The notes under the pieces are model-generated. The model had not been told where the DNA came from. It saw nothing but the letters and a program-made list of their open reading frames with translations, and made no database searches. Of a stretch of DNA of 58,275 nt, positions 1 to 58,275 are shown piece after piece. Both the position numbers and the translations under genes were made by a program. The stretch lies in NCBI GenBank assembly GCA_964485475.1, contig CAZAKB010000003.1, forward strand, positions 1-58,275. Direction: 5' to 3'. Each line of letters opens with the position of its first letter. The first letter of the stretch is position 1. The DNA comes from an uncultured bacterium. Its GTDB lineage: Bacteria > Fidelibacterota > UBA2242.

Positions 1-175
1 ATTCATAACCTATTTCAAGAAAATTTATTTCAAATCTCTCTGATATTTCCAAGCAAATTTCTTTAAGACTTTTTCCAATATTTTCAGATATAATTCCTCT
101 TCGATATTTTAATGGAATAACCAAATGGTATAGAAAAAGTGTTTTATTATGCCTTTTATATACATGTTCACTCAT
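1..175 (-). CDS. tnpA: IS200/IS605-family Y1 transposase TnpA, 5' part (runs off window left edge)
   Basis: Not in the ORF track. Manual minus-strand translation from ATG at 175 gives MSEHVYKRHNKTLFLYHLVIPLKYRRGIISENIGKSLKEICLEISERFEINFLEIGYE, with the YHLV-x-P-x-KYRR motif of IS200 TnpA N-termini. Confidence 0.88.
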   Translation of the reverse strand, partial: MSEHVYKRHNKTLFLYHLVIPLKYRRGIISENIGKSLKEICLEISERFEINFLEIGYE

Positions 176-272
176 GTATGAAATGTACACTTTTTCAATG
201 CGTTATGAAAACCTTTGGTTTTCATACTTTCCTCTTTGACCCCGAGGCAAACCTAGGGAAATTCTTTGATTA
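1..272 (-). mobile_element. IS200-family insertion sequence, end upstream of tnpA
   Basis: tnpA 5' end plus an imperfect subterminal hairpin CCCCGAGG-CAAA-CCTAGGGA (~240-259) followed by AATTCTTTGATT, resembling IS200-type terminal hairpins. The exact boundary is approximate. Confidence 0.7.
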
Positions 273-360
273 AAAAACGGAGTTGGTCAATCATATAAAG
301 ATGAACAACAATAGTACTAAAGTACTTTCTAAAAAGATATTTCTTTTCTATTTTAATTTT

Positions 361-2292
361 ATGAGCAAAAATCACCAATTCGTTTTTATTGCGGTTTTTT
401 GTGTCATTCAAATTCTCAAGGTATCCGGTTTTGAAATTCGGGACGACTGGTATTATATCGATGGTGATAAGTACTTTATCAAAGGGCTTGGATATGAACC
501 CCATACGCGACCCGGTCAGACGCCCTGGGAATATCAGTTCAATGCCGCCACAATTCAAACAGATATGCAACATATTAACGCTGCAGGATTTAATACCATC
601 CGGACATGGGACGCATTATCCGAGGAGGAACTGCAGGTTGTGAATAGTTCTGGTCTGAAAATTCTAATGGGCATCTGGATTGATCCGCACGGCGCTTACG
701 GTGACCCGGTATTCATCAGTGATGCATTGAATTATGTTAACCGGATTCTGGATTATTCCAGGGATTTTGAATGCATTCTCGCTTATATTATCATGAATGA
801 ACCGCAGGTGGCCGATATTCTGAGCGGCGGAGCTGATGCTCTTGTCGACCTTTGGCAAAATATCATTTCACTGGTTCAGGACCGACATCCGGGCGTGCCG
901 GTGACATTTTCAAACACCGCTGTCGGAGATTATATTCGCAGTGACTTGTTCCAAATCTGCGCTTACAACCTCTACATCTATAATCCGGTACTTATCAGCA
1001 ACACTCACGGCTATACTGAATTTTGTCATATTATCAAAGAAAACCGGGCGGTTAATAAACCTTTTATCATCACCGAATTCGGATTATCGGTCTCGCCGGG
1101 AACTCCGGGTGATACCTATGGCTATGGCGGCAACACCCTCGAACAGCAGACAACCGGCAATCTGCTCATGTACCGTGGATTGATAGACGGCGGCGCACAG
1201 GGCGGTTGTGTTTTTCAGTATCATGATGGCTGGTGGAAAGCCGGCAATCCCGACAGTCACGATCCGAATCCTGAGGAATGGTTCGGGCTGAATGAATTTG
1301 ACAGCTATCCCACTTCCATATCAGGAACCGCGCGCCCGGTCTGGCAGGCTTTTAGTAAATACAACCAGGCCATTGTTTACCAGCCCCAAAATGGCGGCAT
1401 TTATCCTGAGAAAATACCTGTAGAATTATTTCTGACGGAAGCAGTCGATAATTTCACAGTATCTATTGACGACTCCATTATATTTACACAAAAGACACCA
1501 ACCCAATATTTTCAAGCAGAAATCCCGCTTTCCCATTCCTGCGATGTCGTTGATCTCCAGCCGGTTTTTCGTTTCTATGATAATCAGGACACTCTGCTCA
1601 AATTGGAAACCATCTCCATTCTCAGCGCTCCCGGACAAATCACATTGCCAACGCTTGCCATCCGTTCAATCCCGGAAGATGTAAACCAAGCCGGCACATT
1701 GCATCTCATAGCTGAACTGCTGATGGATTCCATCTTTTCAATAGAAAATAATCAGTTGGATTATGGGTACTTTCCCCATCTTGGTTTCCACCCCGGTGAA
1801 GCGCGACAGACGGAAATCCAATTGCAGTACAACCACTGGCAATTCACAGATAATTTCAGCATCACAAATGAAACTATGGTCGTGACACTGGGCGCTGGAT
1901 TGACCATGCACTTTGGCGCTTTTAGAAAACGGATTAGCGCCCAGAAAATTCTTTCCCGCGGTGATTGGGCGGCATCCATCGCTGCTGAAAATACTCTGGC
2001 ATTGGCAGGAGCAGCAGGTCCAAGCAAAACAAACTTTTACATTTTACCGAATTATCCAAACCCATTCAACGTGACCACCACCATCCGGTTTTTCACCCAA
2101 CAGACATCACCGGTAACTATTGCCGTTTTCAATATCATCGGTAAACAAACAGCATGCTGGCTATATCAGCCTGTTTCAGCTGGTTGGCAGAGCTATCACT
2201 GGAATGCCGAACACATGGCGACCGGGCCATATATGCTCCGCATCCAGTCTGGCGCAGCGATTGGCTTTCAGAAATTACTGATAATCAAATAG
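361..2292 (+). CDS. Secreted clan GH-A glycoside hydrolase (GH2-TIM/GH157/GH158-like) with T9SS-type C-terminal sorting domain
   Basis: YFIKGLGY, GFNTIRTW, acid/base IMNEP and nucleophile ITEFG motifs; C-terminal NYPNPFN...GPYMLRI...KLLIIK. Start moved from 283 to ATG 361, where a signal peptide begins. Exact family uncertain. Confidence 0.75.
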   Translation: MSKNHQFVFIAVFCVIQILKVSGFEIRDDWYYIDGDKYFIKGLGYEPHTRPGQTPWEYQFNAATIQTDMQHINAAGFNTIRTWDALSEEELQVVNSSGLKILMGIWIDPHGAYGDPVFISDALNYVNRILDYSRDFECILAYIIMNEPQVADILSGGADALVDLWQNIISLVQDRHPGVPVTFSNTAVGDYIRSDLFQICAYNLYIYNPVLISNTHGYTEFCHIIKENRAVNKPFIITEFGLSVSPGTPGDTYGYGGNTLEQQTTGNLLMYRGLIDGGAQGGCVFQYHDGWWKAGNPDSHDPNPEEWFGLNEFDSYPTSISGTARPVWQAFSKYNQAIVYQPQNGGIYPEKIPVELFLTEAVDNFTVSIDDSIIFTQKTPTQYFQAEIPLSHSCDVVDLQPVFRFYDNQDTLLKLETISILSAPGQITLPTLAIRSIPEDVNQAGTLHLIAELLMDSIFSIENNQLDYGYFPHLGFHPGEARQTEIQLQYNHWQFTDNFSITNETMVVTLGAGLTMHFGAFRKRISAQKILSRGDWAASIAAENTLALAGAAGPSKTNFYILPNYPNPFNVTTTIRFFTQQTSPVTIAVFNIIGKQTACWLYQPVSAGWQSYHWNAEHMATGPYMLRIQSGAAIGFQKLLIIK

Positions 2293-2306
2293 ACCTTCTT
2301 TTGCTC

Positions 2307-2343
2307 TTGCAATTATGATAACCCCGGCTTATCGTTTTAATAA
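2307..2343. promoter_or_regulatory. Tandem palindromic putative activator (UAS) sites
   Basis: TTGCAATTATGATAA (2307-2321) and TTATCGTTTTAATAA (2329-2343), 22-bp period, ~120 bp upstream of the -24 element at 2461. Confidence 0.7.
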
Positions 2344-2459
2344 TTTCTGGCTGCCAACGATTATAAATTATTTCCATATTCCGTTCTATCTAAAGATTTT
2401 TTCATCGTGATATTTTTTAAAAAATGGAAGGGTGCCTGATTGTCCCGCTGATAAGTATC

Positions 2460-2475
2460 TGGCTTAGTTTTTGTC
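2460..2475 (+). promoter_or_regulatory. Putative sigma54 -24/-12 promoter
   Basis: TGGCTTAGTTTTTGTC (GG-N10-GT), 15/16 identical to the element upstream of the second SSS gene. Confidence 0.72.
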
Positions 2476-2593
2476 TATAAAATGGCGATATGTGTATCTA
2501 TTTTCAAAAACTCAGGAATCCGGGATTTTTGACCTATGAGTTTTCAGTGCAGTTTTTTTTGTCACCGGTGCATCAAATTAGAAAGGGTGAGAA

Positions 2594-4159
2594 ATGAATT
2601 TTTCAATAGTTGATTATGTGGTTTTTATTGGGTATATCCTGTTTATTATCGGGCTGGGACTCTGGGTTTCCCGTGAAAAAAAGGGACATCAAAAGGATTC
2701 CAGCGATTATTTCCTGGCCAGCAAATCCCTGCCATGGTGGGCAATTGGCGCCTCACTGATTGCGGCCAACATTTCAGCTGAGCAATTCATCGGCATGTCT
2801 GGGTCCGGATACGTCATTGGTTTGGGTATCGCCACCTACGAATGGACTGCTGCAATTGCACTGATTGTGATAGCTAAATTCTTTTTGCCGATTTTTCTAA
2901 AAGAAGGTATTTATACCATGCCGCAATTGCTGGAAATCCGCTATGACCGGCGTGTACGAACCGGGCTGGCAGTGTTCTGGCTGCTGCTCTATATTTTCGT
3001 AAATCTGACCTCGGTTCTCTATCTTGGTGCCCTGGCCCTGCGGACAATTATGGGCATTCAGCTAATGTATGGAATTATAGGCCTGGCGGTTTTCTCGGCG
3101 CTGTATACAATCTATGGCGGCTTGAAAGCAGTCGCCTGGACAGACGTTGTGCAAGTTACAGTTTTGATAGTCGGCGGCCTGGTAACAACCTTTTTTGCCC
3201 TGAATGCTGTCAGCGGTGGTGAAGGTTTTTTGAGGGGTTTTGCCGATTTGATTCATCAGGCGCCAGAAAAATTTGACATGATTCTGGACAAGTCTAATCC
3301 CAATTTCAAGGAATTGCCCGGGTTGGGTGTGCTGCTGGGCGGAATGTGGATGGCACATTTCTTCTACTGGGGCTGCAATCAGTACATCACTCAGCGGGCA
3401 CTGGCGGCAAAAAACATCAAAGAAGCCCAGCGCGGCCTGATGTTTGGCGGGTATCTGAAAATCCTCACCCCGTTGATTGTGGTCATTCCCGGTATCGTGG
3501 CATTCGCCTTAAAAGCCGATATCGTCAAGCCGGATGAAGCCTATCCCTGGTTGCTGAGCAACTTTGTGCCCATGGGACTGAAGGGCCTGGCATTTGCCGC
3601 ACTTATTGCCGCTATTGTTTCGTCACTGAGTTCCATGGTCAACAGCACGGCAACAATTTTTTCCATGGATATTTACAAACAGATTATTAAAAAGGATGCT
3701 TCCGAATCCCAGTTGGTGCTCACCGGCCGGATTGGCAGCGCCGTAGCGTTGATTATCGCGGTACTGATTGCACCAACGCTCACGTCACTGGAGCAGGCGT
3801 TTCAATTCATCCAAGAATTCACCGGTTTTATCAGTCCCGGAATTTTCGCGATTTTCATTTTCGGACTTTTCTGGAAAAAGGCCACAGCCAATTCCGCGCT
3901 CTGGGCTGCGGTCCTGACCATTCCGTTATCTCTTGGAATAAAAGCACTGATACCCACATTGCCGTTTTTGAACCGTATGGGCATAGTCTTTGTCATTCTC
4001 AGTATAATTGTGATTGCCATTACCCTGGTGGAATCCCGGGCAGATGATCCGAAAGCGATAAAAATCGAGAAAGGTCTGTTTCATACCGAGACGATTTTTA
4101 ATGTCGGTTCTATTGGAATATGCGCTATTCTGGCGGTTTTCTATATACTTTTTTGGTAG
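2594..4159 (+). CDS. Sodium:solute symporter (SSS/SLC5, sodium/glucose cotransporter-like)
   Basis: DYFLASKSLPWWAIGASLIAANISAEQFIGMSGSG, YGGLKAVAWTD and NQYITQRALAA motifs; many hydrophobic helices. Confidence 0.95.
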   Translation: MNFSIVDYVVFIGYILFIIGLGLWVSREKKGHQKDSSDYFLASKSLPWWAIGASLIAANISAEQFIGMSGSGYVIGLGIATYEWTAAIALIVIAKFFLPIFLKEGIYTMPQLLEIRYDRRVRTGLAVFWLLLYIFVNLTSVLYLGALALRTIMGIQLMYGIIGLAVFSALYTIYGGLKAVAWTDVVQVTVLIVGGLVTTFFALNAVSGGEGFLRGFADLIHQAPEKFDMILDKSNPNFKELPGLGVLLGGMWMAHFFYWGCNQYITQRALAAKNIKEAQRGLMFGGYLKILTPLIVVIPGIVAFALKADIVKPDEAYPWLLSNFVPMGLKGLAFAALIAAIVSSLSSMVNSTATIFSMDIYKQIIKKDASESQLVLTGRIGSAVALIIAVLIAPTLTSLEQAFQFIQEFTGFISPGIFAIFIFGLFWKKATANSALWAAVLTIPLSLGIKALIPTLPFLNRMGIVFVILSIIVIAITLVESRADDPKAIKIEKGLFHTETIFNVGSIGICAILAVFYILFW

Positions 4160-4234
4160 TCAATGTCTCTTTTTAAAAGACGTTATCTGGCCATGTCCGC
4201 GAGACATTTTATGCTTTTAAATTGGATAAAATCA

Positions 4235-5275
4235 ATGCAGATGATTAAACTAATGTTATCATTAACTATCGCAGCCATGCTGACGTTTTGCGGAACCGAT
4301 ACCGTGAATGAAAAAGAGACACCTGAAGCAATTGACATTGACCCCTTCGAGATTAACAGCCGGATGTATCCCGGTATTAATCTGGGCAATGCCCTGGAAG
4401 CACCTGAAGAGGGCGACTGGGGTGTTACCATTCAGGATGATTATTTTCAAATAATCAAAAATGCCGGCTTCAATCACGTCCGAATTCCCATACGATGGTC
4501 CACCCACGCCGCAATCGACACTCCTTACACGATTGATGTTCTGTTTTTAAATCGCGTAAAACAAGTCATTGACATTGCACTCGCCAGTAATCTATACACG
4601 GTCATCAATATTCACCATTATGAAGAGATTTTTCAAAATCCCGCAGGGCACAAAGACCGGTTTTTGACACTATGGCAACAGATAGGCACCAATTTCCGGG
4701 ATTATCCTTCAAGTCTTGTATTTGAAATTTTGAACGAGCCGCATGATAATTTTACACCGGAGTTCTGGAATCAGTATTTCCCTGAAGCGCTGGACATCAT
4801 CCGGGAAACCAATCCCAACCGCACGGTGATTATTGGAACTGCCGGCTGGGGCGGCATCAGCGCGCTGGAACAACTTCAATTGCCGGCTGATGATGAAAAC
4901 CTGATTGTGACCATTCATTATTACGAACCGTTCACTTTCACCCACCAGGGGGCAGAATGGGTCGCCGGGGCCGACGCCTGGCTGGGAACAACCTGGTCCG
5001 CCACATTGAATCAGGTGACCGATATGAAAAACCATTTTGACCAGATCAAAGCCTGGGCCGATGGACACAACCGTCCGGTATATCTGGGTGAATTCGGCGC
5101 TTACGGTCGGGCAGACATCGAATCTCGGCGGTTATGGACTGGCCATATCGTCAGCCAGTGCCGGCAGCATAATTTCAGCTGGGCATATTGGGAATTTTGT
5201 TCGGGGTTCGGAGCATGGGACCCGAATTCCAGAACCTGGCACGAATTATTGCTCCAGGCCCTGATCCAGGACTGA
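4235..5275 (+). CDS. GH5 endoglucanase (Thermotoga Cel5A/GH5_25-like), probable lipoprotein
   Basis: GINLGNALEAP.EG.WG, RIPIRW, INIHHY, FEILNEP, HYY.PF.FTHQGA.W, LGEFG and WAYWEF motifs; lipobox-like LTFC. ORF track start is 4163; ATG 4235 is preferred. Confidence 0.9.
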   Translation: MQMIKLMLSLTIAAMLTFCGTDTVNEKETPEAIDIDPFEINSRMYPGINLGNALEAPEEGDWGVTIQDDYFQIIKNAGFNHVRIPIRWSTHAAIDTPYTIDVLFLNRVKQVIDIALASNLYTVINIHHYEEIFQNPAGHKDRFLTLWQQIGTNFRDYPSSLVFEILNEPHDNFTPEFWNQYFPEALDIIRETNPNRTVIIGTAGWGGISALEQLQLPADDENLIVTIHYYEPFTFTHQGAEWVAGADAWLGTTWSATLNQVTDMKNHFDQIKAWADGHNRPVYLGEFGAYGRADIESRRLWTGHIVSQCRQHNFSWAYWEFCSGFGAWDPNSRTWHELLLQALIQD

Positions 5276-5277
5276 TT

Positions 5278-7257
5278 CTATTTCAGGTAAAGCATTGGCT
5301 TGACCGTTTGCTGATCAGAATTCATATTCAGTTGATAAAAGTAGACACCGGCACCAACCTGTCTACCCCAGGCGTTTGTTCCATCCCAAATGATGTTTGT
5401 CAATCCGGCAGGTAACTTCCCGGAAACCAGATCCGTAACCCGTGCGCCTTTCATATCAAACACAGTCATTTGAATCTCGGTCGGCCGGGTTAAAATGACC
5501 GGTATGGTTGTACGGCTGTTGAACGGATTGGGGTAATTTTTTCCAATGTATAAGTATGATGTAACTTTTTCGATAATGGAATTATCCAGAAGTGAAAAAC
5601 TCATTTTTCGGAGATTAAAACCCCCTCTGATAAAATTCAATCTCATGCTGTGGGTCCCACGTGGCAGTTCGACAGAATCTTCGGTTATCGTCTGCCAGTT
5701 ATCCCAACCTCCCGTATTTGGGAGATTTAATGATTGGATAATGACCTGATCATCGATCAATACCTGCACCTGTCCGTTGGTTGATGTACTTGCAATCTGA
5801 AAGCTGATATTGTATTTACCATCATAGGCAATTTCTGCAGTATATTTCACCCATTCATTATCTTCAATCCAACCGATATTATAAAACCCATCTTTTTCCT
5901 CAATGTCAACGCCATCGTTCCGATAAGTATAGCCAAGATTCCAGGGTTGATTTACATCCCAACGGATTCTTTTATACTCTGTATCGAAATAAGCCACTCC
6001 ATTAGTACCCAGATCATAATTCACTGCTTCAATCGCTCCGGGAATAACGTTTATTGCATAGGGCTTCGACACCGACCCAAACTCCGGATCAGTGATTGCA
6101 GCAATTACATCGGGTCGATAAATACAATTTTCGAGTTTCAAATTATTGGCCATCTCAGTCAGGGCTGCAAGTGCAAATGACTGTGACGGTTTGGCGGTAT
6201 TGCCACTCCAATAGTCGATAATCTCTTGATATTCAGGTGCTATTATCGCCGATAACGGGCTAGTCACGGTATCGAATTTTTTATGAGCCCACCAATTCCA
6301 GCCGATATCCTGCTGATCCATTAATTTGACAGTCTCGCAGAACCAGGGATTGGAGTTCTCACCGGTTTCGCCCAGCCAGAGCGGTGTAATGGTCTGAGTG
6401 CGCAGGCTCCGGTATTGTTGGATAGAACCGATATCGGTTTCACTCCAGTACTTGTGAAACGCCCAGACCAGATTACTGTCAAATCGAGGAGACAGACCCG
6501 AAAAATCTGTGGCATACCAATTCCCTTCTATAAAGACAATATGATTATCATCGACTTCCCGGACGGCATGAGTGAGCCGCACAAAGAAAGCCCGAAAGTC
6601 CGCTGTACTATAACCGTTCGGCAGCACCGGCTCATTCAACAGATCATAACCAATAATCCACTCTTCATCTTTATATCGTTCGGCAATCCGTTTCCAGATT
6701 TCCACGGTTCTATCCTGGTTTGCCGTTTCGGTCCAGAGTTTTGCTTCACCATCACTGTCACTGATATTTCCGGCGTTTTGACCGCCGGGTGCACAGTGCA
6801 TATCGAGAATAACGTAGAGGTTATTCCGCTTACACCAGACCAACAGCGTATCGATAATATCAAATCCGTCTTCAATAAACACATCTGGTGAATCGATTGG
6901 TGAAAAGAACTCATAATGAAATGGCAACCGAATATGGTTGAAACCCCATTCCGCAATCAACTCTATATCCGCTTCAGCAACATAGTTTTTCCGGTAGAGT
7001 TCAAAGAATTTATCAGCCTCTTCTTCGCCAATCACATCAATGATCTGGTTCCTGATGGATGATGGTGAACCGTAGCCGGGTGTATGCAGCATATACCCTT
7101 CCGGAACCAGCCAGCCGCCCAGGCCGTAACCCTTCAGAATAAATTGATTTCCATCAGGATCAACAATATCAAAGCCGAGGGTTTTAAAAAATCCAGCCTG
7201 AAGAATGCTCCAATTCAATAATAGCGCCGGAATGATAATACGCAATAAAATCTTCAT
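5278..7257 (-). CDS. GH5 (GH5_46-like) glucanase + CBM6 + T9SS-type sorting domain
   Basis: LKGYGLGGWLVPEGYM, ILDMHCAPGGQ, YDLLNEP and WLGETGEN motifs; CBM6-like IGWIEDNEWVKY...PNTGGWDNWQT; NYPNPFN. ATG at 7257 overlaps the upstream stop (ATGA). Confidence 0.9.
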   Translation of the reverse strand: MKILLRIIIPALLLNWSILQAGFFKTLGFDIVDPDGNQFILKGYGLGGWLVPEGYMLHTPGYGSPSSIRNQIIDVIGEEEADKFFELYRKNYVAEADIELIAEWGFNHIRLPFHYEFFSPIDSPDVFIEDGFDIIDTLLVWCKRNNLYVILDMHCAPGGQNAGNISDSDGEAKLWTETANQDRTVEIWKRIAERYKDEEWIIGYDLLNEPVLPNGYSTADFRAFFVRLTHAVREVDDNHIVFIEGNWYATDFSGLSPRFDSNLVWAFHKYWSETDIGSIQQYRSLRTQTITPLWLGETGENSNPWFCETVKLMDQQDIGWNWWAHKKFDTVTSPLSAIIAPEYQEIIDYWSGNTAKPSQSFALAALTEMANNLKLENCIYRPDVIAAITDPEFGSVSKPYAINVIPGAIEAVNYDLGTNGVAYFDTEYKRIRWDVNQPWNLGYTYRNDGVDIEEKDGFYNIGWIEDNEWVKYTAEIAYDGKYNISFQIASTSTNGQVQVLIDDQVIIQSLNLPNTGGWDNWQTITEDSVELPRGTHSMRLNFIRGGFNLRKMSFSLLDNSIIEKVTSYLYIGKNYPNPFNSRTTIPVILTRPTEIQMTVFDMKGARVTDLVSGKLPAGLTNIIWDGTNAWGRQVGAGVYFYQLNMNSDQQTVKPMLYLK

Positions 7258-10199
7258 CGCAAAAACAGGCACTTTCCAGTAAATTCCCGGTTATCCCAGG
7301 CCAACCGGACAAAATAAACGCCTGAGGCGACCATCTCGCCGGTAGAATCCCGGCCTTCCCAGATAAACCGGTGGCTGCCGGAATTCAATCTTTTCTGTAA
7401 GGAATACACCCGCCGCCCGTTTAAATCATAAATTGACAATGTGGCCTGTTTTTCTGATGGTAATAAAAATTCAATCACCGTTTGGGAGTTGAAAGGATTC
7501 GGATAAATCCGTTGCAAACCGAATTCGTGCGGTACCAGATTTGACTTCACCCAGTTTTCTTCAATCAAATCGCCAAATGCTTCGATTCCGAACCAAACAG
7601 TGGGTGTTTGGGTCTGATCCAGCAATATCCTGAAACGGCCATTTTCCTGGTGAAAAACAACCTGTGGAAGACCCCTCTCGGCACCAACGCTATCTAAAGG
7701 AAAAACATAGAGTGAATCGGCATTGACATTCAATTCAACATACACAATGACCGGTGCAATTTCCGTCGGCGCTTGGCCCCAGTTATTGTGAAATGTAAAA
7801 ATATCATCCCAGATCATATTCTGATTCTGAATTCGGGTTGACACCGTGATCATGGATTTTCTGGAAATATTCAAAGGTCGATCTTCCAAGGATATCCAGG
7901 TTAGTGTCGCAACATTGCCGGCGCCGAGCAACTCCAAGTCACCAACGGTATAATTTGTATAGTCATGCAGCCAGCCGGAGAGTCCGATGAACTTTGGAGT
8001 CTTTACGGTAAACAAATCGTAATCCCAGGTCAGCTCGTCGGTATCTGTTGAGACAGGGAACGAAGGATCGAATTCAACCGGATTTACCCACTGTAACGCC
8101 TCAAAGGTCTCAATTCTGAGCGCATGTTTCAGCGCAAGATTCTGGGCAATCGGAAAATACCCTGTCCACGAACCGCCATCGTTTTTAGGTGCCAGCAGAA
8201 TATTGTCAGGACTATAACCTATGGTCAGCATTTCTTCGGCGGGACGGATATACCCTTTCCTAAAAGCCCGGGCACAGGCCGGCAACAGCGCCATTATTAC
8301 CGTATTGCGATGAATACTGAAATAACTACTGATAAAATCCGACTCCCAGTCGTCCGCCGAACCACTATTGTAATCGAACAGTATTAAAGCGTCTATATCG
8401 TGAAATCCTGCGTAGGCTGCGGCCATCAGAACACCTTCACTTTGAAAACGGTTCGGGAATGGATGGTTGTATTCACTGACCGTAAAAGGTTTGCCTAAAA
8501 CTGGAACACCGCCAAACAATGAACTGATGGTTCCGCCGGATTCACTTGTCAGCATAGAAGTATTGTTAATTTTCCAGTCAGTGCTTGACCAAGGCGTATT
8601 CGGGAATTGCGGATGGTCCCAGTAGGCGTGATTATCCAGGTAGTCCAGCCGGGACTGGGTCACTAAATCCCCGATGCCGACATTCCAGTTTGTGCCGGTT
8701 ATTGGAACACGGACACCAAGTTCATCCTTTAGGAATGTGGCCATTTCATCAAAAAAACGATTCTGCAATTCAATGTAGAATTGCGAAATATCACGTACCC
8801 GCTGATTGGAAAACTGCAAACATTCATTGTATCCTGTCCGGCGAACCGACTGGTCTTCCAGTGATTCTGAAGCCGTTAAACCGATAATAATATTATTGCC
8901 AAACGACACATTATCAAACCAATAAGAACCAGTAGAGACACCCAGATTAAAGGACAGGCGGGTATCGCCCACACAGGTCTCAGGTGCACGAAAAGCGAAT
9001 TGATACTCCTGCCATTCAGTACTTAGTGTAAAATTCTTTCCGGCATAATAGGTCCAGGGACTGGAATTTTTTTGAATAGCTAATCCAACTTCCCGATTCG
9101 CATCGGCGCGAGCAACAAAAGTGATAATATAAATGGAATCCATGGATATCGTCAGGGCTGACTGTTTCCATTGCAGATACCAACTTTCATCGCCCGGTTG
9201 CAGAACTGTCACACGGGCACAGCGTTCGCCTTCCCAGACATCTCCGACCAGAGTCATCAGCCCGTTGGCAGAATTATGCATTTCAAGTTCCCAGTGACCT
9301 TCCAAGGGCAAGGTCTCAAAACCCCCATCAGCAATTTGATTTATATACCGAGAAGAATCCAATTGGGCATTCCAAACCGACCGCAAAGTTGTCGTGTTTC
9401 CATATTTATTCACCAGGAATTCCGACCAGAGAGTGTCCAACAATTTTGAGTGGTGGCGGGTCAGTTTGCCGCCATCGCCAAAGGATTTTAGCATATCTTC
9501 CCGCCACATACGATACAATGAATTTTCATTGACGATTTCGACCATTGTCATTACCGGGTCACCCACTAGAGCCAGTCCTGTATAGGGATTGACATGCGTC
9601 AATAGTTGCCGGGCATATTCTTTTTGCAGTATTATTAAATCCGGATCAAATAAATTGACGCCCTTTCCAAAATCAAGCAACGAATCAGCATCAATTATTC
9701 CGTCAGATGCTTTAACTGTACGAGAACAATGCAGATTGATATTGGCGTATATGCCATTCGATTTCAATGCCTGAATCAAATATTCAAAACGATCCAGTGT
9801 CACTGGATTAAGATGGCGGGTATCCTGACCCCATTCAAACAAACTTTGACTGCTCCAGGGATTGTCCATGTGATGGAAACGGACAAGATTGATGCCCATT
9901 TTTCTCATCCGGCCGGCAATGAATCCAGCCTTGGACTTTACCGGAAATGCACCGTCGGCCGCTAGATTCACTCCCCAAAAACGCACACGCCGACCTTTAA
10001 TTCCAAAGTGACCGTCACCAGTGGTTGTGACAAATTCATCAGCCTGAATAGGACTATCTGTAAATTGTGGTAGAAATTTTTGGGTTGTCGTATCATCGGC
10101 CGGCAAATAAAAGGAGAAGCCTTTCTCAAAATTTTGGCCGTACCCATTTATTAGCCAGCACAATAGTATAAATATTAAGGGAAAGTATAATTTTTTCAT
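7254..10199 (-). CDS. GH148-like beta-glucanase with a CBM4/9-like module inserted in the catalytic domain + sorting domain
   Basis: RFWGVNL, INLVRFHHMD and EIVNENS (acid/base), then a CBM4/9-like insert (IADGGFE...TLSTEWQEYQFAF), then DNHAYWDHP and TVSEYNH (nucleophile); IYPNPFN CTD. The split architecture matches that described for GH148. Confidence 0.75.
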   Translation of the reverse strand: MKKLYFPLIFILLCWLINGYGQNFEKGFSFYLPADDTTTQKFLPQFTDSPIQADEFVTTTGDGHFGIKGRRVRFWGVNLAADGAFPVKSKAGFIAGRMRKMGINLVRFHHMDNPWSSQSLFEWGQDTRHLNPVTLDRFEYLIQALKSNGIYANINLHCSRTVKASDGIIDADSLLDFGKGVNLFDPDLIILQKEYARQLLTHVNPYTGLALVGDPVMTMVEIVNENSLYRMWREDMLKSFGDGGKLTRHHSKLLDTLWSEFLVNKYGNTTTLRSVWNAQLDSSRYINQIADGGFETLPLEGHWELEMHNSANGLMTLVGDVWEGERCARVTVLQPGDESWYLQWKQSALTISMDSIYIITFVARADANREVGLAIQKNSSPWTYYAGKNFTLSTEWQEYQFAFRAPETCVGDTRLSFNLGVSTGSYWFDNVSFGNNIIIGLTASESLEDQSVRRTGYNECLQFSNQRVRDISQFYIELQNRFFDEMATFLKDELGVRVPITGTNWNVGIGDLVTQSRLDYLDNHAYWDHPQFPNTPWSSTDWKINNTSMLTSESGGTISSLFGGVPVLGKPFTVSEYNHPFPNRFQSEGVLMAAAYAGFHDIDALILFDYNSGSADDWESDFISSYFSIHRNTVIMALLPACARAFRKGYIRPAEEMLTIGYSPDNILLAPKNDGGSWTGYFPIAQNLALKHALRIETFEALQWVNPVEFDPSFPVSTDTDELTWDYDLFTVKTPKFIGLSGWLHDYTNYTVGDLELLGAGNVATLTWISLEDRPLNISRKSMITVSTRIQNQNMIWDDIFTFHNNWGQAPTEIAPVIVYVELNVNADSLYVFPLDSVGAERGLPQVVFHQENGRFRILLDQTQTPTVWFGIEAFGDLIEENWVKSNLVPHEFGLQRIYPNPFNSQTVIEFLLPSEKQATLSIYDLNGRRVYSLQKRLNSGSHRFIWEGRDSTGEMVASGVYFVRLAWDNREFTGKCLFLR

Positions 10200-10222
10200 G
10201 GGTTCAAGTCCCTGCTACTCTT

Positions 10223-11095
10223 TTATTTTTCCCTAAAGACCCGGACGTAATCCACCACCATACGCTGAGGAAATACCGTCGTATTATCCGGATTCCCCGG
10301 CCAATTTCCGCCGACTGCCACATTCAGCAACAGGTGTAAGCGCTGGTCAAAGGGAGCCGGAAATTCATACCCATTTGTGTACCATTCCGTTGCCGTATAG
10401 TAAAGCGCTTCATCCACATACCAGTCCATCCGGCCTTCACGCCATTCTAAAGTAAAAACATGAAAATCCATTGCGAAACTGCCCGAACCCAATGTTATTG
10501 ACGTTCCGGTATGCCGGTTATTCGGCAGCGTACCACCGTAGTGAAGAGTTGCATAGACACGATTGGGCTCATGTCCGAGTAGTTCCATAATATCAATTTC
10601 ACCGCTCGCCGCCCAACCGCCGTAGAGCCAATCCGTTGGCAGCATCCAGATAGCCGGCCAGACGCCTTTTCCGTACGGTAATTTGGCCTTAATCTCAAAG
10701 CGACCGTATTTCCAGTCGCCTTTATTCGCCGTCCGCAGTCGGGCAGACGTATAGTTGCGCGTACCGCCGGAACCGGTATAAGTCTCTTTCAATGCCTGAA
10801 TAGTCAGAAAACCATCGGATACCCACGAATTTTCAGTTCGGTCGGTATAATATTGCAACTCGTTGTTCCCGCCACCATTGGCGTTGACCTCATATTCCCA
10901 TTTTGTCAAATCCAATGCATCACCATCAAATTCATCATGCCAGACCAGTTCCCAGCCCTCGAGTGTCGGAATCGAATCGGTTTCTGACAAATTATCTTCA
11001 GGATTTATTGACTTGTCAGTACATTGCCCGGACAATATACTCACTACTATCATTATCAAAAAAATACTGGGTATACTTTTTAATGAAATCTGCAT
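10223..11095 (-). CDS. GH16 laminarinase (GH16_3-like), probable lipoprotein
   Basis: WELVWHDEFDG, NNELQYY, YTSARL, WPAIWML and catalytic GEIDIME motifs; PFDQRLHLLLNVAVGG. ATG 11095 preferred over TTG 11113. Confidence 0.93.
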   Translation of the reverse strand: MQISLKSIPSIFLIMIVVSILSGQCTDKSINPEDNLSETDSIPTLEGWELVWHDEFDGDALDLTKWEYEVNANGGGNNELQYYTDRTENSWVSDGFLTIQALKETYTGSGGTRNYTSARLRTANKGDWKYGRFEIKAKLPYGKGVWPAIWMLPTDWLYGGWAASGEIDIMELLGHEPNRVYATLHYGGTLPNNRHTGTSITLGSGSFAMDFHVFTLEWREGRMDWYVDEALYYTATEWYTNGYEFPAPFDQRLHLLLNVAVGGNWPGNPDNTTVFPQRMVVDYVRVFREK

Positions 11096-11143
11096 GATTT
11101 TTATTCCTGCCAAAATCCGTTGGTTATGTATCAGTAGGATCGA

Positions 11144-12955
11144 CTATTTCAATACGACCATTTTTTTCACGTTTGTCACCCTGCAATTTTCACTGACCGA
11201 TTGCATTTTATATATATATATCCCACTTGGTACCGGTGCGGTCCATTGAGCCCAATAACTGCCAGCATTGTATCGCCCGTTAATCAACTCTTCAATGACC
11301 GCCCCTTTTAAATCATGCACCGTTAGAGAAACCTGTGCGGTTTCTGGCAAATCGTATCGTATTACCGTACTGGCATTGAACGGATTAGGATAATTCTGTC
11401 CAAGCCGGAATTGATGCTTAATCAATGATTGAGAATCATCGATTCCCGTTCCGACACGATCAATAATCAAACCATTAAAAATTGAATAATCTTTGTTATT
11501 GCCAAAATGTATGTTCAGGATTCCATCGATAACGATAACATTTTCGATATCGATGGTATAAGCCGTATGAATACCTGCCGTTGCAAACAGATCGAGATCG
11601 CGGGCAATATATGTTCCTTCCAGATTGATTTCCATCAACCGACTATTGGCTGAATTGAAGTAATTCTCAGCCAGCATCAGGGTAACATTGTATGTTCCTC
11701 TGGGCAATCGCACATTATAATTGACCAGCCCATGCTGTTCGGATTGGTAAATGACATCGTCGGTTGTATTCGCAATCGTCTGACCGGGAAAATGTCCATC
11801 GTGTCCACCGATCTGGCCAAAATTACCCGTCATTTCCCATTCCTGATCGGCTAACCAGTCATTGAAGGCATCGCCGCCTACATTAATCTTTACCGGATAA
11901 TCCCAATTGGGCGGCATCTGGATTGAAACGGACTGGCCAAGCAGTGAGTTTGCCGGAGATGCCATGTCCTTAACCCCCAAAGCGATTAAACTATAGCTGG
12001 AACCTTCATCAATACCATCAACCGCCAGTTTTACATGGCGACGATTTGCCTGCTGGACAGCACTCTTGATTGTGATTCCGGGAAGCGCATAATTGCCGAC
12101 ATTTTCGGCACTTTCCCGGGTAACCTCTTCTGAAAACGCAACCAGGATGGTATCATTCTCATATTGAGCAAATTCCATAAATGGTTTGTTTTTATCAGTA
12201 TAACCAATATTTGCTGCATCAGTCAGACATAGTATCATTTTCCCATCTTGGAAGAGACAATTCTCGGGTATAAAATCACAATTGTTGCCATTAAAGGTAT
12301 GTGTCGCTTTATCCCAGCGACCCGTATCCCAACTGTCAAAATCATCCCTCCATTGCTGGGTAAAATTATTTCCCGTTCCGACATTGCCAGAGCCCGGTGT
12401 ATAAGATGCATAACTGACCCAATCATAGTATGCAAAAAATGGTAATATATTGTCATCCAGAAACCCTACCCAGTCTGAATAGGCCGGCGGCCAGATATTC
12501 ATCATAATCTTCTGGTCCCGGTTCAGGGCTGTGATATGATCGCCGGTGGCACGGTAAACTTCTGTTCCCTCAACAAACCAGGCAACATAGTCCGGTGTCC
12601 ACTCAATGACATAGGTATGAAAACCAGCAGTGGGATCAAAATCAACCCATTGGTGATGTTCGTGATTCACCTGTCCGGGAGTTATTGGATTAAATTGAAC
12701 ATCATTGGTATAACGTCCTAATTGTTCAATATCCAGCTCATTCCATTCATTAATTCCCTGACTGCCTAATTCATGATACGTAAAAAAGGTTGATGTTTGA
12801 CCGGCACCATGGGTCGCCTTGTAATTCACCTCAAAACGGCCGTATGTAAACGTTGCTTTCGTTCGATACTCAGCCCCTTTATAATCTTTTGCCAATATTA
12901 TCCCTGGAATAAAGGCAATCAAGGTTAAAATGATCGTTACTCTCGATTTAATCAT
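11144..12955 (-). CDS. GH16 lichenase-type glucanase + Ig-like + malectin domain + sorting domain
   Basis: GAEYRT..FTYGRFEV and WNELDIE (ExDxE, no beta-bulge) motifs; FHTYVIEWTPDYVAW; malectin-like KINVGG...IYQSE...YNVTLMLAENYF; NYPNPFN. ATG 12955 overlaps the upstream gene end. Confidence 0.88.
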   Translation of the reverse strand: MIKSRVTIILTLIAFIPGIILAKDYKGAEYRTKATFTYGRFEVNYKATHGAGQTSTFFTYHELGSQGINEWNELDIEQLGRYTNDVQFNPITPGQVNHEHHQWVDFDPTAGFHTYVIEWTPDYVAWFVEGTEVYRATGDHITALNRDQKIMMNIWPPAYSDWVGFLDDNILPFFAYYDWVSYASYTPGSGNVGTGNNFTQQWRDDFDSWDTGRWDKATHTFNGNNCDFIPENCLFQDGKMILCLTDAANIGYTDKNKPFMEFAQYENDTILVAFSEEVTRESAENVGNYALPGITIKSAVQQANRRHVKLAVDGIDEGSSYSLIALGVKDMASPANSLLGQSVSIQMPPNWDYPVKINVGGDAFNDWLADQEWEMTGNFGQIGGHDGHFPGQTIANTTDDVIYQSEQHGLVNYNVRLPRGTYNVTLMLAENYFNSANSRLMEINLEGTYIARDLDLFATAGIHTAYTIDIENVIVIDGILNIHFGNNKDYSIFNGLIIDRVGTGIDDSQSLIKHQFRLGQNYPNPFNASTVIRYDLPETAQVSLTVHDLKGAVIEELINGRYNAGSYWAQWTAPVPSGIYIYKMQSVSENCRVTNVKKMVVLK

Positions 12956-14465
12956 TGGATCCCACTTCCATTTTTTTACCATAATTCAATTTACTGTCCG
13001 TTGTCAGCACCGGGAAACCGGGACTAACAATCGGGTAGGGGACCCCGCTCTGCATAACAAACAGATCGATCCGGGTAAGTGTGGTGTGTTCAAACAAATC
13101 CGTATTAATTTCAATTTCACCACTATATTTTACCTGCAGACTATCTACCAATGGATTCAAATACTGTTTAATTGCAGACATGTATTCTGTTTTAAAGTCA
13201 CCATGGTACCCTTGTTTGAGCAAGTATTGATCGCGTTGATAATCCGACATCGTGGCGTCATACCACATATTGGTATAATTTTTAACATAGGTGTTTTTAT
13301 CATAGCCGGCTTTGTAGGCTTCCTGATTGATAAAGTGGTCCCGGATCAGATCAACAACGGCCAGTTTAAATTGTTCCGGGAATTCCTGTTTTGAAATTTG
13401 TCTTTTCCGAAATACCAGGGGGTGGGATTTCACCATATCCTCAAAATCCGTGACTGTCCAGGTTTCACCATCCAGATTGAAGAAGGGTTTGTCGCGTAAA
13501 TCATTAATCCTCTCATCCAGACTCGAATCCAGTTCCACTTCATTTGTTTCACCCCAGAATTGCTGGTTGAACGCATCCTTTTTATCCTTTAGATTTTTCA
13601 GATAACGGGGTCCGATAATTTCTACCATATTCCGGAATGTTTCTTCGGTAAATTCAATGGACTTACCCTTTATGATGTCTGCAACCAGCTGAGTATAGAC
13701 AGCATTTGCCTGAACAGTGTGTAATTTTTCGGTAACATTTTGCGTACGAGTCCGGATGGCACTCTCATTGAGGACCCGTTCATCTTCCCAACCCTTGACC
13801 CTCATTACCAGATAGCTGCCGTCATCAATCTTCACAGGATTCAGCATCTGGTCTTTCTTCAATGGGCTACTGAACAGCATCTTGAACATTTCATCATTCA
13901 GATCAGAGTTAAAGCTGATCTGGCGGCTGGGAATGAGAGAATCCGGCAGAACTTCTGCTGCAATTTTTGAAAAAGGGATCTGTTCTTTGGTATATAAATG
14001 ATAGACCGTCAGGGCTGTCTTTTCATCGGGCAATCTGAGAAACTGGATATCATAGGTCCGTCCGGCAACCCGATAACTATTTTTCACTGCATTGGTATCG
14101 AGGATGACCTTGTTATAGGCGCGATCACTATAGAAATACTGACGCATAGCCTGCTCTTTGCGCCCTTTGATATATTTCTGAAACTCCTCATTTTCAGCCA
14201 GCTTATTATCTGTTCCAGCTTCAAGTGATAATAATTTTTCTGCAATCAGAGAATTCAGAATGATCTTGCGATGGATATAGTTATTCATTTTACAGTAGTT
14301 CGGCCGGATTGTATATTCCGCCCGGCGAATAAACTCATCCCTGGTGATAACACGATCGCCAATTTTCACCAGAATCTGGTCATTTGGAATTTCTACGGCT
14401 TTTTTTTCACAAGCCAAAAACAGTAGCGGAAATATCAGCAGCATTGATCGCCATCGCTTTATCAT
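12948..14465 (-). CDS. SurA/PrsA-like (PpiC-type) chaperone lipoprotein
   Basis: Lipobox FLAC; SurA_N-like ILVKIGDRVITRDEF...ILNSLIAEKLLSLEA; degenerate parvulin segment; second SurA_N-like repeat. ATG 14465 preferred over 14525. Confidence 0.65.
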   Translation of the reverse strand: MIKRWRSMLLIFPLLFLACEKKAVEIPNDQILVKIGDRVITRDEFIRRAEYTIRPNYCKMNNYIHRKIILNSLIAEKLLSLEAGTDNKLAENEEFQKYIKGRKEQAMRQYFYSDRAYNKVILDTNAVKNSYRVAGRTYDIQFLRLPDEKTALTVYHLYTKEQIPFSKIAAEVLPDSLIPSRQISFNSDLNDEMFKMLFSSPLKKDQMLNPVKIDDGSYLVMRVKGWEDERVLNESAIRTRTQNVTEKLHTVQANAVYTQLVADIIKGKSIEFTEETFRNMVEIIGPRYLKNLKDKKDAFNQQFWGETNEVELDSSLDERINDLRDKPFFNLDGETWTVTDFEDMVKSHPLVFRKRQISKQEFPEQFKLAVVDLIRDHFINQEAYKAGYDKNTYVKNYTNMWYDATMSDYQRDQYLLKQGYHGDFKTEYMSAIKQYLNPLVDSLQVKYSGEIEINTDLFEHTTLTRIDLFVMQSGVPYPIVSPGFPVLTTDSKLNYGKKMEVGSND

Positions 14466-14565
14466 ATTACAAATTACCCCCATGTTGTTCTGGGGGTAGT
14501 TTATAACGTTCAAAACAATTTTCATAATGGTTAGTCAAAGCGATCAGCTTTCATTATTACTCTCA

Positions 14566-15630
14566 TTAAAATTGTAGGCCAATTGTATATGAATGGGTGT
14601 TTCCAAGAACCCCAACAGGTTTAAAGGCATAATCGGTTTTGATACTGTAGTTATTAAGAAAGTTAATAACAAAACCGCCACCATAAGTCATCCCGTATTC
14701 CGATTCAATCATAAAGAGCGCTTTATATCCGGCCCTTAGAAAAAACTTACCGGTGCCGGGAATATTCAGTTCATACTCTGCACCGAGATTGACTGATTCA
14801 GAGTTATTATTCGGATGCAATGCATCTGCCGCCAGGGTCAAACGATGATTTCTAAGCACAATCGGTTGAATTGACATGCCAATCCTGAAAATTAAAGGCA
14901 ACTCCCACTCCTTGGTTTTAAACTGCCCCTGAACGGTACTGTAATTACCGGCTTCGTCGGGTTCAATATCAATCGGGAACAGCAGATCCATACCATCATA
15001 TTTCATCCGAGTTCCATAATTGGATATACTCATTCCGATCCGCATACCATCATCCCGGTTATCAGTCACCGAGAAAAACCCGGTATTGACGATAACACCC
15101 AGGTCCATTGCAAAAGCACTGGCTGACTCATGCCAAATTTGAGAGCTGATATATTTGGCCGTCGCGCCAAATGAAAACCACTGGGCCAGGCGACGGGAAT
15201 AAGTGAGGGCAAAACTATAATCATTTGCCGAGAACAGTTCACCAGTGCCGTCCTGGTAATCCAGGGTCGTTACTTCCATATCCCCATATCCCACGTGGAA
15301 AAAGCTAAACGCCAGAGTTCCAATGGATGGCAATATAAACGCGGAAGCGATATTGGATGTATTAATATCAATCACCCAGGGTTGATACATAAACATTGCC
15401 TCGTTGTTTTTTAAAAATGCCAGTCCCGCCGGATTCCAGTAGATCGATGATATTCTCCCAGTCATACTGACATAGGCGTCACCCATAGCATTACCATCAC
15501 TGCCAATCCCAATTTCTAAAAAATTAGCCGTTGTTGTTCCCACCCTGTACGGTTCTTGTGCAAATAGCGACATGTTCCCCAACAAAACAAGCAATAGCAT
15601 CCAAATCAGCATCGAATGGTTTTTTTTCAT
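14566..15630 (-). CDS. PorV/PorQ-family (UPF0164-like) outer-membrane beta-barrel
   Basis: GTTTANFLEIGIG...AMGDAYV...SIYWNPAGLA, LPLIFRIG and NLGAEY motifs; C-terminal THSYTIGLQF. Start uncertain (15630-15660). Confidence 0.88.
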   Translation of the reverse strand: MKKNHSMLIWMLLLVLLGNMSLFAQEPYRVGTTTANFLEIGIGSDGNAMGDAYVSMTGRISSIYWNPAGLAFLKNNEAMFMYQPWVIDINTSNIASAFILPSIGTLAFSFFHVGYGDMEVTTLDYQDGTGELFSANDYSFALTYSRRLAQWFSFGATAKYISSQIWHESASAFAMDLGVIVNTGFFSVTDNRDDGMRIGMSISNYGTRMKYDGMDLLFPIDIEPDEAGNYSTVQGQFKTKEWELPLIFRIGMSIQPIVLRNHRLTLAADALHPNNNSESVNLGAEYELNIPGTGKFFLRAGYKALFMIESEYGMTYGGGFVINFLNNYSIKTDYAFKPVGVLGNTHSYTIGLQF

Positions 15631-15673
15631 CACACGCATCTTCCTCTGCCCATATATCATTGGTATCAACCTT

Positions 15674-18600
15674 TTATTTAATAATTGCAAATTTGCCAAG
15701 TTTCTCATCGCCTGTCAGTTTTGACTGAACATGGTACAGGTACATTCCCGCCGCCACTTCAAGCCCCTCTCTCGTCAGCACGTCCCAATGCGCAGTACCG
15801 TCGGGATCATCATTATTGACTTCGATGACATCCACCAATACACCGCTGACTGTAAATATCTTGATCGTACATTGTGAGGGAAGGTTCGTAAACATAAGGT
15901 CTCGCCGCTGGTTCAGATACCAGTTCGCCACTGCTCCTTCCATGGCATTTGTACACACATAGGGATTAGGTACAACCTTAATATCTTTCATAGTCTCTTT
16001 CAAATCCGCCGTATTTACATCAACAGATGGTAATACTTTAAAACTAATCGTGTCAGTGGCGAAAAACGGACGATCAAAGGATATCGAATAGACATCATCG
16101 GTTTCCGGCAGTTGTGTGCTGTCGCCAAAAGCCGACAAGAAATCAATTGCAAAAACAGAACCGGCCCATTTACCCTTGGTATTCAGCGGCCCGGCATAAA
16201 TTTTATCAGTCAGGATATCAAACTTACCATTTTTATCCAGATCATGGACAATTAGATCCAGAATTTGAAGCGAATCCGGAAACGTTTTATTAATCACGTA
16301 AAAGTTAAAATCTTCCCTGGTCAATAAATTACTCTTGATTTGAGTATCTTTGGTGTCGCGAATTCTTGAGGCGCTCCCGGCTCCGGTATAGGCAACATTA
16401 TCGATAAATATTATTTCATAATCCCAGGGGAAAAACTTTGATTCACGGCTGGTTGGCGTCACCCGGATCGGTGACGATCCGGTTTTCCAGCCAGAATTCC
16501 CATAATCATAAGTCGCAATTTGAACCGGTTGATCAATGTTCAATGTCAAACCGTCAAAAACATCCGTCTGAATGGTCTTTCCGGTATTGATATGCCAGAG
16601 TTTCAATGTGTCGTCATAAACAAGATTTTTCCCTGTAAAACTTTCAGGATTTTCAAGGTACACCTGTATAGAGTCAGTCAAATCGAATACTCTGACACCA
16701 TTATTACAATATGAAAGACCATGTGGATAATCATCAATAATATCGATAGTGTCCACTTCAAAGGTCACCTGGTAAATATGGTTTACATTCAAACTTTTAT
16801 TTGCCATGATCTCCGGGGTGACCGTTCCCGCGCCAATTGCATCATCACTAATGATCTCAAGATCTTCCGGAACATAACCAGCTGCTTTTTGATAGGGAGT
16901 AACAATTTGAACATTTTTATCAACATATGATACATTTTCCGACTCATCCAATTTGATAATAATGTTATTTTCCGAGGGAGCAATCCCGGGACCAATATCT
17001 TCTGCACCATAATCGTAAGCCACAAGAGCATAATAATAGGTCCGGCCATTCTGGACATTCGTATCTTCAAAGTAATGCTGGATACCTTTGTCACTGCCAA
17101 GATAATAACCCACACCGTTGATCATTCCAAAATCAGCAAAGCCGGTAATTGTATCTTTTACATCACATTCAAAAATGGGCTCATTGTATGTCGGAGTGCC
17201 ATATCCATCCGTGATAACCATAGGATCTGACATCTTTTTATCTGTTGAGCGATAGAGTTTGTAACCCTCGAAATCATTGACATTACCAACAAAAGGATCA
17301 CGGGTTTTTGTATCGGAAATATTATCCCAGGTCAAAACGACTTTTCCGTCACCGGGAGTAGCGGTCAGCGTTGGTTTGATAGGAGCCTGGGCAAAACGAT
17401 AATCCTTTTCATAAATCACCTGTACGATTTTCTTCAACTCAAAAAGCGCCGGCGCACTATGATCATCGGAATTTAATCCTTCCAGGGGATCAAAAGAATG
17501 CAGTTCCGCCATGGACACCCGTTCTGTTCTTCCCTGGTAGAGTGGAAATGGTCCCGATGCAAAGGTTTCAACAAGGTTCGACTGCCACTCAGTCTCTTCA
17601 ATCAATGATTCAACACCGATCACTTCCCACATGGACTTGTCATTACGAAACCATTTCGTATAGGGCGGATTATGGGGCTGGATTTCAAACAGCTGAAATG
17701 AGGTCAGACCAATCATATCGGATTCACTGACATCGGTTGCCGCAAAATTGGGCTCGCATCCCAAGCCTTCATCATAATCCGGCATGTGATTCCCTTCACC
17801 TTCGTCGGGACCATTGTAGTTTAAATCTGTTGGTCCGACACCGTCATATCCAACGTCATCACCGGCATCTTCTCCTGGTTCATTAACCCAGACCGGTTCG
17901 AGCTCTGTGCCGATATTGATTGCATAAACCCCATTATCATTCAGGTCGACACCATCTATCCAATCCTGATCCTCATCACCTTCATAATGCTCATGTAAAT
18001 CTGATTCATTTAACAAATAGAATCTCAGAAAATTCGGAAGATTATCAATGCCATCATAGGGTCCAACCAACATCCCGGCATTATTATCGCGCTCTTCATC
18101 GACGAGGCCATCTCCGTCATTATCCACACCATCATAGGCCAATCCCGGGCTCTCGAGATACGCAAATCCCATGGTGCCGGTAGAATAACCTCCCTGGCCG
18201 ACACCATCTATATCCCATGAATAAGCCATATCTATTGCAACATCAAAAAAACCTAATTCATCATCGTCACCGGCGCCGGCAACGTTATCACCAATAGCAT
18301 TATCTACCCAGTAACCAAACGCTACTTCCGGCAGATCATAATCGGAAATATTGGCAATATTGTATTCCCAGAAAATAGCGTCCTGGGCCTGGGGGTTGTT
18401 CCACTGGAATCCGCGCTGTTCAACCCGTATCCCGAGGCCGCCCCAGAGATTTCCCCGTTGGGCTGTAACACTTGCTAATTTATCACCAATCTTTACACCC
18501 GGACGAGGATAGTATTTTATCCGGTCTTCCGGTCCGAGGTATTCCTGATCCTGGGCGTCATTGGCCACAAAATAGGTTTCAAGGTCGGCATAGATAACTC

Positions 18601-19171
18601 CCCGGCCAAAACGGCCATCCCATTCACCCGGCCACTTGACTTGATCATTTGACGCCGGCCAACCACCGACTGGCCAGGAGGCCGAGTCATTGCTCATTGC
18701 CGGATATTCACTATTAGGATTGAAATATCCAAACACCGGATATAGTCCCCATTCAATCTGACCCGTTGGATCAACATCCATCTCTTCCCGGTAATGCGTT
18801 TGTAAAAAATAGAGAGTATCCAGTTCCCCGGCAGCCGACAACAAAATACGCTGAGCTGCATCGGTTACAGGAATTGTATCTTCTTTAACAAAAACCATGG
18901 CGCCAATCAAGAGACCGATTCCATCAACCATTTTTGCGCCTTCATAGTTATTGGGCCATTTTGAGACTTCGACTTTGGGCCAGTCAGAGAGCTGGGTGGT
19001 ATTGCGAAAATACAAAAACACCCGATTACCGTCCATATATCCCTCACGGAGGGCCGTTGGATCTGCAGCCGGATCATCCGGTCCGTCATACACTTTTCCC
19101 TGGCCATAAAGAGTTCCAGCTAAAAGCAGAACCAATATCAGCATCGAATATATTTTTATCGTCATCTTCAT
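15674..19171 (-). CDS. Large secreted hypothetical protein with DxDxDG loops, FN3 domain and variant C-terminal sorting domain
   Basis: Signal peptide; DGVDNDGDGLVDE; FN3-like PTLTATPGDGKVVLTWD..FEGYKLYRS..TYYYALVAYD; C-terminal IKVVPNPYV..FTNLPSQCTIKIFTVSG..GMYLYHV..KFAIIK. No catalytic motif recognised. Confidence 0.85.
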   Translation of the reverse strand: MKMTIKIYSMLILVLLLAGTLYGQGKVYDGPDDPAADPTALREGYMDGNRVFLYFRNTTQLSDWPKVEVSKWPNNYEGAKMVDGIGLLIGAMVFVKEDTIPVTDAAQRILLSAAGELDTLYFLQTHYREEMDVDPTGQIEWGLYPVFGYFNPNSEYPAMSNDSASWPVGGWPASNDQVKWPGEWDGRFGRGVIYADLETYFVANDAQDQEYLGPEDRIKYYPRPGVKIGDKLASVTAQRGNLWGGLGIRVEQRGFQWNNPQAQDAIFWEYNIANISDYDLPEVAFGYWVDNAIGDNVAGAGDDDELGFFDVAIDMAYSWDIDGVGQGGYSTGTMGFAYLESPGLAYDGVDNDGDGLVDEERDNNAGMLVGPYDGIDNLPNFLRFYLLNESDLHEHYEGDEDQDWIDGVDLNDNGVYAINIGTELEPVWVNEPGEDAGDDVGYDGVGPTDLNYNGPDEGEGNHMPDYDEGLGCEPNFAATDVSESDMIGLTSFQLFEIQPHNPPYTKWFRNDKSMWEVIGVESLIEETEWQSNLVETFASGPFPLYQGRTERVSMAELHSFDPLEGLNSDDHSAPALFELKKIVQVIYEKDYRFAQAPIKPTLTATPGDGKVVLTWDNISDTKTRDPFVGNVNDFEGYKLYRSTDKKMSDPMVITDGYGTPTYNEPIFECDVKDTITGFADFGMINGVGYYLGSDKGIQHYFEDTNVQNGRTYYYALVAYDYGAEDIGPGIAPSENNIIIKLDESENVSYVDKNVQIVTPYQKAAGYVPEDLEIISDDAIGAGTVTPEIMANKSLNVNHIYQVTFEVDTIDIIDDYPHGLSYCNNGVRVFDLTDSIQVYLENPESFTGKNLVYDDTLKLWHINTGKTIQTDVFDGLTLNIDQPVQIATYDYGNSGWKTGSSPIRVTPTSRESKFFPWDYEIIFIDNVAYTGAGSASRIRDTKDTQIKSNLLTREDFNFYVINKTFPDSLQILDLIVHDLDKNGKFDILTDKIYAGPLNTKGKWAGSVFAIDFLSAFGDSTQLPETDDVYSISFDRPFFATDTISFKVLPSVDVNTADLKETMKDIKVVPNPYVCTNAMEGAVANWYLNQRRDLMFTNLPSQCTIKIFTVSGVLVDVIEVNNDDPDGTAHWDVLTREGLEVAAGMYLYHVQSKLTGDEKLGKFAIIK

Positions 19172-19220
19172 TTATATCTGAACTCCTAATAATGTCACTT
19201 TTATACTCTCAAAATGGTAG

Positions 19221-21962
19221 TTAGAAATCAATCCCAAGCCCCAGCTTTATCAAGCGTGGCGCTGAGTACATACCGGGGTCTTGAATCCGGTCATAATAAT
19301 CATTGAATTCGCTTTTATGACTGGCCAGGTCCGTATCCCGGACAAGCGCAGTATAGGCCCGACCAGTCTGATTGTTTACCCAGGTTTCGTTTAAACGATC
19401 AAACAGGTTGTATATTGTAAGTGTTAATTTCATTTTAATGTTTTCAGAAATATCAATTTTGTAAAAGCCGTTAAAATCAAATGAATACTGGGCCGGCATC
19501 CAGGAATTATTCGGCAGTAAATTAACTGTAAATAGAATTGATTCGCTAATCGGCGACCATGAATAAGGTGTTCCTGAATTGTAATATCCGGTCAGGTTTG
19601 CACCATATTTGGAAGTCTTGTATCCCACGGTCACATTCAGTGTATGGCGCTGATCCCAGGACATGGGAATCATCTGAGCAATTGGATCAATACTATCACC
19701 CGCTCTATCATAAGTCATAGCGGGGTTATCTGCATTACCACGGGTATACTGTAGTGTATAATTCAGGTTAGTGGAAAACTTATCCATTACCCATTTATAT
19801 TTTATTTCCAGACCTCTGACATTTCCATAATCTTTATTTGTATACAGGCCATATTCTGTTTGTTCGTAAGTACTGACAACCTTGACACTTAATAAATCAT
19901 AAATATCGCGGTAGAATAAGGCAATCTCCAAATCCATCCCGGTCATCAATTCCTGCCACAGGCCGACTTCATAAGTAACCGTCTTTTGAGGGTTAATTGT
20001 CGGATTTCCCAGAATAGTAGAATAATCTGTTGGTGAAATTCTGTATGAATTGCCGACATACATGGCAAATGCCGGTGGCATCTGGAAAAAGTGTCCGTAG
20101 CTGAAGTGCAAGACTGCCGCACTTCCCAGCTGATAGGAGAGTCCTAAGCGGGGACTGATTTGGGTTCTTGGGTCAGCCCAGATATATTCGGACATTTTTT
20201 CCGGATCATCAAACTGGCTTTTATTTGACGGGTTCCGCCACTGAGAGGGATATCTCTTTTTCGGATCATAGTAGTCATAGCGAATACCGAAATTAATGAC
20301 CATATCATTAAATTCCATTTTATCCTGGAAATAGACGGCATATTCAATTGGTTTGACATAAATCGAATCCGTATAGACTGTAGAATCAGATAAGGTAACC
20401 GCCTGATAATTCGGGAAGTAAACCTTTGGTTTGTTATCTAAAAGGACGAAGTAATATAAGCCCTCTTCCTCGAGTCCTCGGTACAGATTCTGGATCTGAC
20501 GTTCCTGGCTGTCGATAATATGCTGGGTGTAATGAAACCCCGTTTTAAAACTGTGATGTTTATTCATCTGCCAGGTAATATCAAATTTTGCATTCTGATC
20601 TATCTGGGTCCGCTCGGTGTGATGCTTCTGCTGACTGCCGGTATAAAAACCGGGACCATCAATCTGACTGTAGACATCGTGAACATAATTGGAATCGGTG
20701 GGGTCTTTATAGACATAATCACCATAAAAATTATCCACATAACTGAGCTTTAGCTCGTAAAAGAATGAGTTATTCAACATATGGTTAAAATTCAGTGCTA
20801 ACATTTTTGAATCCCGATACTGAGTTGCTTTTCCATCGGGATTGTATTTATAGGCATGGTCATAGTTGTGCCATTCATCAGTATTCATAGTCGCCAACGC
20901 AGAGACCTTCAGATTTTTAAACAGTTTCGTGGACAATTTTCCCATAAAGGAGCTGTTAATACTGCGGTTCATTGACACATAGGCGCTATCGCCATTATAT
21001 TCGGTGTACCAGTTTACCGGATCATTTGAACTGTAATAACTGAAATCATCAACATTGAACAGACGATAACCGTTTAAATGATTTTTATTATCCTGGAACC
21101 GGTAATTAACCAAAAAAAACAGGTGATCTTTAATTATTGGACCGTTAAGATTGATTTTATAATCCTGATTGCGATTCAATTCGGCGGGGTCCAGACCAAT
21201 AAAAATATTATCATGAGACGTAAAATAATTGGCCATGGATCCTGAGATCGATCCGTGGAATTTATTACCTCCAACCTTCGTCACAGCATTTACAATTCCA
21301 CTCATAGCATCGCCATATTCAGCATTGAATGTTCCGGTGATCACTTCGAGGTCCTGGATAGATTCCGGTTCAAGGTCCACCGAACGACCCTCACCACCAA
21401 AACCTTCATCCACGGGAATACCGTCAATCATATAGGATACTTCCGTCGAACGACCACCCCGGAAATGCCCTTTTACAACACCGGCTTGCATGGATACAAC
21501 ATCTTCAACACTTTCTATCGGCAAGGCGTCAATTTCACTGGCAGAAACATTTTTTACCGTGCTGGTCTGATCTTTTCGAACAGAAATCTTCTGGGCGGTG
21601 ACAATGACCTCCTGCCCCTCAAGTACAGTGGAACTCATGCCGATTTCAATATACTCGGTCCGGTTGACTGAAACTTGAATTTCCTGTACCACGACCGGAT
21701 TATAACCGATCATCTGAGCTCTAAGTGAATAGACCCCCGGCCTTACGTTGATGATATAGAAATCACCGTTAGCATCCGCGGCCGCACCCATATTCGTACC
21801 CGTCAAAATAATATTCGCGCCGGGCAAAGCATCGCCACTGGATTTATCAAATACGCGTCCGGATATCTTCCCCGTCGTTTGCGAAAAGCTAATGCCTGAT
21901 GTAATCATCACTATAAGAGCAATTGAAAAATAGTAACTCTTTTTATTTCTTAGTCCGACCAT
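19221..21962 (-). CDS. TonB-dependent receptor with N-terminal carboxypeptidase-regulatory-like domain
   Basis: TGKISGRVFD..LPGANI..GAAADANGDFYI; plug HFRGGRSTEVSYMIDGIPV..TGTFNAEYG.AMSGIVN; SPRLGLSY; C-terminal PRLIKLGLGIDF. ATG 21962 has an upstream RBS. Confidence 0.95.
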   Translation of the reverse strand: MVGLRNKKSYYFSIALIVMITSGISFSQTTGKISGRVFDKSSGDALPGANIILTGTNMGAAADANGDFYIINVRPGVYSLRAQMIGYNPVVVQEIQVSVNRTEYIEIGMSSTVLEGQEVIVTAQKISVRKDQTSTVKNVSASEIDALPIESVEDVVSMQAGVVKGHFRGGRSTEVSYMIDGIPVDEGFGGEGRSVDLEPESIQDLEVITGTFNAEYGDAMSGIVNAVTKVGGNKFHGSISGSMANYFTSHDNIFIGLDPAELNRNQDYKINLNGPIIKDHLFFLVNYRFQDNKNHLNGYRLFNVDDFSYYSSNDPVNWYTEYNGDSAYVSMNRSINSSFMGKLSTKLFKNLKVSALATMNTDEWHNYDHAYKYNPDGKATQYRDSKMLALNFNHMLNNSFFYELKLSYVDNFYGDYVYKDPTDSNYVHDVYSQIDGPGFYTGSQQKHHTERTQIDQNAKFDITWQMNKHHSFKTGFHYTQHIIDSQERQIQNLYRGLEEEGLYYFVLLDNKPKVYFPNYQAVTLSDSTVYTDSIYVKPIEYAVYFQDKMEFNDMVINFGIRYDYYDPKKRYPSQWRNPSNKSQFDDPEKMSEYIWADPRTQISPRLGLSYQLGSAAVLHFSYGHFFQMPPAFAMYVGNSYRISPTDYSTILGNPTINPQKTVTYEVGLWQELMTGMDLEIALFYRDIYDLLSVKVVSTYEQTEYGLYTNKDYGNVRGLEIKYKWVMDKFSTNLNYTLQYTRGNADNPAMTYDRAGDSIDPIAQMIPMSWDQRHTLNVTVGYKTSKYGANLTGYYNSGTPYSWSPISESILFTVNLLPNNSWMPAQYSFDFNGFYKIDISENIKMKLTLTIYNLFDRLNETWVNNQTGRAYTALVRDTDLASHKSEFNDYYDRIQDPGMYSAPRLIKLGLGIDF

Positions 21963-22054
21963 ATTTAATTCCCTTAGAACTTCTGTCAATAATGGCAATG
22001 CCTGCTGAATTTAGTTAAACAGTCAATGTCCAACTATAATTATTATTGATTATT

Positions 22055-22087
22055 AAAAAGCGGGGTGCGGATTTACTCCGCACCCCG
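22055..22087 (-). terminator. Rho-independent terminator
   Basis: Minus strand CGGGGTGCGGA-GTAAA-TCCGCACCCCG-CTTTTT: perfect 11-bp stem plus U-tract, ~20 bp after the stop at 22107. Confidence 0.88.
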
Positions 22088-22106
22088 GGTAGTATACAAT
22101 ATGATA

Positions 22107-24650
22107 CTATTTCACCAACATCATCTTTTTTGTTTGTTTGAATACACCGGACTGGATCTGGTAGAAATATACACCGGAAGGAATATTCTCAACATTCCAA
22201 ACAATGTTATACGTTCCCATTGCCCGATAATCATTCACAAGTTCGGCAACCTGCTGTCCAACCATGTTATAGACACGGATGGTTACATCACCGGCGTGCG
22301 GAATTGTGAATTGAATATTCGTTGTCGGGTTGAAAGGATTCGGATAATTCTGTTCCAGACGATAGGACCGCAGGGCATTGTCGTCGGCCAGATCAATGGC
22401 ATTAGCCGCAACACCGGCCGTGTCGCCAATCCATGTATAGCTCCACTGTGTCGGTGACTGCCAGGCCAGATCTGTATTGAACGGTGACCATGCCAAATTG
22501 CCATCCCAGGCACCATCGTTATCATGGAAGTAGAGTTCAAGCGGAATTCTCATACCACGAACCGGGTGAAAACGTGTATCGTCGTTGCCGGCGATTGAAT
22601 CCAATGGTACACGGGCTTCAATAACATAATCTTCACCGCTAAAGTCTTCGAGAAAATAATCAGGATCATCAACCGTCCAGATCGTATTGCCGATATATTC
22701 ATTGACAATACCGTTCGTATGGAACTGGAGTTTGTAATCAGGTTCATTACCACGCATATTCGACCGGTGTTTTGCGCCGGGGGAATTATACAGACCGATG
22801 AAGAATTCAAAGGCATCCTGATTCCACCAATCACCTTCGCCAAAATTATAAACATCGTCGATAACATCGGCAGCGATATAGAGATAATCATCATCAATCG
22901 CCAGGTAAACAGTGGCTTTCAGGTCCAGACTATCAGTGACTGTACCAGCAGCGACATTATTATTTTCCGGAGTCAGGACCCATGGCATTATACCACTGTC
23001 CCACCATTCGGTGAAATCACCATCAGCAGCAAAGTTTGCTGGAACATCCAGTGAAATTGTAGGAATACCTTTCGCTGTATTTGTAATCGCTGTGGAGACT
23101 CCTGCGGGACCGTCATTGCCCCATGAATCAATACAAACGACCGCATAATAATAGGTTATTTCATAATCCAGCAGAGGATACTGAAGATAATGAATAGCAG
23201 TCTGCGTTCCTTCAAGAACACCGGTTGCAACAATTTCAACATTTGAAGCAGTTATATCAGTAATCGTTTGAGTGCTGGCGTAGACATTATAGGATTCGCC
23301 CTCTTCACCTTCATTATCGGCCCAAATAACCAGGTTGTAAAAATCAGCAGACTCTACTGCACCAACATTCTGTACCTCGGTCGTCCCGGTCACATCAATC
23401 GGCGGGTTGCCGGTCCAGATATCATCCAGATATACTGTCCGTCCAAGGGCAGCCGTACTACCCATTAGAATCTTGAGGTCTTTGACCCGGGTGGTATCCA
23501 TCAGTTCGTCGTATTGCATGGCCGAGCCGTCCCAGGCACCGCCATTCCGGTCAAAATTGACCAGTGGAATTTTAACCTCTTTCCAGGTACCGTCATAACC
23601 AACTTCACTCTCTTTGAGCATATAGAATGATTCATAACCCAGATCAGGACCATCACCATCCATGTCGTCATCAGCAATAACAATCTTCAAAGAATCAAGT
23701 CCGGCATCAGCTTTGATCATAAAATGCAATGAGTCGATACCCCAATTGTACTGGAGGTCCTTCTCGGCAGAAAACGAGAACACAAGACCGTCCCACAAGG
23801 CCCAATCGTTGGGAGGCAGGTTCCACTGCAGAGACTGGTCCCCTGAATAGAATTCATCTGTGGAGATAGCATAACCGCCACCACCCCAGCCACCATACAG
23901 GCTAACATTTCCGGGAATGGCATCGCCAGTCCAGAAGACGAGCTCTACCGGTTTAGCCCCTTTAAGAGTCATGTGATCTATAATTATTTCACCATTACTA
24001 CGCTCCCCGCCGGCGCCAGCGGAACCGACGTCAATGGAAAACTCAAGAGAAAAACCTTTAATTTTGTCCAGATTAAGGGTGTAGTTACCGCCAATACCGG
24101 ACCAACCAGTCAGGTTAAATCCGTTCCCGTCCCAAGAATAGTTATTTACAAGCGGTATTTTGATCTCGTTCCAACCGGGTTCCATATCAAGGATATAGTG
24201 GAATGAGTAGTAGTATTCGCATTCGTTAACATCATAGGTTTTATTTCCATCAGGTGAATCACTAACCTCTTGCAGGTTAAAACGCAGATGCGCCCGGCCC
24301 GCTCGTGATTGTGGAATCGAATTGTAAAAATAGAAACTGATCGAATCAAAACCGGTAAAATCATAACAAGCATTGGAATCCGGGTTCCAATGTTCAATTT
24401 TTGTAAAACCGCCCCATGACTCACTGTTTTGAGCACTGTAGACAATCTTCATAGCGCTGTCGCCCATTAACACCGGATCATCAACAAAACTGAAATTAAA
24501 ATACGATGAATCGGCGACGGCGTTATCACCCACAAAGACATCCCAATAGCTTGTGTCTGGGGTAGCGTCAAAACCATTGATCACTTTCTGCCCGTAAGAC
24601 AAACTTACGGCAAGGATCAATACCAAACCAATTAACAATTGCTTCTTCAC
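22107..24650 (-). CDS. Secreted non-catalytic multi-CBM protein (CBM11/CBM30-like beta-sandwiches, FN3-like, CBM9-like) + sorting domain
   Basis: GTG start with strong RBS AAGGAGG; two modules ending GWNEIKIPL and TWKEVKIPL; CBM9/DOMON-like ADGDFTEW..YLYIAADVIDD..DAFEFFI..YVIEARVPL; NYPNPFNPTT CTD. Confidence 0.8.
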   Translation of the reverse strand: MKKQLLIGLVLILAVSLSYGQKVINGFDATPDTSYWDVFVGDNAVADSSYFNFSFVDDPVLMGDSAMKIVYSAQNSESWGGFTKIEHWNPDSNACYDFTGFDSISFYFYNSIPQSRAGRAHLRFNLQEVSDSPDGNKTYDVNECEYYYSFHYILDMEPGWNEIKIPLVNNYSWDGNGFNLTGWSGIGGNYTLNLDKIKGFSLEFSIDVGSAGAGGERSNGEIIIDHMTLKGAKPVELVFWTGDAIPGNVSLYGGWGGGGYAISTDEFYSGDQSLQWNLPPNDWALWDGLVFSFSAEKDLQYNWGIDSLHFMIKADAGLDSLKIVIADDDMDGDGPDLGYESFYMLKESEVGYDGTWKEVKIPLVNFDRNGGAWDGSAMQYDELMDTTRVKDLKILMGSTAALGRTVYLDDIWTGNPPIDVTGTTEVQNVGAVESADFYNLVIWADNEGEEGESYNVYASTQTITDITASNVEIVATGVLEGTQTAIHYLQYPLLDYEITYYYAVVCIDSWGNDGPAGVSTAITNTAKGIPTISLDVPANFAADGDFTEWWDSGIMPWVLTPENNNVAAGTVTDSLDLKATVYLAIDDDYLYIAADVIDDVYNFGEGDWWNQDAFEFFIGLYNSPGAKHRSNMRGNEPDYKLQFHTNGIVNEYIGNTIWTVDDPDYFLEDFSGEDYVIEARVPLDSIAGNDDTRFHPVRGMRIPLELYFHDNDGAWDGNLAWSPFNTDLAWQSPTQWSYTWIGDTAGVAANAIDLADDNALRSYRLEQNYPNPFNPTTNIQFTIPHAGDVTIRVYNMVGQQVAELVNDYRAMGTYNIVWNVENIPSGVYFYQIQSGVFKQTKKMMLVK

Positions 24651-24783
24651 GTTTTCCTCCTTTAATTGTGTTTTAATCGTTATTCTCCTGTATTTTCTCT
24701 CTCCAATTTCTCTAACGGGATAAAATTATCATTAAAAACGCTTTGAATAATGGAAATAAAAAAACTCATTAGCATGAATTTTT

Positions 24784-24799
24784 TCAAAAATCGGGCCAA
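24784..24799 (-). promoter_or_regulatory. Putative sigma54 -24/-12 promoter
   Basis: Minus strand TTGGCCCGATTTTTGA (GG-N10-GA), upstream of the operon starting at 24650. Confidence 0.65.
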
Positions 24800-24871
24800 T
24801 TAATTTTTCCTTTTATAATCATTTTTACTCCGTCTAAAATGTCGCATATATTACAATCGAAATTCCTGGCG

Positions 24872-24909
24872 TTATCATATTAATAATTTAAGCCTTATCG
24901 CTTTAATAA
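24872..24909. promoter_or_regulatory. Tandem palindromic putative activator (UAS) sites
   Basis: TTATCATATTAATAA (24872-24886) and TTATCGCTTTAATAA (24895-24909), 23-bp period. Confidence 0.72.
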
Positions 24910-24921
24910 TTCTATTTCCTT

Positions 24922-26544
24922 TCAGAAAAATACGCCCCACAATATCCCAACGGTCAGGATAAGCACAATTGAAAATAGGATGTTCAGCCTGTCCCATAAA
25001 GAGCCATTCGTCTCAAGCTTACGCCGGAGAGATAGTCCTTTTTTCCCGCCGTTTAATGTAATTTCACGTAGATGCTTACTGTCGGGACGCGCTGAGAAAT
25101 GGCTGACGGTCAGCATAATCAATCCCGAGACTACAAACAGAAATATGGCAAAATGCAAATAATTCACACTGACGAACCACTCAAGTCGATGCAAATGAAG
25201 GATTTCTTTTTTAGTCAGAATCTCAAGTATAAGTCGCGCTGCTCCCAATGCACCCCCGGCAAATAGCGTCGTTGTCGCCGCTTTGCCATTTACCCTCGTG
25301 GAGAACACTCCAAAAATAAATACCGCCGCAATCGGCGGACTGATATAGGCCTGCACACTTTGTAAATAAATAAACAACTGATTGCTTATACTGCGAATCA
25401 GGGGAACCCATAGTATACCGAATAGCACCAGTAAAATTGTTGCCAGACGTCCAATCAGCACCAGTTCCCGCCCGGTCGCTTTTGGCCGGAATTGTAAATA
25501 AAAATCCATAGTAATCAGCGTCGAACTGCTGTTGAATGTGCTGGCCAGTGAAGACATTAAGGCGGCCAGCAGGCCAGCGATCACTATTCCACGTACGCCC
25601 ACCGGGAGTAATTCGCTGATAAGCAACACAAGATAGGCTTCGTCACCGCTGATCCCCGGAAAAAGCGTTAATGCAATCAATCCCGGCAAAATCAGGATAA
25701 AGACCGGTAAAATTTTCAAAAAACCGGCCAGGATCGTGCCACTGCGCGCATGTTGAATATTCCGGGCACTGAGTACCCGTTGCACTATTACCTGATCCGT
25801 ACACCAGTACCATACTGCCAGAATCGGTGCACCAAATACTATTCCTGTCCAGGGAAATTCCGGGTGACTGATAGGTTTGAACATACTGAAGAAATCCGCC
25901 GGCAGGGCGGCTTTTAATCCGTTGAAACCACCAACTTCATGCAATCCAAATACGGTGAGTAATAAAGCTCCTGTGATCAGAACAACGGTCTGAAGTAATT
26001 CGGTATAGATAACCGCGCTTAGTCCACCGGCAATGGTATAAATACCAGTTACAACCACCATCACAATTGCCGAGCTTATCATATTCCAGCCCAGGATTTG
26101 ATGCAAAAGCAGCCCGCCGGCAAATAGGGTAACCGATATTTTGGTCAGAATGTAGGCGATAATAGAAACGGATGTCAGGTACATCCGACTGGCTTTATTG
26201 AACCGGCGCTCAAGAAATTCAGGCACCGTAAAAACTCCGGATTTCAGGTAAAAAGGTACAAAAAACCAGCCAAGGACCAATACAATCAGGCACGCCAGCC
26301 ACTCAAAATGGCCAACGGCCAGTCCGCTGTTAGCTCCGGAACCGGCCAATCCGATAAAATGTTCGCTGGAAATATTGGTGGCAAACAGGGAAGACCCCAC
26401 GGCAATCCAGCCTACGTTTCGTCCCGCCAGAAAATATTCCTCGGGAGTTTTCTCCTTCCGGGAATTATAAAGCCCAATCAGCATCACTGCACCAAAATAC
26501 AGCAACAGCAACAATACATCCAGGCTTTCCAGATAACCGAACAT
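24922..26544 (-). CDS. Sodium:solute symporter (SSS/SLC5), second paralog
   Basis: EYFLAGRNVGW..SLFATNISSEHFIGLAGSG, GGLSAVIYTE, WYWCTDQVIVQRVLSA and AALMSSLASTFNS motifs. Confidence 0.95.
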   Translation of the reverse strand: MFGYLESLDVLLLLLYFGAVMLIGLYNSRKEKTPEEYFLAGRNVGWIAVGSSLFATNISSEHFIGLAGSGANSGLAVGHFEWLACLIVLVLGWFFVPFYLKSGVFTVPEFLERRFNKASRMYLTSVSIIAYILTKISVTLFAGGLLLHQILGWNMISSAIVMVVVTGIYTIAGGLSAVIYTELLQTVVLITGALLLTVFGLHEVGGFNGLKAALPADFFSMFKPISHPEFPWTGIVFGAPILAVWYWCTDQVIVQRVLSARNIQHARSGTILAGFLKILPVFILILPGLIALTLFPGISGDEAYLVLLISELLPVGVRGIVIAGLLAALMSSLASTFNSSSTLITMDFYLQFRPKATGRELVLIGRLATILLVLFGILWVPLIRSISNQLFIYLQSVQAYISPPIAAVFIFGVFSTRVNGKAATTTLFAGGALGAARLILEILTKKEILHLHRLEWFVSVNYLHFAIFLFVVSGLIMLTVSHFSARPDSKHLREITLNGGKKGLSLRRKLETNGSLWDRLNILFSIVLILTVGILWGVFF

Positions 26545-26588
26545 TTTCCTAATTAATCGCTTTTTTGATTCATCATTACTGTTTTTCT

Positions 26589-26605
26589 GACAAATACTAA
26601 GCCAA
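26589..26605 (-). promoter_or_regulatory. Putative sigma54 -24/-12 promoter
   Basis: Minus strand TTGGCTTAGTATTTGTC (GG-N10-GT), ~45 bp upstream of the SSS start. Confidence 0.72.
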
Positions 26606-26676
26606 AATCCGGAGCAGTTTAAGAGAATCAGTATCGAGAGGGAAAAATATTTCCGGCAATAGAAAAACGTGTGAAA

Positions 26677-26714
26677 TTATTAAATTAATAATGAAATGCT
26701 TATCATTTTAGCAA
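26677..26714. promoter_or_regulatory. Tandem palindromic putative activator (UAS) sites
   Basis: TTATTAAATTAATAA (26677-26691) and TTATCATTTTAGCAA (26700-26714), 23-bp period. Confidence 0.72.
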
Positions 26715-26734
26715 GGCGACTTACAAAGATACGT

Positions 26735-28177
26735 TTACTTCAGTTTCAACTCCTTGCAAATCCGAAAAAAATTGGGGGGCGCTAAATCCAGCATTTGAGC
26801 CGCTTCTGCATCGGTTTTACTTAGGCCCCTGACAAACTGAATATAGGCTCGGCGAAACTGACGTTCGATCTCCTTGAGTGGCTTTACATGGTCACGGTCA
26901 AAATTGTAGGACAGGCTTTCACTACTCCCTTCGGCTTTAATCCCAATGGCATCCGCGACCATGGCGTGCGTAACCGATTCGGCATTTAAAAATAACAATC
27001 GCTGAGCCACATTTTGCAACTGACGCACATTTCCCGGCCAGTCATAATCTTCCAGTAGATTACGGGCGTTTTCAGTCAGTTGAGGTACAACGCAGGCCAT
27101 ATCGATCGCATACTGATTTAAAAAATGCATCATCAAAGCCAGAATGTCCTCCCGGCGCTCCTGCAAGGACGGCACATAAATCTGTAGAACATTCAGCCGA
27201 TAAAATAAATCCTCCCGAAATTCCTTTTTTCGTACCATTTTCTGTAAATCAATATTAGTTGCCGAAATGACACGAACATTCACTTCGTAACTCTTTTTTC
27301 GTCCGATTTTATCAATCTGTCCGTCCTGCAATACTCGTAACAGCTTCGATTGGGCCGATAGCGGAAACTCCGATATCTCATCCAAAAATATGGTTCCCTT
27401 ATTCGCCCGCTCAAACAGTCCAGGCCGGCCCTCCTGGGCACCGGTGAATGAGCCTTTTTCAAAACCAAACAATTCACTTTCAATCAAATCCCGGGGAATA
27501 CTGCCGCAGTTTATTGGCACAAAATTTTCCAAGGCCCGGTTGCTGAAATAATGAATGTTGGTTGCCACCAGTTCTTTTCCCGTTCCGGATTTTCCGTAAA
27601 TCAGCACACTGGCATTAGTCGTTGCAAATTGCTGGATTTTTTGTTTAACCTGCTGGATGGCAGGCGATTCGCCGATAATTTGCTTACTTTTAAGAATGTT
27701 TTGAATATTCTTATTCAATTTCAAGGTTGAATCCTGGTGCCGTGATTCCAGCTCTTTTTTCTCATAGGCATTGACAATAGAGAGAATAAAATCCGTTGGC
27801 TGATATATATAATTCTCGATATCACCGGGATATTTGGTGCAGAACCAAAACGCACCGGCCTGGATCAACCGGTTGGCAAAATCAAAATCCGTCTGATGAA
27901 TCGTCATCTTTGTGATTACGATAATTTGAATCAGTGGATTTATTGTTTTGATTTCGCCGATGAGTTCTTCACCCATCAGCCCGCCGGCAATCTGGAAATC
28001 CATAATGACGACATCATAAAAATCACGACGGGTGTTCAGTAAATTTAAGGCTTCAACTCCACTTGATACAATTTCGCTTATCTTAATCTTCTCAAAAGGT
28101 TTAACGGTATTCAAAATCCGGCGAACATCAAATTTCTCATCTTCAATAACAAGTATTCGAATAGTTTTTTCAATCAT
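26735..28177 (-). CDS. Sigma54-dependent response regulator (NtrC family: REC-AAA+-HTH)
   Basis: REC ILVIEDE..VVIMDF; Walker A GKSGTGKE; ESELFGFEKGSFTGA; Walker B TIFLDEI; FREDLFYRL; WPGNVRQLQN; C-terminal HTH. ATG 28177 follows GGAG. Confidence 0.95.
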   Translation of the reverse strand: MIEKTIRILVIEDEKFDVRRILNTVKPFEKIKISEIVSSGVEALNLLNTRRDFYDVVIMDFQIAGGLMGEELIGEIKTINPLIQIIVITKMTIHQTDFDFANRLIQAGAFWFCTKYPGDIENYIYQPTDFILSIVNAYEKKELESRHQDSTLKLNKNIQNILKSKQIIGESPAIQQVKQKIQQFATTNASVLIYGKSGTGKELVATNIHYFSNRALENFVPINCGSIPRDLIESELFGFEKGSFTGAQEGRPGLFERANKGTIFLDEISEFPLSAQSKLLRVLQDGQIDKIGRKKSYEVNVRVISATNIDLQKMVRKKEFREDLFYRLNVLQIYVPSLQERREDILALMMHFLNQYAIDMACVVPQLTENARNLLEDYDWPGNVRQLQNVAQRLLFLNAESVTHAMVADAIGIKAEGSSESLSYNFDRDHVKPLKEIERQFRRAYIQFVRGLSKTDAEAAQMLDLAPPNFFRICKELKLK

Positions 28178-28195
28178 TCGGGGCTCCACCTTTAA

Positions 28196-29665
28196 TTAAA
28201 CCGGGATGATAATGCGAATCAAGCAACCGCCGTTTTCCGGATTTTCAGCATTTATCTTCCAGCCGCATCGTCTGGTGCTCAGTTCATAAGCAATATAGCA
28301 GCCATAGCCTGAATTCTTGGCGTTTTCCCGGGTTGATGTATGTTCAAGAAAAATCTCTTTGATGCCCTGCGGACTGGCACGCAACATTTCCGGTTCAATA
28401 CCCCGGCCATTATCCATCAATAAAATTTCCGAATATCCCTTATCGGGATAATTGCGAGTCTGGATGGTTATCAAAATATTTTTTTTCTTGTTATGATCAA
28501 TACTGTTCTGAATCAACGGCTCAAGGATTTCCCAGACCACATATTCATTAATATGCACTAATGGCATTTTCTGATCCAAATCCAATTCAAATTCATATCC
28601 CCGTTTTTCGTGATAAACTCGCTTGAATAGATAATTCACTAAAAATTCAATGACCTGGTTAATATCGGTTTTAAACATAGGATTACGGGTGGCATGTACG
28701 GGCGGGTCATACCATTTCATATCATATATAACGCGGGAAATGAAATTGGAATACCGGGTGACCACGTACTTGAATTTCTGGATATTGGCGGTGGTGAGTT
28801 CCCGAATCTCCTCCTTGATAAATCCCATCACTTTTTCAGCCTTATGATGAGCGTGATAAATTCGTTTCGTGAACAGGGCTTCTTTTTGATGGGCAACTTC
28901 AGCCATTACCTGCTTCTCGCGTTCCTTGTACAGCTGCTCCTGCGCCATATCCCGCTCTTTCACCGTATAGGATGTAATATAAAACATCGCCAGCAACCCG
29001 AATAATATCAACGCTGTAAATAAAATGCCGGTTTCATCATAAACTGTGGAAATTTCACGCGTAATATTGCTGACGTCCGGAGTAATTTTAATATAGACAA
29101 CACCTTCAAACTCACCTTTGGGAACGAAAGGAACCAGCACGTGAAAAGAACTGATATTGTCCCAGTCGCAAAAAATCTGTTCTGTCTGACGCAAATCCTC
29201 AGCCAAGACGCGATAGCGGGAAATCGCTTCAGAGTAGTGTTTCGCATGAGACTGCTGGGGTGGCAGGTTATAATAGATAAAATTGAACAAGTCGTTACCT
29301 TCGTCGATTGCCCAGTCCGTGCTATCAATTGTAAAAATTAGACAAATATAATCCACGTTTTGCTGCAGGGTTTGCTGATTCAGGATGATATCGAAGGCTT
29401 GGATGATATTTTGACGGGATTCATCAAACTGGATTTTGCTTAGCTGGCTTTGTTCCAGCAGTAATTCCAGAGAAGTGGTCACCAAATTGCCCAACCGAAT
29501 GGCAGAGTCCTTACGGTAAAGATCCATGGTCTGTTCGATCAATGCTTTGCTGGAGATTTTATTCAGATACGACAGGACAACCTGAAATGTCGCCAGGATA
29601 ATAAACAGGACGATGAAATGTCTGATTTCAAAACGATATTTTCGAATGCGCTTCTGTAAACCCAT
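28196..29665 (-). CDS. Membrane sensor histidine kinase with atypical H-box
   Basis: Two TM helices around a periplasmic domain; HATPase N box EPLIQNSIDH, G1 DNGRGI, G2 SGYGCYI; H-box region RIYHAHHKAEK is non-canonical. Confidence 0.85.
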   Translation of the reverse strand: MGLQKRIRKYRFEIRHFIVLFIILATFQVVLSYLNKISSKALIEQTMDLYRKDSAIRLGNLVTTSLELLLEQSQLSKIQFDESRQNIIQAFDIILNQQTLQQNVDYICLIFTIDSTDWAIDEGNDLFNFIYYNLPPQQSHAKHYSEAISRYRVLAEDLRQTEQIFCDWDNISSFHVLVPFVPKGEFEGVVYIKITPDVSNITREISTVYDETGILFTALILFGLLAMFYITSYTVKERDMAQEQLYKEREKQVMAEVAHQKEALFTKRIYHAHHKAEKVMGFIKEEIRELTTANIQKFKYVVTRYSNFISRVIYDMKWYDPPVHATRNPMFKTDINQVIEFLVNYLFKRVYHEKRGYEFELDLDQKMPLVHINEYVVWEILEPLIQNSIDHNKKKNILITIQTRNYPDKGYSEILLMDNGRGIEPEMLRASPQGIKEIFLEHTSTRENAKNSGYGCYIAYELSTRRCGWKINAENPENGGCLIRIIIPV

Positions 29666-29672
29666 AAGTGGT

Positions 29673-30986
29673 CTAATCCATTAGAAATTGTCGTTTTCGA
29701 ATTTGTTCTTCAGTCTTTTCTAATGCCTCCTCGGCGCTGATTTCATTTTTCAGTACTTTATTCAAATACAAAGACAGAATATCTGAAATTTTGGTATAAT
29801 CCGAGAGCATGGGGCGATGAGTGCCGTATTCCATCATGGCTTGTAATTGGGTTATGTAAGGATACTTCTGCAGGATTTTGGGATCCTTGTATATATCCTC
29901 TGAGATAGGCAGATAGCCGGAGGTCTCAAACAAGATTTCCTGCACTTCGTCGGATATTGTGTACTCCAAAAATTTCATGGCAGCGACTTTATTCGTAGAA
30001 TATCTGGAAATCATCAAATTCCAGCCGCCAAAAACAGTGGCTGGAGAATATTCCTTGAAATAGGGCGGCAGCGCTGCACGTAGGTATTTGACTTTGACCG
30101 AATCGGCATTGGGTATAGCCATGTCTTTCAAAAAACTTGACCAGCCCCGAAAGAACGGCGCATCTTTTTCAAGAGCATAAAAATACGAAATCCTTTCATT
30201 AAACCCCGCCGTTTCTACCGGCACATATTTATAACGAAAAATTAAATCGTATAAAAACTGAGTCGCCTGGCGCCCTTTTGCAGAATTGATAACAAGTCTG
30301 CCGTCATCGATTATACTGCCCCCCATTCCTTTCAGAATTTCTATGTAATTACAAATCAAGCCCTCATAATCGTCGCCCTGCAGGACATACAAAGGACGTA
30401 TGTCAGGATGCCTGTCTCCAAAAGCAAACAATTCTTCCCACGTGACCCCCCTTTCGATACTCTGCTGTAACTCTGTCTCATGCAGTTGCTCCAGAATATC
30501 ACTGCGATAGTACATGACCCCGATATCTATATAGAGAGGTAATCCGACTAACATATTTTTATAATAGCACGTACTGAGCGCCTGTGGAAGAATGCGATTT
30601 AAATGTGTCTGCATAAAATACCGGGACAATGGCTCGCACCATTTGGTAAATCGTGGCACCCAAATCTGATCGACGGCGAATATATCAATCCGGCTGCCAC
30701 GGCTCCTCAGTGAACGGGCCAGTAATTCCTTCCGTTCATTGGTTGTGAATTTTGAAAAAGGTAAATCTATAGGAATAATCTCAATTTCACCCGCATATTT
30801 GGCATTGAACTTCCGAATAATTATCTGATGAGCTTCCGACATATTGTCAGCGAAATAGAGTTTGGTTACTCCCTGAGACGGAACCCGGTCTTTGTTAAAA
30901 AAAATCAGGTTAATAACCAGCACCATAATAATAGCCAGAATAAAGATAGTGAAAAATATCCCGTATATTTCGCGCCGGCTCTTCAT
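29673..30986 (-). CDS. Extracellular sugar-binding protein (ABC SBP family 1), membrane-anchored
   Basis: IDIFAVDQIWVPRF, GLPLYIDIGVMYYRSDIL, YEGLICN and GGWNLMISRYS..AAMKFLEY motifs; N-terminal TM helix; no permease or ATPase genes in the window. Confidence 0.9.
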   Translation of the reverse strand: MKSRREIYGIFFTIFILAIIMVLVINLIFFNKDRVPSQGVTKLYFADNMSEAHQIIIRKFNAKYAGEIEIIPIDLPFSKFTTNERKELLARSLRSRGSRIDIFAVDQIWVPRFTKWCEPLSRYFMQTHLNRILPQALSTCYYKNMLVGLPLYIDIGVMYYRSDILEQLHETELQQSIERGVTWEELFAFGDRHPDIRPLYVLQGDDYEGLICNYIEILKGMGGSIIDDGRLVINSAKGRQATQFLYDLIFRYKYVPVETAGFNERISYFYALEKDAPFFRGWSSFLKDMAIPNADSVKVKYLRAALPPYFKEYSPATVFGGWNLMISRYSTNKVAAMKFLEYTISDEVQEILFETSGYLPISEDIYKDPKILQKYPYITQLQAMMEYGTHRPMLSDYTKISDILSLYLNKVLKNEISAEEALEKTEEQIRKRQFLMD

Positions 30987-31208
30987 TCTTATCTTTCTAT
31001 TTTATCTTCTTAGCTTATTTATCACAATAGTCGAATATAATCTGTGTGAATTAATCTTCCAATGGGAATGTTTTTAAACATTTTTGAGGTTTTTAACGAA
31101 TTTCCTACAATCTGGCAACCTTCACGTTTTCTGAATTTTCAGAACATATTACATTATGCTCTCTAATGAGAGTGCATTATTGTGGAATTTTGTACTGGCC
31201 GGATATGC

Positions 31209-33656
31209 CTATCCCATCACTACGAGCACGGTATGGTCTTTATCGTCATTAAAAAGCGGCACGATATTGGTGTCAAGTACCATTCCGTCAACGGAAACTG
31301 ACTTCACACCTTTGGAAATATAGTCCGGATTTGTCACGGAAATATTGTAAGTGGCATTGCGAAATTTCCGGGTCACTTTGAATTCTTTCCAATCTCTCGG
31401 AATACAGGGATCGATTTTCAGGCCTTTAAATTCCGGCTGCACCCCAAGAATGAATTGTGAAATGGCCACAAAAGACCAGGCGGCTGTTCCGGTAAGCCAG
31501 GAGTTTTTGCCTTCGCCTGGAGTCGGTACGTCGCTACCGGCTGTCATTTGCGAGTAAACATAGGGTTCTGCCCTGTAAATATCGATCTGGTCTTCTTTGG
31601 ACGATGGCAGAATGGCCTTGTAATATTCCATAGCCTGATCACCGTGTCCCAGCATGGTTTCAGCAATCTGAATCCAGGTATTGTTGTGGGTGAAAATACC
31701 GGCGTTCTCCTTGTTGCCCGGGGGATAAGAACTCACTTCGCCAAGATTCGGATGGTATGTCTGGTAGGCCGGCTGTTGTAGCTTGATTCCGTTGGGTTCA
31801 ACCAGATGTTTTTTTACGCTTTTAAGTGCCCTCTCAGCGAAACCGTTTTCCAGTCCGACTTTTCCCAGAATACACCAGCCCTGGCTCTCAATAAAAATTT
31901 TGCCTTCGTCACAAATTTCTGATCCAATTACATCGCCATTGGCATCATAAGCACGCTTGAACCATTCGCCGTCCCACCCGTGCTTATAAATTGTCTGACG
32001 CATGTTTTCACCTTTTTGGGCTGTCGCTGCTGCCAGATCATCTTCTTTCAGTTCTTTGTAAATGGATTCCATATCATCACAAGCACGACAGAAGAGTCCG
32101 GCAATCATAACGGATTCAGCAGTTTTGCCATCACCTTCATCTTCCGTCAACTGAAAACTTTCACCCGGAGTTGAAGAATAGCAATTTAGATTCAAGCAAT
32201 CGTTCCAATCAGCGTGCCCAATAAGCGGAAGTTCATGAGGTCCAAGATTTTGCAATGTAAAATCAATGGACAGTTCCAGGTGGTTCATTAAAGTCGCAGA
32301 TTTGTCGGTCAGGTCCGCATAGCCGGTTTTTTCATCAAGAACAGTGAAATCGCCGGTCTCTTTTAGATAGGCTGTTGTGGATAATATCAACCAAAGGTGG
32401 TCATCCATAAATCCGCCGCCAATGTCCGCATTGCCTTTTTTTGTCAGAGGCTGATATTGATGAAAACAAGTTCCATCAGTCAACTGGGTTGAGGCAATGT
32501 CAAGAATTCTCTGACGTGCTCTTTGAGGCTGATAATGTACATATCCAAGCACATCCTGATTGGAGTCTCTGTAGCCCATGCCGCGACCGATACCGGATTC
32601 ATAAAAAGATGTCGCCCTAGAGAAATTCAGTGTGGCCATACATTGGTATTGGTTCCAGATATTGACCGAGCGGTCCACACGATCATCTCCGGTTTCCGCC
32701 TGGTAAATTGAGAGCCATTTCGTCCATTGTTCTTTCATGTCTTCAAGGGCTTTTTTGGCAATAGCATTGTCCTTGAAAACTTCGCTGATTTTTATGTATT
32801 CTTCTTTGTTAATGACGTGTGGCGCTAGGAATTTATTGTTTGGTTCATTTTCCGCGTAACCCAACAGGAAGGTCATTTTCTGCTCGTCACCGGTTTCAAT
32901 TTCCAGGTCAATCTGGTGGGAACCAATGGGCGCCCATCCGTATGCGATGCTGTCGGTTGCTTTGCCATCTTTTACCACTTTTGGCATTTCCAGTCCGTTA
33001 TACATTCCAACGAAGGCATCTCGACTGGTATCAAAGCCGGAGATTTCACGGTTCACAGAAAAATAGGCATAATGATTGCGTCTTTCACGATATTCGGTTT
33101 TATGGAAAATCGCGGAACCTTCCACTTCCACCTGTCCGATAGAAAAATTTCGTTGAAAATTGGTCATGTCATCCATAGCGTCCCAAAGACACCATTCCAC
33201 AAAAGTCCAGAGACGGAGATTTTTCTTTTTATCGCTGAGGTTTTTAATCGAAACCATCCATACCTCATTGCGGTAACCAAGCGGAATGAAAAAAGTGACG
33301 GCAATTTCCACATCATTTTTTCGTCCGGTAATGGTAGTGTAGCCCAGTCCATGACGGCATTCGTAACGATCCAGTTTGACGCGTACCGGTTTCCACATGG
33401 GAGTCCATTTTTCATCACCATCCTGAATGTAAAGATAACGGCCATTGTTGTCCATTGGGATGGAATTGTATCTGTAGCGGGTGAGGCGACGGAGTTTCGC
33501 GTCCTGGAAAAAGGAATATCCGCCGGCCGTGTTCGAAATGATTCCAAAAAATTCTTCACTGCCCAGATAATTGATCCATGGCAATGGCGTGTCCGGGCGA
33601 GTAATCACATATTCTTTATTATTATCATCAAAATATCCGTATTTCATCTTTCCCAT
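31209..33656 (-). CDS. cbp: GH94 cellobiose phosphorylase
   Basis: MKYGYFDD..EYVITRPDTPLPWINYLG, RRLTRYRYN, GRGMGYRDSNQD, catalytic HADWNDCLNLNC, KENAGIF and KNSWLTGTAAW motifs; no signal peptide. Start 33656 or 33647. Confidence 0.9.
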   Translation of the reverse strand: MGKMKYGYFDDNNKEYVITRPDTPLPWINYLGSEEFFGIISNTAGGYSFFQDAKLRRLTRYRYNSIPMDNNGRYLYIQDGDEKWTPMWKPVRVKLDRYECRHGLGYTTITGRKNDVEIAVTFFIPLGYRNEVWMVSIKNLSDKKKNLRLWTFVEWCLWDAMDDMTNFQRNFSIGQVEVEGSAIFHKTEYRERRNHYAYFSVNREISGFDTSRDAFVGMYNGLEMPKVVKDGKATDSIAYGWAPIGSHQIDLEIETGDEQKMTFLLGYAENEPNNKFLAPHVINKEEYIKISEVFKDNAIAKKALEDMKEQWTKWLSIYQAETGDDRVDRSVNIWNQYQCMATLNFSRATSFYESGIGRGMGYRDSNQDVLGYVHYQPQRARQRILDIASTQLTDGTCFHQYQPLTKKGNADIGGGFMDDHLWLILSTTAYLKETGDFTVLDEKTGYADLTDKSATLMNHLELSIDFTLQNLGPHELPLIGHADWNDCLNLNCYSSTPGESFQLTEDEGDGKTAESVMIAGLFCRACDDMESIYKELKEDDLAAATAQKGENMRQTIYKHGWDGEWFKRAYDANGDVIGSEICDEGKIFIESQGWCILGKVGLENGFAERALKSVKKHLVEPNGIKLQQPAYQTYHPNLGEVSSYPPGNKENAGIFTHNNTWIQIAETMLGHGDQAMEYYKAILPSSKEDQIDIYRAEPYVYSQMTAGSDVPTPGEGKNSWLTGTAAWSFVAISQFILGVQPEFKGLKIDPCIPRDWKEFKVTRKFRNATYNISVTNPDYISKGVKSVSVDGMVLDTNIVPLFNDDKDHTVLVVMG

Positions 33657-33660
33657 GGCT

Positions 33661-35349
33661 TTAATTTTCCTGTGTTTTGCTGAAATTAAAATACTCAATC
33701 CTTACCGTTCCGGTCAAGGCCTGAACCTGAAACCGGTTCTTCCCTTCCCGGAATTTAATATCGTTCATTTGAATTTCCTGCCAACCAACTCCGGTAATTT
33801 CTTGCACTTTTTCAAAATCGTTTATAATTAATGTAATCTTGCTTTTTTCGGAATCGCTGTTGATTTTTATAATGCATTTATAATAATCAGGTTTGCAGCT
33901 GCGAATCTGATAAGCGGTCCACTCTCCTTCATTAAGCACAATATTCTGAATAGAATTCCAGTCAGAAATATTCTCAACCGATTCAATTTTTACGGGTTCC
34001 TGTTTGCGATAATATTCTGATCGGAACAGCGTATCATTGACGAAGTAGGAATTCATATAACCATCATGACCGTAATTCACAGCCGCCACTCGGCCGGGAA
34101 TCTGTCGGAAAAGGGAATTGTAGACTTCTGTGGTGAAGCGACAATTTTCAAACAGAATGTTTCCCAGAAATTCATCTAGAACTCGAATCGCCTCATTTTT
34201 CGAAGGTTTGGGGCCGCCTTTTGAATAATTTGCTATTAATTCCCAGTCCTTCGGGCGGTTTATCGAGCAGAGGCCATTCGTCCGGTCCAGTTTTTTCCAC
34301 GGCCAGAACGACCAGCCGATATTATTTTTTTCAAAGAGCTGGGTCGTAGCCCAGTAAACAGGAAGATTCTTTTCACCGGTTTCACCAACCCAGATTGGCG
34401 CATTCAATTTTTCCCGATACTTAATATACTGATTAATTGAATTCAGTTCATCCGGCCGGTTCCAGCAGTAGTAATGAAACTGATACACCAAATTGTCATC
34501 GAACGTCTCTGAAAAAATAGACCAGTCGTTTGACCAATTAATGCCTTCAAGGAAAATCACGTGTCTGGAATCGATTTGACGTATCCGGGTGGTCAGTTTT
34601 TTATAAAGTGGCTCCACCAAATGGCCATATTTTTCCGCCGCTCCGGTTCGTTCGGGAAGAGGCTCATTCAATAAGTCATAGCCGGCAATTATCGGTTCAT
34701 CTTTGTAGCGCCGGACAATCTCCAGCCACAGTTTGATGAGTCGTTCCTCAAATTTCTTATCCATAAATAATTCCGGCAAATCATTGGGGCCATCGTCAAT
34801 ATTTTGCCCGGTCTGACCGCCCGGCGCGCCATGCATGTCCAGTATAATATAGACGCCGTACTTCTTACACCAAGTGACCAAACTGTCCAGATATTGAAAA
34901 TTTTCCATGATAATACGGGCGGAGTCATCTTCCGTCATGAAAACCCTGGCGTTTAACGCCGGGCGAACCGAGTTGAAGCCCAATTCCCTGATTTTCCGGA
35001 TATCGGCCTCTCTGATGAAATTCCGCCGAAACCGCTGCCAAAAACGGGCACTATATTCGACGTCAGTCATTTCCAGAATCAATTTTTCTATCTTGCGCGG
35101 CCGGTCCCCTTTTTCACCGAAATGCCACATGTAGCCTTCCGGTAAAAGCCAGTTGCCCAGCCCGACCCCTCGTAGAAAAACCTTTTCACCATCTTCATTC
35201 ACAATATCATGCCCGGTCACCCGTAAAAAAGTGGCCGGTCTTTCAGAAATGGTTCTTTCACCGCATGACATCAGCAATGTCACAACTAAACTAATCACGA
35301 CCGGGAGCCATGTCCTACTTTGCCTCTGTATTTTCAATTGACAATACAT
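33661..35349 (-). CDS. GH5 (GH5_46-like) glucanase lipoprotein with CBM6-like C-terminus
   Basis: LMSC lipobox; LRGVGLGNWLLPEGYMW, ILDMHGAPGGQ, YDLLNEP, WVGETGE and WSFWPWKK motifs; paralog of 5278-7257. Confidence 0.88.
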   Translation of the reverse strand: MYCQLKIQRQSRTWLPVVISLVVTLLMSCGERTISERPATFLRVTGHDIVNEDGEKVFLRGVGLGNWLLPEGYMWHFGEKGDRPRKIEKLILEMTDVEYSARFWQRFRRNFIREADIRKIRELGFNSVRPALNARVFMTEDDSARIIMENFQYLDSLVTWCKKYGVYIILDMHGAPGGQTGQNIDDGPNDLPELFMDKKFEERLIKLWLEIVRRYKDEPIIAGYDLLNEPLPERTGAAEKYGHLVEPLYKKLTTRIRQIDSRHVIFLEGINWSNDWSIFSETFDDNLVYQFHYYCWNRPDELNSINQYIKYREKLNAPIWVGETGEKNLPVYWATTQLFEKNNIGWSFWPWKKLDRTNGLCSINRPKDWELIANYSKGGPKPSKNEAIRVLDEFLGNILFENCRFTTEVYNSLFRQIPGRVAAVNYGHDGYMNSYFVNDTLFRSEYYRKQEPVKIESVENISDWNSIQNIVLNEGEWTAYQIRSCKPDYYKCIIKINSDSEKSKITLIINDFEKVQEITGVGWQEIQMNDIKFREGKNRFQVQALTGTVRIEYFNFSKTQEN

Positions 35350-35370
35350 GCTGCCTCTTTTCCCTGATTG

Positions 35371-37155
35371 TTATTTTGTATCGTAAAATTCTTTCAACAC
35401 GAACCAAGCCTGTTTTTTGTCACCCTTGTCTGTGACCAGTCCTTTTCTGTTCCAGAAGTCCTGTATCTGCGGTAAATGCCGACGCGGCGACTTGAAATCT
35501 TTCAGGATCCAGGGACTTATTCCTTTGATAAAATCCACTTTCCGGAACATGGCAATGTTTTCACGATACAGATTTGCCTGGTATTCTTCCGACCAGCGCG
35601 TAAGTTCATCACCATGCATCCCGTACAGTGCGCCGCCACCGAATTCGCTGATGATCACCGGTTTGTCGTAAACCGTCCGCCAGGTCATGGTCTGGCATTT
35701 TTCCGGCAGACCGTCGTACCAGCCGATATAGGCGTTGCATCCTAGCACATCCACAATTTTCCCAAAAGTATCATCAATCATCTGGGTGGTTTCATTGATA
35801 TAGTGCCGCTCCATGGCTGCCGTGATCAGCCGGGTGTTATCCATTTCCCGGGCTTTGGCTACCAGCCGTGATAAAAAAGTGAACCGCTCATCGGATGGCG
35901 GCGTTTCATTGGCCACGGACCACAAAATAACTGAAGCACGGTTTTTATCCCGGGTGATCATTTCCGTCAGCTGATTTTCGGCATTCTGATACGTGTTTTC
36001 ATTATCCCAGGAAATCGTCCAGTAAACCGGAATCTCCGCCCAGACGAGCAGTCCAATCTCATCGGCTGTTTTCAGCATGGCTTCATTGTGGGTGTAATGG
36101 GCCAGCCGCACAAAATTGCAGGACAAATCCTTGGCCCAGCCGAGCAGTACCTTGGCATGGTCTTCAGAAAACGCTCTTCCACCGTCCTGATATGCGGCCT
36201 CCTCATGAATGGAAATTCCTTTCAGGAAAACCGGTTCTCCGTTCAGCAGAATCTCATCCCCCCTGGTTTCGATGGTCCGGAATCCGATTTTGTCACATAT
36301 TTTCTCATCGTTGGTGACAATTCTTACATCGTAGAGTTTTGGATTTTCCGGACGCCATAAGATCGGCTCTTTTTTGATTTCGAATTTTCCAAATCCCTCT
36401 TTATCGGCCATTATTTTTTCCGAAACGCCGAGTTCGGGAATGTCAATCCGAATATGTTTAGCCAGATGGTTGCCGTCAATTTTTACCCAGCCGGCGATGA
36501 TTTCCCTGTTGCCTTTTTTCAGCTGAACGAAATAATCCTTCACAAAGGATTCCGGCGTTTCGATCAGCAGCACCTGTCGAGTGATACCGCCATAATTGTA
36601 CCAGTCAGTATTGACCGCCGGCACAGCATCCTGGAAACGTTTATTATCAGATTTGACGACGATGAAATTGTCTTTTCCCCGGACTCCGTCAGTAATCTCA
36701 AACTGAAAAGGCGTGAATCCCCCTTCATGCCCGCCTAAAATTTCGCCATTTAGCCACACTTTGGCATCATAATTAACTGCGCCGAAATAGAGGAACAGCC
36801 GGCGGTTTGACGGCAGGTCATAATCAAAGGATTTCTTATACCATATTGTCCCTTCGTAAAACAATAGTTTTTCCTGCTGGGAATTCCAGTCCCCAGGTAC
36901 GGTGAGTATTTCATCGGTATCGAAACTGTACTCCACCAGGTCCCAGCGGTTCTGCTGTTGCGCATTCTTGAAATAGCCATTGGTACTGGGTTCATAACGA
37001 TAGTTGTAATAACCGTTTTCATAAGGATCAATGATAATATGCCATTTCCCGTTAAGGTATGTCGTTTTTCGGGCGTTGACATTGATCATCACTGAACCGA
37101 AAATTGTCGTAAACAACACCAGTCCGATACTTACAATACACATTGTACTTTTCAT
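35371..37155 (-). CDS. GH2 beta-glucuronidase-like hydrolase
   Basis: YFGAVNY, HEGGFTPF, DWYNYGGITR, RLAHY, WSVANE and SEFG motifs, plus the WNRKG (N-x-K-G) motif typical of glucuronidases; signal peptide. Confidence 0.85.
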   Translation of the reverse strand: MKSTMCIVSIGLVLFTTIFGSVMINVNARKTTYLNGKWHIIIDPYENGYYNYRYEPSTNGYFKNAQQQNRWDLVEYSFDTDEILTVPGDWNSQQEKLLFYEGTIWYKKSFDYDLPSNRRLFLYFGAVNYDAKVWLNGEILGGHEGGFTPFQFEITDGVRGKDNFIVVKSDNKRFQDAVPAVNTDWYNYGGITRQVLLIETPESFVKDYFVQLKKGNREIIAGWVKIDGNHLAKHIRIDIPELGVSEKIMADKEGFGKFEIKKEPILWRPENPKLYDVRIVTNDEKICDKIGFRTIETRGDEILLNGEPVFLKGISIHEEAAYQDGGRAFSEDHAKVLLGWAKDLSCNFVRLAHYTHNEAMLKTADEIGLLVWAEIPVYWTISWDNENTYQNAENQLTEMITRDKNRASVILWSVANETPPSDERFTFLSRLVAKAREMDNTRLITAAMERHYINETTQMIDDTFGKIVDVLGCNAYIGWYDGLPEKCQTMTWRTVYDKPVIISEFGGGALYGMHGDELTRWSEEYQANLYRENIAMFRKVDFIKGISPWILKDFKSPRRHLPQIQDFWNRKGLVTDKGDKKQAWFVLKEFYDTK

Positions 37156-37231
37156 CAATCTACCTCTGTTTTCGGTTTATTATCGGCATTTTCTGTCATG
37201 TTCAGAGCTATTGCATATGCTCTTGGCCGCA

Positions 37232-37247
37232 ACAAAAAGCACGCCAA
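37232..37247 (-). promoter_or_regulatory. Putative sigma54 -24/-12 promoter
   Basis: Minus strand TTGGCGTGCTTTTTGT (GG-N10-GT), upstream of GH2-GH5-GH94. Confidence 0.6.
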
Positions 37248-37278
37248 TTCTAATTGCTGAAAACTATTTCCAATTTCC

Positions 37279-37316
37279 TTTTAATTTTGATAATGTTTTC
37301 TTTATTAAATAAAGAA
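37279..37316. promoter_or_regulatory. Degenerate tandem putative activator sites
   Basis: TTTTAATTTTGATAA (37279-37293) and TTATTAAATAAAGAA (37302-37316), 23-bp period, only ~32 bp from the promoter. Confidence 0.5.
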
Positions 37317-37336
37317 TTCCCATCCTCAGGATTATT

Positions 37337-40300
37337 TCACTTCAGATACACCATTTTAATAGTCTTGATTATTTTTTTATCAATTATCAGATGACAAAAG
37401 TAAATGCTACTCGCCACTGAAGGACCGGGTTGAAAATTGACCGCGTAATTTCCCGCACTGTAATTTGCGTTTTCGATCTCTGCTGCTAATTTTCCATTCA
37501 GGTCAAACACAAGCAATTCCACAAATCCCGGTTTTGGCAGAGAGATGGCTATAACCGTAGAACTATTAAAGGGATTGGGATAGTTTGGCATGAGTGTATA
37601 TTCCAGGGGGATTTGAGGTTCTGAGTCATTGGTTCCCGATGGGAAATTAGACTCGCCCGGATTGCCGTGGTTTTGCGAAAACGTCCAGTTTTCCGGTAAA
37701 CTGTTATCCAGATCGGGATTTTTCAATATCAGGGTCACACCGGATCCATTCGGTTCCGATGGCCAAGGTGTGACGCTGTTAAAATTGACTGAATCTACCA
37801 GAGCACCGCTGGCATCATACAATCGCACGATTTCCCCGCTTTTACCGAGACCAAAATCAAAATCGCCCAGCACATTACTTATTTCGGGCTGAAAATTATG
37901 AAAATCCGCATACACATTGGTCAATACAATGAATGCTTGCGGCGCCATCTGAAAAGCTTCCGGAAATTCGAACACATGATCATCCTCAGAATCCTTGAAT
38001 ATCCAATGACCCATATCAACTGTAACATTCGAATTGTTAAAAATCTCTACCCAGTCACCGGTATCAAAATCATCGGCAGATTTGTAATTGATTTCGTTAA
38101 TCACAATCGCGTCAGCCGCCGAACCAGTTATTGAGAAATTACAATTTATGGTCATGTTCCCGTATAGAATAAAATCTTCCGGCTCAATGTCCGGACTTTC
38201 AAGGTCTCCTCCCCACCTATCAAACATATAGCCGGGTTTAGGAACGGCTTCTATTTTGAGAGGAATACCTTTGAAATAATTACCCCGCCAACTGGTATCC
38301 TCAATATCAATGGTGTTTAGCCGGATAATTCCACTGTTTTCCGGGTTAATATTCAGCGTCAGAACTGCCGCGCCCTGCAGAGAAAAACTTGTATAAAGAT
38401 GTGATATACAATAGATACTGCGGTATCTCCCGAACAGCTGCATTTTGCTGAGATTAGCGTACCAGTTATTCATCGAGCCGATGTCCGGCCATTTGGCGAT
38501 GTGGCCGGGCATTTCATTAACGATTCTATTTTTGGCTTCATTGAGTTTTTCCTCGACCCTTTTGGCCGTAAACCGGGTGTTCAGCATATCGCAGAAACAG
38601 TTGACGAACTCATTTTTAAAACCGTCATTTTCCAGCAATTTTCGCAAAAAAAGTGTTGACCACGGCGGATTCGGCCAGTCCGGACCATTGGGTTCCAAAG
38701 CAAATTCCAAAGTATTGAATTTGTAGCGGTCATCATTTTCATAAAGGCCAAACCCAAAATCTGTATCGAACAATATCCAACGCCATTTGCCCGAATTGGA
38801 TTTTTCGCGCCAATACTTGATATTATTGCCCGGCCAATCAGTATTGTCAAAATAGATTTCCGCAATATAATACTGCATAAAATTCAACATATCAATCCGG
38901 TTCTTGACATACTCGTAATTTTCTGTCAGACTCAGGTCATTTTCATTGATAAAATTATACAAATGCCACCATTCATCGGCATCGCCGTCGTTCACGGTTC
39001 CAAAGGATTCCAGCAAATCAATATTATCCGGATCAACATTATAGTGAGAAGCAACATAATGCTCGTTCAGTTTTTCGCGGATATTATGGATGCCCCAGTA
39101 TTCGCCATTAATGTACACTACGGCGGGTCGGTAGGCCTGATCATCAATAGTCGTTCCTTCGATCAAACTCTGCATGAAGCCGTCCCGCAGCATGGTGAAT
39201 TCAAAATCATTGGCCGAATTGCGCAAAACAATATTTTCGAAAGTATAAATCATGCGGTCTGGAAACACCTGGTAATCAATCTGTGAGGCGCCATATTTTT
39301 TACGGGCATAAATTGCCAAGGATTTTTGGGGTTTCGACCGACTCCAGCCGCCGAATATTTTGATTCCCGCATCAATCGCAAAACCCAGACTGCCGTCAGG
39401 TTCATATAGTTCTACATGCACCGGCCTTTCCCAGTCTTCCCAGAAATTGGCACCAAAATAGGGAATATCAGGTGAATAGTCAGTTCCAAAAACATAGATA
39501 CCGCTGTCCGGATCCCAGAGGTTTGTCGGATTTGTTGCCAGAGCGACCACCGGCAGATCATGGCTCTGACCAATAATAAAAGTACGGGTCGAGATTTTAC
39601 CAGGCAGTGCGTTCGGACTAATGGATTTCGCCCGAATTACCGTTGTTTCACTCAGTGAAAGCGGAGCAATATATAGGACGGAATTTTCCGTTGGTTCTGT
39701 GCAATCCAGGGTGTAATATACAGGAAATTTCTCATCTTCAAGAGATAAGGCTACGGTGACAGACGATGGATAAAAACCACCTGACTGATCGAAAATTACG
39801 GTTGGAGAAATGTTTGAAAAGCCAGATGTCGAATTAGTCTTCCCGGGAGTCGGTTCATCAAATAATAGCCAGTCTTCTCCACCATCCGGCTGACGCCCAC
39901 GGGAAATATCTGCAGGAATGGCACCTGTTACCAAATGATCAAGAATAATCCCGTCCCGATGAGTCAATAATAGATCTTCTCCGTCGGCACTAATCTTGAA
40001 ATTGGTATGCAGCGTAGCCTGATTAAATAACAATTCATCGGGAACGAAAAGATTCTCAGGCTTCGATGACATTCCCAGTGTTAAGTAGGGAATAAAGGAA
40101 AAGTCCGATGAATAGGCATTTACGTTATGAATTTCAATTGCCAGTATATTTTCACCGGTCACTAAAAGGGTAGCGATATCCTCAATGGTGAAATTCTCCG
40201 GTAGTATACCACGATAAAGCATGGCTTCATGATCTGGATCGGCATTTTGATTGTAGGCCGGTGGATTGCCTGCAAGATTGGCCCGGGCGATTTCCGTTCC

Positions 40301-40876
40301 GTTGAGATATGCCACAAAACCATCATCGTAGTCCATTGTCAAAATTCCGTTGATAATGTCATTGGGATTATTTATTTCAAAGGTTTTTCGGGCATATACA
40401 GAGATTGTACCGGTAGGAATCTGGGTGGCGTCATCACCATCACCATAACCAATACCGGTCGGGCCGGACAGCCACTGTGAATCATCATAATTGAAAGATG
40501 TCCATGAGCTTGGGGGCTGGCTTGTCCAGATTTTATATTCCCACATGTCGCCACGGCTAATGACGGTATGCTTGAATTCCTTGCGATCTTTTCCTGATGC
40601 AAAAATCAGCAGAAAACCATGCGGTTCCAGGCTAATGGAAGGCAGCGTCCACTTCATCGGCTCGTCTGCATCGTCGCTGAGTCCGTAACCGCCAGGGTCG
40701 ATGGTCACTCCTGTGGGATTGTACAATTCCAGCCAGTCGGAAAAATCACCGTCCTCGTCGGCAAGAGTAATGCTGTTGGATGACATTATTTCATTAATTA
40801 GGACAGATTGGGGATAGATATGCGTTATTAAAAGTATAATTGCAACAGAAAGTCGCAAACCTGTTTTTTTTGACAT
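37337..40876 (-). CDS. CotH kinase family protein with two lamin-tail domains, FN3-associated domain and sorting domain
   Basis: LTD VLINEIMSSN..DWLELYNP and IVINEINY..DWVEIFN; CotH VYINGEYWGIHNIREK, NTDWPGNNIKYW, WRWILFDTDFGFG; NYPNPFN. Start 40876-40906. Confidence 0.9.
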   Translation of the reverse strand: MSKKTGLRLSVAIILLITHIYPQSVLINEIMSSNSITLADEDGDFSDWLELYNPTGVTIDPGGYGLSDDADEPMKWTLPSISLEPHGFLLIFASGKDRKEFKHTVISRGDMWEYKIWTSQPPSSWTSFNYDDSQWLSGPTGIGYGDGDDATQIPTGTISVYARKTFEINNPNDIINGILTMDYDDGFVAYLNGTEIARANLAGNPPAYNQNADPDHEAMLYRGILPENFTIEDIATLLVTGENILAIEIHNVNAYSSDFSFIPYLTLGMSSKPENLFVPDELLFNQATLHTNFKISADGEDLLLTHRDGIILDHLVTGAIPADISRGRQPDGGEDWLLFDEPTPGKTNSTSGFSNISPTVIFDQSGGFYPSSVTVALSLEDEKFPVYYTLDCTEPTENSVLYIAPLSLSETTVIRAKSISPNALPGKISTRTFIIGQSHDLPVVALATNPTNLWDPDSGIYVFGTDYSPDIPYFGANFWEDWERPVHVELYEPDGSLGFAIDAGIKIFGGWSRSKPQKSLAIYARKKYGASQIDYQVFPDRMIYTFENIVLRNSANDFEFTMLRDGFMQSLIEGTTIDDQAYRPAVVYINGEYWGIHNIREKLNEHYVASHYNVDPDNIDLLESFGTVNDGDADEWWHLYNFINENDLSLTENYEYVKNRIDMLNFMQYYIAEIYFDNTDWPGNNIKYWREKSNSGKWRWILFDTDFGFGLYENDDRYKFNTLEFALEPNGPDWPNPPWSTLFLRKLLENDGFKNEFVNCFCDMLNTRFTAKRVEEKLNEAKNRIVNEMPGHIAKWPDIGSMNNWYANLSKMQLFGRYRSIYCISHLYTSFSLQGAAVLTLNINPENSGIIRLNTIDIEDTSWRGNYFKGIPLKIEAVPKPGYMFDRWGGDLESPDIEPEDFILYGNMTINCNFSITGSAADAIVINEINYKSADDFDTGDWVEIFNNSNVTVDMGHWIFKDSEDDHVFEFPEAFQMAPQAFIVLTNVYADFHNFQPEISNVLGDFDFGLGKSGEIVRLYDASGALVDSVNFNSVTPWPSEPNGSGVTLILKNPDLDNSLPENWTFSQNHGNPGESNFPSGTNDSEPQIPLEYTLMPNYPNPFNSSTVIAISLPKPGFVELLVFDLNGKLAAEIENANYSAGNYAVNFQPGPSVASSIYFCHLIIDKKIIKTIKMVYLK

Positions 40877-40907
40877 AATTTCCGCTATGGGCATATGCAT
40901 TTTCACA

Positions 40908-41939
40908 TTATTTCAGTGCACTAAATTCTGCTTTGTTTCTTTTGATTATTTCGGATTTGATAAATTTTCCTGATTCTGTGAGTTTATCCTCAATCCAGCC
41001 GCCGTTTTCATCTGCCCTATCCTTCAAAACTGCATCGCCCTCGTCCTTGTCGGCTACAGACCACTTACACCAACTTATCTTATACTGGTCCATAAAGTTT
41101 AACCAGGCCCCACTGGATAGGTAATCGACGTCTCCATCGCCGGTATATTCACACACACCGAATTCGCTGACAAAAATCGCATAACCTCTGTTCATAGCGG
41201 TAATGGCCTTATCGCGCAGTTCTTGCTTGTGTGAAGCGGCATAAAAATGCATTGCATAGACAACATTTTCATCATTAATAGGATCTGCAGTGGCAACATC
41301 CACATCCTGGGACCAGGTTGGTGATCCAACGATAATGATATTGTCGCAGTCCACAGCCCGGATTTCTGCAATTACAGATTCGGCATAGGGTTTAACATCG
41401 TCGCGCCAGGATATTTTTTCAGGCTCGTTATAAATTTCGTAAATGATATTCGGTTTGCTGCCGTAAAGGGTCGCTATTTGTCGGAAGAAGTTTTTCGCCG
41501 CATCCGAATGCAGATGGGCGTTATGATCGTGCCAATCAATGATAACATAAATTCCCAGATCTATGCAGGCGTCAATAACGGTCCGGATTTTTGCCATTTC
41601 CACAGCGGGATTTTCAAGATAACCATCGGATTCAATGCCCATCGCCGCCCGGATAACATTGCAGCTCCAGTCATCCCGCAGCCATTTGATGCAGTCTTTA
41701 TTGTAATATTTGCCCATCCATTGACTCCAGAAAAAAGACATGCCGTGCAATACAACCGGGTCGCCGTTTTGATCGATAATCCTGGTACCGTTGACCTCCA
41801 ATTGCCCGTGCAATCCGGCAACCGTGCCGGGTAAGTTTTCATTATTGTCTGATTCAGTTGAACCGGCACAGGCGGTGAAGCCAATGATCAATGAAATAGC
41901 GAGAAATTTTCGCAGAATTATTTTACCAGAATTCTTCAT
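40908..41939 (-). CDS. GH5_2 endoglucanase (cellulase), probable lipoprotein
   Basis: HGQLEVNG, LHGMSFFWS, YVIIDWHDH, IYEIYNEP, WSQDVD, HFYAASH and FVSEFG motifs; FTAC lipobox. Confidence 0.93.
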   Translation of the reverse strand: MKNSGKIILRKFLAISLIIGFTACAGSTESDNNENLPGTVAGLHGQLEVNGTRIIDQNGDPVVLHGMSFFWSQWMGKYYNKDCIKWLRDDWSCNVIRAAMGIESDGYLENPAVEMAKIRTVIDACIDLGIYVIIDWHDHNAHLHSDAAKNFFRQIATLYGSKPNIIYEIYNEPEKISWRDDVKPYAESVIAEIRAVDCDNIIIVGSPTWSQDVDVATADPINDENVVYAMHFYAASHKQELRDKAITAMNRGYAIFVSEFGVCEYTGDGDVDYLSSGAWLNFMDQYKISWCKWSVADKDEGDAVLKDRADENGGWIEDKLTESGKFIKSEIIKRNKAEFSALK

Positions 41940-41952
41940 AGTGTTACTTCTT

Positions 41953-44427
41953 TTATTTCAGTATAAAATTTCCCCTGAGGCGAATATCTCGGGAAGATGA
42001 TCCAACGAAAATCGTGAATTTCCCCGGTTCCGCTTTCCATGAATCGGTGCAGACATCCCAGAATTTCATTGCATCGTGGGAAAGATTTAACGCGACTTCT
42101 TTTTCCTCGCCTGCTTTCAGGAAGACCTTGGCATAGCTTTTCAGTTCCTTCACTGGCCGGATTACACTGGCCTGATTGTCGCCCAGATAGAGCTGAACCA
42201 CTTCCGCGCCATTCACTGGGCCGGTGTTTTTCACTTTTAATGAAACCGTTACAGCCTCGTTTGGATGTACGGTTTTGGTCAGTTTCAAATCACCGTATTC
42301 AAAGTTCGTATAGCTCAGTCCGTGACCGAATGGAAAAAGCGGTGCGATATTGTTTTTGTCATAATGACGGTAGCCGACAAAAATTCCTTCTTCATAATTG
42401 AGTTCATCATCTTCGCCAGGATAATTATTGATTGTAGGAAGATCCGTTTCCTTATTAAAAAAGGTAGTGACCAGTTTACCTGAGGGATTGACATTACCCA
42501 GCAGAATATCGGCAATAGCGTTGCCACCTTCTTCGCCCGGATACCAGGCCTGCACAATTGCCGGCGCGTCAGCCGCCCAGTCATTCATCAAAATACCGGC
42601 GCCGCTGTTTAAAACCACAGCCAGGTTTTTATTCGCAGCTTTTATTTTTTTTATCAATGCAACCTGTTCATCTGAAAGAGCGTTTGAATTGCGATCAAAA
42701 CCTTCGGACTCATCGCGATCAGTAAAGCCTACGAAAAGCACAACCGCGTCGGCTTCCTGTGCTAGCTTAACCGCTTCGTCAAGGGGCGGCTTTCCAACTT
42801 TCTGCCATTGCAGGATCACACCAGCGTCGCCGCCGTGTTCATAAAAATCAATCCGGATTTCTGCCGGTTTGTCCTTTTTCAAGTCCACCGTCGCCACTCT
42901 GGTTCCCATGGCATGGTCGCCCCAGTTATCGACGACCATTTCCCCGTCGATGTAAAGCCGCGTACCATCGTCACTGGTGGTTCCCAGCAGATATTTGCCG
43001 CTTTCCGGAACCGTGAGTTTACCGGTCCAGCGAATGGAAAAATAGTTGATTTTGAAATGATCCGGACCTTTTGGGCCCCAGTTGTAATTCAGAGTTTTAT
43101 CGATGCGTTTTTCCACCGAATCACCGCTGAATTCGGCATTGTTAAAATATTCGCCCAGCAGGCCGGATTTGCCACAGGGCGTCTGCAGATATTCTTCAGG
43201 AATGGGTTTCAAATCACTGTCCACGATCATTCCCGGTGAATAGGTGATGCTGATGCCACCGGCTTTTTGGGTCAGTGCTTTGTCTGGACTGGTTGGATTA
43301 ATAGGTTCGACCCGGGAGCTGCCACCGCCACCGGTACGCAATATACCGGCATTGGGACCGATAACCGCAAGGCTTTTAATTTTTTCTTTTGTAAATGGCA
43401 ATAAGTTTCCCTCATTCTTCAGCAATACCATTCCGCCAGCCGCGACATCATAAGCAACTTTTATATTTTCATCGGAGTGCAGCGCTCCACCAGCGGGAAT
43501 TTCGTTTTCAAAAAGACCCATGGCAAATATTGCCCGCAGCATGCGGCGGATTTTGTCATCCACTTTGGTAATTTTCATTCGGCCTTCGTGGATCGCCTGT
43601 ATGACATTTTCCACACTCATATAACGTCCGTTAGGCATTTCGATATCCAGACCAGCGTACATAGTGGGGACTACGCTGTGCACGGCACCCCAATCGGACA
43701 TGACAAAGCCTTTGAAGCCCCAGGTGTCCTTCAGCAGGTTTTGCAGCAGCCAAGTATTAGAACTGGCATATTGGCCATTTAGACGGTTGTAAGATGACAT
43801 GATCGCCCAGGTGTGACCTTCCTGAACAGCGGCTTTGAAAGCAGGCAGATAAATTTCGTGAAGCGTTCTTTCATCCACACGGGAGTCCATGCTGCTTCTC
43901 TCAAATTCCTGGTTGTTACAGGCGAAATGCTTGGTGGTGGCGATGACATTTTCGCTCTGCAAGCCCTTGATAAAGGCAACGGCGGTACTGGCGGCAAGAT
44001 AGGGATCTTCGCCGTAACTTTCGAAATTTCTGCCCGCCCGGGGATCGCGGTGAATATTGACGCAGGGTCCGAGCAGCACATTGCGGCCCTGAGCCTTGGT
44101 TTCCCTTCCCAGTGCCTGGCCCAGTTGATAAATCAGCGACGTGTCCCAGGTGGCGGCGATGCAGACACCGACGGGAAAGGCGGTGGACTTCCCCCAGCGC
44201 ACGCCATTGGGACCGTCGGTCATCCGCAACACAGGAATACCCAGCCGCGGCAGCGGCTTACTGTCAAAGGAGGTGGTATCACCGCCCAGCATTGCGACTT
44301 TTTCCTTGAGCGTCATTTGGTTGATGATTTTGTTAATTTTCTGTTCAATAAGCGAATCAAGATCACCAGCGAAAACGCTGTTCATCAGCAGTATCACGGT
44401 CAGCATCATGAATATTTTTCTGGACAT
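41953..44427 (-). CDS. GH3 beta-glucosidase with PA14 domain
   Basis: TDGPNGVR, GRNFESYGEDP, KHFACNNQE and FVMSDW motifs; PA14 FSIRWTG..SDDGTRLYIDG; FN3-like C-terminus. ATG 44427 follows GGAGG. Confidence 0.93.
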   Translation of the reverse strand: MSRKIFMMLTVILLMNSVFAGDLDSLIEQKINKIINQMTLKEKVAMLGGDTTSFDSKPLPRLGIPVLRMTDGPNGVRWGKSTAFPVGVCIAATWDTSLIYQLGQALGRETKAQGRNVLLGPCVNIHRDPRAGRNFESYGEDPYLAASTAVAFIKGLQSENVIATTKHFACNNQEFERSSMDSRVDERTLHEIYLPAFKAAVQEGHTWAIMSSYNRLNGQYASSNTWLLQNLLKDTWGFKGFVMSDWGAVHSVVPTMYAGLDIEMPNGRYMSVENVIQAIHEGRMKITKVDDKIRRMLRAIFAMGLFENEIPAGGALHSDENIKVAYDVAAGGMVLLKNEGNLLPFTKEKIKSLAVIGPNAGILRTGGGGSSRVEPINPTSPDKALTQKAGGISITYSPGMIVDSDLKPIPEEYLQTPCGKSGLLGEYFNNAEFSGDSVEKRIDKTLNYNWGPKGPDHFKINYFSIRWTGKLTVPESGKYLLGTTSDDGTRLYIDGEMVVDNWGDHAMGTRVATVDLKKDKPAEIRIDFYEHGGDAGVILQWQKVGKPPLDEAVKLAQEADAVVLFVGFTDRDESEGFDRNSNALSDEQVALIKKIKAANKNLAVVLNSGAGILMNDWAADAPAIVQAWYPGEEGGNAIADILLGNVNPSGKLVTTFFNKETDLPTINNYPGEDDELNYEEGIFVGYRHYDKNNIAPLFPFGHGLSYTNFEYGDLKLTKTVHPNEAVTVSLKVKNTGPVNGAEVVQLYLGDNQASVIRPVKELKSYAKVFLKAGEEKEVALNLSHDAMKFWDVCTDSWKAEPGKFTIFVGSSSRDIRLRGNFILK

Positions 44428-44529
44428 TGATCCTCCCATAAAATTGTTATTCTTTTAAAAATCCTTGTTCGATTATTGAATTATTATGATAATTCACTGC
44501 GCTTTTTAAATCCATTGCAGTAAAAACCC

Positions 44530-45897
44530 TCATTCATTTTTAACCGGCGGTACCAGCATATCCTGATGCAGCAATTCATAGTCACCATTATAGGTTTTTA
44601 TGATGGGATTGCCGCCCCGTGTCAGGTTTTTAAAAACTCCTTTATCCACCAGATTCCAAAGCGGAAATTTCGCTTTACCGTCAACAGCAAATATTCCGAA
44701 ATGAGATTCGGCGCCCATTTTTCCGCCTTTCCAGGGCTCATCAAAAGCTTCAAAGAAAAAACAGGATACATTATTCTCAAAACACCACCGGTTCATTGCG
44801 TCATAATACATTTTCAATTTTATTTCATCAGTGACACCGGAACCTGGAGTTGTGTAAATTTTATCATCCACGGTCGCCCAGCCGGTTTCGCCGATATGAA
44901 TGGGTTTAACATCGCCGATTTCGTGAACATAGCTTTTCACCAATTTGTACTGATTCACAGCGTACTGAAACGCAGCGGTCATGCTTTGGGTCACTTTTTC
45001 GTCATCGGATTTATCAGCATCATCTTTGGCGATTTGCCAGAAATCGGGATTGTAGTGTGAGTCATGAAAAGGATAGGTGTGTATGGAGATATAATCAACT
45101 TCCTGGATTAATTGAATCAAATCTTCGTTCCGGTAACCTTCTTCTGCGCCCCAGACTGCGAAATTATCGGAGGAGGTCAGCAGTACATGTTCAGGCAGCA
45201 GATATCCATTGACCGGTGTTGCTTTGGCGGCTTTGGCATAGCGGACCCATTTCAGAATGATATCGGCATTGACCCAGTGGGCCTGCCATTTTACCATGGC
45301 CTCATTGCCTACAGCAATGATTTTCACGATATTAGGATAGAGGGCCGCCAATTCTATGGCTTTGTCCATTTCCGCTTTATTCGTAGTATTATCTTCAACG
45401 CTATGATCGACATTTTCCGTATAGGCTCCGGTACACTGAATCCAGGCACCCAGCATGACGTACATTTCAAAATTCTTGTCTTCCATTTTTAATTGATGAA
45501 TGGCTTCCAGCAATCGCGGTGCATGATAATAAAGTTGCGTGTCGTACGTGCGCAGCAGTTTCACTCCCATCGCTGCCATGATCCGCATGTCTTCCTTCAG
45601 TTCCACAATGGTTGGACAATAATCGATCATATCCGACAATCCGTTGCCCCGGGTGTCTTTGCGGTAGCCAGAAAAGGAAATAGCCTGATACTTTATATTC
45701 CCAAGTAACAGCTGGCCGTTGTCGAGAAAAACATTATTGTTTGCCACAGTCTGGATACATTTCACCCATTCGTCACCTAGATAATTATTCTTGATGACAT
45801 TGTGTGAAACAAACAATTCAGTGTTGTTTTTCCCGCAATTAACCATGGTCAACATAAGTATCAGAACAATAGCACCCCGAATGGATAATGGTTTCAT
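44530..45897 (-). CDS. GH17 beta-1,3-glucanase/glucosidase, probable lipoprotein
   Basis: AISFSGYR, LLRTY, IIAVGNEAM, SIHTYPFH, HIGETGW and FFFEAFDEPWK motifs; MVNC lipobox. Confidence 0.88.
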   Translation of the reverse strand: MKPLSIRGAIVLILMLTMVNCGKNNTELFVSHNVIKNNYLGDEWVKCIQTVANNNVFLDNGQLLLGNIKYQAISFSGYRKDTRGNGLSDMIDYCPTIVELKEDMRIMAAMGVKLLRTYDTQLYYHAPRLLEAIHQLKMEDKNFEMYVMLGAWIQCTGAYTENVDHSVEDNTTNKAEMDKAIELAALYPNIVKIIAVGNEAMVKWQAHWVNADIILKWVRYAKAAKATPVNGYLLPEHVLLTSSDNFAVWGAEEGYRNEDLIQLIQEVDYISIHTYPFHDSHYNPDFWQIAKDDADKSDDEKVTQSMTAAFQYAVNQYKLVKSYVHEIGDVKPIHIGETGWATVDDKIYTTPGSGVTDEIKLKMYYDAMNRWCFENNVSCFFFEAFDEPWKGGKMGAESHFGIFAVDGKAKFPLWNLVDKGVFKNLTRGGNPIIKTYNGDYELLHQDMLVPPVKNE

Positions 45898-45947
45898 TTT
45901 ACTACCTCTTTCACTTCTCCTCGCCGGAATCTGAACATTCTGACGGT

Positions 45948-48900
45948 TTATAGTTTGATCATTACCTCAATTCTAATAACCTCACCACTTCGGCTGAAGA
46001 CCAGGGCTGATGTATCTTTGTCAAGGAACAAAGAGGGGAATGTTTTTACCGACCCTTTTTTAACATACACTCTGACTTTTTCAGTTCGGGTAAGTTTATA
46101 AACGACGGGAACCTGCGCGATGGTAAAGGCCAGAGAATTTTTTTCCAGTGAAAGTGTCGCCTTTTCCCCGGCGTGATTATAATACTGAAATTCTCCAGCT
46201 CCGGTTAAGAATTCTTTTTTGTCCAACAAGCCAACGGCAAAGGAAAGTTCACCGTTTTTCACAACGATGCCCAGTTCACCGAACCGAGAAATCACATCTT
46301 CCTTTACCTGGCCGGTCATTCCCGGTTGCTGAACGCCACAGTGTCCCGGTGTATGGGAATAGGGGTCCGTCGGGAATGCGCCATAATCGGCAGGGTTTTT
46401 ATGAAATCCGATGCCTGCCCGGATTTTATAATAAAAATCACGAATCTCTGTGATTTCAGTTTCCGTGGCGCCGGAATTCACGGCCATATAGAAATTTTCC
46501 TGTACCGACAGCAACAGTTTCGAAACCATGTGCCAATAGATGCTACCTAATCCTTCATATTTGTAAAAGGTTCCTGAGCGACCGGTGAAGGACTGATGAT
46601 CGAAAACTGCTTCATAAATATCCAGAATTTTTGTTTTATCTTTCGGGCTGATATTTTTTCTGTCCAGAGCTTCGTCCAATAATTTCGCATTGCGGAAACT
46701 TTTATGAAAATGCACATCGCCATTGACATCTTTCAGGACGATGTCCCGGTCCTTTGCCGCAATGAGTTTATTGATCAATAAGGAGGTTTCCAGTAATTGT
46801 GGTGGAATGATGTTTTTTTCAGTGAAGTGTGCCAACTGTCTGTCTGGATAAAGAATGTAACTGTTCTGATCTTTGCGGTAAAGCGGGCTCTTTTCTAGCG
46901 ACCGCAACAGGTTCAAGGCTTGTTTTGTTGAAAGGTATCCGCTGCTGAGTGCTGCGACCTGGCCTTCAAGCATTTCATAAAGATGGCGGATGGATATTTC
47001 ATTCTCTTTCAAAGTGATGAGATTGTAGGTTTGAAAGAGATCATCGGTGCGTTTATTGGCAGCGATGGAATGGTCAATGTATTTTAACGTAATTATTAGA
47101 AAAGCCGCCAACTGACTGGCACTAATGTTTTCAAAATTTCCGCTGAAACCACCAGTGTAAATTGTTTGGCGATGTTTGGTTCCAGCCGTTGACAATTGGT
47201 CTGTAAGATCTTTCCGATTCTTGTCAGAGATTGTGGATAAGAGCAGCCCAAGATTGTTTTTAAAAATACCCTCAATTTCTGTGAATAGTTGCGCTACCGT
47301 TCCGGATATTTCAAAATTTTCATCGCCGGCGTCAGTGAAGAGATCAATGGCAAAGCTGATATACCGTCGCAGGTAGTACAGCGTCACCATTGAAGCACCG
47401 TTGCCAACAAGAGCGTTGTTAGCATCGTTCCATTCGGGCCTCTGTGTGTTCATCCAGATTCCAGCTTCAGGGATAAAATTAGATAACTTTACCAGCATGG
47501 GAACCAACAGTTTTTCCGCCAGGTTCACGGTATAAATATCATCATTGGAATCGAACATGAATTTACCATCGCTGCCCAGTTCCGCGACCCGATCATTTAT
47601 TACGGCATTCAATTCACTGTCAAAATCAACAGTATTGCAAGGATCCTGCAAGATTTCCTGATAGCTTTTAATCTTATAGGGAACATTGGCATAGGTGAAG
47701 ATTTTATTTGTAAGCAGTGCCTGCAGTTTTCCCCGGTGATAGTTGCAGGAAATTTCCAGCAGTTTCTGGAGATAGATGATCTGATGGTCGCCCCAGTAAC
47801 CGATGTAGGACCATGCATCGTGGTGATCGAGTACTTCCCAGTCAAAACCGTCGCGCACCACTCTGTAGGGATTGTAGCCATCGGCAGTCGAAGCATTGAC
47901 AAACTTGGTGATCATACTCTCGATAAATTCCGGGAACGAATGGGCAAGTGCTTCCCAGTTCTGGAAAATATCGCGCCAATTTCCCTGGTAATTCAGTTTT
48001 TTGTGCCCATTGTCATCTTTAATATCGATGGAAAATGTATTCCACGGACGGCTCGGGTCACCATGACGGCGGCTGAAACTGAGTGGCAGATATTCATGGC
48101 GCAGCCGTGTGAAAACGGCGTTAGTTCCGGCAGCGGATGTCAGCAGCGCCTGAAAATCGATCTCATCGGGCATTGCTTTGATAAGGGAATCGTATTTTTC
48201 AGCGGTCTTATTATTGGCGGCCAAGATGAATTTGGTGAAATCCTTTTTGTCAATTACGTAATCATCATCAAATATACCTCCGCGCATAATATTGAACATG
48301 GTGTTGGCGCTGTGGCGGAATACATTTAGCGCATCACTGGTCAGCTGGCAGCCATCGGCTTTGGCGATTTTTAATTGCAATGCTTCTGTGCTTCTGGCAA
48401 TTGCTTTTTTCACCTCAACTGCAGGATCGTTGGAAACCAGAATTGTCCGGCAAAGGGCCGCGACTTCAGATTGGTCCTTGTTCAGATCAATGATAATGTG
48501 CCAGGTTTTAGCGACGGTTGGTGCCAGCGAGACAACGGAATTGAGAAAATAAGCGCCCCGGTTGGCCCGGATGTCGGTCTCCTGTTGCAATGTCACGCCC
48601 CGGCGGAATTTTTCCAATTGCGTTGATGACAGCAATACAATCGCGTCGTCAAGACCGGCAGACCAGGCAATGGTAGCAGTCAGGGATTCGCTGGGTTCAG
48701 CCCGGTCGACGGGAACAGAGCTGAGCATGTAGAGGCCGAGTTTTACTTTTGGAATCAGCTCGCTCTTTTTATAACCGTCCACAAGGGTGCTGTATTCCAG
48801 CTGGAATTTACGGTCGATTCCGGACGGCAGTATGTTTTGAACACCATCGAGAATTTCGATGTAAACGGTTTGTCTTCCAATATTTTTCACAGTAGATTTT

Positions 48901-49376
48901 TTAACAAAACCAAACTCATCGGCGTTAAGCCAGGAATATTGAAACGTGACTTCGAGGTCATTGTTTATCTCTTCGAAAACCAGTTTGTTGCCAAGGAGAT
49001 TTTTATAGAGATTAAACCGGCAGTTATAAATATTGCGGTATTTTGCGGAAAAGGGTTCCCACAGATATTTTTTGTTATTTTTAGTAATAATGAAAATGGT
49101 CTTGCTGCCGGTAATGTCCTGAGAATCGTGGATTCTGTCATCAGTATAATAGGGAAACAGGGCGTTGTCAGCATCGCATCTGCCGGCAGTGAGCGCGCCG
49201 TTACTTGAAATATACATCCAGAGGTCGGACTCACTGACAATACTCATGAAAAAAGGCGGCATGGCATCGTAATTGGAAATTTTATAATGTTGCTCGCCAT
49301 CTATATTGACAATTTCGCCGCCAACTTTTTTTTCGTTCGTTTTTAACTCATTATTGCCTAAAAATACTCTGACCAT
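45948..49376 (-). CDS. GH149 beta-1,3-glucan phosphorylase
   Basis: 1142 aa, no signal peptide; PFFMSIVS, ALFPYYTDD, FSRRHGDPSRPWN, GNWRDIFQNWEAL, WMNTQRPEWNDANNALVG and DPYSHTP..QQPGMTGQVKED motifs; GH17/GH158 neighbours. Confidence 0.88.
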   Translation of the reverse strand: MVRVFLGNNELKTNEKKVGGEIVNIDGEQHYKISNYDAMPPFFMSIVSESDLWMYISSNGALTAGRCDADNALFPYYTDDRIHDSQDITGSKTIFIITKNNKKYLWEPFSAKYRNIYNCRFNLYKNLLGNKLVFEEINNDLEVTFQYSWLNADEFGFVKKSTVKNIGRQTVYIEILDGVQNILPSGIDRKFQLEYSTLVDGYKKSELIPKVKLGLYMLSSVPVDRAEPSESLTATIAWSAGLDDAIVLLSSTQLEKFRRGVTLQQETDIRANRGAYFLNSVVSLAPTVAKTWHIIIDLNKDQSEVAALCRTILVSNDPAVEVKKAIARSTEALQLKIAKADGCQLTSDALNVFRHSANTMFNIMRGGIFDDDYVIDKKDFTKFILAANNKTAEKYDSLIKAMPDEIDFQALLTSAAGTNAVFTRLRHEYLPLSFSRRHGDPSRPWNTFSIDIKDDNGHKKLNYQGNWRDIFQNWEALAHSFPEFIESMITKFVNASTADGYNPYRVVRDGFDWEVLDHHDAWSYIGYWGDHQIIYLQKLLEISCNYHRGKLQALLTNKIFTYANVPYKIKSYQEILQDPCNTVDFDSELNAVINDRVAELGSDGKFMFDSNDDIYTVNLAEKLLVPMLVKLSNFIPEAGIWMNTQRPEWNDANNALVGNGASMVTLYYLRRYISFAIDLFTDAGDENFEISGTVAQLFTEIEGIFKNNLGLLLSTISDKNRKDLTDQLSTAGTKHRQTIYTGGFSGNFENISASQLAAFLIITLKYIDHSIAANKRTDDLFQTYNLITLKENEISIRHLYEMLEGQVAALSSGYLSTKQALNLLRSLEKSPLYRKDQNSYILYPDRQLAHFTEKNIIPPQLLETSLLINKLIAAKDRDIVLKDVNGDVHFHKSFRNAKLLDEALDRKNISPKDKTKILDIYEAVFDHQSFTGRSGTFYKYEGLGSIYWHMVSKLLLSVQENFYMAVNSGATETEITEIRDFYYKIRAGIGFHKNPADYGAFPTDPYSHTPGHCGVQQPGMTGQVKEDVISRFGELGIVVKNGELSFAVGLLDKKEFLTGAGEFQYYNHAGEKATLSLEKNSLAFTIAQVPVVYKLTRTEKVRVYVKKGSVKTFPSLFLDKDTSALVFSRSGEVIRIEVMIKL

Positions 49377-49449
49377 GAAATTCCTTTTGAAAAAACTTTG
49401 TTCATTATCTCTGTGCTTCTCTGTGTCTTGGTAGTTTAAAAATTATCCT

Positions 49450-50718
49450 CTATTTCACAAAAAACGGAATGTTGGCATGGGCCGCATTACCATTATCATC
49501 ATAAACATAAATAAACAGACGATAGGCGCCGGTTTGTGACGGTGAACTGAAAATCAACGAATTATCTGTTTTCTTTATGATTGTACAGTTCGCTACTGGC
49601 GGTTTGTTTTCCTCGTCGCCGCCGGTACGCTTGTCTGTGGTTTCATGCAGTATTTCCCACTGAATCATCAGTGGCCGGTCTTCCGGATCGGTCACCCATA
49701 CTTCGGCTTTATGCTGTGTATCCGGTCGGATTGTAACGCTTTGGTAGGCGTTCTTTCCATTAAGACGCAGAGAATCCAGAACCGGCGCCCTGTCGCTTGG
49801 CCAGTTGCCTTTCCAAAGATGATGCATTACATCAATGGCCTGAGTTTTGGCGCCATCTTGCAAAAACATTCCGTACCAGGTTGGCGTACGCTCCTGCTTT
49901 GCGCCCCAGAAAAACACATAACCACCAAGGCAATTGGGATCTGAGAAAATGTTATCGTTATATTCTTGCTGATACAAGTCTGCTTTTTCTTTACTGGTGA
50001 ATTCGACTGGTTCACCCCATTCGGTTTTGGGAACTTCCCAATGGCCAAATGTGCCCCATTCGCCCAAAAAATAGGGCTTCCCCCAGCCAAAATTCTTCAG
50101 AAATTGCGACAACGCCGGCAGTCCGCCGTATGCATTGATGCAGAGAATATCAATGTCCGGGCACCGTTCCTTGACGTAATCCACTTCGTCTTTTTCGATA
50201 AAGGCAGTGGTGGTGGTAACAGGATGATTGCCGTCAACATTGTGAATATAAGCAGCAAGTTGCTGGACCGCGTCCCAAACCGTTGGATTTGTATAATTCA
50301 AATCCAGTTCGTTACCGACATTCCACAGCAGGAGATTCGGATGATCCTTGTATTTGATAATAGCGTTTTTGAATTCCTCAAACTGCTTTGCCACGGCGTC
50401 AGCATCACTGTAGTTAAAGCCCTGCCGCTCCTGTTCCAGCCAGAGTCCTGCGCAAACAGTAAAATTGTATTTTTCCGCCATGGCAAAGGCTTCTTCCCAT
50501 TGATCGATGCCCCAGGTGCGGATGGAATTGCCTCCGGCGTCTGCCAGTTCGGCATAATGATCTTCAATGCCGGCACCTTTGATAAAATAGGGTTTATCAT
50601 CTCGCAGCAATTGATAACCGCTGTCGGTTTGCCGGACTTCAACTTTTTGAATTTTTCCCGAATTGCAGGCTGTCTCAAACAGTAAAAACGCAATTAAAAT
50701 CAATGTGATTTTATGCAT
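49450..50718 (-). CDS. GH158-like endo-beta-1,3-glucanase, probable lipoprotein
   Basis: YQLLRDDKPYFIKGAG, AGGNSIRTWG, KYKDHPNLLLWNVGNEL, INAYG, LGEWG and WGAKQERTPTWY motifs; ETAC lipobox. Confidence 0.8.
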   Translation of the reverse strand: MHKITLILIAFLLFETACNSGKIQKVEVRQTDSGYQLLRDDKPYFIKGAGIEDHYAELADAGGNSIRTWGIDQWEEAFAMAEKYNFTVCAGLWLEQERQGFNYSDADAVAKQFEEFKNAIIKYKDHPNLLLWNVGNELDLNYTNPTVWDAVQQLAAYIHNVDGNHPVTTTTAFIEKDEVDYVKERCPDIDILCINAYGGLPALSQFLKNFGWGKPYFLGEWGTFGHWEVPKTEWGEPVEFTSKEKADLYQQEYNDNIFSDPNCLGGYVFFWGAKQERTPTWYGMFLQDGAKTQAIDVMHHLWKGNWPSDRAPVLDSLRLNGKNAYQSVTIRPDTQHKAEVWVTDPEDRPLMIQWEILHETTDKRTGGDEENKPPVANCTIIKKTDNSLIFSSPSQTGAYRLFIYVYDDNGNAAHANIPFFVK

Positions 50719-50753
50719 ATCTGTACCTTTTAATAGTATAAATTTGCAGATTT

Positions 50754-52988
50754 TTAATCCACAACCTCAAATTCAACAGGCTTGCCGCTGTCGGAATCCG
50801 GCACAATCCAGAATTGAAATTTTCCCGGCTCGGTTACCTCCTGCATTTGCTGATTGAAAAAGGCCAAATCAACAGTGGACAGCACAAATTCCACAACTTT
50901 GGATTTACCGGGTTCCAGTGTAATGCGCTCAAAACCTTTCAGCTCTTTCACCGGCGGTGTGATGCTGGCAACAACGTCACGAATGTAAAGTTGTACAATT
51001 TCATCGGCTTCCATTTTTCCAGTATTGGTGATTTTGGCGGAAACCGTAAACGAGTCACCCATTTTCACAGTACTTTTGGATATTTTCACGTCGGAATATT
51101 CAAATGTCGTATAGGAAAGTCCGAAACCAAAAGGAAATTGCGGTTTGTAGCCGGCGTCGATGTAATGGGATTCATTGCCAAGCGAAGTTTGCCAGGCCCG
51201 TACCGGAATATCGTCCATCTGTACAAAACTGTCAGCCCGCGGCGGACGGCCCGTATTTTTATGATTGTAATAGAGCGGAATCTGTCCCACCACTTTCGGA
51301 AAAGTTATTGGCAATTTCCCTGACGGTGATGCAATTCCGAAAATCAGGTCCGCCAGCGCCGGACCGCCCATGGTACCGGGATGAAATGTAAAAAGTACCG
51401 CGTCAACATCATCTAGAATATTACCAAGAGTAATCGCGCGTCCGGCCATGAGCACTAGGACGATAGGCTTGCCAGTTTGAATCACCTCCCTGATCAGCGC
51501 TTCCTGGGCGCCGGGCAGATCAATATTGGCGCGGCAGTGGGCTTCGCCTGTGATGATGGCTTCCTCGCCCATAAACATTAGCACCACATCAGATTTTTGG
51601 GCGGTTTCAACAGCTTCAGCAAAATATTTGTGGTCTTTGTCGCGGGAAATCTCCAGACCTTTGCAATAATGAATACTGATTTTATTACCATATTCCCTTG
51701 TGAGCGTCTGCAACGGCGTTTGAGTATCTTCAATCTGCTTGTCAAAAGTCCAGGTACCCAGTTGTTCGAATGGATCGTCAGCCATTGGGCCGATAACTGC
51801 TAGATTTTTTATATTTTGGGATAATGGCAAAAGATTATCCCGGTTTTTCAACAGGACGATGCTTTGGGTTGTGATTTGTTTGGCAGTGGCCAGATAATCG
51901 TCATTGACCAAAGGTGGTAATTTCGCCGGATCAGCATACGGATTTTCAAACAACCCTAGCTGGAATTTTATGCGCAGAATATTGCGGACGGCATTGTCAA
52001 TGGTCTCTATTTTGACTTTGTCAGATTTTATCAAACCGGCCAGGAACTGTTCGTAATTCGACGAAGCCATTTCCATATCAATACCGGCGTTGGCGGACTT
52101 TTCGGCTGCATCTTCTCCATCACTACAGTATCCGTGCACGATCATTTCGGAAATAGCGGCCCAATCACTGATGACGAAGCCGTCGAAGTTCCATTCGTCA
52201 CGCAAAATTTGCCGGAGAGTAAACTCGTTGGCCGTACAGGGAACACCGTTGAGGTCATTAAAGGCCGGCATAACGGAAGAAACCCCAGCGGCGACACTGG
52301 CCCTGAAAGGTTTCAGGTACACTTCCCGCAGCTGCTGCTCCGGAATCCAGGCAGTGTTGTAATCGCGGCCGCCCTCACCTGCACCGTAGCCTGCAAAATG
52401 TTTGGCACAGGCGGCAATAGCGTCCGGCCGGGAAAGGTCATCGGTTTGAAAACCTTTGACCATTGCCACAGACATTGCGCTGGTGAGATACGGATCTTCG
52501 CCGAAACTTTCGGAAATTCGCCCCCAGCGGGAATCCCTGGCAATGTCCATCATCGGCGCGAAGGTCCAGTTAACACCCACAACTGCGGCTTCTTGGGCTG
52601 AAATCCGGACGCCGGCCATGACACCGTCGGGATTCCAGGTAGCGGCCAATCCCAGAGGAATCGGAAATATTGTACGGAAGCCGTGAATTACATCGCGGCC
52701 GACCAAAAGGGGAATACCATTTGGCGATTTTTCAACGGCCAGTTTTTGGGCTTTGCGGATATTTTCAGGATCAACTTCATTGAGGATAGAACCAATTTTG
52801 CCGGACCGGAACATCGCTTCGTTGCCCTGAAAACCGTGGCGCTGGGTCATCTGGCCAATCTTTTCTTCCAGCGTCATTTTATTCAGCAGTTGAGTGATTT
52901 TATTTTCAATTTCGGGGAATTGACCGGACATACCAAATCCTATATTTAGTAAAAAAACAATTGACAAAAAGGCTACTTTATTCAACAA
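50754..52988 (-). CDS. bglX: GH3 periplasmic beta-glucosidase (BglX-like)
   Basis: MTLEEKIGQM, DVIHGFRTIFPIPLG, RWGRISESFGEDP, KHFAGYG, FVISDW and PFGFGLSYT motifs. Confidence 0.93.
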   Translation of the reverse strand: MLNKVAFLSIVFLLNIGFGMSGQFPEIENKITQLLNKMTLEEKIGQMTQRHGFQGNEAMFRSGKIGSILNEVDPENIRKAQKLAVEKSPNGIPLLVGRDVIHGFRTIFPIPLGLAATWNPDGVMAGVRISAQEAAVVGVNWTFAPMMDIARDSRWGRISESFGEDPYLTSAMSVAMVKGFQTDDLSRPDAIAACAKHFAGYGAGEGGRDYNTAWIPEQQLREVYLKPFRASVAAGVSSVMPAFNDLNGVPCTANEFTLRQILRDEWNFDGFVISDWAAISEMIVHGYCSDGEDAAEKSANAGIDMEMASSNYEQFLAGLIKSDKVKIETIDNAVRNILRIKFQLGLFENPYADPAKLPPLVNDDYLATAKQITTQSIVLLKNRDNLLPLSQNIKNLAVIGPMADDPFEQLGTWTFDKQIEDTQTPLQTLTREYGNKISIHYCKGLEISRDKDHKYFAEAVETAQKSDVVLMFMGEEAIITGEAHCRANIDLPGAQEALIREVIQTGKPIVLVLMAGRAITLGNILDDVDAVLFTFHPGTMGGPALADLIFGIASPSGKLPITFPKVVGQIPLYYNHKNTGRPPRADSFVQMDDIPVRAWQTSLGNESHYIDAGYKPQFPFGFGLSYTTFEYSDVKISKSTVKMGDSFTVSAKITNTGKMEADEIVQLYIRDVVASITPPVKELKGFERITLEPGKSKVVEFVLSTVDLAFFNQQMQEVTEPGKFQFWIVPDSDSGKPVEFEVVD

Positions 52989-53003
52989 TACCTCAGTGGT
53001 TCT

Positions 53004-54350
53004 CTAATCAGAATTTCGCGCTTCAAGTTCCTTTTCAATTTTCGCCATGGTATTGTCATCCAGCGGATAAAATAGGGCCGCAATTGTTGCTATTATAGTA
53101 GCGGCCGCTGGAATATAACTCATCATCAGCCGTATTCCGGTAATCGTCTCCGCATTTTGTACTACATTGGGTTCAAACTTGAAAATCGACAGCATCCAGC
53201 CGGCCAGTCCTCCGCCGAGAGCCATCCCAAATTTCTGTGAAAAAGTGGCCGCTGAAAATACGAGTCCCGTGGCCCGCCGCCCATTTTTCCATTGAGAATA
53301 ATCAGCGGTGTCCGCGTACATCGCCCAGATCAGCGGTGCCTGTGGGGCCATTACAAAGGAAATGATAATATGCACTGCGAAAATCAGTCCAATCTGATCT
53401 TTGGGCACATAGTAGAATATTATGGTTAAAATGCTTGACAGACCCATTACAATCAAGTATAATTTTTTCTTGCCCAGTTTTTTCGATAGAAAAGCGGTAC
53501 AGGCAACACCGGCGATAACCGCAACGGTACCGGAGACCATGAATACCGAAGCCAGGAATTCATTCCCAATATAGTACTTGAAATAATACATGATTGCACC
53601 CATACGGATGATGACATAGCCCAAAGTGAACATTCCCATGACTAGCAAAATCATCCATGGACGATTGCTCAGCAGGTCTTTCAGATCATTTTTCAGAGAG
53701 GTCTTTTGGGAGATCGGTGGTTGAACCCTTTCCTTCGTTGATGCAAAGGTGATATAGAAAAGAATCATCGCCAGAATTCCGTAAACGCCCATTGTAATCG
53801 GAAATCCTACCGACTGATTGTCGCCGCCGAAAAATTTCACCATGGGGAGCGTCGCACCCTGAATTATAAACGCTCCGGCAAAGGCCAGAACAAACCGGTA
53901 GGTCGAGGCGCTTGTCCGCTCCGTGCTGTACGGTGAGAGTACACCCATCAAGGCTGAATATGGAATATTTATAGCCGTATAGGTCATCATCATGAGGATG
54001 TATGTAATGTATGCGTAAACGATTTTTCCAGTGATGCTAAGATTCGGCGTTGTGAACATCAGGACTCCGATGACGGCCATCGGAAGCATCATCCAGAGTA
54101 AATACGGGCGGAATTTGCCCCACTTCGTATTGGTCCGGTCGGCAATGACACCCATCATCGGGTCATTAATGGCATCCCAAAACCTTGAAATCATAAATAG
54201 CGTTCCCGCCGCTGCTGCCGGAATTCCAAAGATGTCTGTATAAAAGAAAAGCAAAAAATTAATATACATCTGGAAGTACAAGTTCGATGCTGTATCACCC
54301 AGTCCGTAGCCGATTTTTTCTTTTACTGACAATTTACCGGAATTATTCAC
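53004..54350 (-). CDS. MFS glycoside-pentoside-hexuronide (GPH):cation symporter
   Basis: EKIGYGLGD, WDAINDPMMG..DRTNTKWGKFRPY, NIPYSAL and WAMYADTADY motifs; GTG start after AGGAG. Confidence 0.93.
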   Translation of the reverse strand: MNNSGKLSVKEKIGYGLGDTASNLYFQMYINFLLFFYTDIFGIPAAAAGTLFMISRFWDAINDPMMGVIADRTNTKWGKFRPYLLWMMLPMAVIGVLMFTTPNLSITGKIVYAYITYILMMMTYTAINIPYSALMGVLSPYSTERTSASTYRFVLAFAGAFIIQGATLPMVKFFGGDNQSVGFPITMGVYGILAMILFYITFASTKERVQPPISQKTSLKNDLKDLLSNRPWMILLVMGMFTLGYVIIRMGAIMYYFKYYIGNEFLASVFMVSGTVAVIAGVACTAFLSKKLGKKKLYLIVMGLSSILTIIFYYVPKDQIGLIFAVHIIISFVMAPQAPLIWAMYADTADYSQWKNGRRATGLVFSAATFSQKFGMALGGGLAGWMLSIFKFEPNVVQNAETITGIRLMMSYIPAAATIIATIAALFYPLDDNTMAKIEKELEARNSD

Positions 54351-54422
54351 GCAGGTCTCCTGTTACTATTAATCTTGCTAAATTTTAAATTAATTGCTGC
54401 ATATCACAAACTGAAATAACTC

Positions 54423-54438
54423 GCATAAGTTGTGCCAA
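54423..54438 (-). promoter_or_regulatory. Sigma54 -24/-12 promoter
   Basis: Minus strand TTGGCACAACTTATGC, close to consensus TGGCAC-N5-TTGC, ~73 bp upstream of the MFS start. Confidence 0.85.
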
Positions 54439-54577
54439 ATTTATAATTATTGATTGATAATTATAAAAAATTCTATCGCGTATCCAATTTATCGAGGGAT
54501 ACAGATTTTTTATTTAACAATTGCGCCTTTTCCTATCCTTAAAATCAATAATGTATTCGGATTGATAATCGGAAAGT

Positions 54578-54614
54578 TTATTAAATTAATAAAAACCATT
54601 TATCATTTTGATAA
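54578..54614. promoter_or_regulatory. Tandem palindromic putative activator (UAS) sites
   Basis: TTATTAAATTAATAA (54578-54592) and TTATCATTTTGATAA (54600-54614), both perfect 6-3-6 palindromes, 22-bp period. Confidence 0.78.
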
Positions 54615-54730
54615 AGTCAAACCTGTTTTGCCAAACCTAAACTCCTATCCTAATCCACCGGTACAGAACTACAGTGCATATGTGATATTGTCTAATGTTT
54701 TGAAGGTTTACCTCAAGAATTAATTTGGGC

Positions 54731-54950
54731 ATACGACGTATACGAATTTTCATTTATTGACGACAAACCCTATTACTTCTAAGCAGAGGGTTGCAGGTTC
54801 GAGTCCTGCTCGGGGTACTTAAAAGTTTCTCGACGAGAAATCAAAATACCAAGTCCCAATATTCCATTTCTCAAAATACAGTTTTAGGTACTCATTTCCC
54901 GTCATAGGTAGTCAGAAGTGTCGCGTATACGATGTATACGGAATATACAC
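54731..54950 (+). repeat. Direct repeats ATACGAYGTATACG flanking the tRNA fragment (arm-type-like sites)
   Basis: ATACGACGTATACG at 54731-54744 and ATACGATGTATACG at 54927-54940, built from TATACG-like units with a 9-10 bp period. Confidence 0.65.
54776..54818 (+). mobile_element. 3' half of tRNA-Arg(TCT): integration (att) site remnant
   Basis: CTTCTAA-GCAG-AGGGTT-GCAGG-TTCGAGT-CCTGC-TCGGGGTAC gives anticodon loop, T arm and acceptor 3' strand. No D arm or 5' acceptor strand lies upstream. Confidence 0.85.
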
Positions 54951-55147
54951 CTTGTACATTTAAAAAACAGTAAGGCAGACCTGCATTTCTTTAACTATTT
55001 GTGCCGTCTTCAGATCCATTGTTTGATTCAAAATTTTATCTATTTCGTACAATTTGCGTGGACTTATCACCTCTTTAAGAGTGAAATCATCGCCCACGCA
55101 TAATTGCAGAAATGCGGAGAATCAATCTTATTTCAATTGAAATAGTT

Positions 55148-55180
55148 AAAAAATAGAGGGTTTGAAATCCCCCTATTTTT
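55148..55180 (-). terminator. Rho-independent terminator
   Basis: Minus strand AAAAATAGGGGG-ATTTCAAA-CCCTCTATTTTTT (one G-U pair), downstream of 55345-55764. Confidence 0.65.
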
Positions 55181-55344
55181 AGTTATAACTCCTTGCTTCC
55201 AAGATTAACCAGAAACAAAATTATTTCCTTTACTCAGGACAATTGCTCTTAAGCCAACAATCATTAGCTGCTTTACCATTAGATTTCGTATGTATATAAA
55301 GGTAGTAATTCCACTCCAACTATTTTAAGGATTAAAGTGGGGAT

Positions 55345-55764
55345 TCAATCCCTCTCTTTTATATAATTCACCCAAATATCCACTAATCCGAGTCCCAAGC
55401 AATCTCCGTCTTCAATATCAAATTCCGCCATGTATGTCAAAATACGATCTCTTAGAAAGTCAGTTTTGGTACTATAAAACTCAATGTAATCGTCCGTAAT
55501 AATCGATAGCATGTTCAGTTTTAAAGAAAACTCAAGAATGGACATATTTTTATTTTCTATAAATTCATCTGGTATCTCAATTCCATACAGAAATTCAATT
55601 TCAATCAAACATAACATCCATATAAAATCATCAAAGTTATCATCATATAGTTCCTTTATTTTCGTATGAACTGTTATCTCTTTCTCTCCTTCTGTCCACT
55701 TACCGATGATTTGTAACAAAGCAAATGTGAACTTGTTAAATTGGTTCGAAGTGCTGCGTTTCAT
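55345..55764 (-). CDS. Hypothetical protein with an acyl-carrier-protein-like segment
   Basis: 139-aa ORF preceded by GGGAG; segment DDFIWMLCLIEIEFLYGIEIPDE resembles ACP helix II. Confidence 0.6.
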   Translation of the reverse strand: MKRSTSNQFNKFTFALLQIIGKWTEGEKEITVHTKIKELYDDNFDDFIWMLCLIEIEFLYGIEIPDEFIENKNMSILEFSLKLNMLSIITDDYIEFYSTKTDFLRDRILTYMAEFDIEDGDCLGLGLVDIWVNYIKERD

Positions 55765-56019
55765 TTTATGACTCCCCGATAATAAAATTATATTCTATCC
55801 AGATAATATTTATCAAAATCAACAATATATCGGTTGAGATTAATTAAACAGTAATCTGTTTCATATTAACCCTACCATATTTTAACTGCCAATTATTACT
55901 AAAGTGGATATATGCATTTACAGACCAACTCTTTGATTCAATAAGTTTCAAGAATTTATCTGTGTCCTTGAAGATATGAAGTCCCTACAGGATGAGAGCC
56001 ATTTTTGTTGAATGAGTGT

Positions 56020-57357
56020 TTAATATTTCATTGTATCAGAAATTTCAACTGATGTAATTTTCTCTAGATCCTCTAATCGAATCGAAAATGGAATCTCAAT
56101 CTCTTGACCTTTACGAAACCAAAATTTCTCTTTCCATATCCATATTCCGCGATAATCGTCACGATGTTCACAAATTCCACAAAACAAGTCGGGATTGTAC
56201 CAATCACCACCAGATTCTCTTGCAATAATAATATGATGCTGGTAGAGTATCTGATTTTCACTCTTAATCTGGACATATTTATCTATCTTAAAACCACAAA
56301 ATGTCAACCCAACAAGACAATTTTGCAGGTATTTTTTTATATAGAAATCGCTATTTTCTTTAAATAGACAAACGGTTTGCGGTTCGCTATATATTCTAGA
56401 AGCCTTATAAATTAATCTTAACTCACCTTCTGAAATAAGTTTTAACTGTTCAATGTAGTTTTTTATGCTGTTATTATCTATATCAACTTGTAATGGAATA
56501 AAAACCTTTATCTTTTCTTTTTGATTGGAATTAGTCTCAATGCGTGGAGCTTTTTTTGGGTCAAGTTTAAATAGATAGTAACTCTTAATAAAATCATTTG
56601 TCAGATACTCAAGTGACTGTTTTTGTTTTTCTTTTTTATCTAAAATTGCTGATGCAGAACTAAAAAGATAATTACCTTTTACATCAACTTTCAAAGCATT
56701 TAAATTATCCTTTGCCCCTTTATAATAAGGATCAATCTGTACCGCTTGCGAAAAGTAGTCTTCAGCAATTTTTAGGTCTTTCTTTTCTAATGCTAAAATA
56801 CCTTTGTAATTGTTTTCTATCGCCTTTGAATTTTTTGAATCAACTTGAAATAATGTTATTTGCTCTTCCTCACTCAAAGAAATATTTAATGCCTCAAACG
56901 TTTTTATAGATAATTTCTTCTGGAGAACAAAATAATTCTGAATATCACCCATTACGGAGGTCGCTCCCACAGCGGTACCTTCTCCCGCATTAATGATTTG
57001 TACATCAATCCTAATTAAACTATTTAAAATAGTATAAGAACCACTTAATATTAGGTTGGCACCAACCATTTGTCCAATTTGAATTTCACTGTTCTGAACT
57101 AATCCATTTAGTGCTAACTGTTGTTCATCGAGGATTTTTTTCATTTCCACTCTATTTACAACCATAATTTTCTTAGACGATGTAATATCAGTCGTCAACA
57201 TATCTGCAAGCGCCTCACTTAACCATCCATATTCATCAGATCCTGTCCGATTTGTAAAAGATGGGATGGCAAGTACCTCAGATCCAATTTCATCTTCTGG
57301 ATATGAATATTGAGTCAAAGCAATGAATAGTAGAATTAAAATGATACTCTTTTTCAT
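56020..57357 (-). CDS. Exported CsgG/HfaB (TolB_N/FlgO-like) domain protein with TPR
   Basis: Signal peptide; LAIPSFTN..WLSEALADMLTTD..VVNRVEMKKILDEQ.L..IGQMVGANLILSGSY..IRIDVQII; TPR AEDYFSQAVQIDPYY..AKDNL. Confidence 0.8.
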   Translation of the reverse strand: MKKSIILILLFIALTQYSYPEDEIGSEVLAIPSFTNRTGSDEYGWLSEALADMLTTDITSSKKIMVVNRVEMKKILDEQQLALNGLVQNSEIQIGQMVGANLILSGSYTILNSLIRIDVQIINAGEGTAVGATSVMGDIQNYFVLQKKLSIKTFEALNISLSEEEQITLFQVDSKNSKAIENNYKGILALEKKDLKIAEDYFSQAVQIDPYYKGAKDNLNALKVDVKGNYLFSSASAILDKKEKQKQSLEYLTNDFIKSYYLFKLDPKKAPRIETNSNQKEKIKVFIPLQVDIDNNSIKNYIEQLKLISEGELRLIYKASRIYSEPQTVCLFKENSDFYIKKYLQNCLVGLTFCGFKIDKYVQIKSENQILYQHHIIIARESGGDWYNPDLFCGICEHRDDYRGIWIWKEKFWFRKGQEIEIPFSIRLEDLEKITSVEISDTMKY

Positions 57358-57587
57358 AACTTCTCCAATTAATAATTATAACGTTGGTTTTTTATAAATT
57401 ATTTTCATGCTCAAAGAATGGGACAAATTTGATAGCAGATTTCAGAGCAATTCTGCTTTGATGCCCCTTTATCTTCAATAAAACCACAAAACTTAAATTC
57501 ATCACAGAGTGCAACCGTTCGCCAAACGTTATGGTTAACCATAACATTTACAAATTGTCATTATTATTCTTTTCTTTGTCATATTTA

Positions 57588-57616
57588 GACTATAGTCCGT
57601 AGACAAATAGTAACAT
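57588..57616 (+). promoter_or_regulatory. C-box-like operator
   Basis: GACTATAGTC-CGT-AGACAAATAGTAACAT, ~30 bp upstream of the XRE gene; resembles controller-protein double operators (GACT..AGTC, central CGT, weaker second site). Confidence 0.7.
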
Positions 57617-57648
57617 TCTTCGTACGATTAGTCAAGGATTTTGTTACT

Positions 57649-57882
57649 ATGGAAATCAGACATACATTTGGAATTGTACTAAGGAATAACCGAATTAAAG
57701 CGGGGATTTCGCAAGAAAAACTCGCCTTTGGCTGCAATCTTGACCGTACATTTATTAGTTTACTCGAACGAGGGAAAAGACGCCCGACGCTCGATACAAT
57801 ATTTAAACTATCTAAATCATTAAATATACTTCCTTCAATATTAATCGCAGAAGTTGAATCATTGTTGGACGTTAATACATAA
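57649..57882 (+). CDS. XRE-family HTH regulator, restriction-modification controller (C) protein-like
   Basis: FGIVLRNNRIKAGISQEKLA..LDRTFISLLERGKRRPTLDTIFKLS; AAGGA RBS. Confidence 0.9.
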   Translation: MEIRHTFGIVLRNNRIKAGISQEKLAFGCNLDRTFISLLERGKRRPTLDTIFKLSKSLNILPSILIAEVESLLDVNT

Positions 57883-57901
57883 TAACTGCAATTATTAAGC
57901 T

Positions 57902-57932
57902 AAAAAGAAGAGTCCTATAACTCTTCTTTTTT
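57902..57932. terminator. Bidirectional rho-independent terminator
   Basis: AAAAAGAAGAGT-CCTATA-ACTCTTCTTTTT, a perfect 12-bp inverted repeat between convergent genes. Confidence 0.8.
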
Positions 57933-58064
57933 ATTGTACGTTTTATTGACCGCCTCCTTAATTAACATTGTCATTGGCTTGCCAGTATTCTTTCTTGCCA
58001 GATAGAGTTTTTCCATGTCCTTTTCATCCAGTTGAGAGGCCGGCCATGGATAACGTTGTTTCAT
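57915..58064 (-). CDS. Small (49 aa) putative ribbon-helix-helix DNA-binding protein
   Basis: Below the ORF-track cutoff: MKQRYPWPASQLDEKDMEKLYLARKNTGKPMTMLIKEAVNKTYNKKEEL; ATG overlaps the FmdB stop (ATGA). Confidence 0.6.
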   Translation of the reverse strand: MKQRYPWPASQLDEKDMEKLYLARKNTGKPMTMLIKEAVNKTYNKKEEL

Positions 58065-58273
58065 GGCTTATCCCGGTGGTGATGCCGGACCCTGCCATGG
58101 CTGCCGTAATCGGTGCAATGGAAGCCTGAGCCTTTAAATTTGGCACTTGAGGGTGACATTATTCTCTGCGCCTCTGATCCACACACAGGGCATATAGGCC
58201 AGTCCGCGTGATATGCCTGAATCCTTTCAAAGACATTGTCGCAATAGGTGCAACGGAACTCGTAAAGTGGCAT
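58061..58273 (-). CDS. FmdB-family zinc-ribbon protein
   Basis: MPLYEFRCxxC..FE..CPxCG..RIMS..FKGSGFHCTDY. Confidence 0.9.
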   Translation of the reverse strand: MPLYEFRCTYCDNVFERIQAYHADWPICPVCGSEAQRIMSPSSAKFKGSGFHCTDYGSHGRVRHHHRDKP

Positions 58274-58275
58274 CT

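What the first reader, a model, noticed from the sequence alone, without database searches (positions are those of the whole stretch)
2307..54614. A sigma54 regulon readable in the DNA: five promoters, each with a tandem TTATYR-N3-TRATAA enhancer pair
Seen: five operon-leading intergenic regions (before 2594, 24650, 26544, 37155, 54350) contain TGGC-N8-T-G(C/T/A) with exact GG-N10-G spacing. Upstream of each lie two 15-bp palindromes with a 22-23 bp period (2307/2329, 24872/24895, 26677/26700, 37279/37302, 54578/54600). TTATTAAATTAATAA recurs exactly at 26677 and 54578. Established: enhancer-binding proteins bind tandem sites roughly 80-150 bp upstream of -24/-12 promoters. Inference: this is the binding motif of the NtrC-type regulator at 26735-28177, so the locus is sigma54-controlled rather than controlled by HTCS, SusR or ECF sigma factors as in Bacteroidota. 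The motif is AT-rich, so the evidence is the repeated spacing and position.
Basis: partly seen in the sequence, partly recalled or inferred. Interest (0 to 1): 0.82.

Follow-up and report, generated by a model that had tools for sequence, protein, structure and literature searches.

The report
Sigma-54 switch for beta-glucan genes
An uncultured Marinimicrobia bacterium appears to switch on its whole beta-glucan (laminarin/cellodextrin) harvesting locus through one sugar-sensing sigma-54 activator, and both its paired DNA docking sites and its promoters can be read directly in the sequence and recur in related bacteria.

Summary
All ten palindromes and five TGGC-N8-TG elements are where stated, and a third site lies at 54554.

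It is not chance:
- Tandem pairs with at most 2 mismatches number 4 in the 3.52 Mb assembly, all in this window. AT-matched simulated intergenic DNA gives 0.03.
- All 6 intergenic exact single sites in the genome lie in the window.

- Orthologues of the window's NtrC-type activator (59-93% identical) occur in 17 of 40 relatives, and all 17 carry the tandem motif.
- In the loci fetched from relatives, the motif usually lies just after the activator gene (9 of the 12 same-order loci), and a conserved tTGGCTTgaTTTTTGTc element follows 46-146 bp downstream.
- The binding protein-kinase-activator triad and its target operons keep their gene order.
- The design reaches Ignavibacteriota.

Caveats:
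- rpoN is missing from this 88%-complete assembly, though present in 20 of 20 relatives.
- The -12 base is T or A in four promoters and the canonical C in one.
- No binding data or mapped 5' ends exist.

This scan noted the same triad earlier on other DNA. I found no publication describing it.

The parts
2307..2343 (.). Enhancer 1: distal site 2307-2321 (3 mismatches) and proximal site 2329-2343 (exact), 22 bp apart
   Evidence: orthologous pairs lie before SSF_a genes in relatives
2460..2474 (+). Promoter P1, TGGCTTAGTTTTTGT. It lies 124 bp from the proximal site centre and 134 bp before the start codon of the SSF symporter gene (2594)
2594..5275 (+). Operon 1: Na+/solute symporter (SSF) and a GH5
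5278..24650 (-). Operon 2: CBM9/T9SS-tail protein, TonB-dependent receptor, 1165-aa protein, PorV-like barrel, SurA-like protein, two GH16, CBM4_9/T9SS protein, GH5-CBM6
   Evidence: gene order conserved in relatives
24784..24798 (-). Promoter P2, TGGCCCGATTTTTGA, 81 bp from the proximal site centre
24872..24909 (.). Enhancer 2: two exact sites, 24872-24886 and 24895-24909, 23 bp apart
   Evidence: an identical pair occurs in a same-genus genome (G006:C296)
24922..26544 (-). Operon 3: second SSF symporter
26590..26604 (-). Promoter P3, TGGCTTAGTATTTGT, 80 bp from the proximal site centre
   Evidence: only the sites and the GGCT core are invariant in an 11-genome alignment
26677..26714 (.). Enhancer 3: 26677-26691 (exact) and 26700-26714 (2 mismatches), beginning 21 bp after the stop of the activator gene
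   Evidence: same position in most fetched orthologous loci
26735..28189 (-). NtrC-type enhancer-binding response regulator: receiver domain, AAA+ sigma-54 activation domain with GSFTGA loop, C-terminal three-helix DNA-binding domain at 438-480
28196..29665 (-). Histidine kinase with two hydrophobic segments flanking a domain of about 180 residues, and a C-terminal HATPase_c domain
   Evidence: hydrophobic segments read by eye
29673..30986 (-). Solute-binding protein (SBP_bac_1/8) with an N-terminal hydrophobic anchor and no transporter partner genes; the proposed sugar sensor
   Evidence: no TGGC-N8-TG element in its upstream gap 30987-31208
31209..37158 (-). Operon 4: GH2-like protein, GH5, GH94 glucan phosphorylase
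37232..37246 (-). Promoter P4, TGGCGTGCTTTTTGT, only 40 bp from the proximal site centre
37279..37316 (.). Enhancer 4 (weak): 37279-37293 and 37302-37316, 2 mismatches each
   Evidence: the orthologous pair in G006 has 1 mismatch
37337..54350 (-). Operon 5: MFS_2 sugar symporter, GH3, GH2_C-like protein, 1142-aa protein, GH17-like protein, GH3-PA14, GH5, CotH/LTD protein
54423..54437 (-). Promoter P5, TGGCACAACTTATGC, the only one with the canonical GC at -12
54554..54614 (.). Enhancer 5, with three sites: 54554-54568 (2 mismatches), 54578-54592 and 54600-54614 (both exact). Centres lie 124, 148 and 170 bp from P5

Best explanation
The window holds a beta-glucan (laminarin, mixed-linkage glucan or cellodextrin) utilisation locus of a Candidatus Neomarinimicrobiota (Fidelibacterota) bacterium. 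Five operons are each driven by a sigma-54-type -24/-12 promoter. Each promoter is activated from two or three TTATYR-N3-TRATAA sites spaced about two helical turns apart, 40-170 bp upstream.

Proposed chain of events:
1. A membrane-anchored solute-binding protein binds a glucan breakdown product outside the cytoplasmic membrane (inferred).
2. It signals to the adjacent histidine kinase (inferred).
3. The kinase phosphorylates Asp64 of the NtrC-type activator (inferred).
4. Activator dimers on the tandem sites assemble into an ATPase ring, loop to the promoter and open the sigma-54 closed complex (inferred from the family).

Shown here: the sites and promoters exist. They are essentially unique to this locus in the genome. 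They co-occur and keep their position next to the activator's orthologues across genera, and in an altered form across two phyla. The activator has all the sequence hallmarks of the family.

The sensor operon itself has no such promoter and is presumably expressed constitutively.
For: 1. Specificity. All 4 tandem pairs with at most 2 mismatches, and all 6 intergenic exact single sites in the 3.52 Mb assembly, are in the window. AT-matched simulations give 0.03 pairs, and the backward pattern gives 0.

2. Each of the 4 regions found by the pair search alone has a TGGC-N8-TG element pointing away from it at 80-124 bp. About 0.1 is expected by chance.

3. Relatives. In 20 fetched loci, 20 of 28 tandem-pair rows have such an element within 260 bp. 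The 24 distinct modules give the consensus tTGGCTTgaTTTTTGTc.

4. Co-occurrence. 17 of 17 relatives with an activator orthologue of 59% identity or more have the motif. G005 and G029, which have only a 54-55% paralogue, have none. Among 15 relatives without a match, 7 have some hit, but only 2 of those at 1 mismatch or fewer. Across the 41 genomes there are 131 strand-hits against 31 for the backward control.

5. Position. In the same-order loci that hold an orthologue, a pair begins 12-63 bp after the end of the activator gene in 9 of 12 (the rest: cut short, degenerate or 370 bp away). An 11-genome alignment of that gap is invariant only at the half-sites and the GGCT core. A window-versus-G006 alignment of the P4 gap conserves only the start region, the promoter and the two sites.

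6. Gene order of the triad and its target operons is conserved.

7. The protein. Pfam finds Response_reg, Sigma54_activat and AAA_lid_14. The best solved relatives are Aquifex NtrC4 and NtrC1. Asp64, Walker A and B, the G-x-FTGA loop, and L467, A470, P471, N473 and R476 in the last helix are invariant in 20 orthologues. The AlphaFold model shows three C-terminal helices with pLDDT 82-87.

8. Other likely sigma-54 promoters in this genome, several of them near other activator genes, read TGGCAY-N5-TTTG(A/T). The non-canonical -12 base is therefore a trait of the genome, not a defect of these five.

9. Melioribacteraceae loci show the same tandem sites 68-78 bp from TGGTAT-N5-TTTG(T/A), in front of symporter and GH2-like genes.
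Against: - No rpoN was found in this assembly with two Pfam models or with tblastn using a relative's RpoN.
- Four of the five promoters have T or A instead of the canonical C at -12.
- Pfam reported no helix-turn-helix family in the last 64 residues, even at E up to 10.
- The pair at 37279 is weak and lies only 40 bp from its promoter.
- A paralogous triad in the same genome (contig C26, 54% identical activator) has a very similar last helix, and its loci carry the same half-sites. Cross-binding therefore cannot be excluded.
- One RNA-library contig spans P2 and its enhancer (22323-25100). Read-through transcription or contaminating DNA is therefore present in that run.
- Two loci with 59% orthologues (L045, L048) have exact tandem sites but no TGGC or TGGT element before the gene.
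- Helical phasing of site-to-promoter distances is only moderate: Rayleigh R 0.41-0.44 at 10.5-11 bp, n=29, and the loci are related to one another.
- There is no binding, 5'-end or induction experiment.
Confidence: 0.8

Rival explanations
1. The palindromes are real operators but belong to another protein. Candidates are the paralogous activator encoded on contig C26, or an unlinked regulator that recognises TTATCA/TGATAA half-sites, for example a repressor.
For: The paralogue's last helix (APSNFHRSCKELG) is close to that of the window's protein (APPNFFRICKELK). Paralogue loci in relatives carry TGATAA-N4-TTATCA-N3-TGATAA, and contig C26 carries two TTATAATTTTGATAA repeats.
Against: - Relatives with a single orthologue and no paralogue match (G001, G002, G003, G009, G010, G011, G012, G023, G024) still carry the 22-23 bp tandem pairs.
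- G005 and G029, which have only the paralogue, have none.
- Pfam reported no other DNA-binding family among the 29 large ORFs of the window; three of them had no Pfam hit at all, and I saw none in the orthologous loci compared.
- No intergenic copy of the motif exists elsewhere in the genome, which argues against a global regulator.
Confidence: 0.08
2. The TGGC-N8-TTG element is not a sigma-54 promoter. Transcription starts at another, sigma-70-type promoter, and the conserved element has some other role.
For: The -12 base is non-canonical in 4 of 5 promoters. rpoN is not in the assembly. No 5' ends are mapped. Loci L045 and L048 keep the sites without this element.
Against: - The GG-N10-G register is exact in all 24 modules from relatives.
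- The element always points at the downstream gene and always lies downstream of the sites.
- The activator has an intact sigma-54 contact loop.
- 16 sigma-54 activators are encoded in the genome, and rpoN is present in 20 of 20 relatives.
- Similar elements lie near other activator genes.
Confidence: 0.07
3. The sites are chance or architectural AT-rich DNA (bent or IHF-like) with no specific regulator.
For: The motif is AT-rich and the intergenic DNA is 61% AT. The pair at 37279 alone is no better than background: 41 pairs in the genome against 26 for the backward pattern at 4 mismatches.
Against: 0.03 pairs are expected against 4 observed, all in one locus. The half-sites are conserved while the flanks diverge. 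The motif co-occurs with the activator orthologue across 40 relatives.
Confidence: 0.03

Closest known systems
NtrC, DctD, ZraR and Aquifex NtrC1/NtrC4 two-component enhancer-binding proteins with tandem upstream activating sites
   Same: Same domain order: receiver, AAA+ with the sigma-54 contact loop, C-terminal DNA-binding helices. The best solved relatives are Aquifex NtrC4 (4l4u) and NtrC1 (1ny5), with E about 1e-76. Paired dyad sites lie tens to about 150 bp upstream of a -24/-12 promoter (layout of the classical systems recalled, not checked here).
   Different: The site sequence TTATYR-N3-TRATAA is new to me (recalled knowledge only). The targets are glycoside hydrolases, a TonB-dependent receptor cassette and sugar symporters rather than nitrogen, dicarboxylate or zinc genes. 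The -12 base is T or A. Pfam HTH_8 does not recognise the C-terminal domain.
AioX-AioS-AioR arsenite-sensing three-component system
   Same: A periplasmic binding protein, a membrane histidine kinase and a cognate regulator control a catabolic operon. Seen in search listings and the starts of abstracts of PMC7565993, PMC5908839 and PMC6011840.
   Different: The ligand is an arsenic oxyanion and the host is Proteobacteria. Here the binding protein is of the sugar-type SBP_bac_1/8 family, and the regulon is five operons of a glycan locus. That AioR depends on sigma-54 is recalled and hinted at by term counts only; I did not read it.
CuaD-CuaS-CuaR cellobiose three-component system of Ruminiclostridium cellulolyticum
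   Same: An extra solute-binding protein next to a two-component system senses a beta-glucan disaccharide. It induces an uptake system together with a GH94-type cellobiose phosphorylase. Abstracts of PMC5663094 and PMC10384115. The window's regulon also holds a GH94.
   Different: The abstracts name no sigma-54 activator, promoter or enhancer for CuaR. That system is Gram-positive with an ABC importer. Here there are symporters, a TonB receptor and T9SS-tailed enzymes.
Bacteroidota polysaccharide utilisation loci under HTCS, SusR or ECF sigma/anti-sigma control
   Same: One locus combines an outer-membrane TonB-dependent importer, surface or secreted glycoside hydrolases and its own sensor-regulator, all for a single glycan class.
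   Different: No SusD, HTCS, SusR or ECF/anti-sigma domains were reported among the 29 ORFs scanned. Control is by a sigma-54 activator with a separate binding-protein sensor. Knowledge of the Bacteroidota regulators is recalled.
Sigma-54 sugar regulons of Firmicutes (LevR- and CelR-type; Clostridiales reconstruction PMC6615313)
   Same: Sigma-54 governs carbohydrate uptake and catabolism.
   Different: Those activators are PTS-regulated rather than receiver-domain response regulators (recalled). For PMC6615313 I saw only the search listing.

Membership tests
Bacterial enhancer-binding protein, NtrC-type response regulator | N-terminal receiver domain with a phospho-acceptor Asp | tested here: met
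   Pfam Response_reg at residues 12-119, E 2.6e-10. E16, D17, D64, T93 and K119 are invariant in 20 orthologues.
Bacterial enhancer-binding protein, NtrC-type response regulator | AAA+ sigma-54 interaction domain with Walker A and B and the GAFTGA contact loop | tested here: met
   Sigma54_activat at 171-337, E 1.3e-69. GKSGTGKE, FLDE and G-S/A-FTGA are conserved.
Bacterial enhancer-binding protein, NtrC-type response regulator | C-terminal helix-turn-helix DNA-binding domain | tested here: inconclusive
   No Pfam HTH family was found at E up to 10 in the last 64 residues. However, the AlphaFold model has helices 438-455, 460-466 and 471-480 at pLDDT 82-87, and the last helix is highly conserved. 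I did not run a fold search on it.
Sigma-54-dependent promoter | GG at -24 and G(C) at -12 with exact spacing, oriented toward the gene | tested here: met
   GG-N10-G is present in 5 of 5 window promoters and in 24 of 24 modules from relatives. The canonical C after the -12 G is present in only 1 of 5 window promoters and 2 of 24 in relatives.
Sigma-54-dependent promoter | rpoN present in the organism | tested here: not met
   No match in G000 to PF04552 or PF04963, and none by tblastn with a relative's RpoN. The assembly is 87.7% complete. 20 of 20 relatives have rpoN, and G000 has 16 full-length activators, so a gap in the assembly is the likely reason.
Sigma-54-dependent promoter | Transcription start about 12 nt downstream of the -12 element; activator- and ATP-dependent open-complex formation | not testable with these tools
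   Only assembled contigs from RNA libraries were available, and these cannot show starts.
Enhancer (UAS) of an enhancer-binding protein | Two or more dyad sites upstream of the promoter that co-occur with the cognate activator gene | tested here: met
   17 of 17 relatives with an orthologue carry the motif, and in most fetched loci the motif is adjacent to the activator gene.
Enhancer (UAS) of an enhancer-binding protein | Physical binding by the activator | not testable with these tools
   Needs gel shift, DAP-seq or footprinting.
Three-component system (solute-binding protein + kinase + regulator) | An orphan binding-protein gene adjacent to and co-oriented with the kinase and regulator genes, without ABC permease or ATPase genes | tested here: met
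   The triad is conserved in the loci from relatives, and again in the paralogous loci.
Three-component system (solute-binding protein + kinase + regulator) | The binding protein binds the inducing sugar and contacts the kinase | not tested
   No complex prediction or ligand test was run.
Bacteroidota-type PUL (SusC/SusD) | A SusD-family lipoprotein gene next to the TonB-dependent receptor gene | tested here: not met
   No SusD family was reported for any of the 29 ORFs. The receptor gene is followed by a 1165-aa protein without a Pfam hit and a PorV-like barrel.

The most novel reading that the evidence does not exclude
A single, readable regulatory code governs SusD-less glycan-utilisation loci across at least two FCB-group phyla, Fidelibacterota/Marinimicrobia and Ignavibacteriota. 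The code is tandem TTATYR-N3-TRATAA sites plus a lineage-specific sigma-54 promoter: TGGC or TGGT at -24, and TTTG followed by T or A rather than C at -12. A binding-protein/kinase/NtrC-type triad takes the role that HTCS, SusR and ECF systems play in Bacteroidota. If so, regulons and induced substrates of abundant uncultured aquatic heterotrophs could be predicted from sequence alone.
Probability: 0.55. Interest if true: 0.65.

Novelty: new member of a known kind. Interest (0 to 1): 0.55.

Why it matters
Marinimicrobia (Fidelibacterota) are abundant and almost entirely uncultured. A 2025 paper states that a GH16 laminarinase is the only enzyme so far characterised from the phylum, and that knowledge of their metabolism is meagre (PMC12296878, passages).

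This finding gives three things:
- a complete candidate regulon of five operons and about 25 genes;
- its sensor;
- its operator and promoter code for a major carbon source.

The same code is found in Melioribacteraceae genomes, and the activator family includes proteins from the cultured Melioribacter roseus P3M-2 and Rosettibacter firmus. The model can therefore be tested at the bench.

It also documents a sigma-54 promoter variant with a non-canonical -12 base. Standard position-weight matrices trained on Proteobacteria would probably under-call such promoters.

Tried and rejected
- RNA evidence for starts. Thirteen lake-water metatranscriptome runs hold part of the stretch, 6 of them half or more of the sampled words. 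Four were laid, but all are assembled contigs, which cannot show 5' ends or expression levels. One contig ends at 24688 next to adapter letters, about 85 nt downstream of the predicted P2 start. Another adapter end lies inside a gene (26114). I draw nothing from either.
- Pfam on the last 64 residues found no helix-turn-helix family.
- rpoN in G000: three negative searches.
- Helical phasing of site-to-promoter distances is suggestive only.
- Extra weak sites (2399 and 2440 in gap 1) are not distinguishable from background: 1355 of 58,260 window positions reach 4 mismatches.
- Tandem hits outside the window (C28, C35, C340) were examined and dismissed.
- A Fur-like global regulon was considered because of the TGATAA half-sites. 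I rejected it because no intergenic copy exists outside the locus and the half-site order is everted relative to the Fur box as I recall it.
- Literature. 'Marinimicrobia' + 'sigma-54' gave 0 papers. 'Melioribacter' + 'sigma-54' gave 0. 'Ignavibacteri' + 'RpoN' + 'glycoside hydrolase' gave 0. A five-term search on NtrC, solute-binding protein, histidine kinase, glycoside hydrolase and sigma54 gave 7 papers, and none of the 6 listed was relevant. PMC12316311, a cross-phylum survey of sigma-54 regulons, mentions neither Marinimicrobia nor Ignavibacteria in its main text. Its supplements were not available and might hold phylum-level promoter logos.

Full report
**What is in the window**

The window is contig C3 of a 3.52 Mb, 352-contig assembly (87.7% complete, 42% GC). 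Titles of the nearest public contigs name Candidatus Neomarinimicrobiota/Marinimicrobia.

Pfam scans of 29 large ORFs show a beta-glucan locus:
- five GH5, two GH16, two GH3, a GH94 phosphorylase, and GH2- and GH17-like proteins;
- CBM4_9, CBM6 and CBM9 modules;
- several proteins with type IX secretion tails;
- a TonB-dependent receptor followed by a 1165-aa protein and a PorV-like barrel;
- two Na+/solute symporters and an MFS_2 sugar symporter.

In the middle lie three co-oriented genes:
- a solute-binding protein with an N-terminal hydrophobic anchor (29673-30986);
- a histidine kinase (28196-29665);
- a response regulator with a sigma-54 activation domain (26735-28189).

No HTCS, SusR, SusD or ECF/anti-sigma family was reported.

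**The observation**

All ten 15-mers and the five TGGC-N8-TG elements are at the stated places.
- Six sites fit TTATYR-N3-TRATAA exactly, three have 2 mismatches and one has 3.
- A third site lies at 54554.
- Reading, 7 of the 36 loose promoter matches in the window fall in gaps between ORFs. Five of those are the ones beside the site pairs.
- Of the six large gaps that precede operons of the glycan locus, five carry the module. The sixth (30987-31208) precedes the sensor operon and has neither a promoter element nor a good site.

**Is it more than chance?**

Yes.
- The exact single pattern occurs 16 times in the genome. The 6 in the window are the only intergenic ones.
- Pairs 21-24 bp apart with at most 2 mismatches: 4 in the genome, all in the window. 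The backward pattern gives 0. Thirty third-order-Markov simulations of the 451 kb of intergenic DNA (61% AT) gave a mean of 0.03.
- At 3 mismatches or fewer there are 8 pairs, 5 of them in the window. The other three are inside ORFs or lack a promoter.
- The loose promoter pattern occurs 0.22 times per kb per strand. Yet each pair found by the site search alone has one pointing away at 80-124 bp.
- The pair at 37279 is not significant alone. It aligns with a 1-mismatch pair in a same-genus genome. In that alignment only the start-codon region, the promoter and the two sites are conserved.

**Comparative evidence**

*Spread of the motif.* The tandem pattern (at most 2 mismatches) was found in 31 of 41 genomes, counting G000 and 40 relatives. 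That is 131 strand-hits against 31 for the backward control.

*Co-occurrence with the activator.* The activator has clear orthologues, 59-93% identical, while the next paralogues in four of five genomes checked are at 38% (G019 also has a 52% paralogue).
- 17 of 40 relatives have an orthologue of 59% identity or more, and all 17 have the motif.
- Four genomes of another family, with 55-56% matches, also have it.
- G005 and G029 carry only a 54-55% paralogue and have none.
- Of 15 relatives without any match, 7 have some hit, only 2 of them at 1 mismatch or fewer.

*Position.* In the same-order loci that hold an orthologue, a pair begins 12-63 bp after the end of the activator gene in 9 of 12, and a TGGC... 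element follows 62-205 bp on; of the other three, one locus ends too soon, one has a degenerate distal site and one has its pair 370 bp away.

*Promoter partner.* Across 20 fetched loci, 20 of 28 tandem-pair rows have a promoter element within 260 bp.
- The 8 without are L006:4443, five overlapping rows in L012, L020 and L022:7264.
- One of the 20 lies at 200 bp and is doubtful.

*Consensus.* Twenty-four distinct modules give the promoter consensus tTGGCTTgaTTTTTGTc. The distal site's left half is less regular than the proximal site's.

*Gene order.* The order triad, [sites + promoter], symporter, then [sites + promoter], CBM9 protein, TonB receptor, large protein, PorV-like barrel, SurA-like protein, GH16 is conserved across genera. 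So is a separately promoted SSF_a-GH5 pair. An 11-genome alignment of the gap after the activator gene is invariant only at the half-sites and the GGCT core.

**Beyond the phylum**

- Loci labelled Ignavibacteriaceae or 'Bacteroidetes bacterium' (53-57% identical activators) keep tandem sites directly after the gene and TGGCTTAATTTTTGG 46-69 bp further on.
- Melioribacteraceae genomes have clusters of exact tandem pairs 68-78 bp from TGGTAT-N5-TTTG(T/A). These lie in front of symporter and GH2-like genes.
- At least 1948 proteins match the activator at E of 1e-100 or better. They include proteins of the cultured Melioribacter roseus P3M-2 and Rosettibacter firmus.

**The activator**

- Its best solved relatives are Aquifex NtrC4 and NtrC1.
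- In 20 orthologues the receiver residues (D17, D64, T93, K119), Walker A and B and the G-(S/A)-FTGA loop are invariant or nearly so. The same holds for the last helix (A470, P471, N473, R476).
- AlphaFold with that alignment gives mean pLDDT 84.8. The three C-terminal helices (438-455, 460-466, 471-480) have pLDDT 82-87, consistent with a Fis-type DNA-binding domain. Pfam does not recognise this domain.

**Sigma-54**

- rpoN is not in the assembly. However, 20 of 20 relatives have it, including all 6 of the same genus, and G000 encodes 16 full-length activators.
- Other intergenic elements in G000 read TGGCAY-N5-TTTG(A/T). Several lie on the contigs that carry other activator genes: C22, C30, C65, C91 and C155.
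- A T or A in place of the canonical C at -12 therefore seems to be the norm in this lineage.

**Mechanism proposed**

The anchored binding protein senses a glucan oligosaccharide and signals to the kinase. The kinase phosphorylates the activator. Dimers on sites two helical turns apart nucleate the ATPase ring, which opens the sigma-54 closed complex at five promoters.

Only the DNA anatomy, its specificity, its conservation and the protein hallmarks are shown. Ligand, phosphotransfer, binding and starts are inferred. Site-to-promoter distances cluster near 72, 81 and 124 bp, with weak 10.5-11 bp phasing.

**Evidence against, and open points**

- A paralogous triad on contig C26 (54% identical activator) has a similar last helix. 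Its loci use the same half-sites in other arrangements, so cross-talk is possible.
- L045 and L048 keep exact tandem sites without a recognisable -24/-12 element.
- One RNA-library contig bridges P2 and its enhancer.
- RNA data were contigs only, so no start could be mapped.

**Comparison with what is known**

The system works like a classical NtrC-type enhancer/sigma-54 system.
- Its sensor layout resembles AioXSR (listings and starts of abstracts only).
- Its logic resembles the cellobiose-sensing CuaDSR system, which also controls a GH94 phosphorylase (abstracts).
- I found no paper linking sigma-54 to glycan loci in Marinimicrobia or Ignavibacteria. Supplements were closed.

Earlier notes of this scan describe the same triad in an Ignavibacteria-type genome, a marine Marinimicrobia genome and a soil bacterium. 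They also describe the SusD-less receptor cassette in this genome.

**Verdict**

This is a new regulon and operator for a well-known mechanism, conserved across two phyla.

Noticed in passing
window 54727-54850; also G000:C26:1-145 and L063 (G022:C41) 780-945: A repeated element made of the palindrome CGTATACGACGTATACG followed by what looks like the 3' half of a tRNA (…GGTTCGAGTCC…). It lies upstream of enhancer 5 and again just downstream of the paralogous activator gene on C26 and in G022. Pieces of it match several contigs of three same-genus genomes. ARAGORN finds no tRNA in the window. It may be a remnant integration site or a mobile repeat.
   Followed up: partly
G000:C26:143-4378 and about 7600-7645 (L066): A paralogous binding-protein/kinase/activator triad, 42-54% identical to the window's. 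Two direct TTATAATTTTGATAA repeats 19 bp apart lie before a symporter-like gene. In another family, paralogue loci carry TGATAA-N4-TTATCA-N3-TGATAA plus TGGCATTCTAATTGA.
   Followed up: partly
G000 contigs C6, C22, C23, C24, C30, C50, C65, C91, C155 (positions): Other intergenic sigma-54-like elements read TGGCAY-N5-TTTG(A/T). Several are on contigs that carry other activator genes. This suggests that a non-canonical -12 base is general in this lineage.
   Followed up: partly
L070, L071, L073, L074 (Melioribacteraceae genomes G054, G057, G047): Here the -24 element next to the same tandem sites is TGGT rather than TGGC.
   Followed up: no
L045:5932-6065 and L048:6168-6290: Exact tandem sites lie only about 85-100 bp before a start codon, with no TGGC or TGGT element between them. 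In these two loci the mode of control may differ.
   Followed up: no
window 22323-22352: In all four RNA-library runs, contigs break at 22352 and continue into the same 255 unlike letters. This is probably a strain variant or an alternative junction between the receptor gene and the CBM9 protein gene.
   Followed up: no
window 37337-40906: A 1189-aa CotH-kinase-family protein with lamin-tail and chitobiase-C domains sits at the end of operon 5. It is conserved at 46-50% identity in the orthologous loci of four relatives. Its role in a glucan locus is unexplained.
   Followed up: no
window 14566-21998: A cassette of TonB-dependent receptor, 1165-aa protein without a Pfam hit, PorV-like barrel and SurA-like protein takes the place of a SusC/SusD pair. 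It is the same kind of cassette as in earlier notes on this genome.
   Followed up: no
G025:C6, G011:C1, G013:C62: Three activator orthologues are read through one in-frame stop each (TAA or TGA). I did not examine whether these are sequencing errors or broken genes.
   Followed up: no

What the first reader, a model, noticed from the sequence alone, without database searches (positions are those of the whole stretch)
12948..24650. SusD-less glycan-capture module: multi-CBM protein + TonB receptor + 1165-aa variant-CTD protein + dedicated PorV paralog + dedicated chaperone
Seen: five co-oriented genes at the centre of the locus, no SusD-like lipoprotein anywhere in the window, and a receptor lacking SusC hallmarks. 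The slot next to the receptor holds a large non-enzymatic secreted protein, then a PorV-family barrel and a SurA/PrsA-like lipoprotein. Established: Bacteroidota use SusC/SusD pairs, and PorV is the T9SS shuttle that binds C-terminal sorting domains. Inference: this is an alternative utilisome in which a T9SS-exported protein, held at the surface by its own PorV paralog, serves as the receptor's lid or substrate-binding partner. I recall similar receptor-large protein-PorV triplets in non-Bacteroidota FCB genomes but know of no functional description. This is the best candidate for an undescribed system here.
Basis: partly seen in the sequence, partly recalled or inferred. Interest (0 to 1): 0.88.

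Follow-up and report, generated by a model that had tools for sequence, protein, structure and literature searches.

The report
SusD-less receptor module with PorV-type anchor
A beta-glucan locus carries a three-gene outer-membrane set (TonB receptor, large secreted surface protein, PorV-like barrel) that recurs about twenty times in this genome and across several related phyla, and probably does the job that SusC/SusD pairs do in Bacteroides.

Summary
The five co-oriented minus-strand genes are real and lie at the stated coordinates. The core is a triplet. It consists of a TonB-dependent transporter (TBDT) that is not SusC-class, a 1165-aa all-beta secreted protein ('BIG') ending in a variant T9SS C-terminal domain (vCTD), and a PorV/PorQ-family barrel.

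The triplet is not a one-off. This 3.5-Mb, 88%-complete genome holds about 18-20 copies, and no SusD match was found. The triplet is kept in 21 of 29 orthologous loci, and the other 8 are cut by contig ends. It also appeared in 17 of 20 regions I chose around PorV-family hits in five other genomes. The three genes diverge together (Mantel r 0.59-0.84, 0 of 5000 permutations).

The N-terminal half of BIG is a galactose-mutarotase-like beta-supersandwich, and its vCTD resembles that of PorZ. A complex model puts the vCTD on the PorV-like barrel: score 0.92 against 0.01 for the best control. A similar PorV-CTD complex is already solved, so this pass may come from memory.

A lid or capture role on the receptor is inferred, not tested. 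The SurA/PrsA-like lipoprotein is optional. The CBM9 gene looks like a separate transcription unit.

My nine literature searches found no functional description. The only trace was an unannotated instance in a Rhodothermus alginate locus.

The parts
22107..24650 (-). 847-aa secreted protein with CBM9 (residues 562-736), a weak CBM30-like stretch and a type A T9SS sorting domain (residues 769-844). It is an ordinary T9SS cargo and a likely surface glycan binder.
   Evidence: Pfam and NCBIfam. Weak PDB sequence match to the xylanase CBM9 entry 1i82. An ortholog lies upstream of the receptor in L013, L015, L016, L018, L019, L027 and L028 with scores over 400 bits.
22061..22087 (-). Terminator-like hairpin (11 pairs, 9 of them G-C, followed by a T-run) in the 108-bp gap between the CBM9 gene and the receptor gene.
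   Evidence: Consensus scan, and the strongest site in the region scanned. In four RNA-library runs the contig over the CBM9 gene carries a depth figure of 69-212, against 4-42 for contigs over the receptor. That tool warns that contig depths cannot rank genes.
19221..21998 (-). 925-aa TonB-dependent transporter: N-terminal CarbopepD_reg extension (45-133), plug (142-234) and 22-strand-type barrel. It is not SusC-class.
   Evidence: Pfam. TIGR04056 scores 52.4 bits against a cut-off of 368. There are 18 close paralogs in the genome at 859 bits or more against my profile. Of these, 17 lie within 6 kb of a PorV paralog, and the 18th (C170) is followed by a BIG fragment at a contig end.
17387..19069 (-). 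BIG residues about 35-595: a beta-supersandwich (galactose-mutarotase-like) domain with an acidic insert at about residues 345-490, rich in D-x-D-x-D-G motifs. Calcium binding by the insert is inferred.
   Evidence: AlphaFold2 model with mean pLDDT 86.7 and pTM 0.76. VIA-align wide search: N-terminal domains of GH15, GH94, GH65 and GH149 enzymes at Z 15.8-19.8, rmsd 2.9-4.2, 229-271 residues aligned. Invariant acidic residues in a 42-sequence alignment.
16037..17374 (-). BIG residues about 600-1045: an FN3-like domain followed by further beta-sandwich domains, probably a stalk or spacer.
   Evidence: Secondary structure of the model. Foldseek matches to multi-FN3 and Ig proteins.
15677..16018 (-). 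BIG residues 1052-1165: the variant T9SS C-terminal domain (vCTD). Its first strand has the motif VVPNPY, followed by an insert of about 20 residues. It ends in GKFxIIK.
   Evidence: PorZ model NF052228 E 4e-5; TIGR04183 below cut-off. PorZ structure 5m11 at Z 12.1, rmsd 2.2, 94 residues aligned, 24% identity. The same tail ends 16 partner proteins in this genome. My vCTD profile separates 18 proteins (domain score 81 or more) from 73 other CTD hits (under 50).
14566..15708 (-). PorV/PorQ-family 14-strand-type outer-membrane barrel. The real start is probably the Met at 15639 or 15630, which removes the overlap with BIG. The signal peptide would be cut after residue 50.
   Evidence: NF033709 at 225 bits. 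The best solved relative by sequence is PorV, 6h3i_F, E 2.5e-13. Complex model with the vCTD: score 0.92, best control 0.01.
12948..14525 (-). 525-aa SurA/PrsA-like lipoprotein with a chaperone-type N-domain and a parvulin-like domain. It is an optional fourth member of the module.
   Evidence: Model with pLDDT 82.9. Foldseek matches PrsA, SurA and PEB4 with probability about 1.0 and E 1e-4 to 1e-2. Present in 14 of 29 orthologous loci. An iterated profile finds it near about 7 of the genome's modules.

Best explanation
This is one copy, specific for beta-glucan, of a modular outer-membrane uptake system. In this lineage the system takes the place that SusC/SusD pairs hold in Bacteroides.

Proposed mechanism, step by step:
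1. The large protein (BIG) crosses the outer membrane through the type IX secretion system, directed by its variant C-terminal domain (vCTD).
2. The vCTD is not cleaved. It stays bound to the PorV/PorQ-family barrel encoded next to it, as PorZ stays on PorQ and PorU on PorV.
3. This tethers BIG at the cell surface beside the TonB-dependent transporter encoded in the same unit.
4. The N-terminal supersandwich passenger of BIG captures beta-glucan chains or oligosaccharides. These are released by the neighbouring T9SS-exported GH16 and GH5 enzymes, with the CBM9 protein also holding substrate.
5. BIG passes the sugars to the transporter.
6. SSF/MFS symporters and the cytoplasmic GH94 and GH149 phosphorylases and GH3 enzymes finish the pathway.
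7. The SurA/PrsA-like lipoprotein assists folding or assembly in some modules.

Shown: the gene set, its conservation, its copy number, its co-divergence, the folds, and the presence of T9SS genes in the genome.
Supported by a model only: vCTD-barrel binding.
Inferred: retention of the vCTD, contact with the transporter, and glycan binding.
For: - Anatomy and families.
- Context is a beta-glucan locus: five GH5, two GH16, GH94, two GH3, GH2, GH149, two SSF symporters, an MFS transporter, and a sigma-54 response regulator, histidine kinase and solute-binding protein.
- Copy number. Of 22 PorV-family ORFs found by phmmer, 18 sit in transporter / partner / barrel modules. Three further BIG fragments lie at contig ends.
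- One-to-one pairing. Of 18 proteins carrying the vCTD, 17 lie within 6 kb of a PorV paralog, and the 18th lies 7.5 kb from one. Among the 73 other CTD hits, 13 do. Of 23 transporters at 100 bits or more, 17 lie next to a PorV paralog.
- The partner's passenger region varies while the tail is kept. Five of the 10 partners compared match BIG only in the vCTD.
- Co-divergence among 15 modules: Mantel r is 0.84 (transporter vs barrel), 0.70 (transporter vs vCTD) and 0.59 (barrel vs vCTD). In each case 0 of 5000 permutations reached the observed value.
- Conservation elsewhere. 21 of 29 orthologous loci hold all three genes and the other 8 are cut by contig ends. The record titles name Calditrichota, KSB1/Zhuqueibacter, Neomarinimicrobiota, Ignavibacteriales and Melioribacteraceae. 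17 of 20 regions I chose around PorV-family hits in five genomes hold the triplet.
- PorV-family matches were found in 61 of 61 sampled genomes of the phylum, with 2-30 matches each. SusD was found in 10 of those 61 and in 0 places in this genome.
- T9SS is present: SprA, and PorU at 721 bits.
- Folds.
- Complex model: score 0.92 in three runs against 0.01 for the best of 3 controls. The mark was reached by 58 of 80 solved complexes and 2 of 110 mismatched pairs. Partner pLDDT was 76-78, and the runs agreed in at least 85% of contacts.
- Precedent for retained CTDs on cognate PorV-like barrels: review PMC10202324, passages read.
- RNA-library contigs at 99% identity or more cover all five genes in four runs.
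Against: - No test of contact between BIG and the transporter was possible.
- PorV-CTD complexes are solved (8glj), so the pass may reflect likeness. Close cousins also pass such tests, so it does not show that the pairing is private.
- Predicted interface positions on the barrel are as variable among the 18 paralogs as the rest of the protein (mean entropy 1.99 against 1.92). The CTD-side contacts are the conserved motif residues (1.52 against 1.99). This fits generic CTD recognition as well as it fits specific pairing.
- Co-divergence follows from duplication of whole modules and does not need physical contact.
- The supersandwich fold is shared with true enzymes: aldose 1-epimerases at Z 12-13.6, and a GH174 endo-fucanase at Z 14.0. 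A shared fold shows no function.
- A terminator-like hairpin lies between the CBM9 gene and the receptor gene, so the five genes are not one uniform unit.
- The RNA evidence consists of contigs from RNA libraries, which can hold DNA. They cannot show a single transcript.
- The genome is 88% complete, so absence of SusD is not proven.
Confidence: 0.55

Rival explanations
1. Private shuttle only. The PorV paralog is a secretion adaptor that extracts proteins carrying this CTD class from the T9SS translocon. After export the CTD is removed, and BIG is released or fixed to the surface by the PorU sortase. Its link to the transporter is shared regulation in one substrate locus, not a physical complex.
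For: Canonical PorV is a shuttle (review PMC10202324, passages read). The genome has PorU at 721 bits. The predicted interface uses the conserved CTD motif residues, as generic cargo recognition would. The complex model fits this reading equally well.
Against: A shuttle role alone does not explain why about 18 separate barrels are each kept beside one transporter and one vCTD protein. More than 70 ordinary CTD cargos in the same genome have no barrel of their own. It also does not explain why transporter and barrel distances correlate best of the three pairs (r 0.84).
Confidence: 0.2
2. BIG is an enzyme. On this reading it is a new surface glycanase, lyase or epimerase built on the supersandwich fold, exported by T9SS, that cuts beta-glucan at the mouth of the transporter.
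For: The supersandwich fold is catalytic in aldose 1-epimerases (Z 12-13.6) and matches a GH174 endo-1,3-fucanase (Z 14.0, 232 residues aligned). Residues such as R253, W171, N57 and several acidic residues are invariant in the 42-sequence alignment. In Bacteroides loci, surface enzymes sit in comparable positions (recalled).
Against: There is no Pfam or NCBIfam catalytic family hit. The best fold matches are the non-catalytic N-terminal domains of GH15, GH94, GH65 and GH149 enzymes, and BIG has no counterpart to their catalytic (alpha/alpha)6 domain. Most invariant acidic residues fall in D-x-D-x-D-G-type loops typical of calcium sites (inference). Partner proteins in other modules carry unrelated passengers.
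Confidence: 0.12
3. Assembly device. By analogy with BamA-BamG-BamH-BamM, the barrel, the large surface protein and the PPIase-like lipoprotein form a canopy. The canopy helps fold and insert the large transporter, or keeps it stable, rather than handling substrate.
For: In Flavobacterium and Bacteroides BAM, a FadL/PorV-like 14-strand barrel (BamG) binds the back of BamA and anchors a surface protein with a carbohydrate-binding-type fold (BamH). BamM has a PPIase fold (PMC12611786 and PMC12578637, passages read). The module here has the same three kinds of parts, including a parvulin-type lipoprotein.
Against: By sequence the barrel is closest to PorV (E 2.5e-13), and no BamG chain was matched at E of 0.01 or better. 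The partners' passengers vary by locus, as substrate-specific parts do. The SurA-like gene is missing from most modules.
Confidence: 0.06
4. The barrel is a FadL-type channel for a hydrophobic or amphipathic compound, and its position in the locus is incidental.
For: PorV-family proteins are FadL homologs (PMC12578637, passage read).
Against: The adjacency is kept across phyla and about 18 paralogs, with one-to-one pairing to vCTD proteins and a confident vCTD-barrel model.
Confidence: 0.03

Closest known systems
SusC/SusD pairs and utilisomes of Bacteroidota polysaccharide utilization loci
   Same: A TonB-dependent transporter with an N-terminal CarbopepD_reg extension, encoded beside a surface partner. 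The system is multiplied into many substrate-specific paralogous sets and embedded in CAZyme loci with a regulator and inner-membrane transporters.
   Different: The transporter fails the SusC family cut-off (52 bits against 368). The partner is an all-beta 1165-aa T9SS cargo, not a TPR-type SusD lipoprotein. A third gene, the PorV-family barrel, is obligatory. No SusD match was found in this genome.
PorZ-PorQ and PorU-PorV pairs of the T9SS attachment complex
   Same: A T9SS cargo whose C-terminal domain is kept and bound by a PorV-family barrel, which holds the protein on the surface (PMC10202324). The BIG tail is most like the PorZ CTD.
   Different: Those are single-copy parts of the secretion machine. 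Here about 18 barrel-cargo pairs each go with a nutrient transporter. Retention of the vCTD is inferred, not shown.
SprB/SprF-type pairs (type B CTD cargo with an adjacent PorP/SprF-like barrel)
   Same: A cognate barrel gene lies next to the gene of a large cargo with a non-standard CTD (mentioned in PMC10202324).
   Different: The barrel family differs (PorP/SprF, not PorV/PorQ), the CTD class differs, there is no transporter, and the function is gliding adhesion.
Alternative lipoprotein lids of non-SusC transporters in Bacteroides (Price et al., bioRxiv 10.1101/2023.03.17.533168; abstract and discussion read)
   Same: Non-SusD partners encoded next to non-SusC TonB-dependent transporters and proposed to bind substrate on the outer face.
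   Different: Those are small lipoproteins for small substrates, found almost only in Bacteroidota, and need no barrel. Here the partner is large, reaches the surface by T9SS, and comes with its own barrel.
BamA-BamG-BamH(-BamM) of Bacteroidota
   Same: A large barrel, a FadL/PorV-like 14-strand barrel and an extracellular protein anchored by that barrel. A PPIase-fold lipoprotein occurs in some versions.
   Different: That machine inserts outer-membrane proteins, BamH is a lipoprotein, and it is single-copy and essential. Any likeness of the architecture here is an analogy only.
Rhodothermus marinus alginate locus: tonB-hypA-hypB-hypC (PMC9530828, legend of figure 2 read)
   Same: The same annotated order and sizes: TonB-dependent receptor (2805 nt), T9SS sorting-domain protein (2181 nt), PorV/PorQ family protein (1056 nt) and a hypothetical protein (1398 nt), inside a glycan locus of a cultured organism.
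   Different: The genes are only drawn and named as hypothetical, and no role is proposed. I could not fetch the sequences to test homology with the genes here.

Membership tests
SusC/RagA TonB-linked outer membrane protein (TIGR04056) | Whole-protein score over the curated cut-off of 368 bits | tested here: not met
   The window's transporter scores 52.4 bits. The best place anywhere in the genome scores 92.5 bits.
SusC/RagA TonB-linked outer membrane protein (TIGR04056) | N-terminal CarbopepD_reg extension before the plug and barrel | tested here: met
   PF13715 at residues 45-133 (E 2.3e-18), Plug at 142-234, barrel at 382-865.
SusD/RagB | Sequence match to SusD families and an alpha-helical TPR-type fold in a lipoprotein next to the transporter | tested here: not met
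   No SusD family was hit in the 28 window proteins scanned. PF07980 gave 0 matches in the genome at 87.7% completeness. The BIG model is all-beta.
PorV/PorQ family (NF033709) | Score over the cut-off of 90 bits across the full-length model | tested here: met
   225.2 bits over model positions 1-326.
T9SS PorV proper (NF033710), PorQ (NF033711), PorV2 (NF052325) | Score over the equivalog cut-offs of 250, 220 and 325 bits | tested here: not met
   93.0, 91.0 and 57.9 bits. No place in the genome passes the PorV cut-off.
T9SS type A sorting domain (TIGR04183 / PF18962) | C-terminal domain score over the cut-off (23 and 27 bits) | tested here: not met
   BIG scores 16.6 bits on TIGR04183 and has no PF18962 hit. 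For comparison, the CBM9 protein passes at 45.6 and 45.7 bits. At fold level the BIG tail matches the PorZ CTD (Z 12.1, rmsd 2.2, 94 aligned), so it is a divergent relative.
T9SS cargo | A T9SS is present in the same genome | tested here: met
   SprA at 788 bits summed over one frame. PorU at 721 bits.
T9SS cargo | Export depends on T9SS; the CTD is cleaved or retained | not testable with these tools
   Needs secretion mutants and mass spectrometry of the mature protein.
SurA/PrsA-type chaperone | SurA N-domain and parvulin domain | tested here: inconclusive
   SurA_N_2 scores 24.9 bits, under its cut-off of 28.5. The model (pLDDT 82.9) matches PrsA, SurA and PEB4 by Foldseek with probability about 1.0 and E 1e-4 to 1e-2, and matches parvulin domains with TM about 0.7 on the target.
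Galactose-mutarotase-like supersandwich (carbohydrate-binding-type domain of GH15, GH65, GH94, GH149) | Fold match covering the domain | tested here: met
   Z 15.8-19.8 with 229-271 residues aligned to these N-domains. Sugar binding itself was not tested.
Polysaccharide utilization locus in the strict sense | An adjacent susC-susD pair | tested here: not met
   There is no SusD, and the transporter is below the SusC cut-off.

The most novel reading that the evidence does not exclude
FCB bacteria outside the Bacteroides-type class use a three-protein outer-membrane machine as their general system for capturing polymers. It consists of a TonB-dependent transporter, a private PorV-family barrel docked to it, and a T9SS-exported passenger held over the transporter by an uncleaved variant C-terminal domain. 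On this reading the type IX secretion system and its PorV-like barrels double as the way to put transporter partners on the cell surface in lineages that do not use SusD-type surface lipoproteins. The architecture would parallel BamA-BamG-BamH.
Probability: 0.35. Interest if true: 0.9.

Novelty: new variant of a known kind. Interest (0 to 1): 0.8.

Why it matters
SusC/SusD pairs are the accepted marker for glycan uptake loci, and tools that predict such loci look for that pair. In the sampled genomes of this phylum, SusD was found in 10 of 61. PorV-family barrels were found in 61 of 61, mostly in 8-30 places each. Most transporters of this genome sit in the triplets described here.

If the triplet is the working uptake unit, three things follow.
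- Glycan and polymer use by Marinimicrobia-type, Calditrichota, KSB1, Ignavibacteria and Rhodothermus-type bacteria has been under-annotated.
- The substrate range of these abundant uncultured groups could be read from the passenger domains.
- The PorV family gains a second general role, as an anchor of nutrient-capture proteins.

It would also bear on the question raised by Price et al. of why transporter lids seem confined to Bacteroidota. Other lineages may reach the surface by T9SS instead of by lipoprotein export.

Cultured carriers exist, so the idea can be tested directly.

Tried and rejected
- A complex model of the transporter with BIG, or of all three proteins, could not be run.
- Foldseek on the whole BIG model gave only low-TM multi-domain matches: FN3 chains, PorZ and PorU. 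The domain-level picture came from the VIA-align wide search.
- A sigma-54 promoter pattern was no more frequent than chance: 6 matches with up to one mismatch, and 18 of 100 shuffles reached 6. None lay upstream of the module. I dropped the idea of a sigma-54 promoter at the module.
- The sigma-70-type scan gave many consensus matches (55 against 37.8 expected) and no clear promoter.
- Interface-residue conservation did not separate 'private' from 'generic' barrel-CTD recognition.
- The Atlas search returned only unnamed clusters.

Literature. Nine searches were answered. None returned a paper describing a TonB receptor / T9SS cargo / PorV-paralog unit. This rests on the open-access library only. 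Subscription papers and supplementary files were not seen and could hold such a description. The Caldithrix abyssi and Melioribacter roseus genome papers (passages read) do not mention it.

Rejected readings:
- BIG as a SusD homolog, because of its fold and the lack of any family hit.
- The 1142-aa protein at 45948..49376 as a paralog of BIG. It is a GH149 beta-1,3-glucan phosphorylase.

Parts of the laid stretch with little RNA-contig cover (for example 25025-25625 and 26828-28000) are not interpreted.

Rows left out:
- The Mantel test used 15 of 18 modules. C175 and C10 lacked one gene at a contig end, and the partner in C11 was unclear at that time.
- The 20 regions were chosen by me from the listed high-scoring PorV-family hits, skipping each genome's top hit. 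They are not a random sample, and L056 is the same locus as L015.
- The profiles used were built from this genome's own modules, so their scores on those same sequences are circular. Only the gap between the two score groups and the hits in other genomes carry weight.

Full report
**Observation**

The window carries five co-oriented genes on the minus strand at exactly the stated coordinates.

- 24650..22107 encodes an 847-aa protein with a CBM9 domain, a sub-threshold CBM30-like stretch and an ordinary type A T9SS sorting domain.
- 21998..19221 encodes a 925-aa TonB-dependent transporter with an N-terminal CarbopepD_reg extension, plug and barrel. It scores 52 bits against the SusC/RagA model, whose cut-off is 368.
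- 19171..15674 encodes a 1165-aa protein (here called BIG) with a signal peptide and no Pfam family. It has only weak C-terminal matches: PorZ model E 4e-5, and the type A tail model below its cut-off.
- 15708..14566 encodes a PorV/PorQ-family barrel. It scores 225 bits against a cut-off of 90, but is below the cut-offs of the PorV, PorQ and PorV2 equivalogs.
- 14525..12948 encodes a 525-aa lipoprotein with sub-threshold SurA N-domain matches.

The surroundings form a beta-glucan locus:
- GH5 (five), GH16 (two), GH94, GH3 (two), GH2 and a GH149 beta-1,3-glucan phosphorylase;
- two SSF symporters, an MFS transporter and a CotH-like protein;
- a sigma-54 response regulator with a histidine kinase and a solute-binding protein.

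No SusD family was hit in any of the 28 window proteins scanned. PF07980 finds nothing in the whole genome, which is 87.7% complete.

**The triplet is a repeated module**

The genome (3.5 Mb, 352 contigs) has 30 places matching the PorV/PorQ family, 23 of them over the cut-off. I called ORFs myself and searched them with the five window proteins.

- Of 22 PorV-family ORFs, 18 sit directly beside a transporter of the same subfamily, almost always with a 627-1648-aa protein between or just after them.
- The other four do not. One of these abuts a PorU-like fragment and may be the true PorV.
- Three more BIG fragments run off contig ends next to such genes (C175, C170, C36). The genome therefore holds about 18-20 modules.
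- All the partner proteins end in the same tail. It has a first strand VVPNPY, an insert of about 20 residues, then an F-x-N-L-P strand, and it ends in G-K-F-x-I-I-K.
- A profile of that tail splits the genome's CTD proteins into 18 with a domain score of 81 or more and 73 with a score under 50. Of the 18, 17 lie within 6 kb of a PorV paralog, and the last lies 7.5 kb from one. Of the 73, 13 do.
- Of 23 transporters at 100 bits or more, 17 are next to a PorV paralog.
- The profile was built from these same proteins, so membership is circular. The clean gap in scores is not.
- The passengers differ. By profile comparison, five of the ten partners tested share only the tail with BIG.

**Co-divergence**

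Trees of transporter, barrel and tail were built for 15 complete modules. Their patristic distances correlate: r is 0.84 for transporter-barrel, 0.70 for transporter-tail and 0.59 for barrel-tail. In each case 0 of 5000 permutations reached the observed value. This shows that modules duplicate and diverge as units without shuffling. It is what cognate partners would show, but it does not prove contact.

**Conservation elsewhere**

A scan of one genome per species found 29 loci encoding BIG relatives. Their record titles name Calditrichaceae/Calditrichota, candidate division KSB1 and Zhuqueibacter, Neomarinimicrobiota, Ignavibacteriales and Melioribacteraceae, plus some MAGs labelled Cytophagia or Bacteroidetes.

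- In 21 of the 29 loci, transporter, BIG and barrel are all present. The order is transporter-BIG-barrel or transporter-barrel-BIG, sometimes with two or three BIG genes.
- The other 8 loci are cut by a contig end on the side where the missing gene would lie.
- The SurA-like gene follows in 14 of the 29.
- The closest relatives (77-82% identity) are labelled Neomarinimicrobiota. The Atlas names Fidelibacterota for the nearest cluster. The window therefore probably comes from that phylum (Marinimicrobia/SAR406).
- In 61 sampled genomes of the window's phylum, the PorV family is found in 61, with 2-30 matches each. SusD is found in 10.
- Five genomes behind the loci from other groups have 27-39 PorV-family matches each. 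SusD is found in 2 of the 5.
- I fetched 20 regions around PorV-family hits in five genomes. The choice was mine, not random, and one region repeats locus L015. Of these, 17 hold the triplet, one holds a different pair without a transporter, and two are cut by contig ends.
- In the phylum of the Melioribacteraceae genome, match counts at E of 1e-20 or better fall into three groups: none (17 of 81), one to five, and seven to twenty. I cannot name the classes behind these groups.
- The BIG family is large: 413 clusters at 50% identity with E of 1e-30 or better, and 1543 with E of 1e-10 or better.

**Folds**

BIG folds confidently with a 42-sequence alignment (mean pLDDT 86.7, pTM 0.76).

- Residues about 35-595 form a beta-supersandwich of the galactose-mutarotase type. 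The best matches are the N-terminal non-catalytic domains of GH15, GH94, GH65 and GH149 enzymes (Z 15.8-19.8, rmsd 2.9-4.2, 229-271 residues aligned).
- Aldose 1-epimerases follow at Z 12-13.6, and a GH174 endo-fucanase at Z 14.0.
- An acidic insert at about residues 345-490 holds most of the invariant Asp and Glu residues. It looks like a set of calcium sites, which is an inference.
- Residues 600-1045 are FN3-like and other beta-sandwich domains.
- The tail matches the PorZ structure (5m11: Z 12.1, rmsd 2.2, 94 residues aligned, 24% identity). PorZ is also the first Foldseek hit for the whole model (E 4.5e-8).
- No catalytic domain was recognised, but the fold alone cannot exclude an enzyme.

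The fifth protein folds with pLDDT 82.9 and matches PrsA, SurA and PEB4 chaperones, including a parvulin domain. An iterated profile finds relatives near about 7 of the genome's modules. It is therefore an optional member.

**Barrel and tail**

A complex model of the mature barrel (residues 51-380) with the BIG tail (1045-1165), each with its own alignment, scored 0.92 in three runs. The best of 3 controls scored 0.01.

- The mark was reached by 58 of 80 solved complexes and 2 of 110 mismatched pairs.
- Partner pLDDT was 76-78, and the runs agree in at least 85% of contacts.
- A PorV-CTD complex has been solved (8glj and related entries), so the pass may come from likeness.
- The model shows that this pair looks like a PorV-cargo pair. 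It does not show that the pairing is private or permanent.
- Predicted contact residues on the barrel vary among paralogs as much as other residues. Those on the tail are the conserved motif residues.

**Expression and transcription units**

Contigs from four RNA-library runs, at 99% identity or more, cover all five genes. Single contigs bridge the BIG/barrel, transporter/BIG and CBM9/transporter junctions.

These are contigs from RNA libraries, which may hold DNA, and a contig across two genes shows no single transcript. The contig over the CBM9 gene carries a much higher depth figure (69-212) than those over the transporter and BIG (about 4-42). The tool warns against ranking genes this way.

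The strongest terminator-like hairpin of the region lies in the gap between the two genes (22087..22061). Taken together, these observations suggest that the CBM9 gene is a separately terminated, more abundant transcript, and that the triplet plus the SurA-like gene form the downstream unit.

**Mechanism**

The reading that fits best is this:
- BIG is exported by the T9SS. The genome has SprA and PorU.
- Its variant tail stays bound to the neighbouring PorV-family barrel, as PorZ stays on PorQ and PorU on PorV (review PMC10202324, passages read).
- The tethered passenger then captures beta-glucan fragments for the adjacent transporter.

The recent BAM structures show that a FadL/PorV-like barrel can dock on a larger barrel and hold a surface protein over it (PMC12611786 and PMC12578637, passages read). 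That makes a transporter-barrel-passenger complex plausible, but it is an analogy only.

My estimates of probability:
- the module as a functional unit: about 0.95;
- tail-barrel binding: about 0.75;
- a capture role for the transporter: about 0.5-0.6;
- a true lid sitting on the transporter: about 0.25.

The rivals are a pure shuttle role for the barrel, an enzymatic BIG, an assembly canopy, and an unrelated FadL-type channel.

**Comparison with what is known, and novelty**

The parts belong to known families, but the transporter is not SusC-class. The partner is not SusD and fails the type A tail cut-off. The barrel is not PorV, PorQ or PorV2 by NCBI's equivalog models.

Nine full-text searches found no description of this unit. 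The one trace is the legend of figure 2 of a Rhodothermus marinus paper. It lists tonB, a T9SS sorting-domain protein, a PorV/PorQ family protein and a hypothetical protein side by side in an alginate locus, without comment (PMC9530828).

Price et al. described lipoprotein lids for non-SusC transporters in Bacteroides, and asked why lids seem confined to Bacteroidota (abstract and discussion read). The module here may be another lineage's answer.

I rate it a new variant of a known kind: a SusD-less uptake locus whose surface partner is anchored through the T9SS. Subscription papers and supplementary files were not visible to me, and could hold an earlier description.

Noticed in passing
window 45948-49376 (-): The other large protein without a Pfam hit (1142 aa) is a GH149 beta-1,3-glucan phosphorylase (NF058639, 1649 bits). 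It has no signal peptide and is unrelated to BIG. Together with the GH94 gene at 31209-33698, it points to phosphorolytic use of imported laminari- and cello-oligosaccharides.
   Followed up: partly
window 37337-40906 (-): A 1189-aa protein inside the glycan locus with a CotH kinase-like domain, two lamin-tail domains and a chitobiase C-terminal-type domain. Its role there is unexplained.
   Followed up: no
window 54001-58275: G+C falls to 0.32-0.34, against about 0.44 elsewhere in the window. The stretch holds a 445-aa protein with a CsgG-like N-terminal part (56020-57357). It may be foreign or a different kind of region.
   Followed up: no
window 22323-22352: In all four RNA-library runs, contigs break at the same place, inside the sorting-domain coding part of the CBM9 gene. 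Each has the same 255-letter loose end running on into other sequence. This is probably an assembly branch caused by the many similar sorting domains or by a strain variant.
   Followed up: no
window 15639-15708: The longest ORF of the PorV-like gene overlaps the end of BIG by 35 bases. Starting at the Met at 15639 or 15630 removes the overlap and leaves a normal signal peptide.
   Followed up: partly
G000 contigs C18 (6782-23729) and C31 (399-14474): Two complete modules stand head to tail on each of these contigs. In C31, an extra gene of about 205 aa lies between the partner and the barrel in both copies. Other loci (L021, L024, L033, L034) carry two or three BIG genes for one barrel.
   Followed up: partly
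G000 contig C145 (4506-7036) and locus L043 (5833-10126): A PorV-family gene that is not next to a transporter lies beside a PorU-like gene (C145), or beside a 977-aa protein with a weak sorting domain (L043). These are likely the true PorV-PorU pairs of the secretion machine.
   Followed up: no
genomes G024, G035, G043: Three genomes of about 1 Mb in the same phylum have only 2 PorV-family matches each and no SusD match. The modules may have been lost with genome reduction.
   Followed up: no
window 283-2292 (+), 5278-7272 (-), 7254-10199 (-), 11144-12982 (-): Four more proteins of the locus carry ordinary T9SS sorting domains: one of unknown family, a GH5+CBM6, a CBM4_9 protein and a GH16+malectin. 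Most of the locus's extracellular enzymes are therefore T9SS cargo. None of them has a barrel gene of its own.
   Followed up: partly
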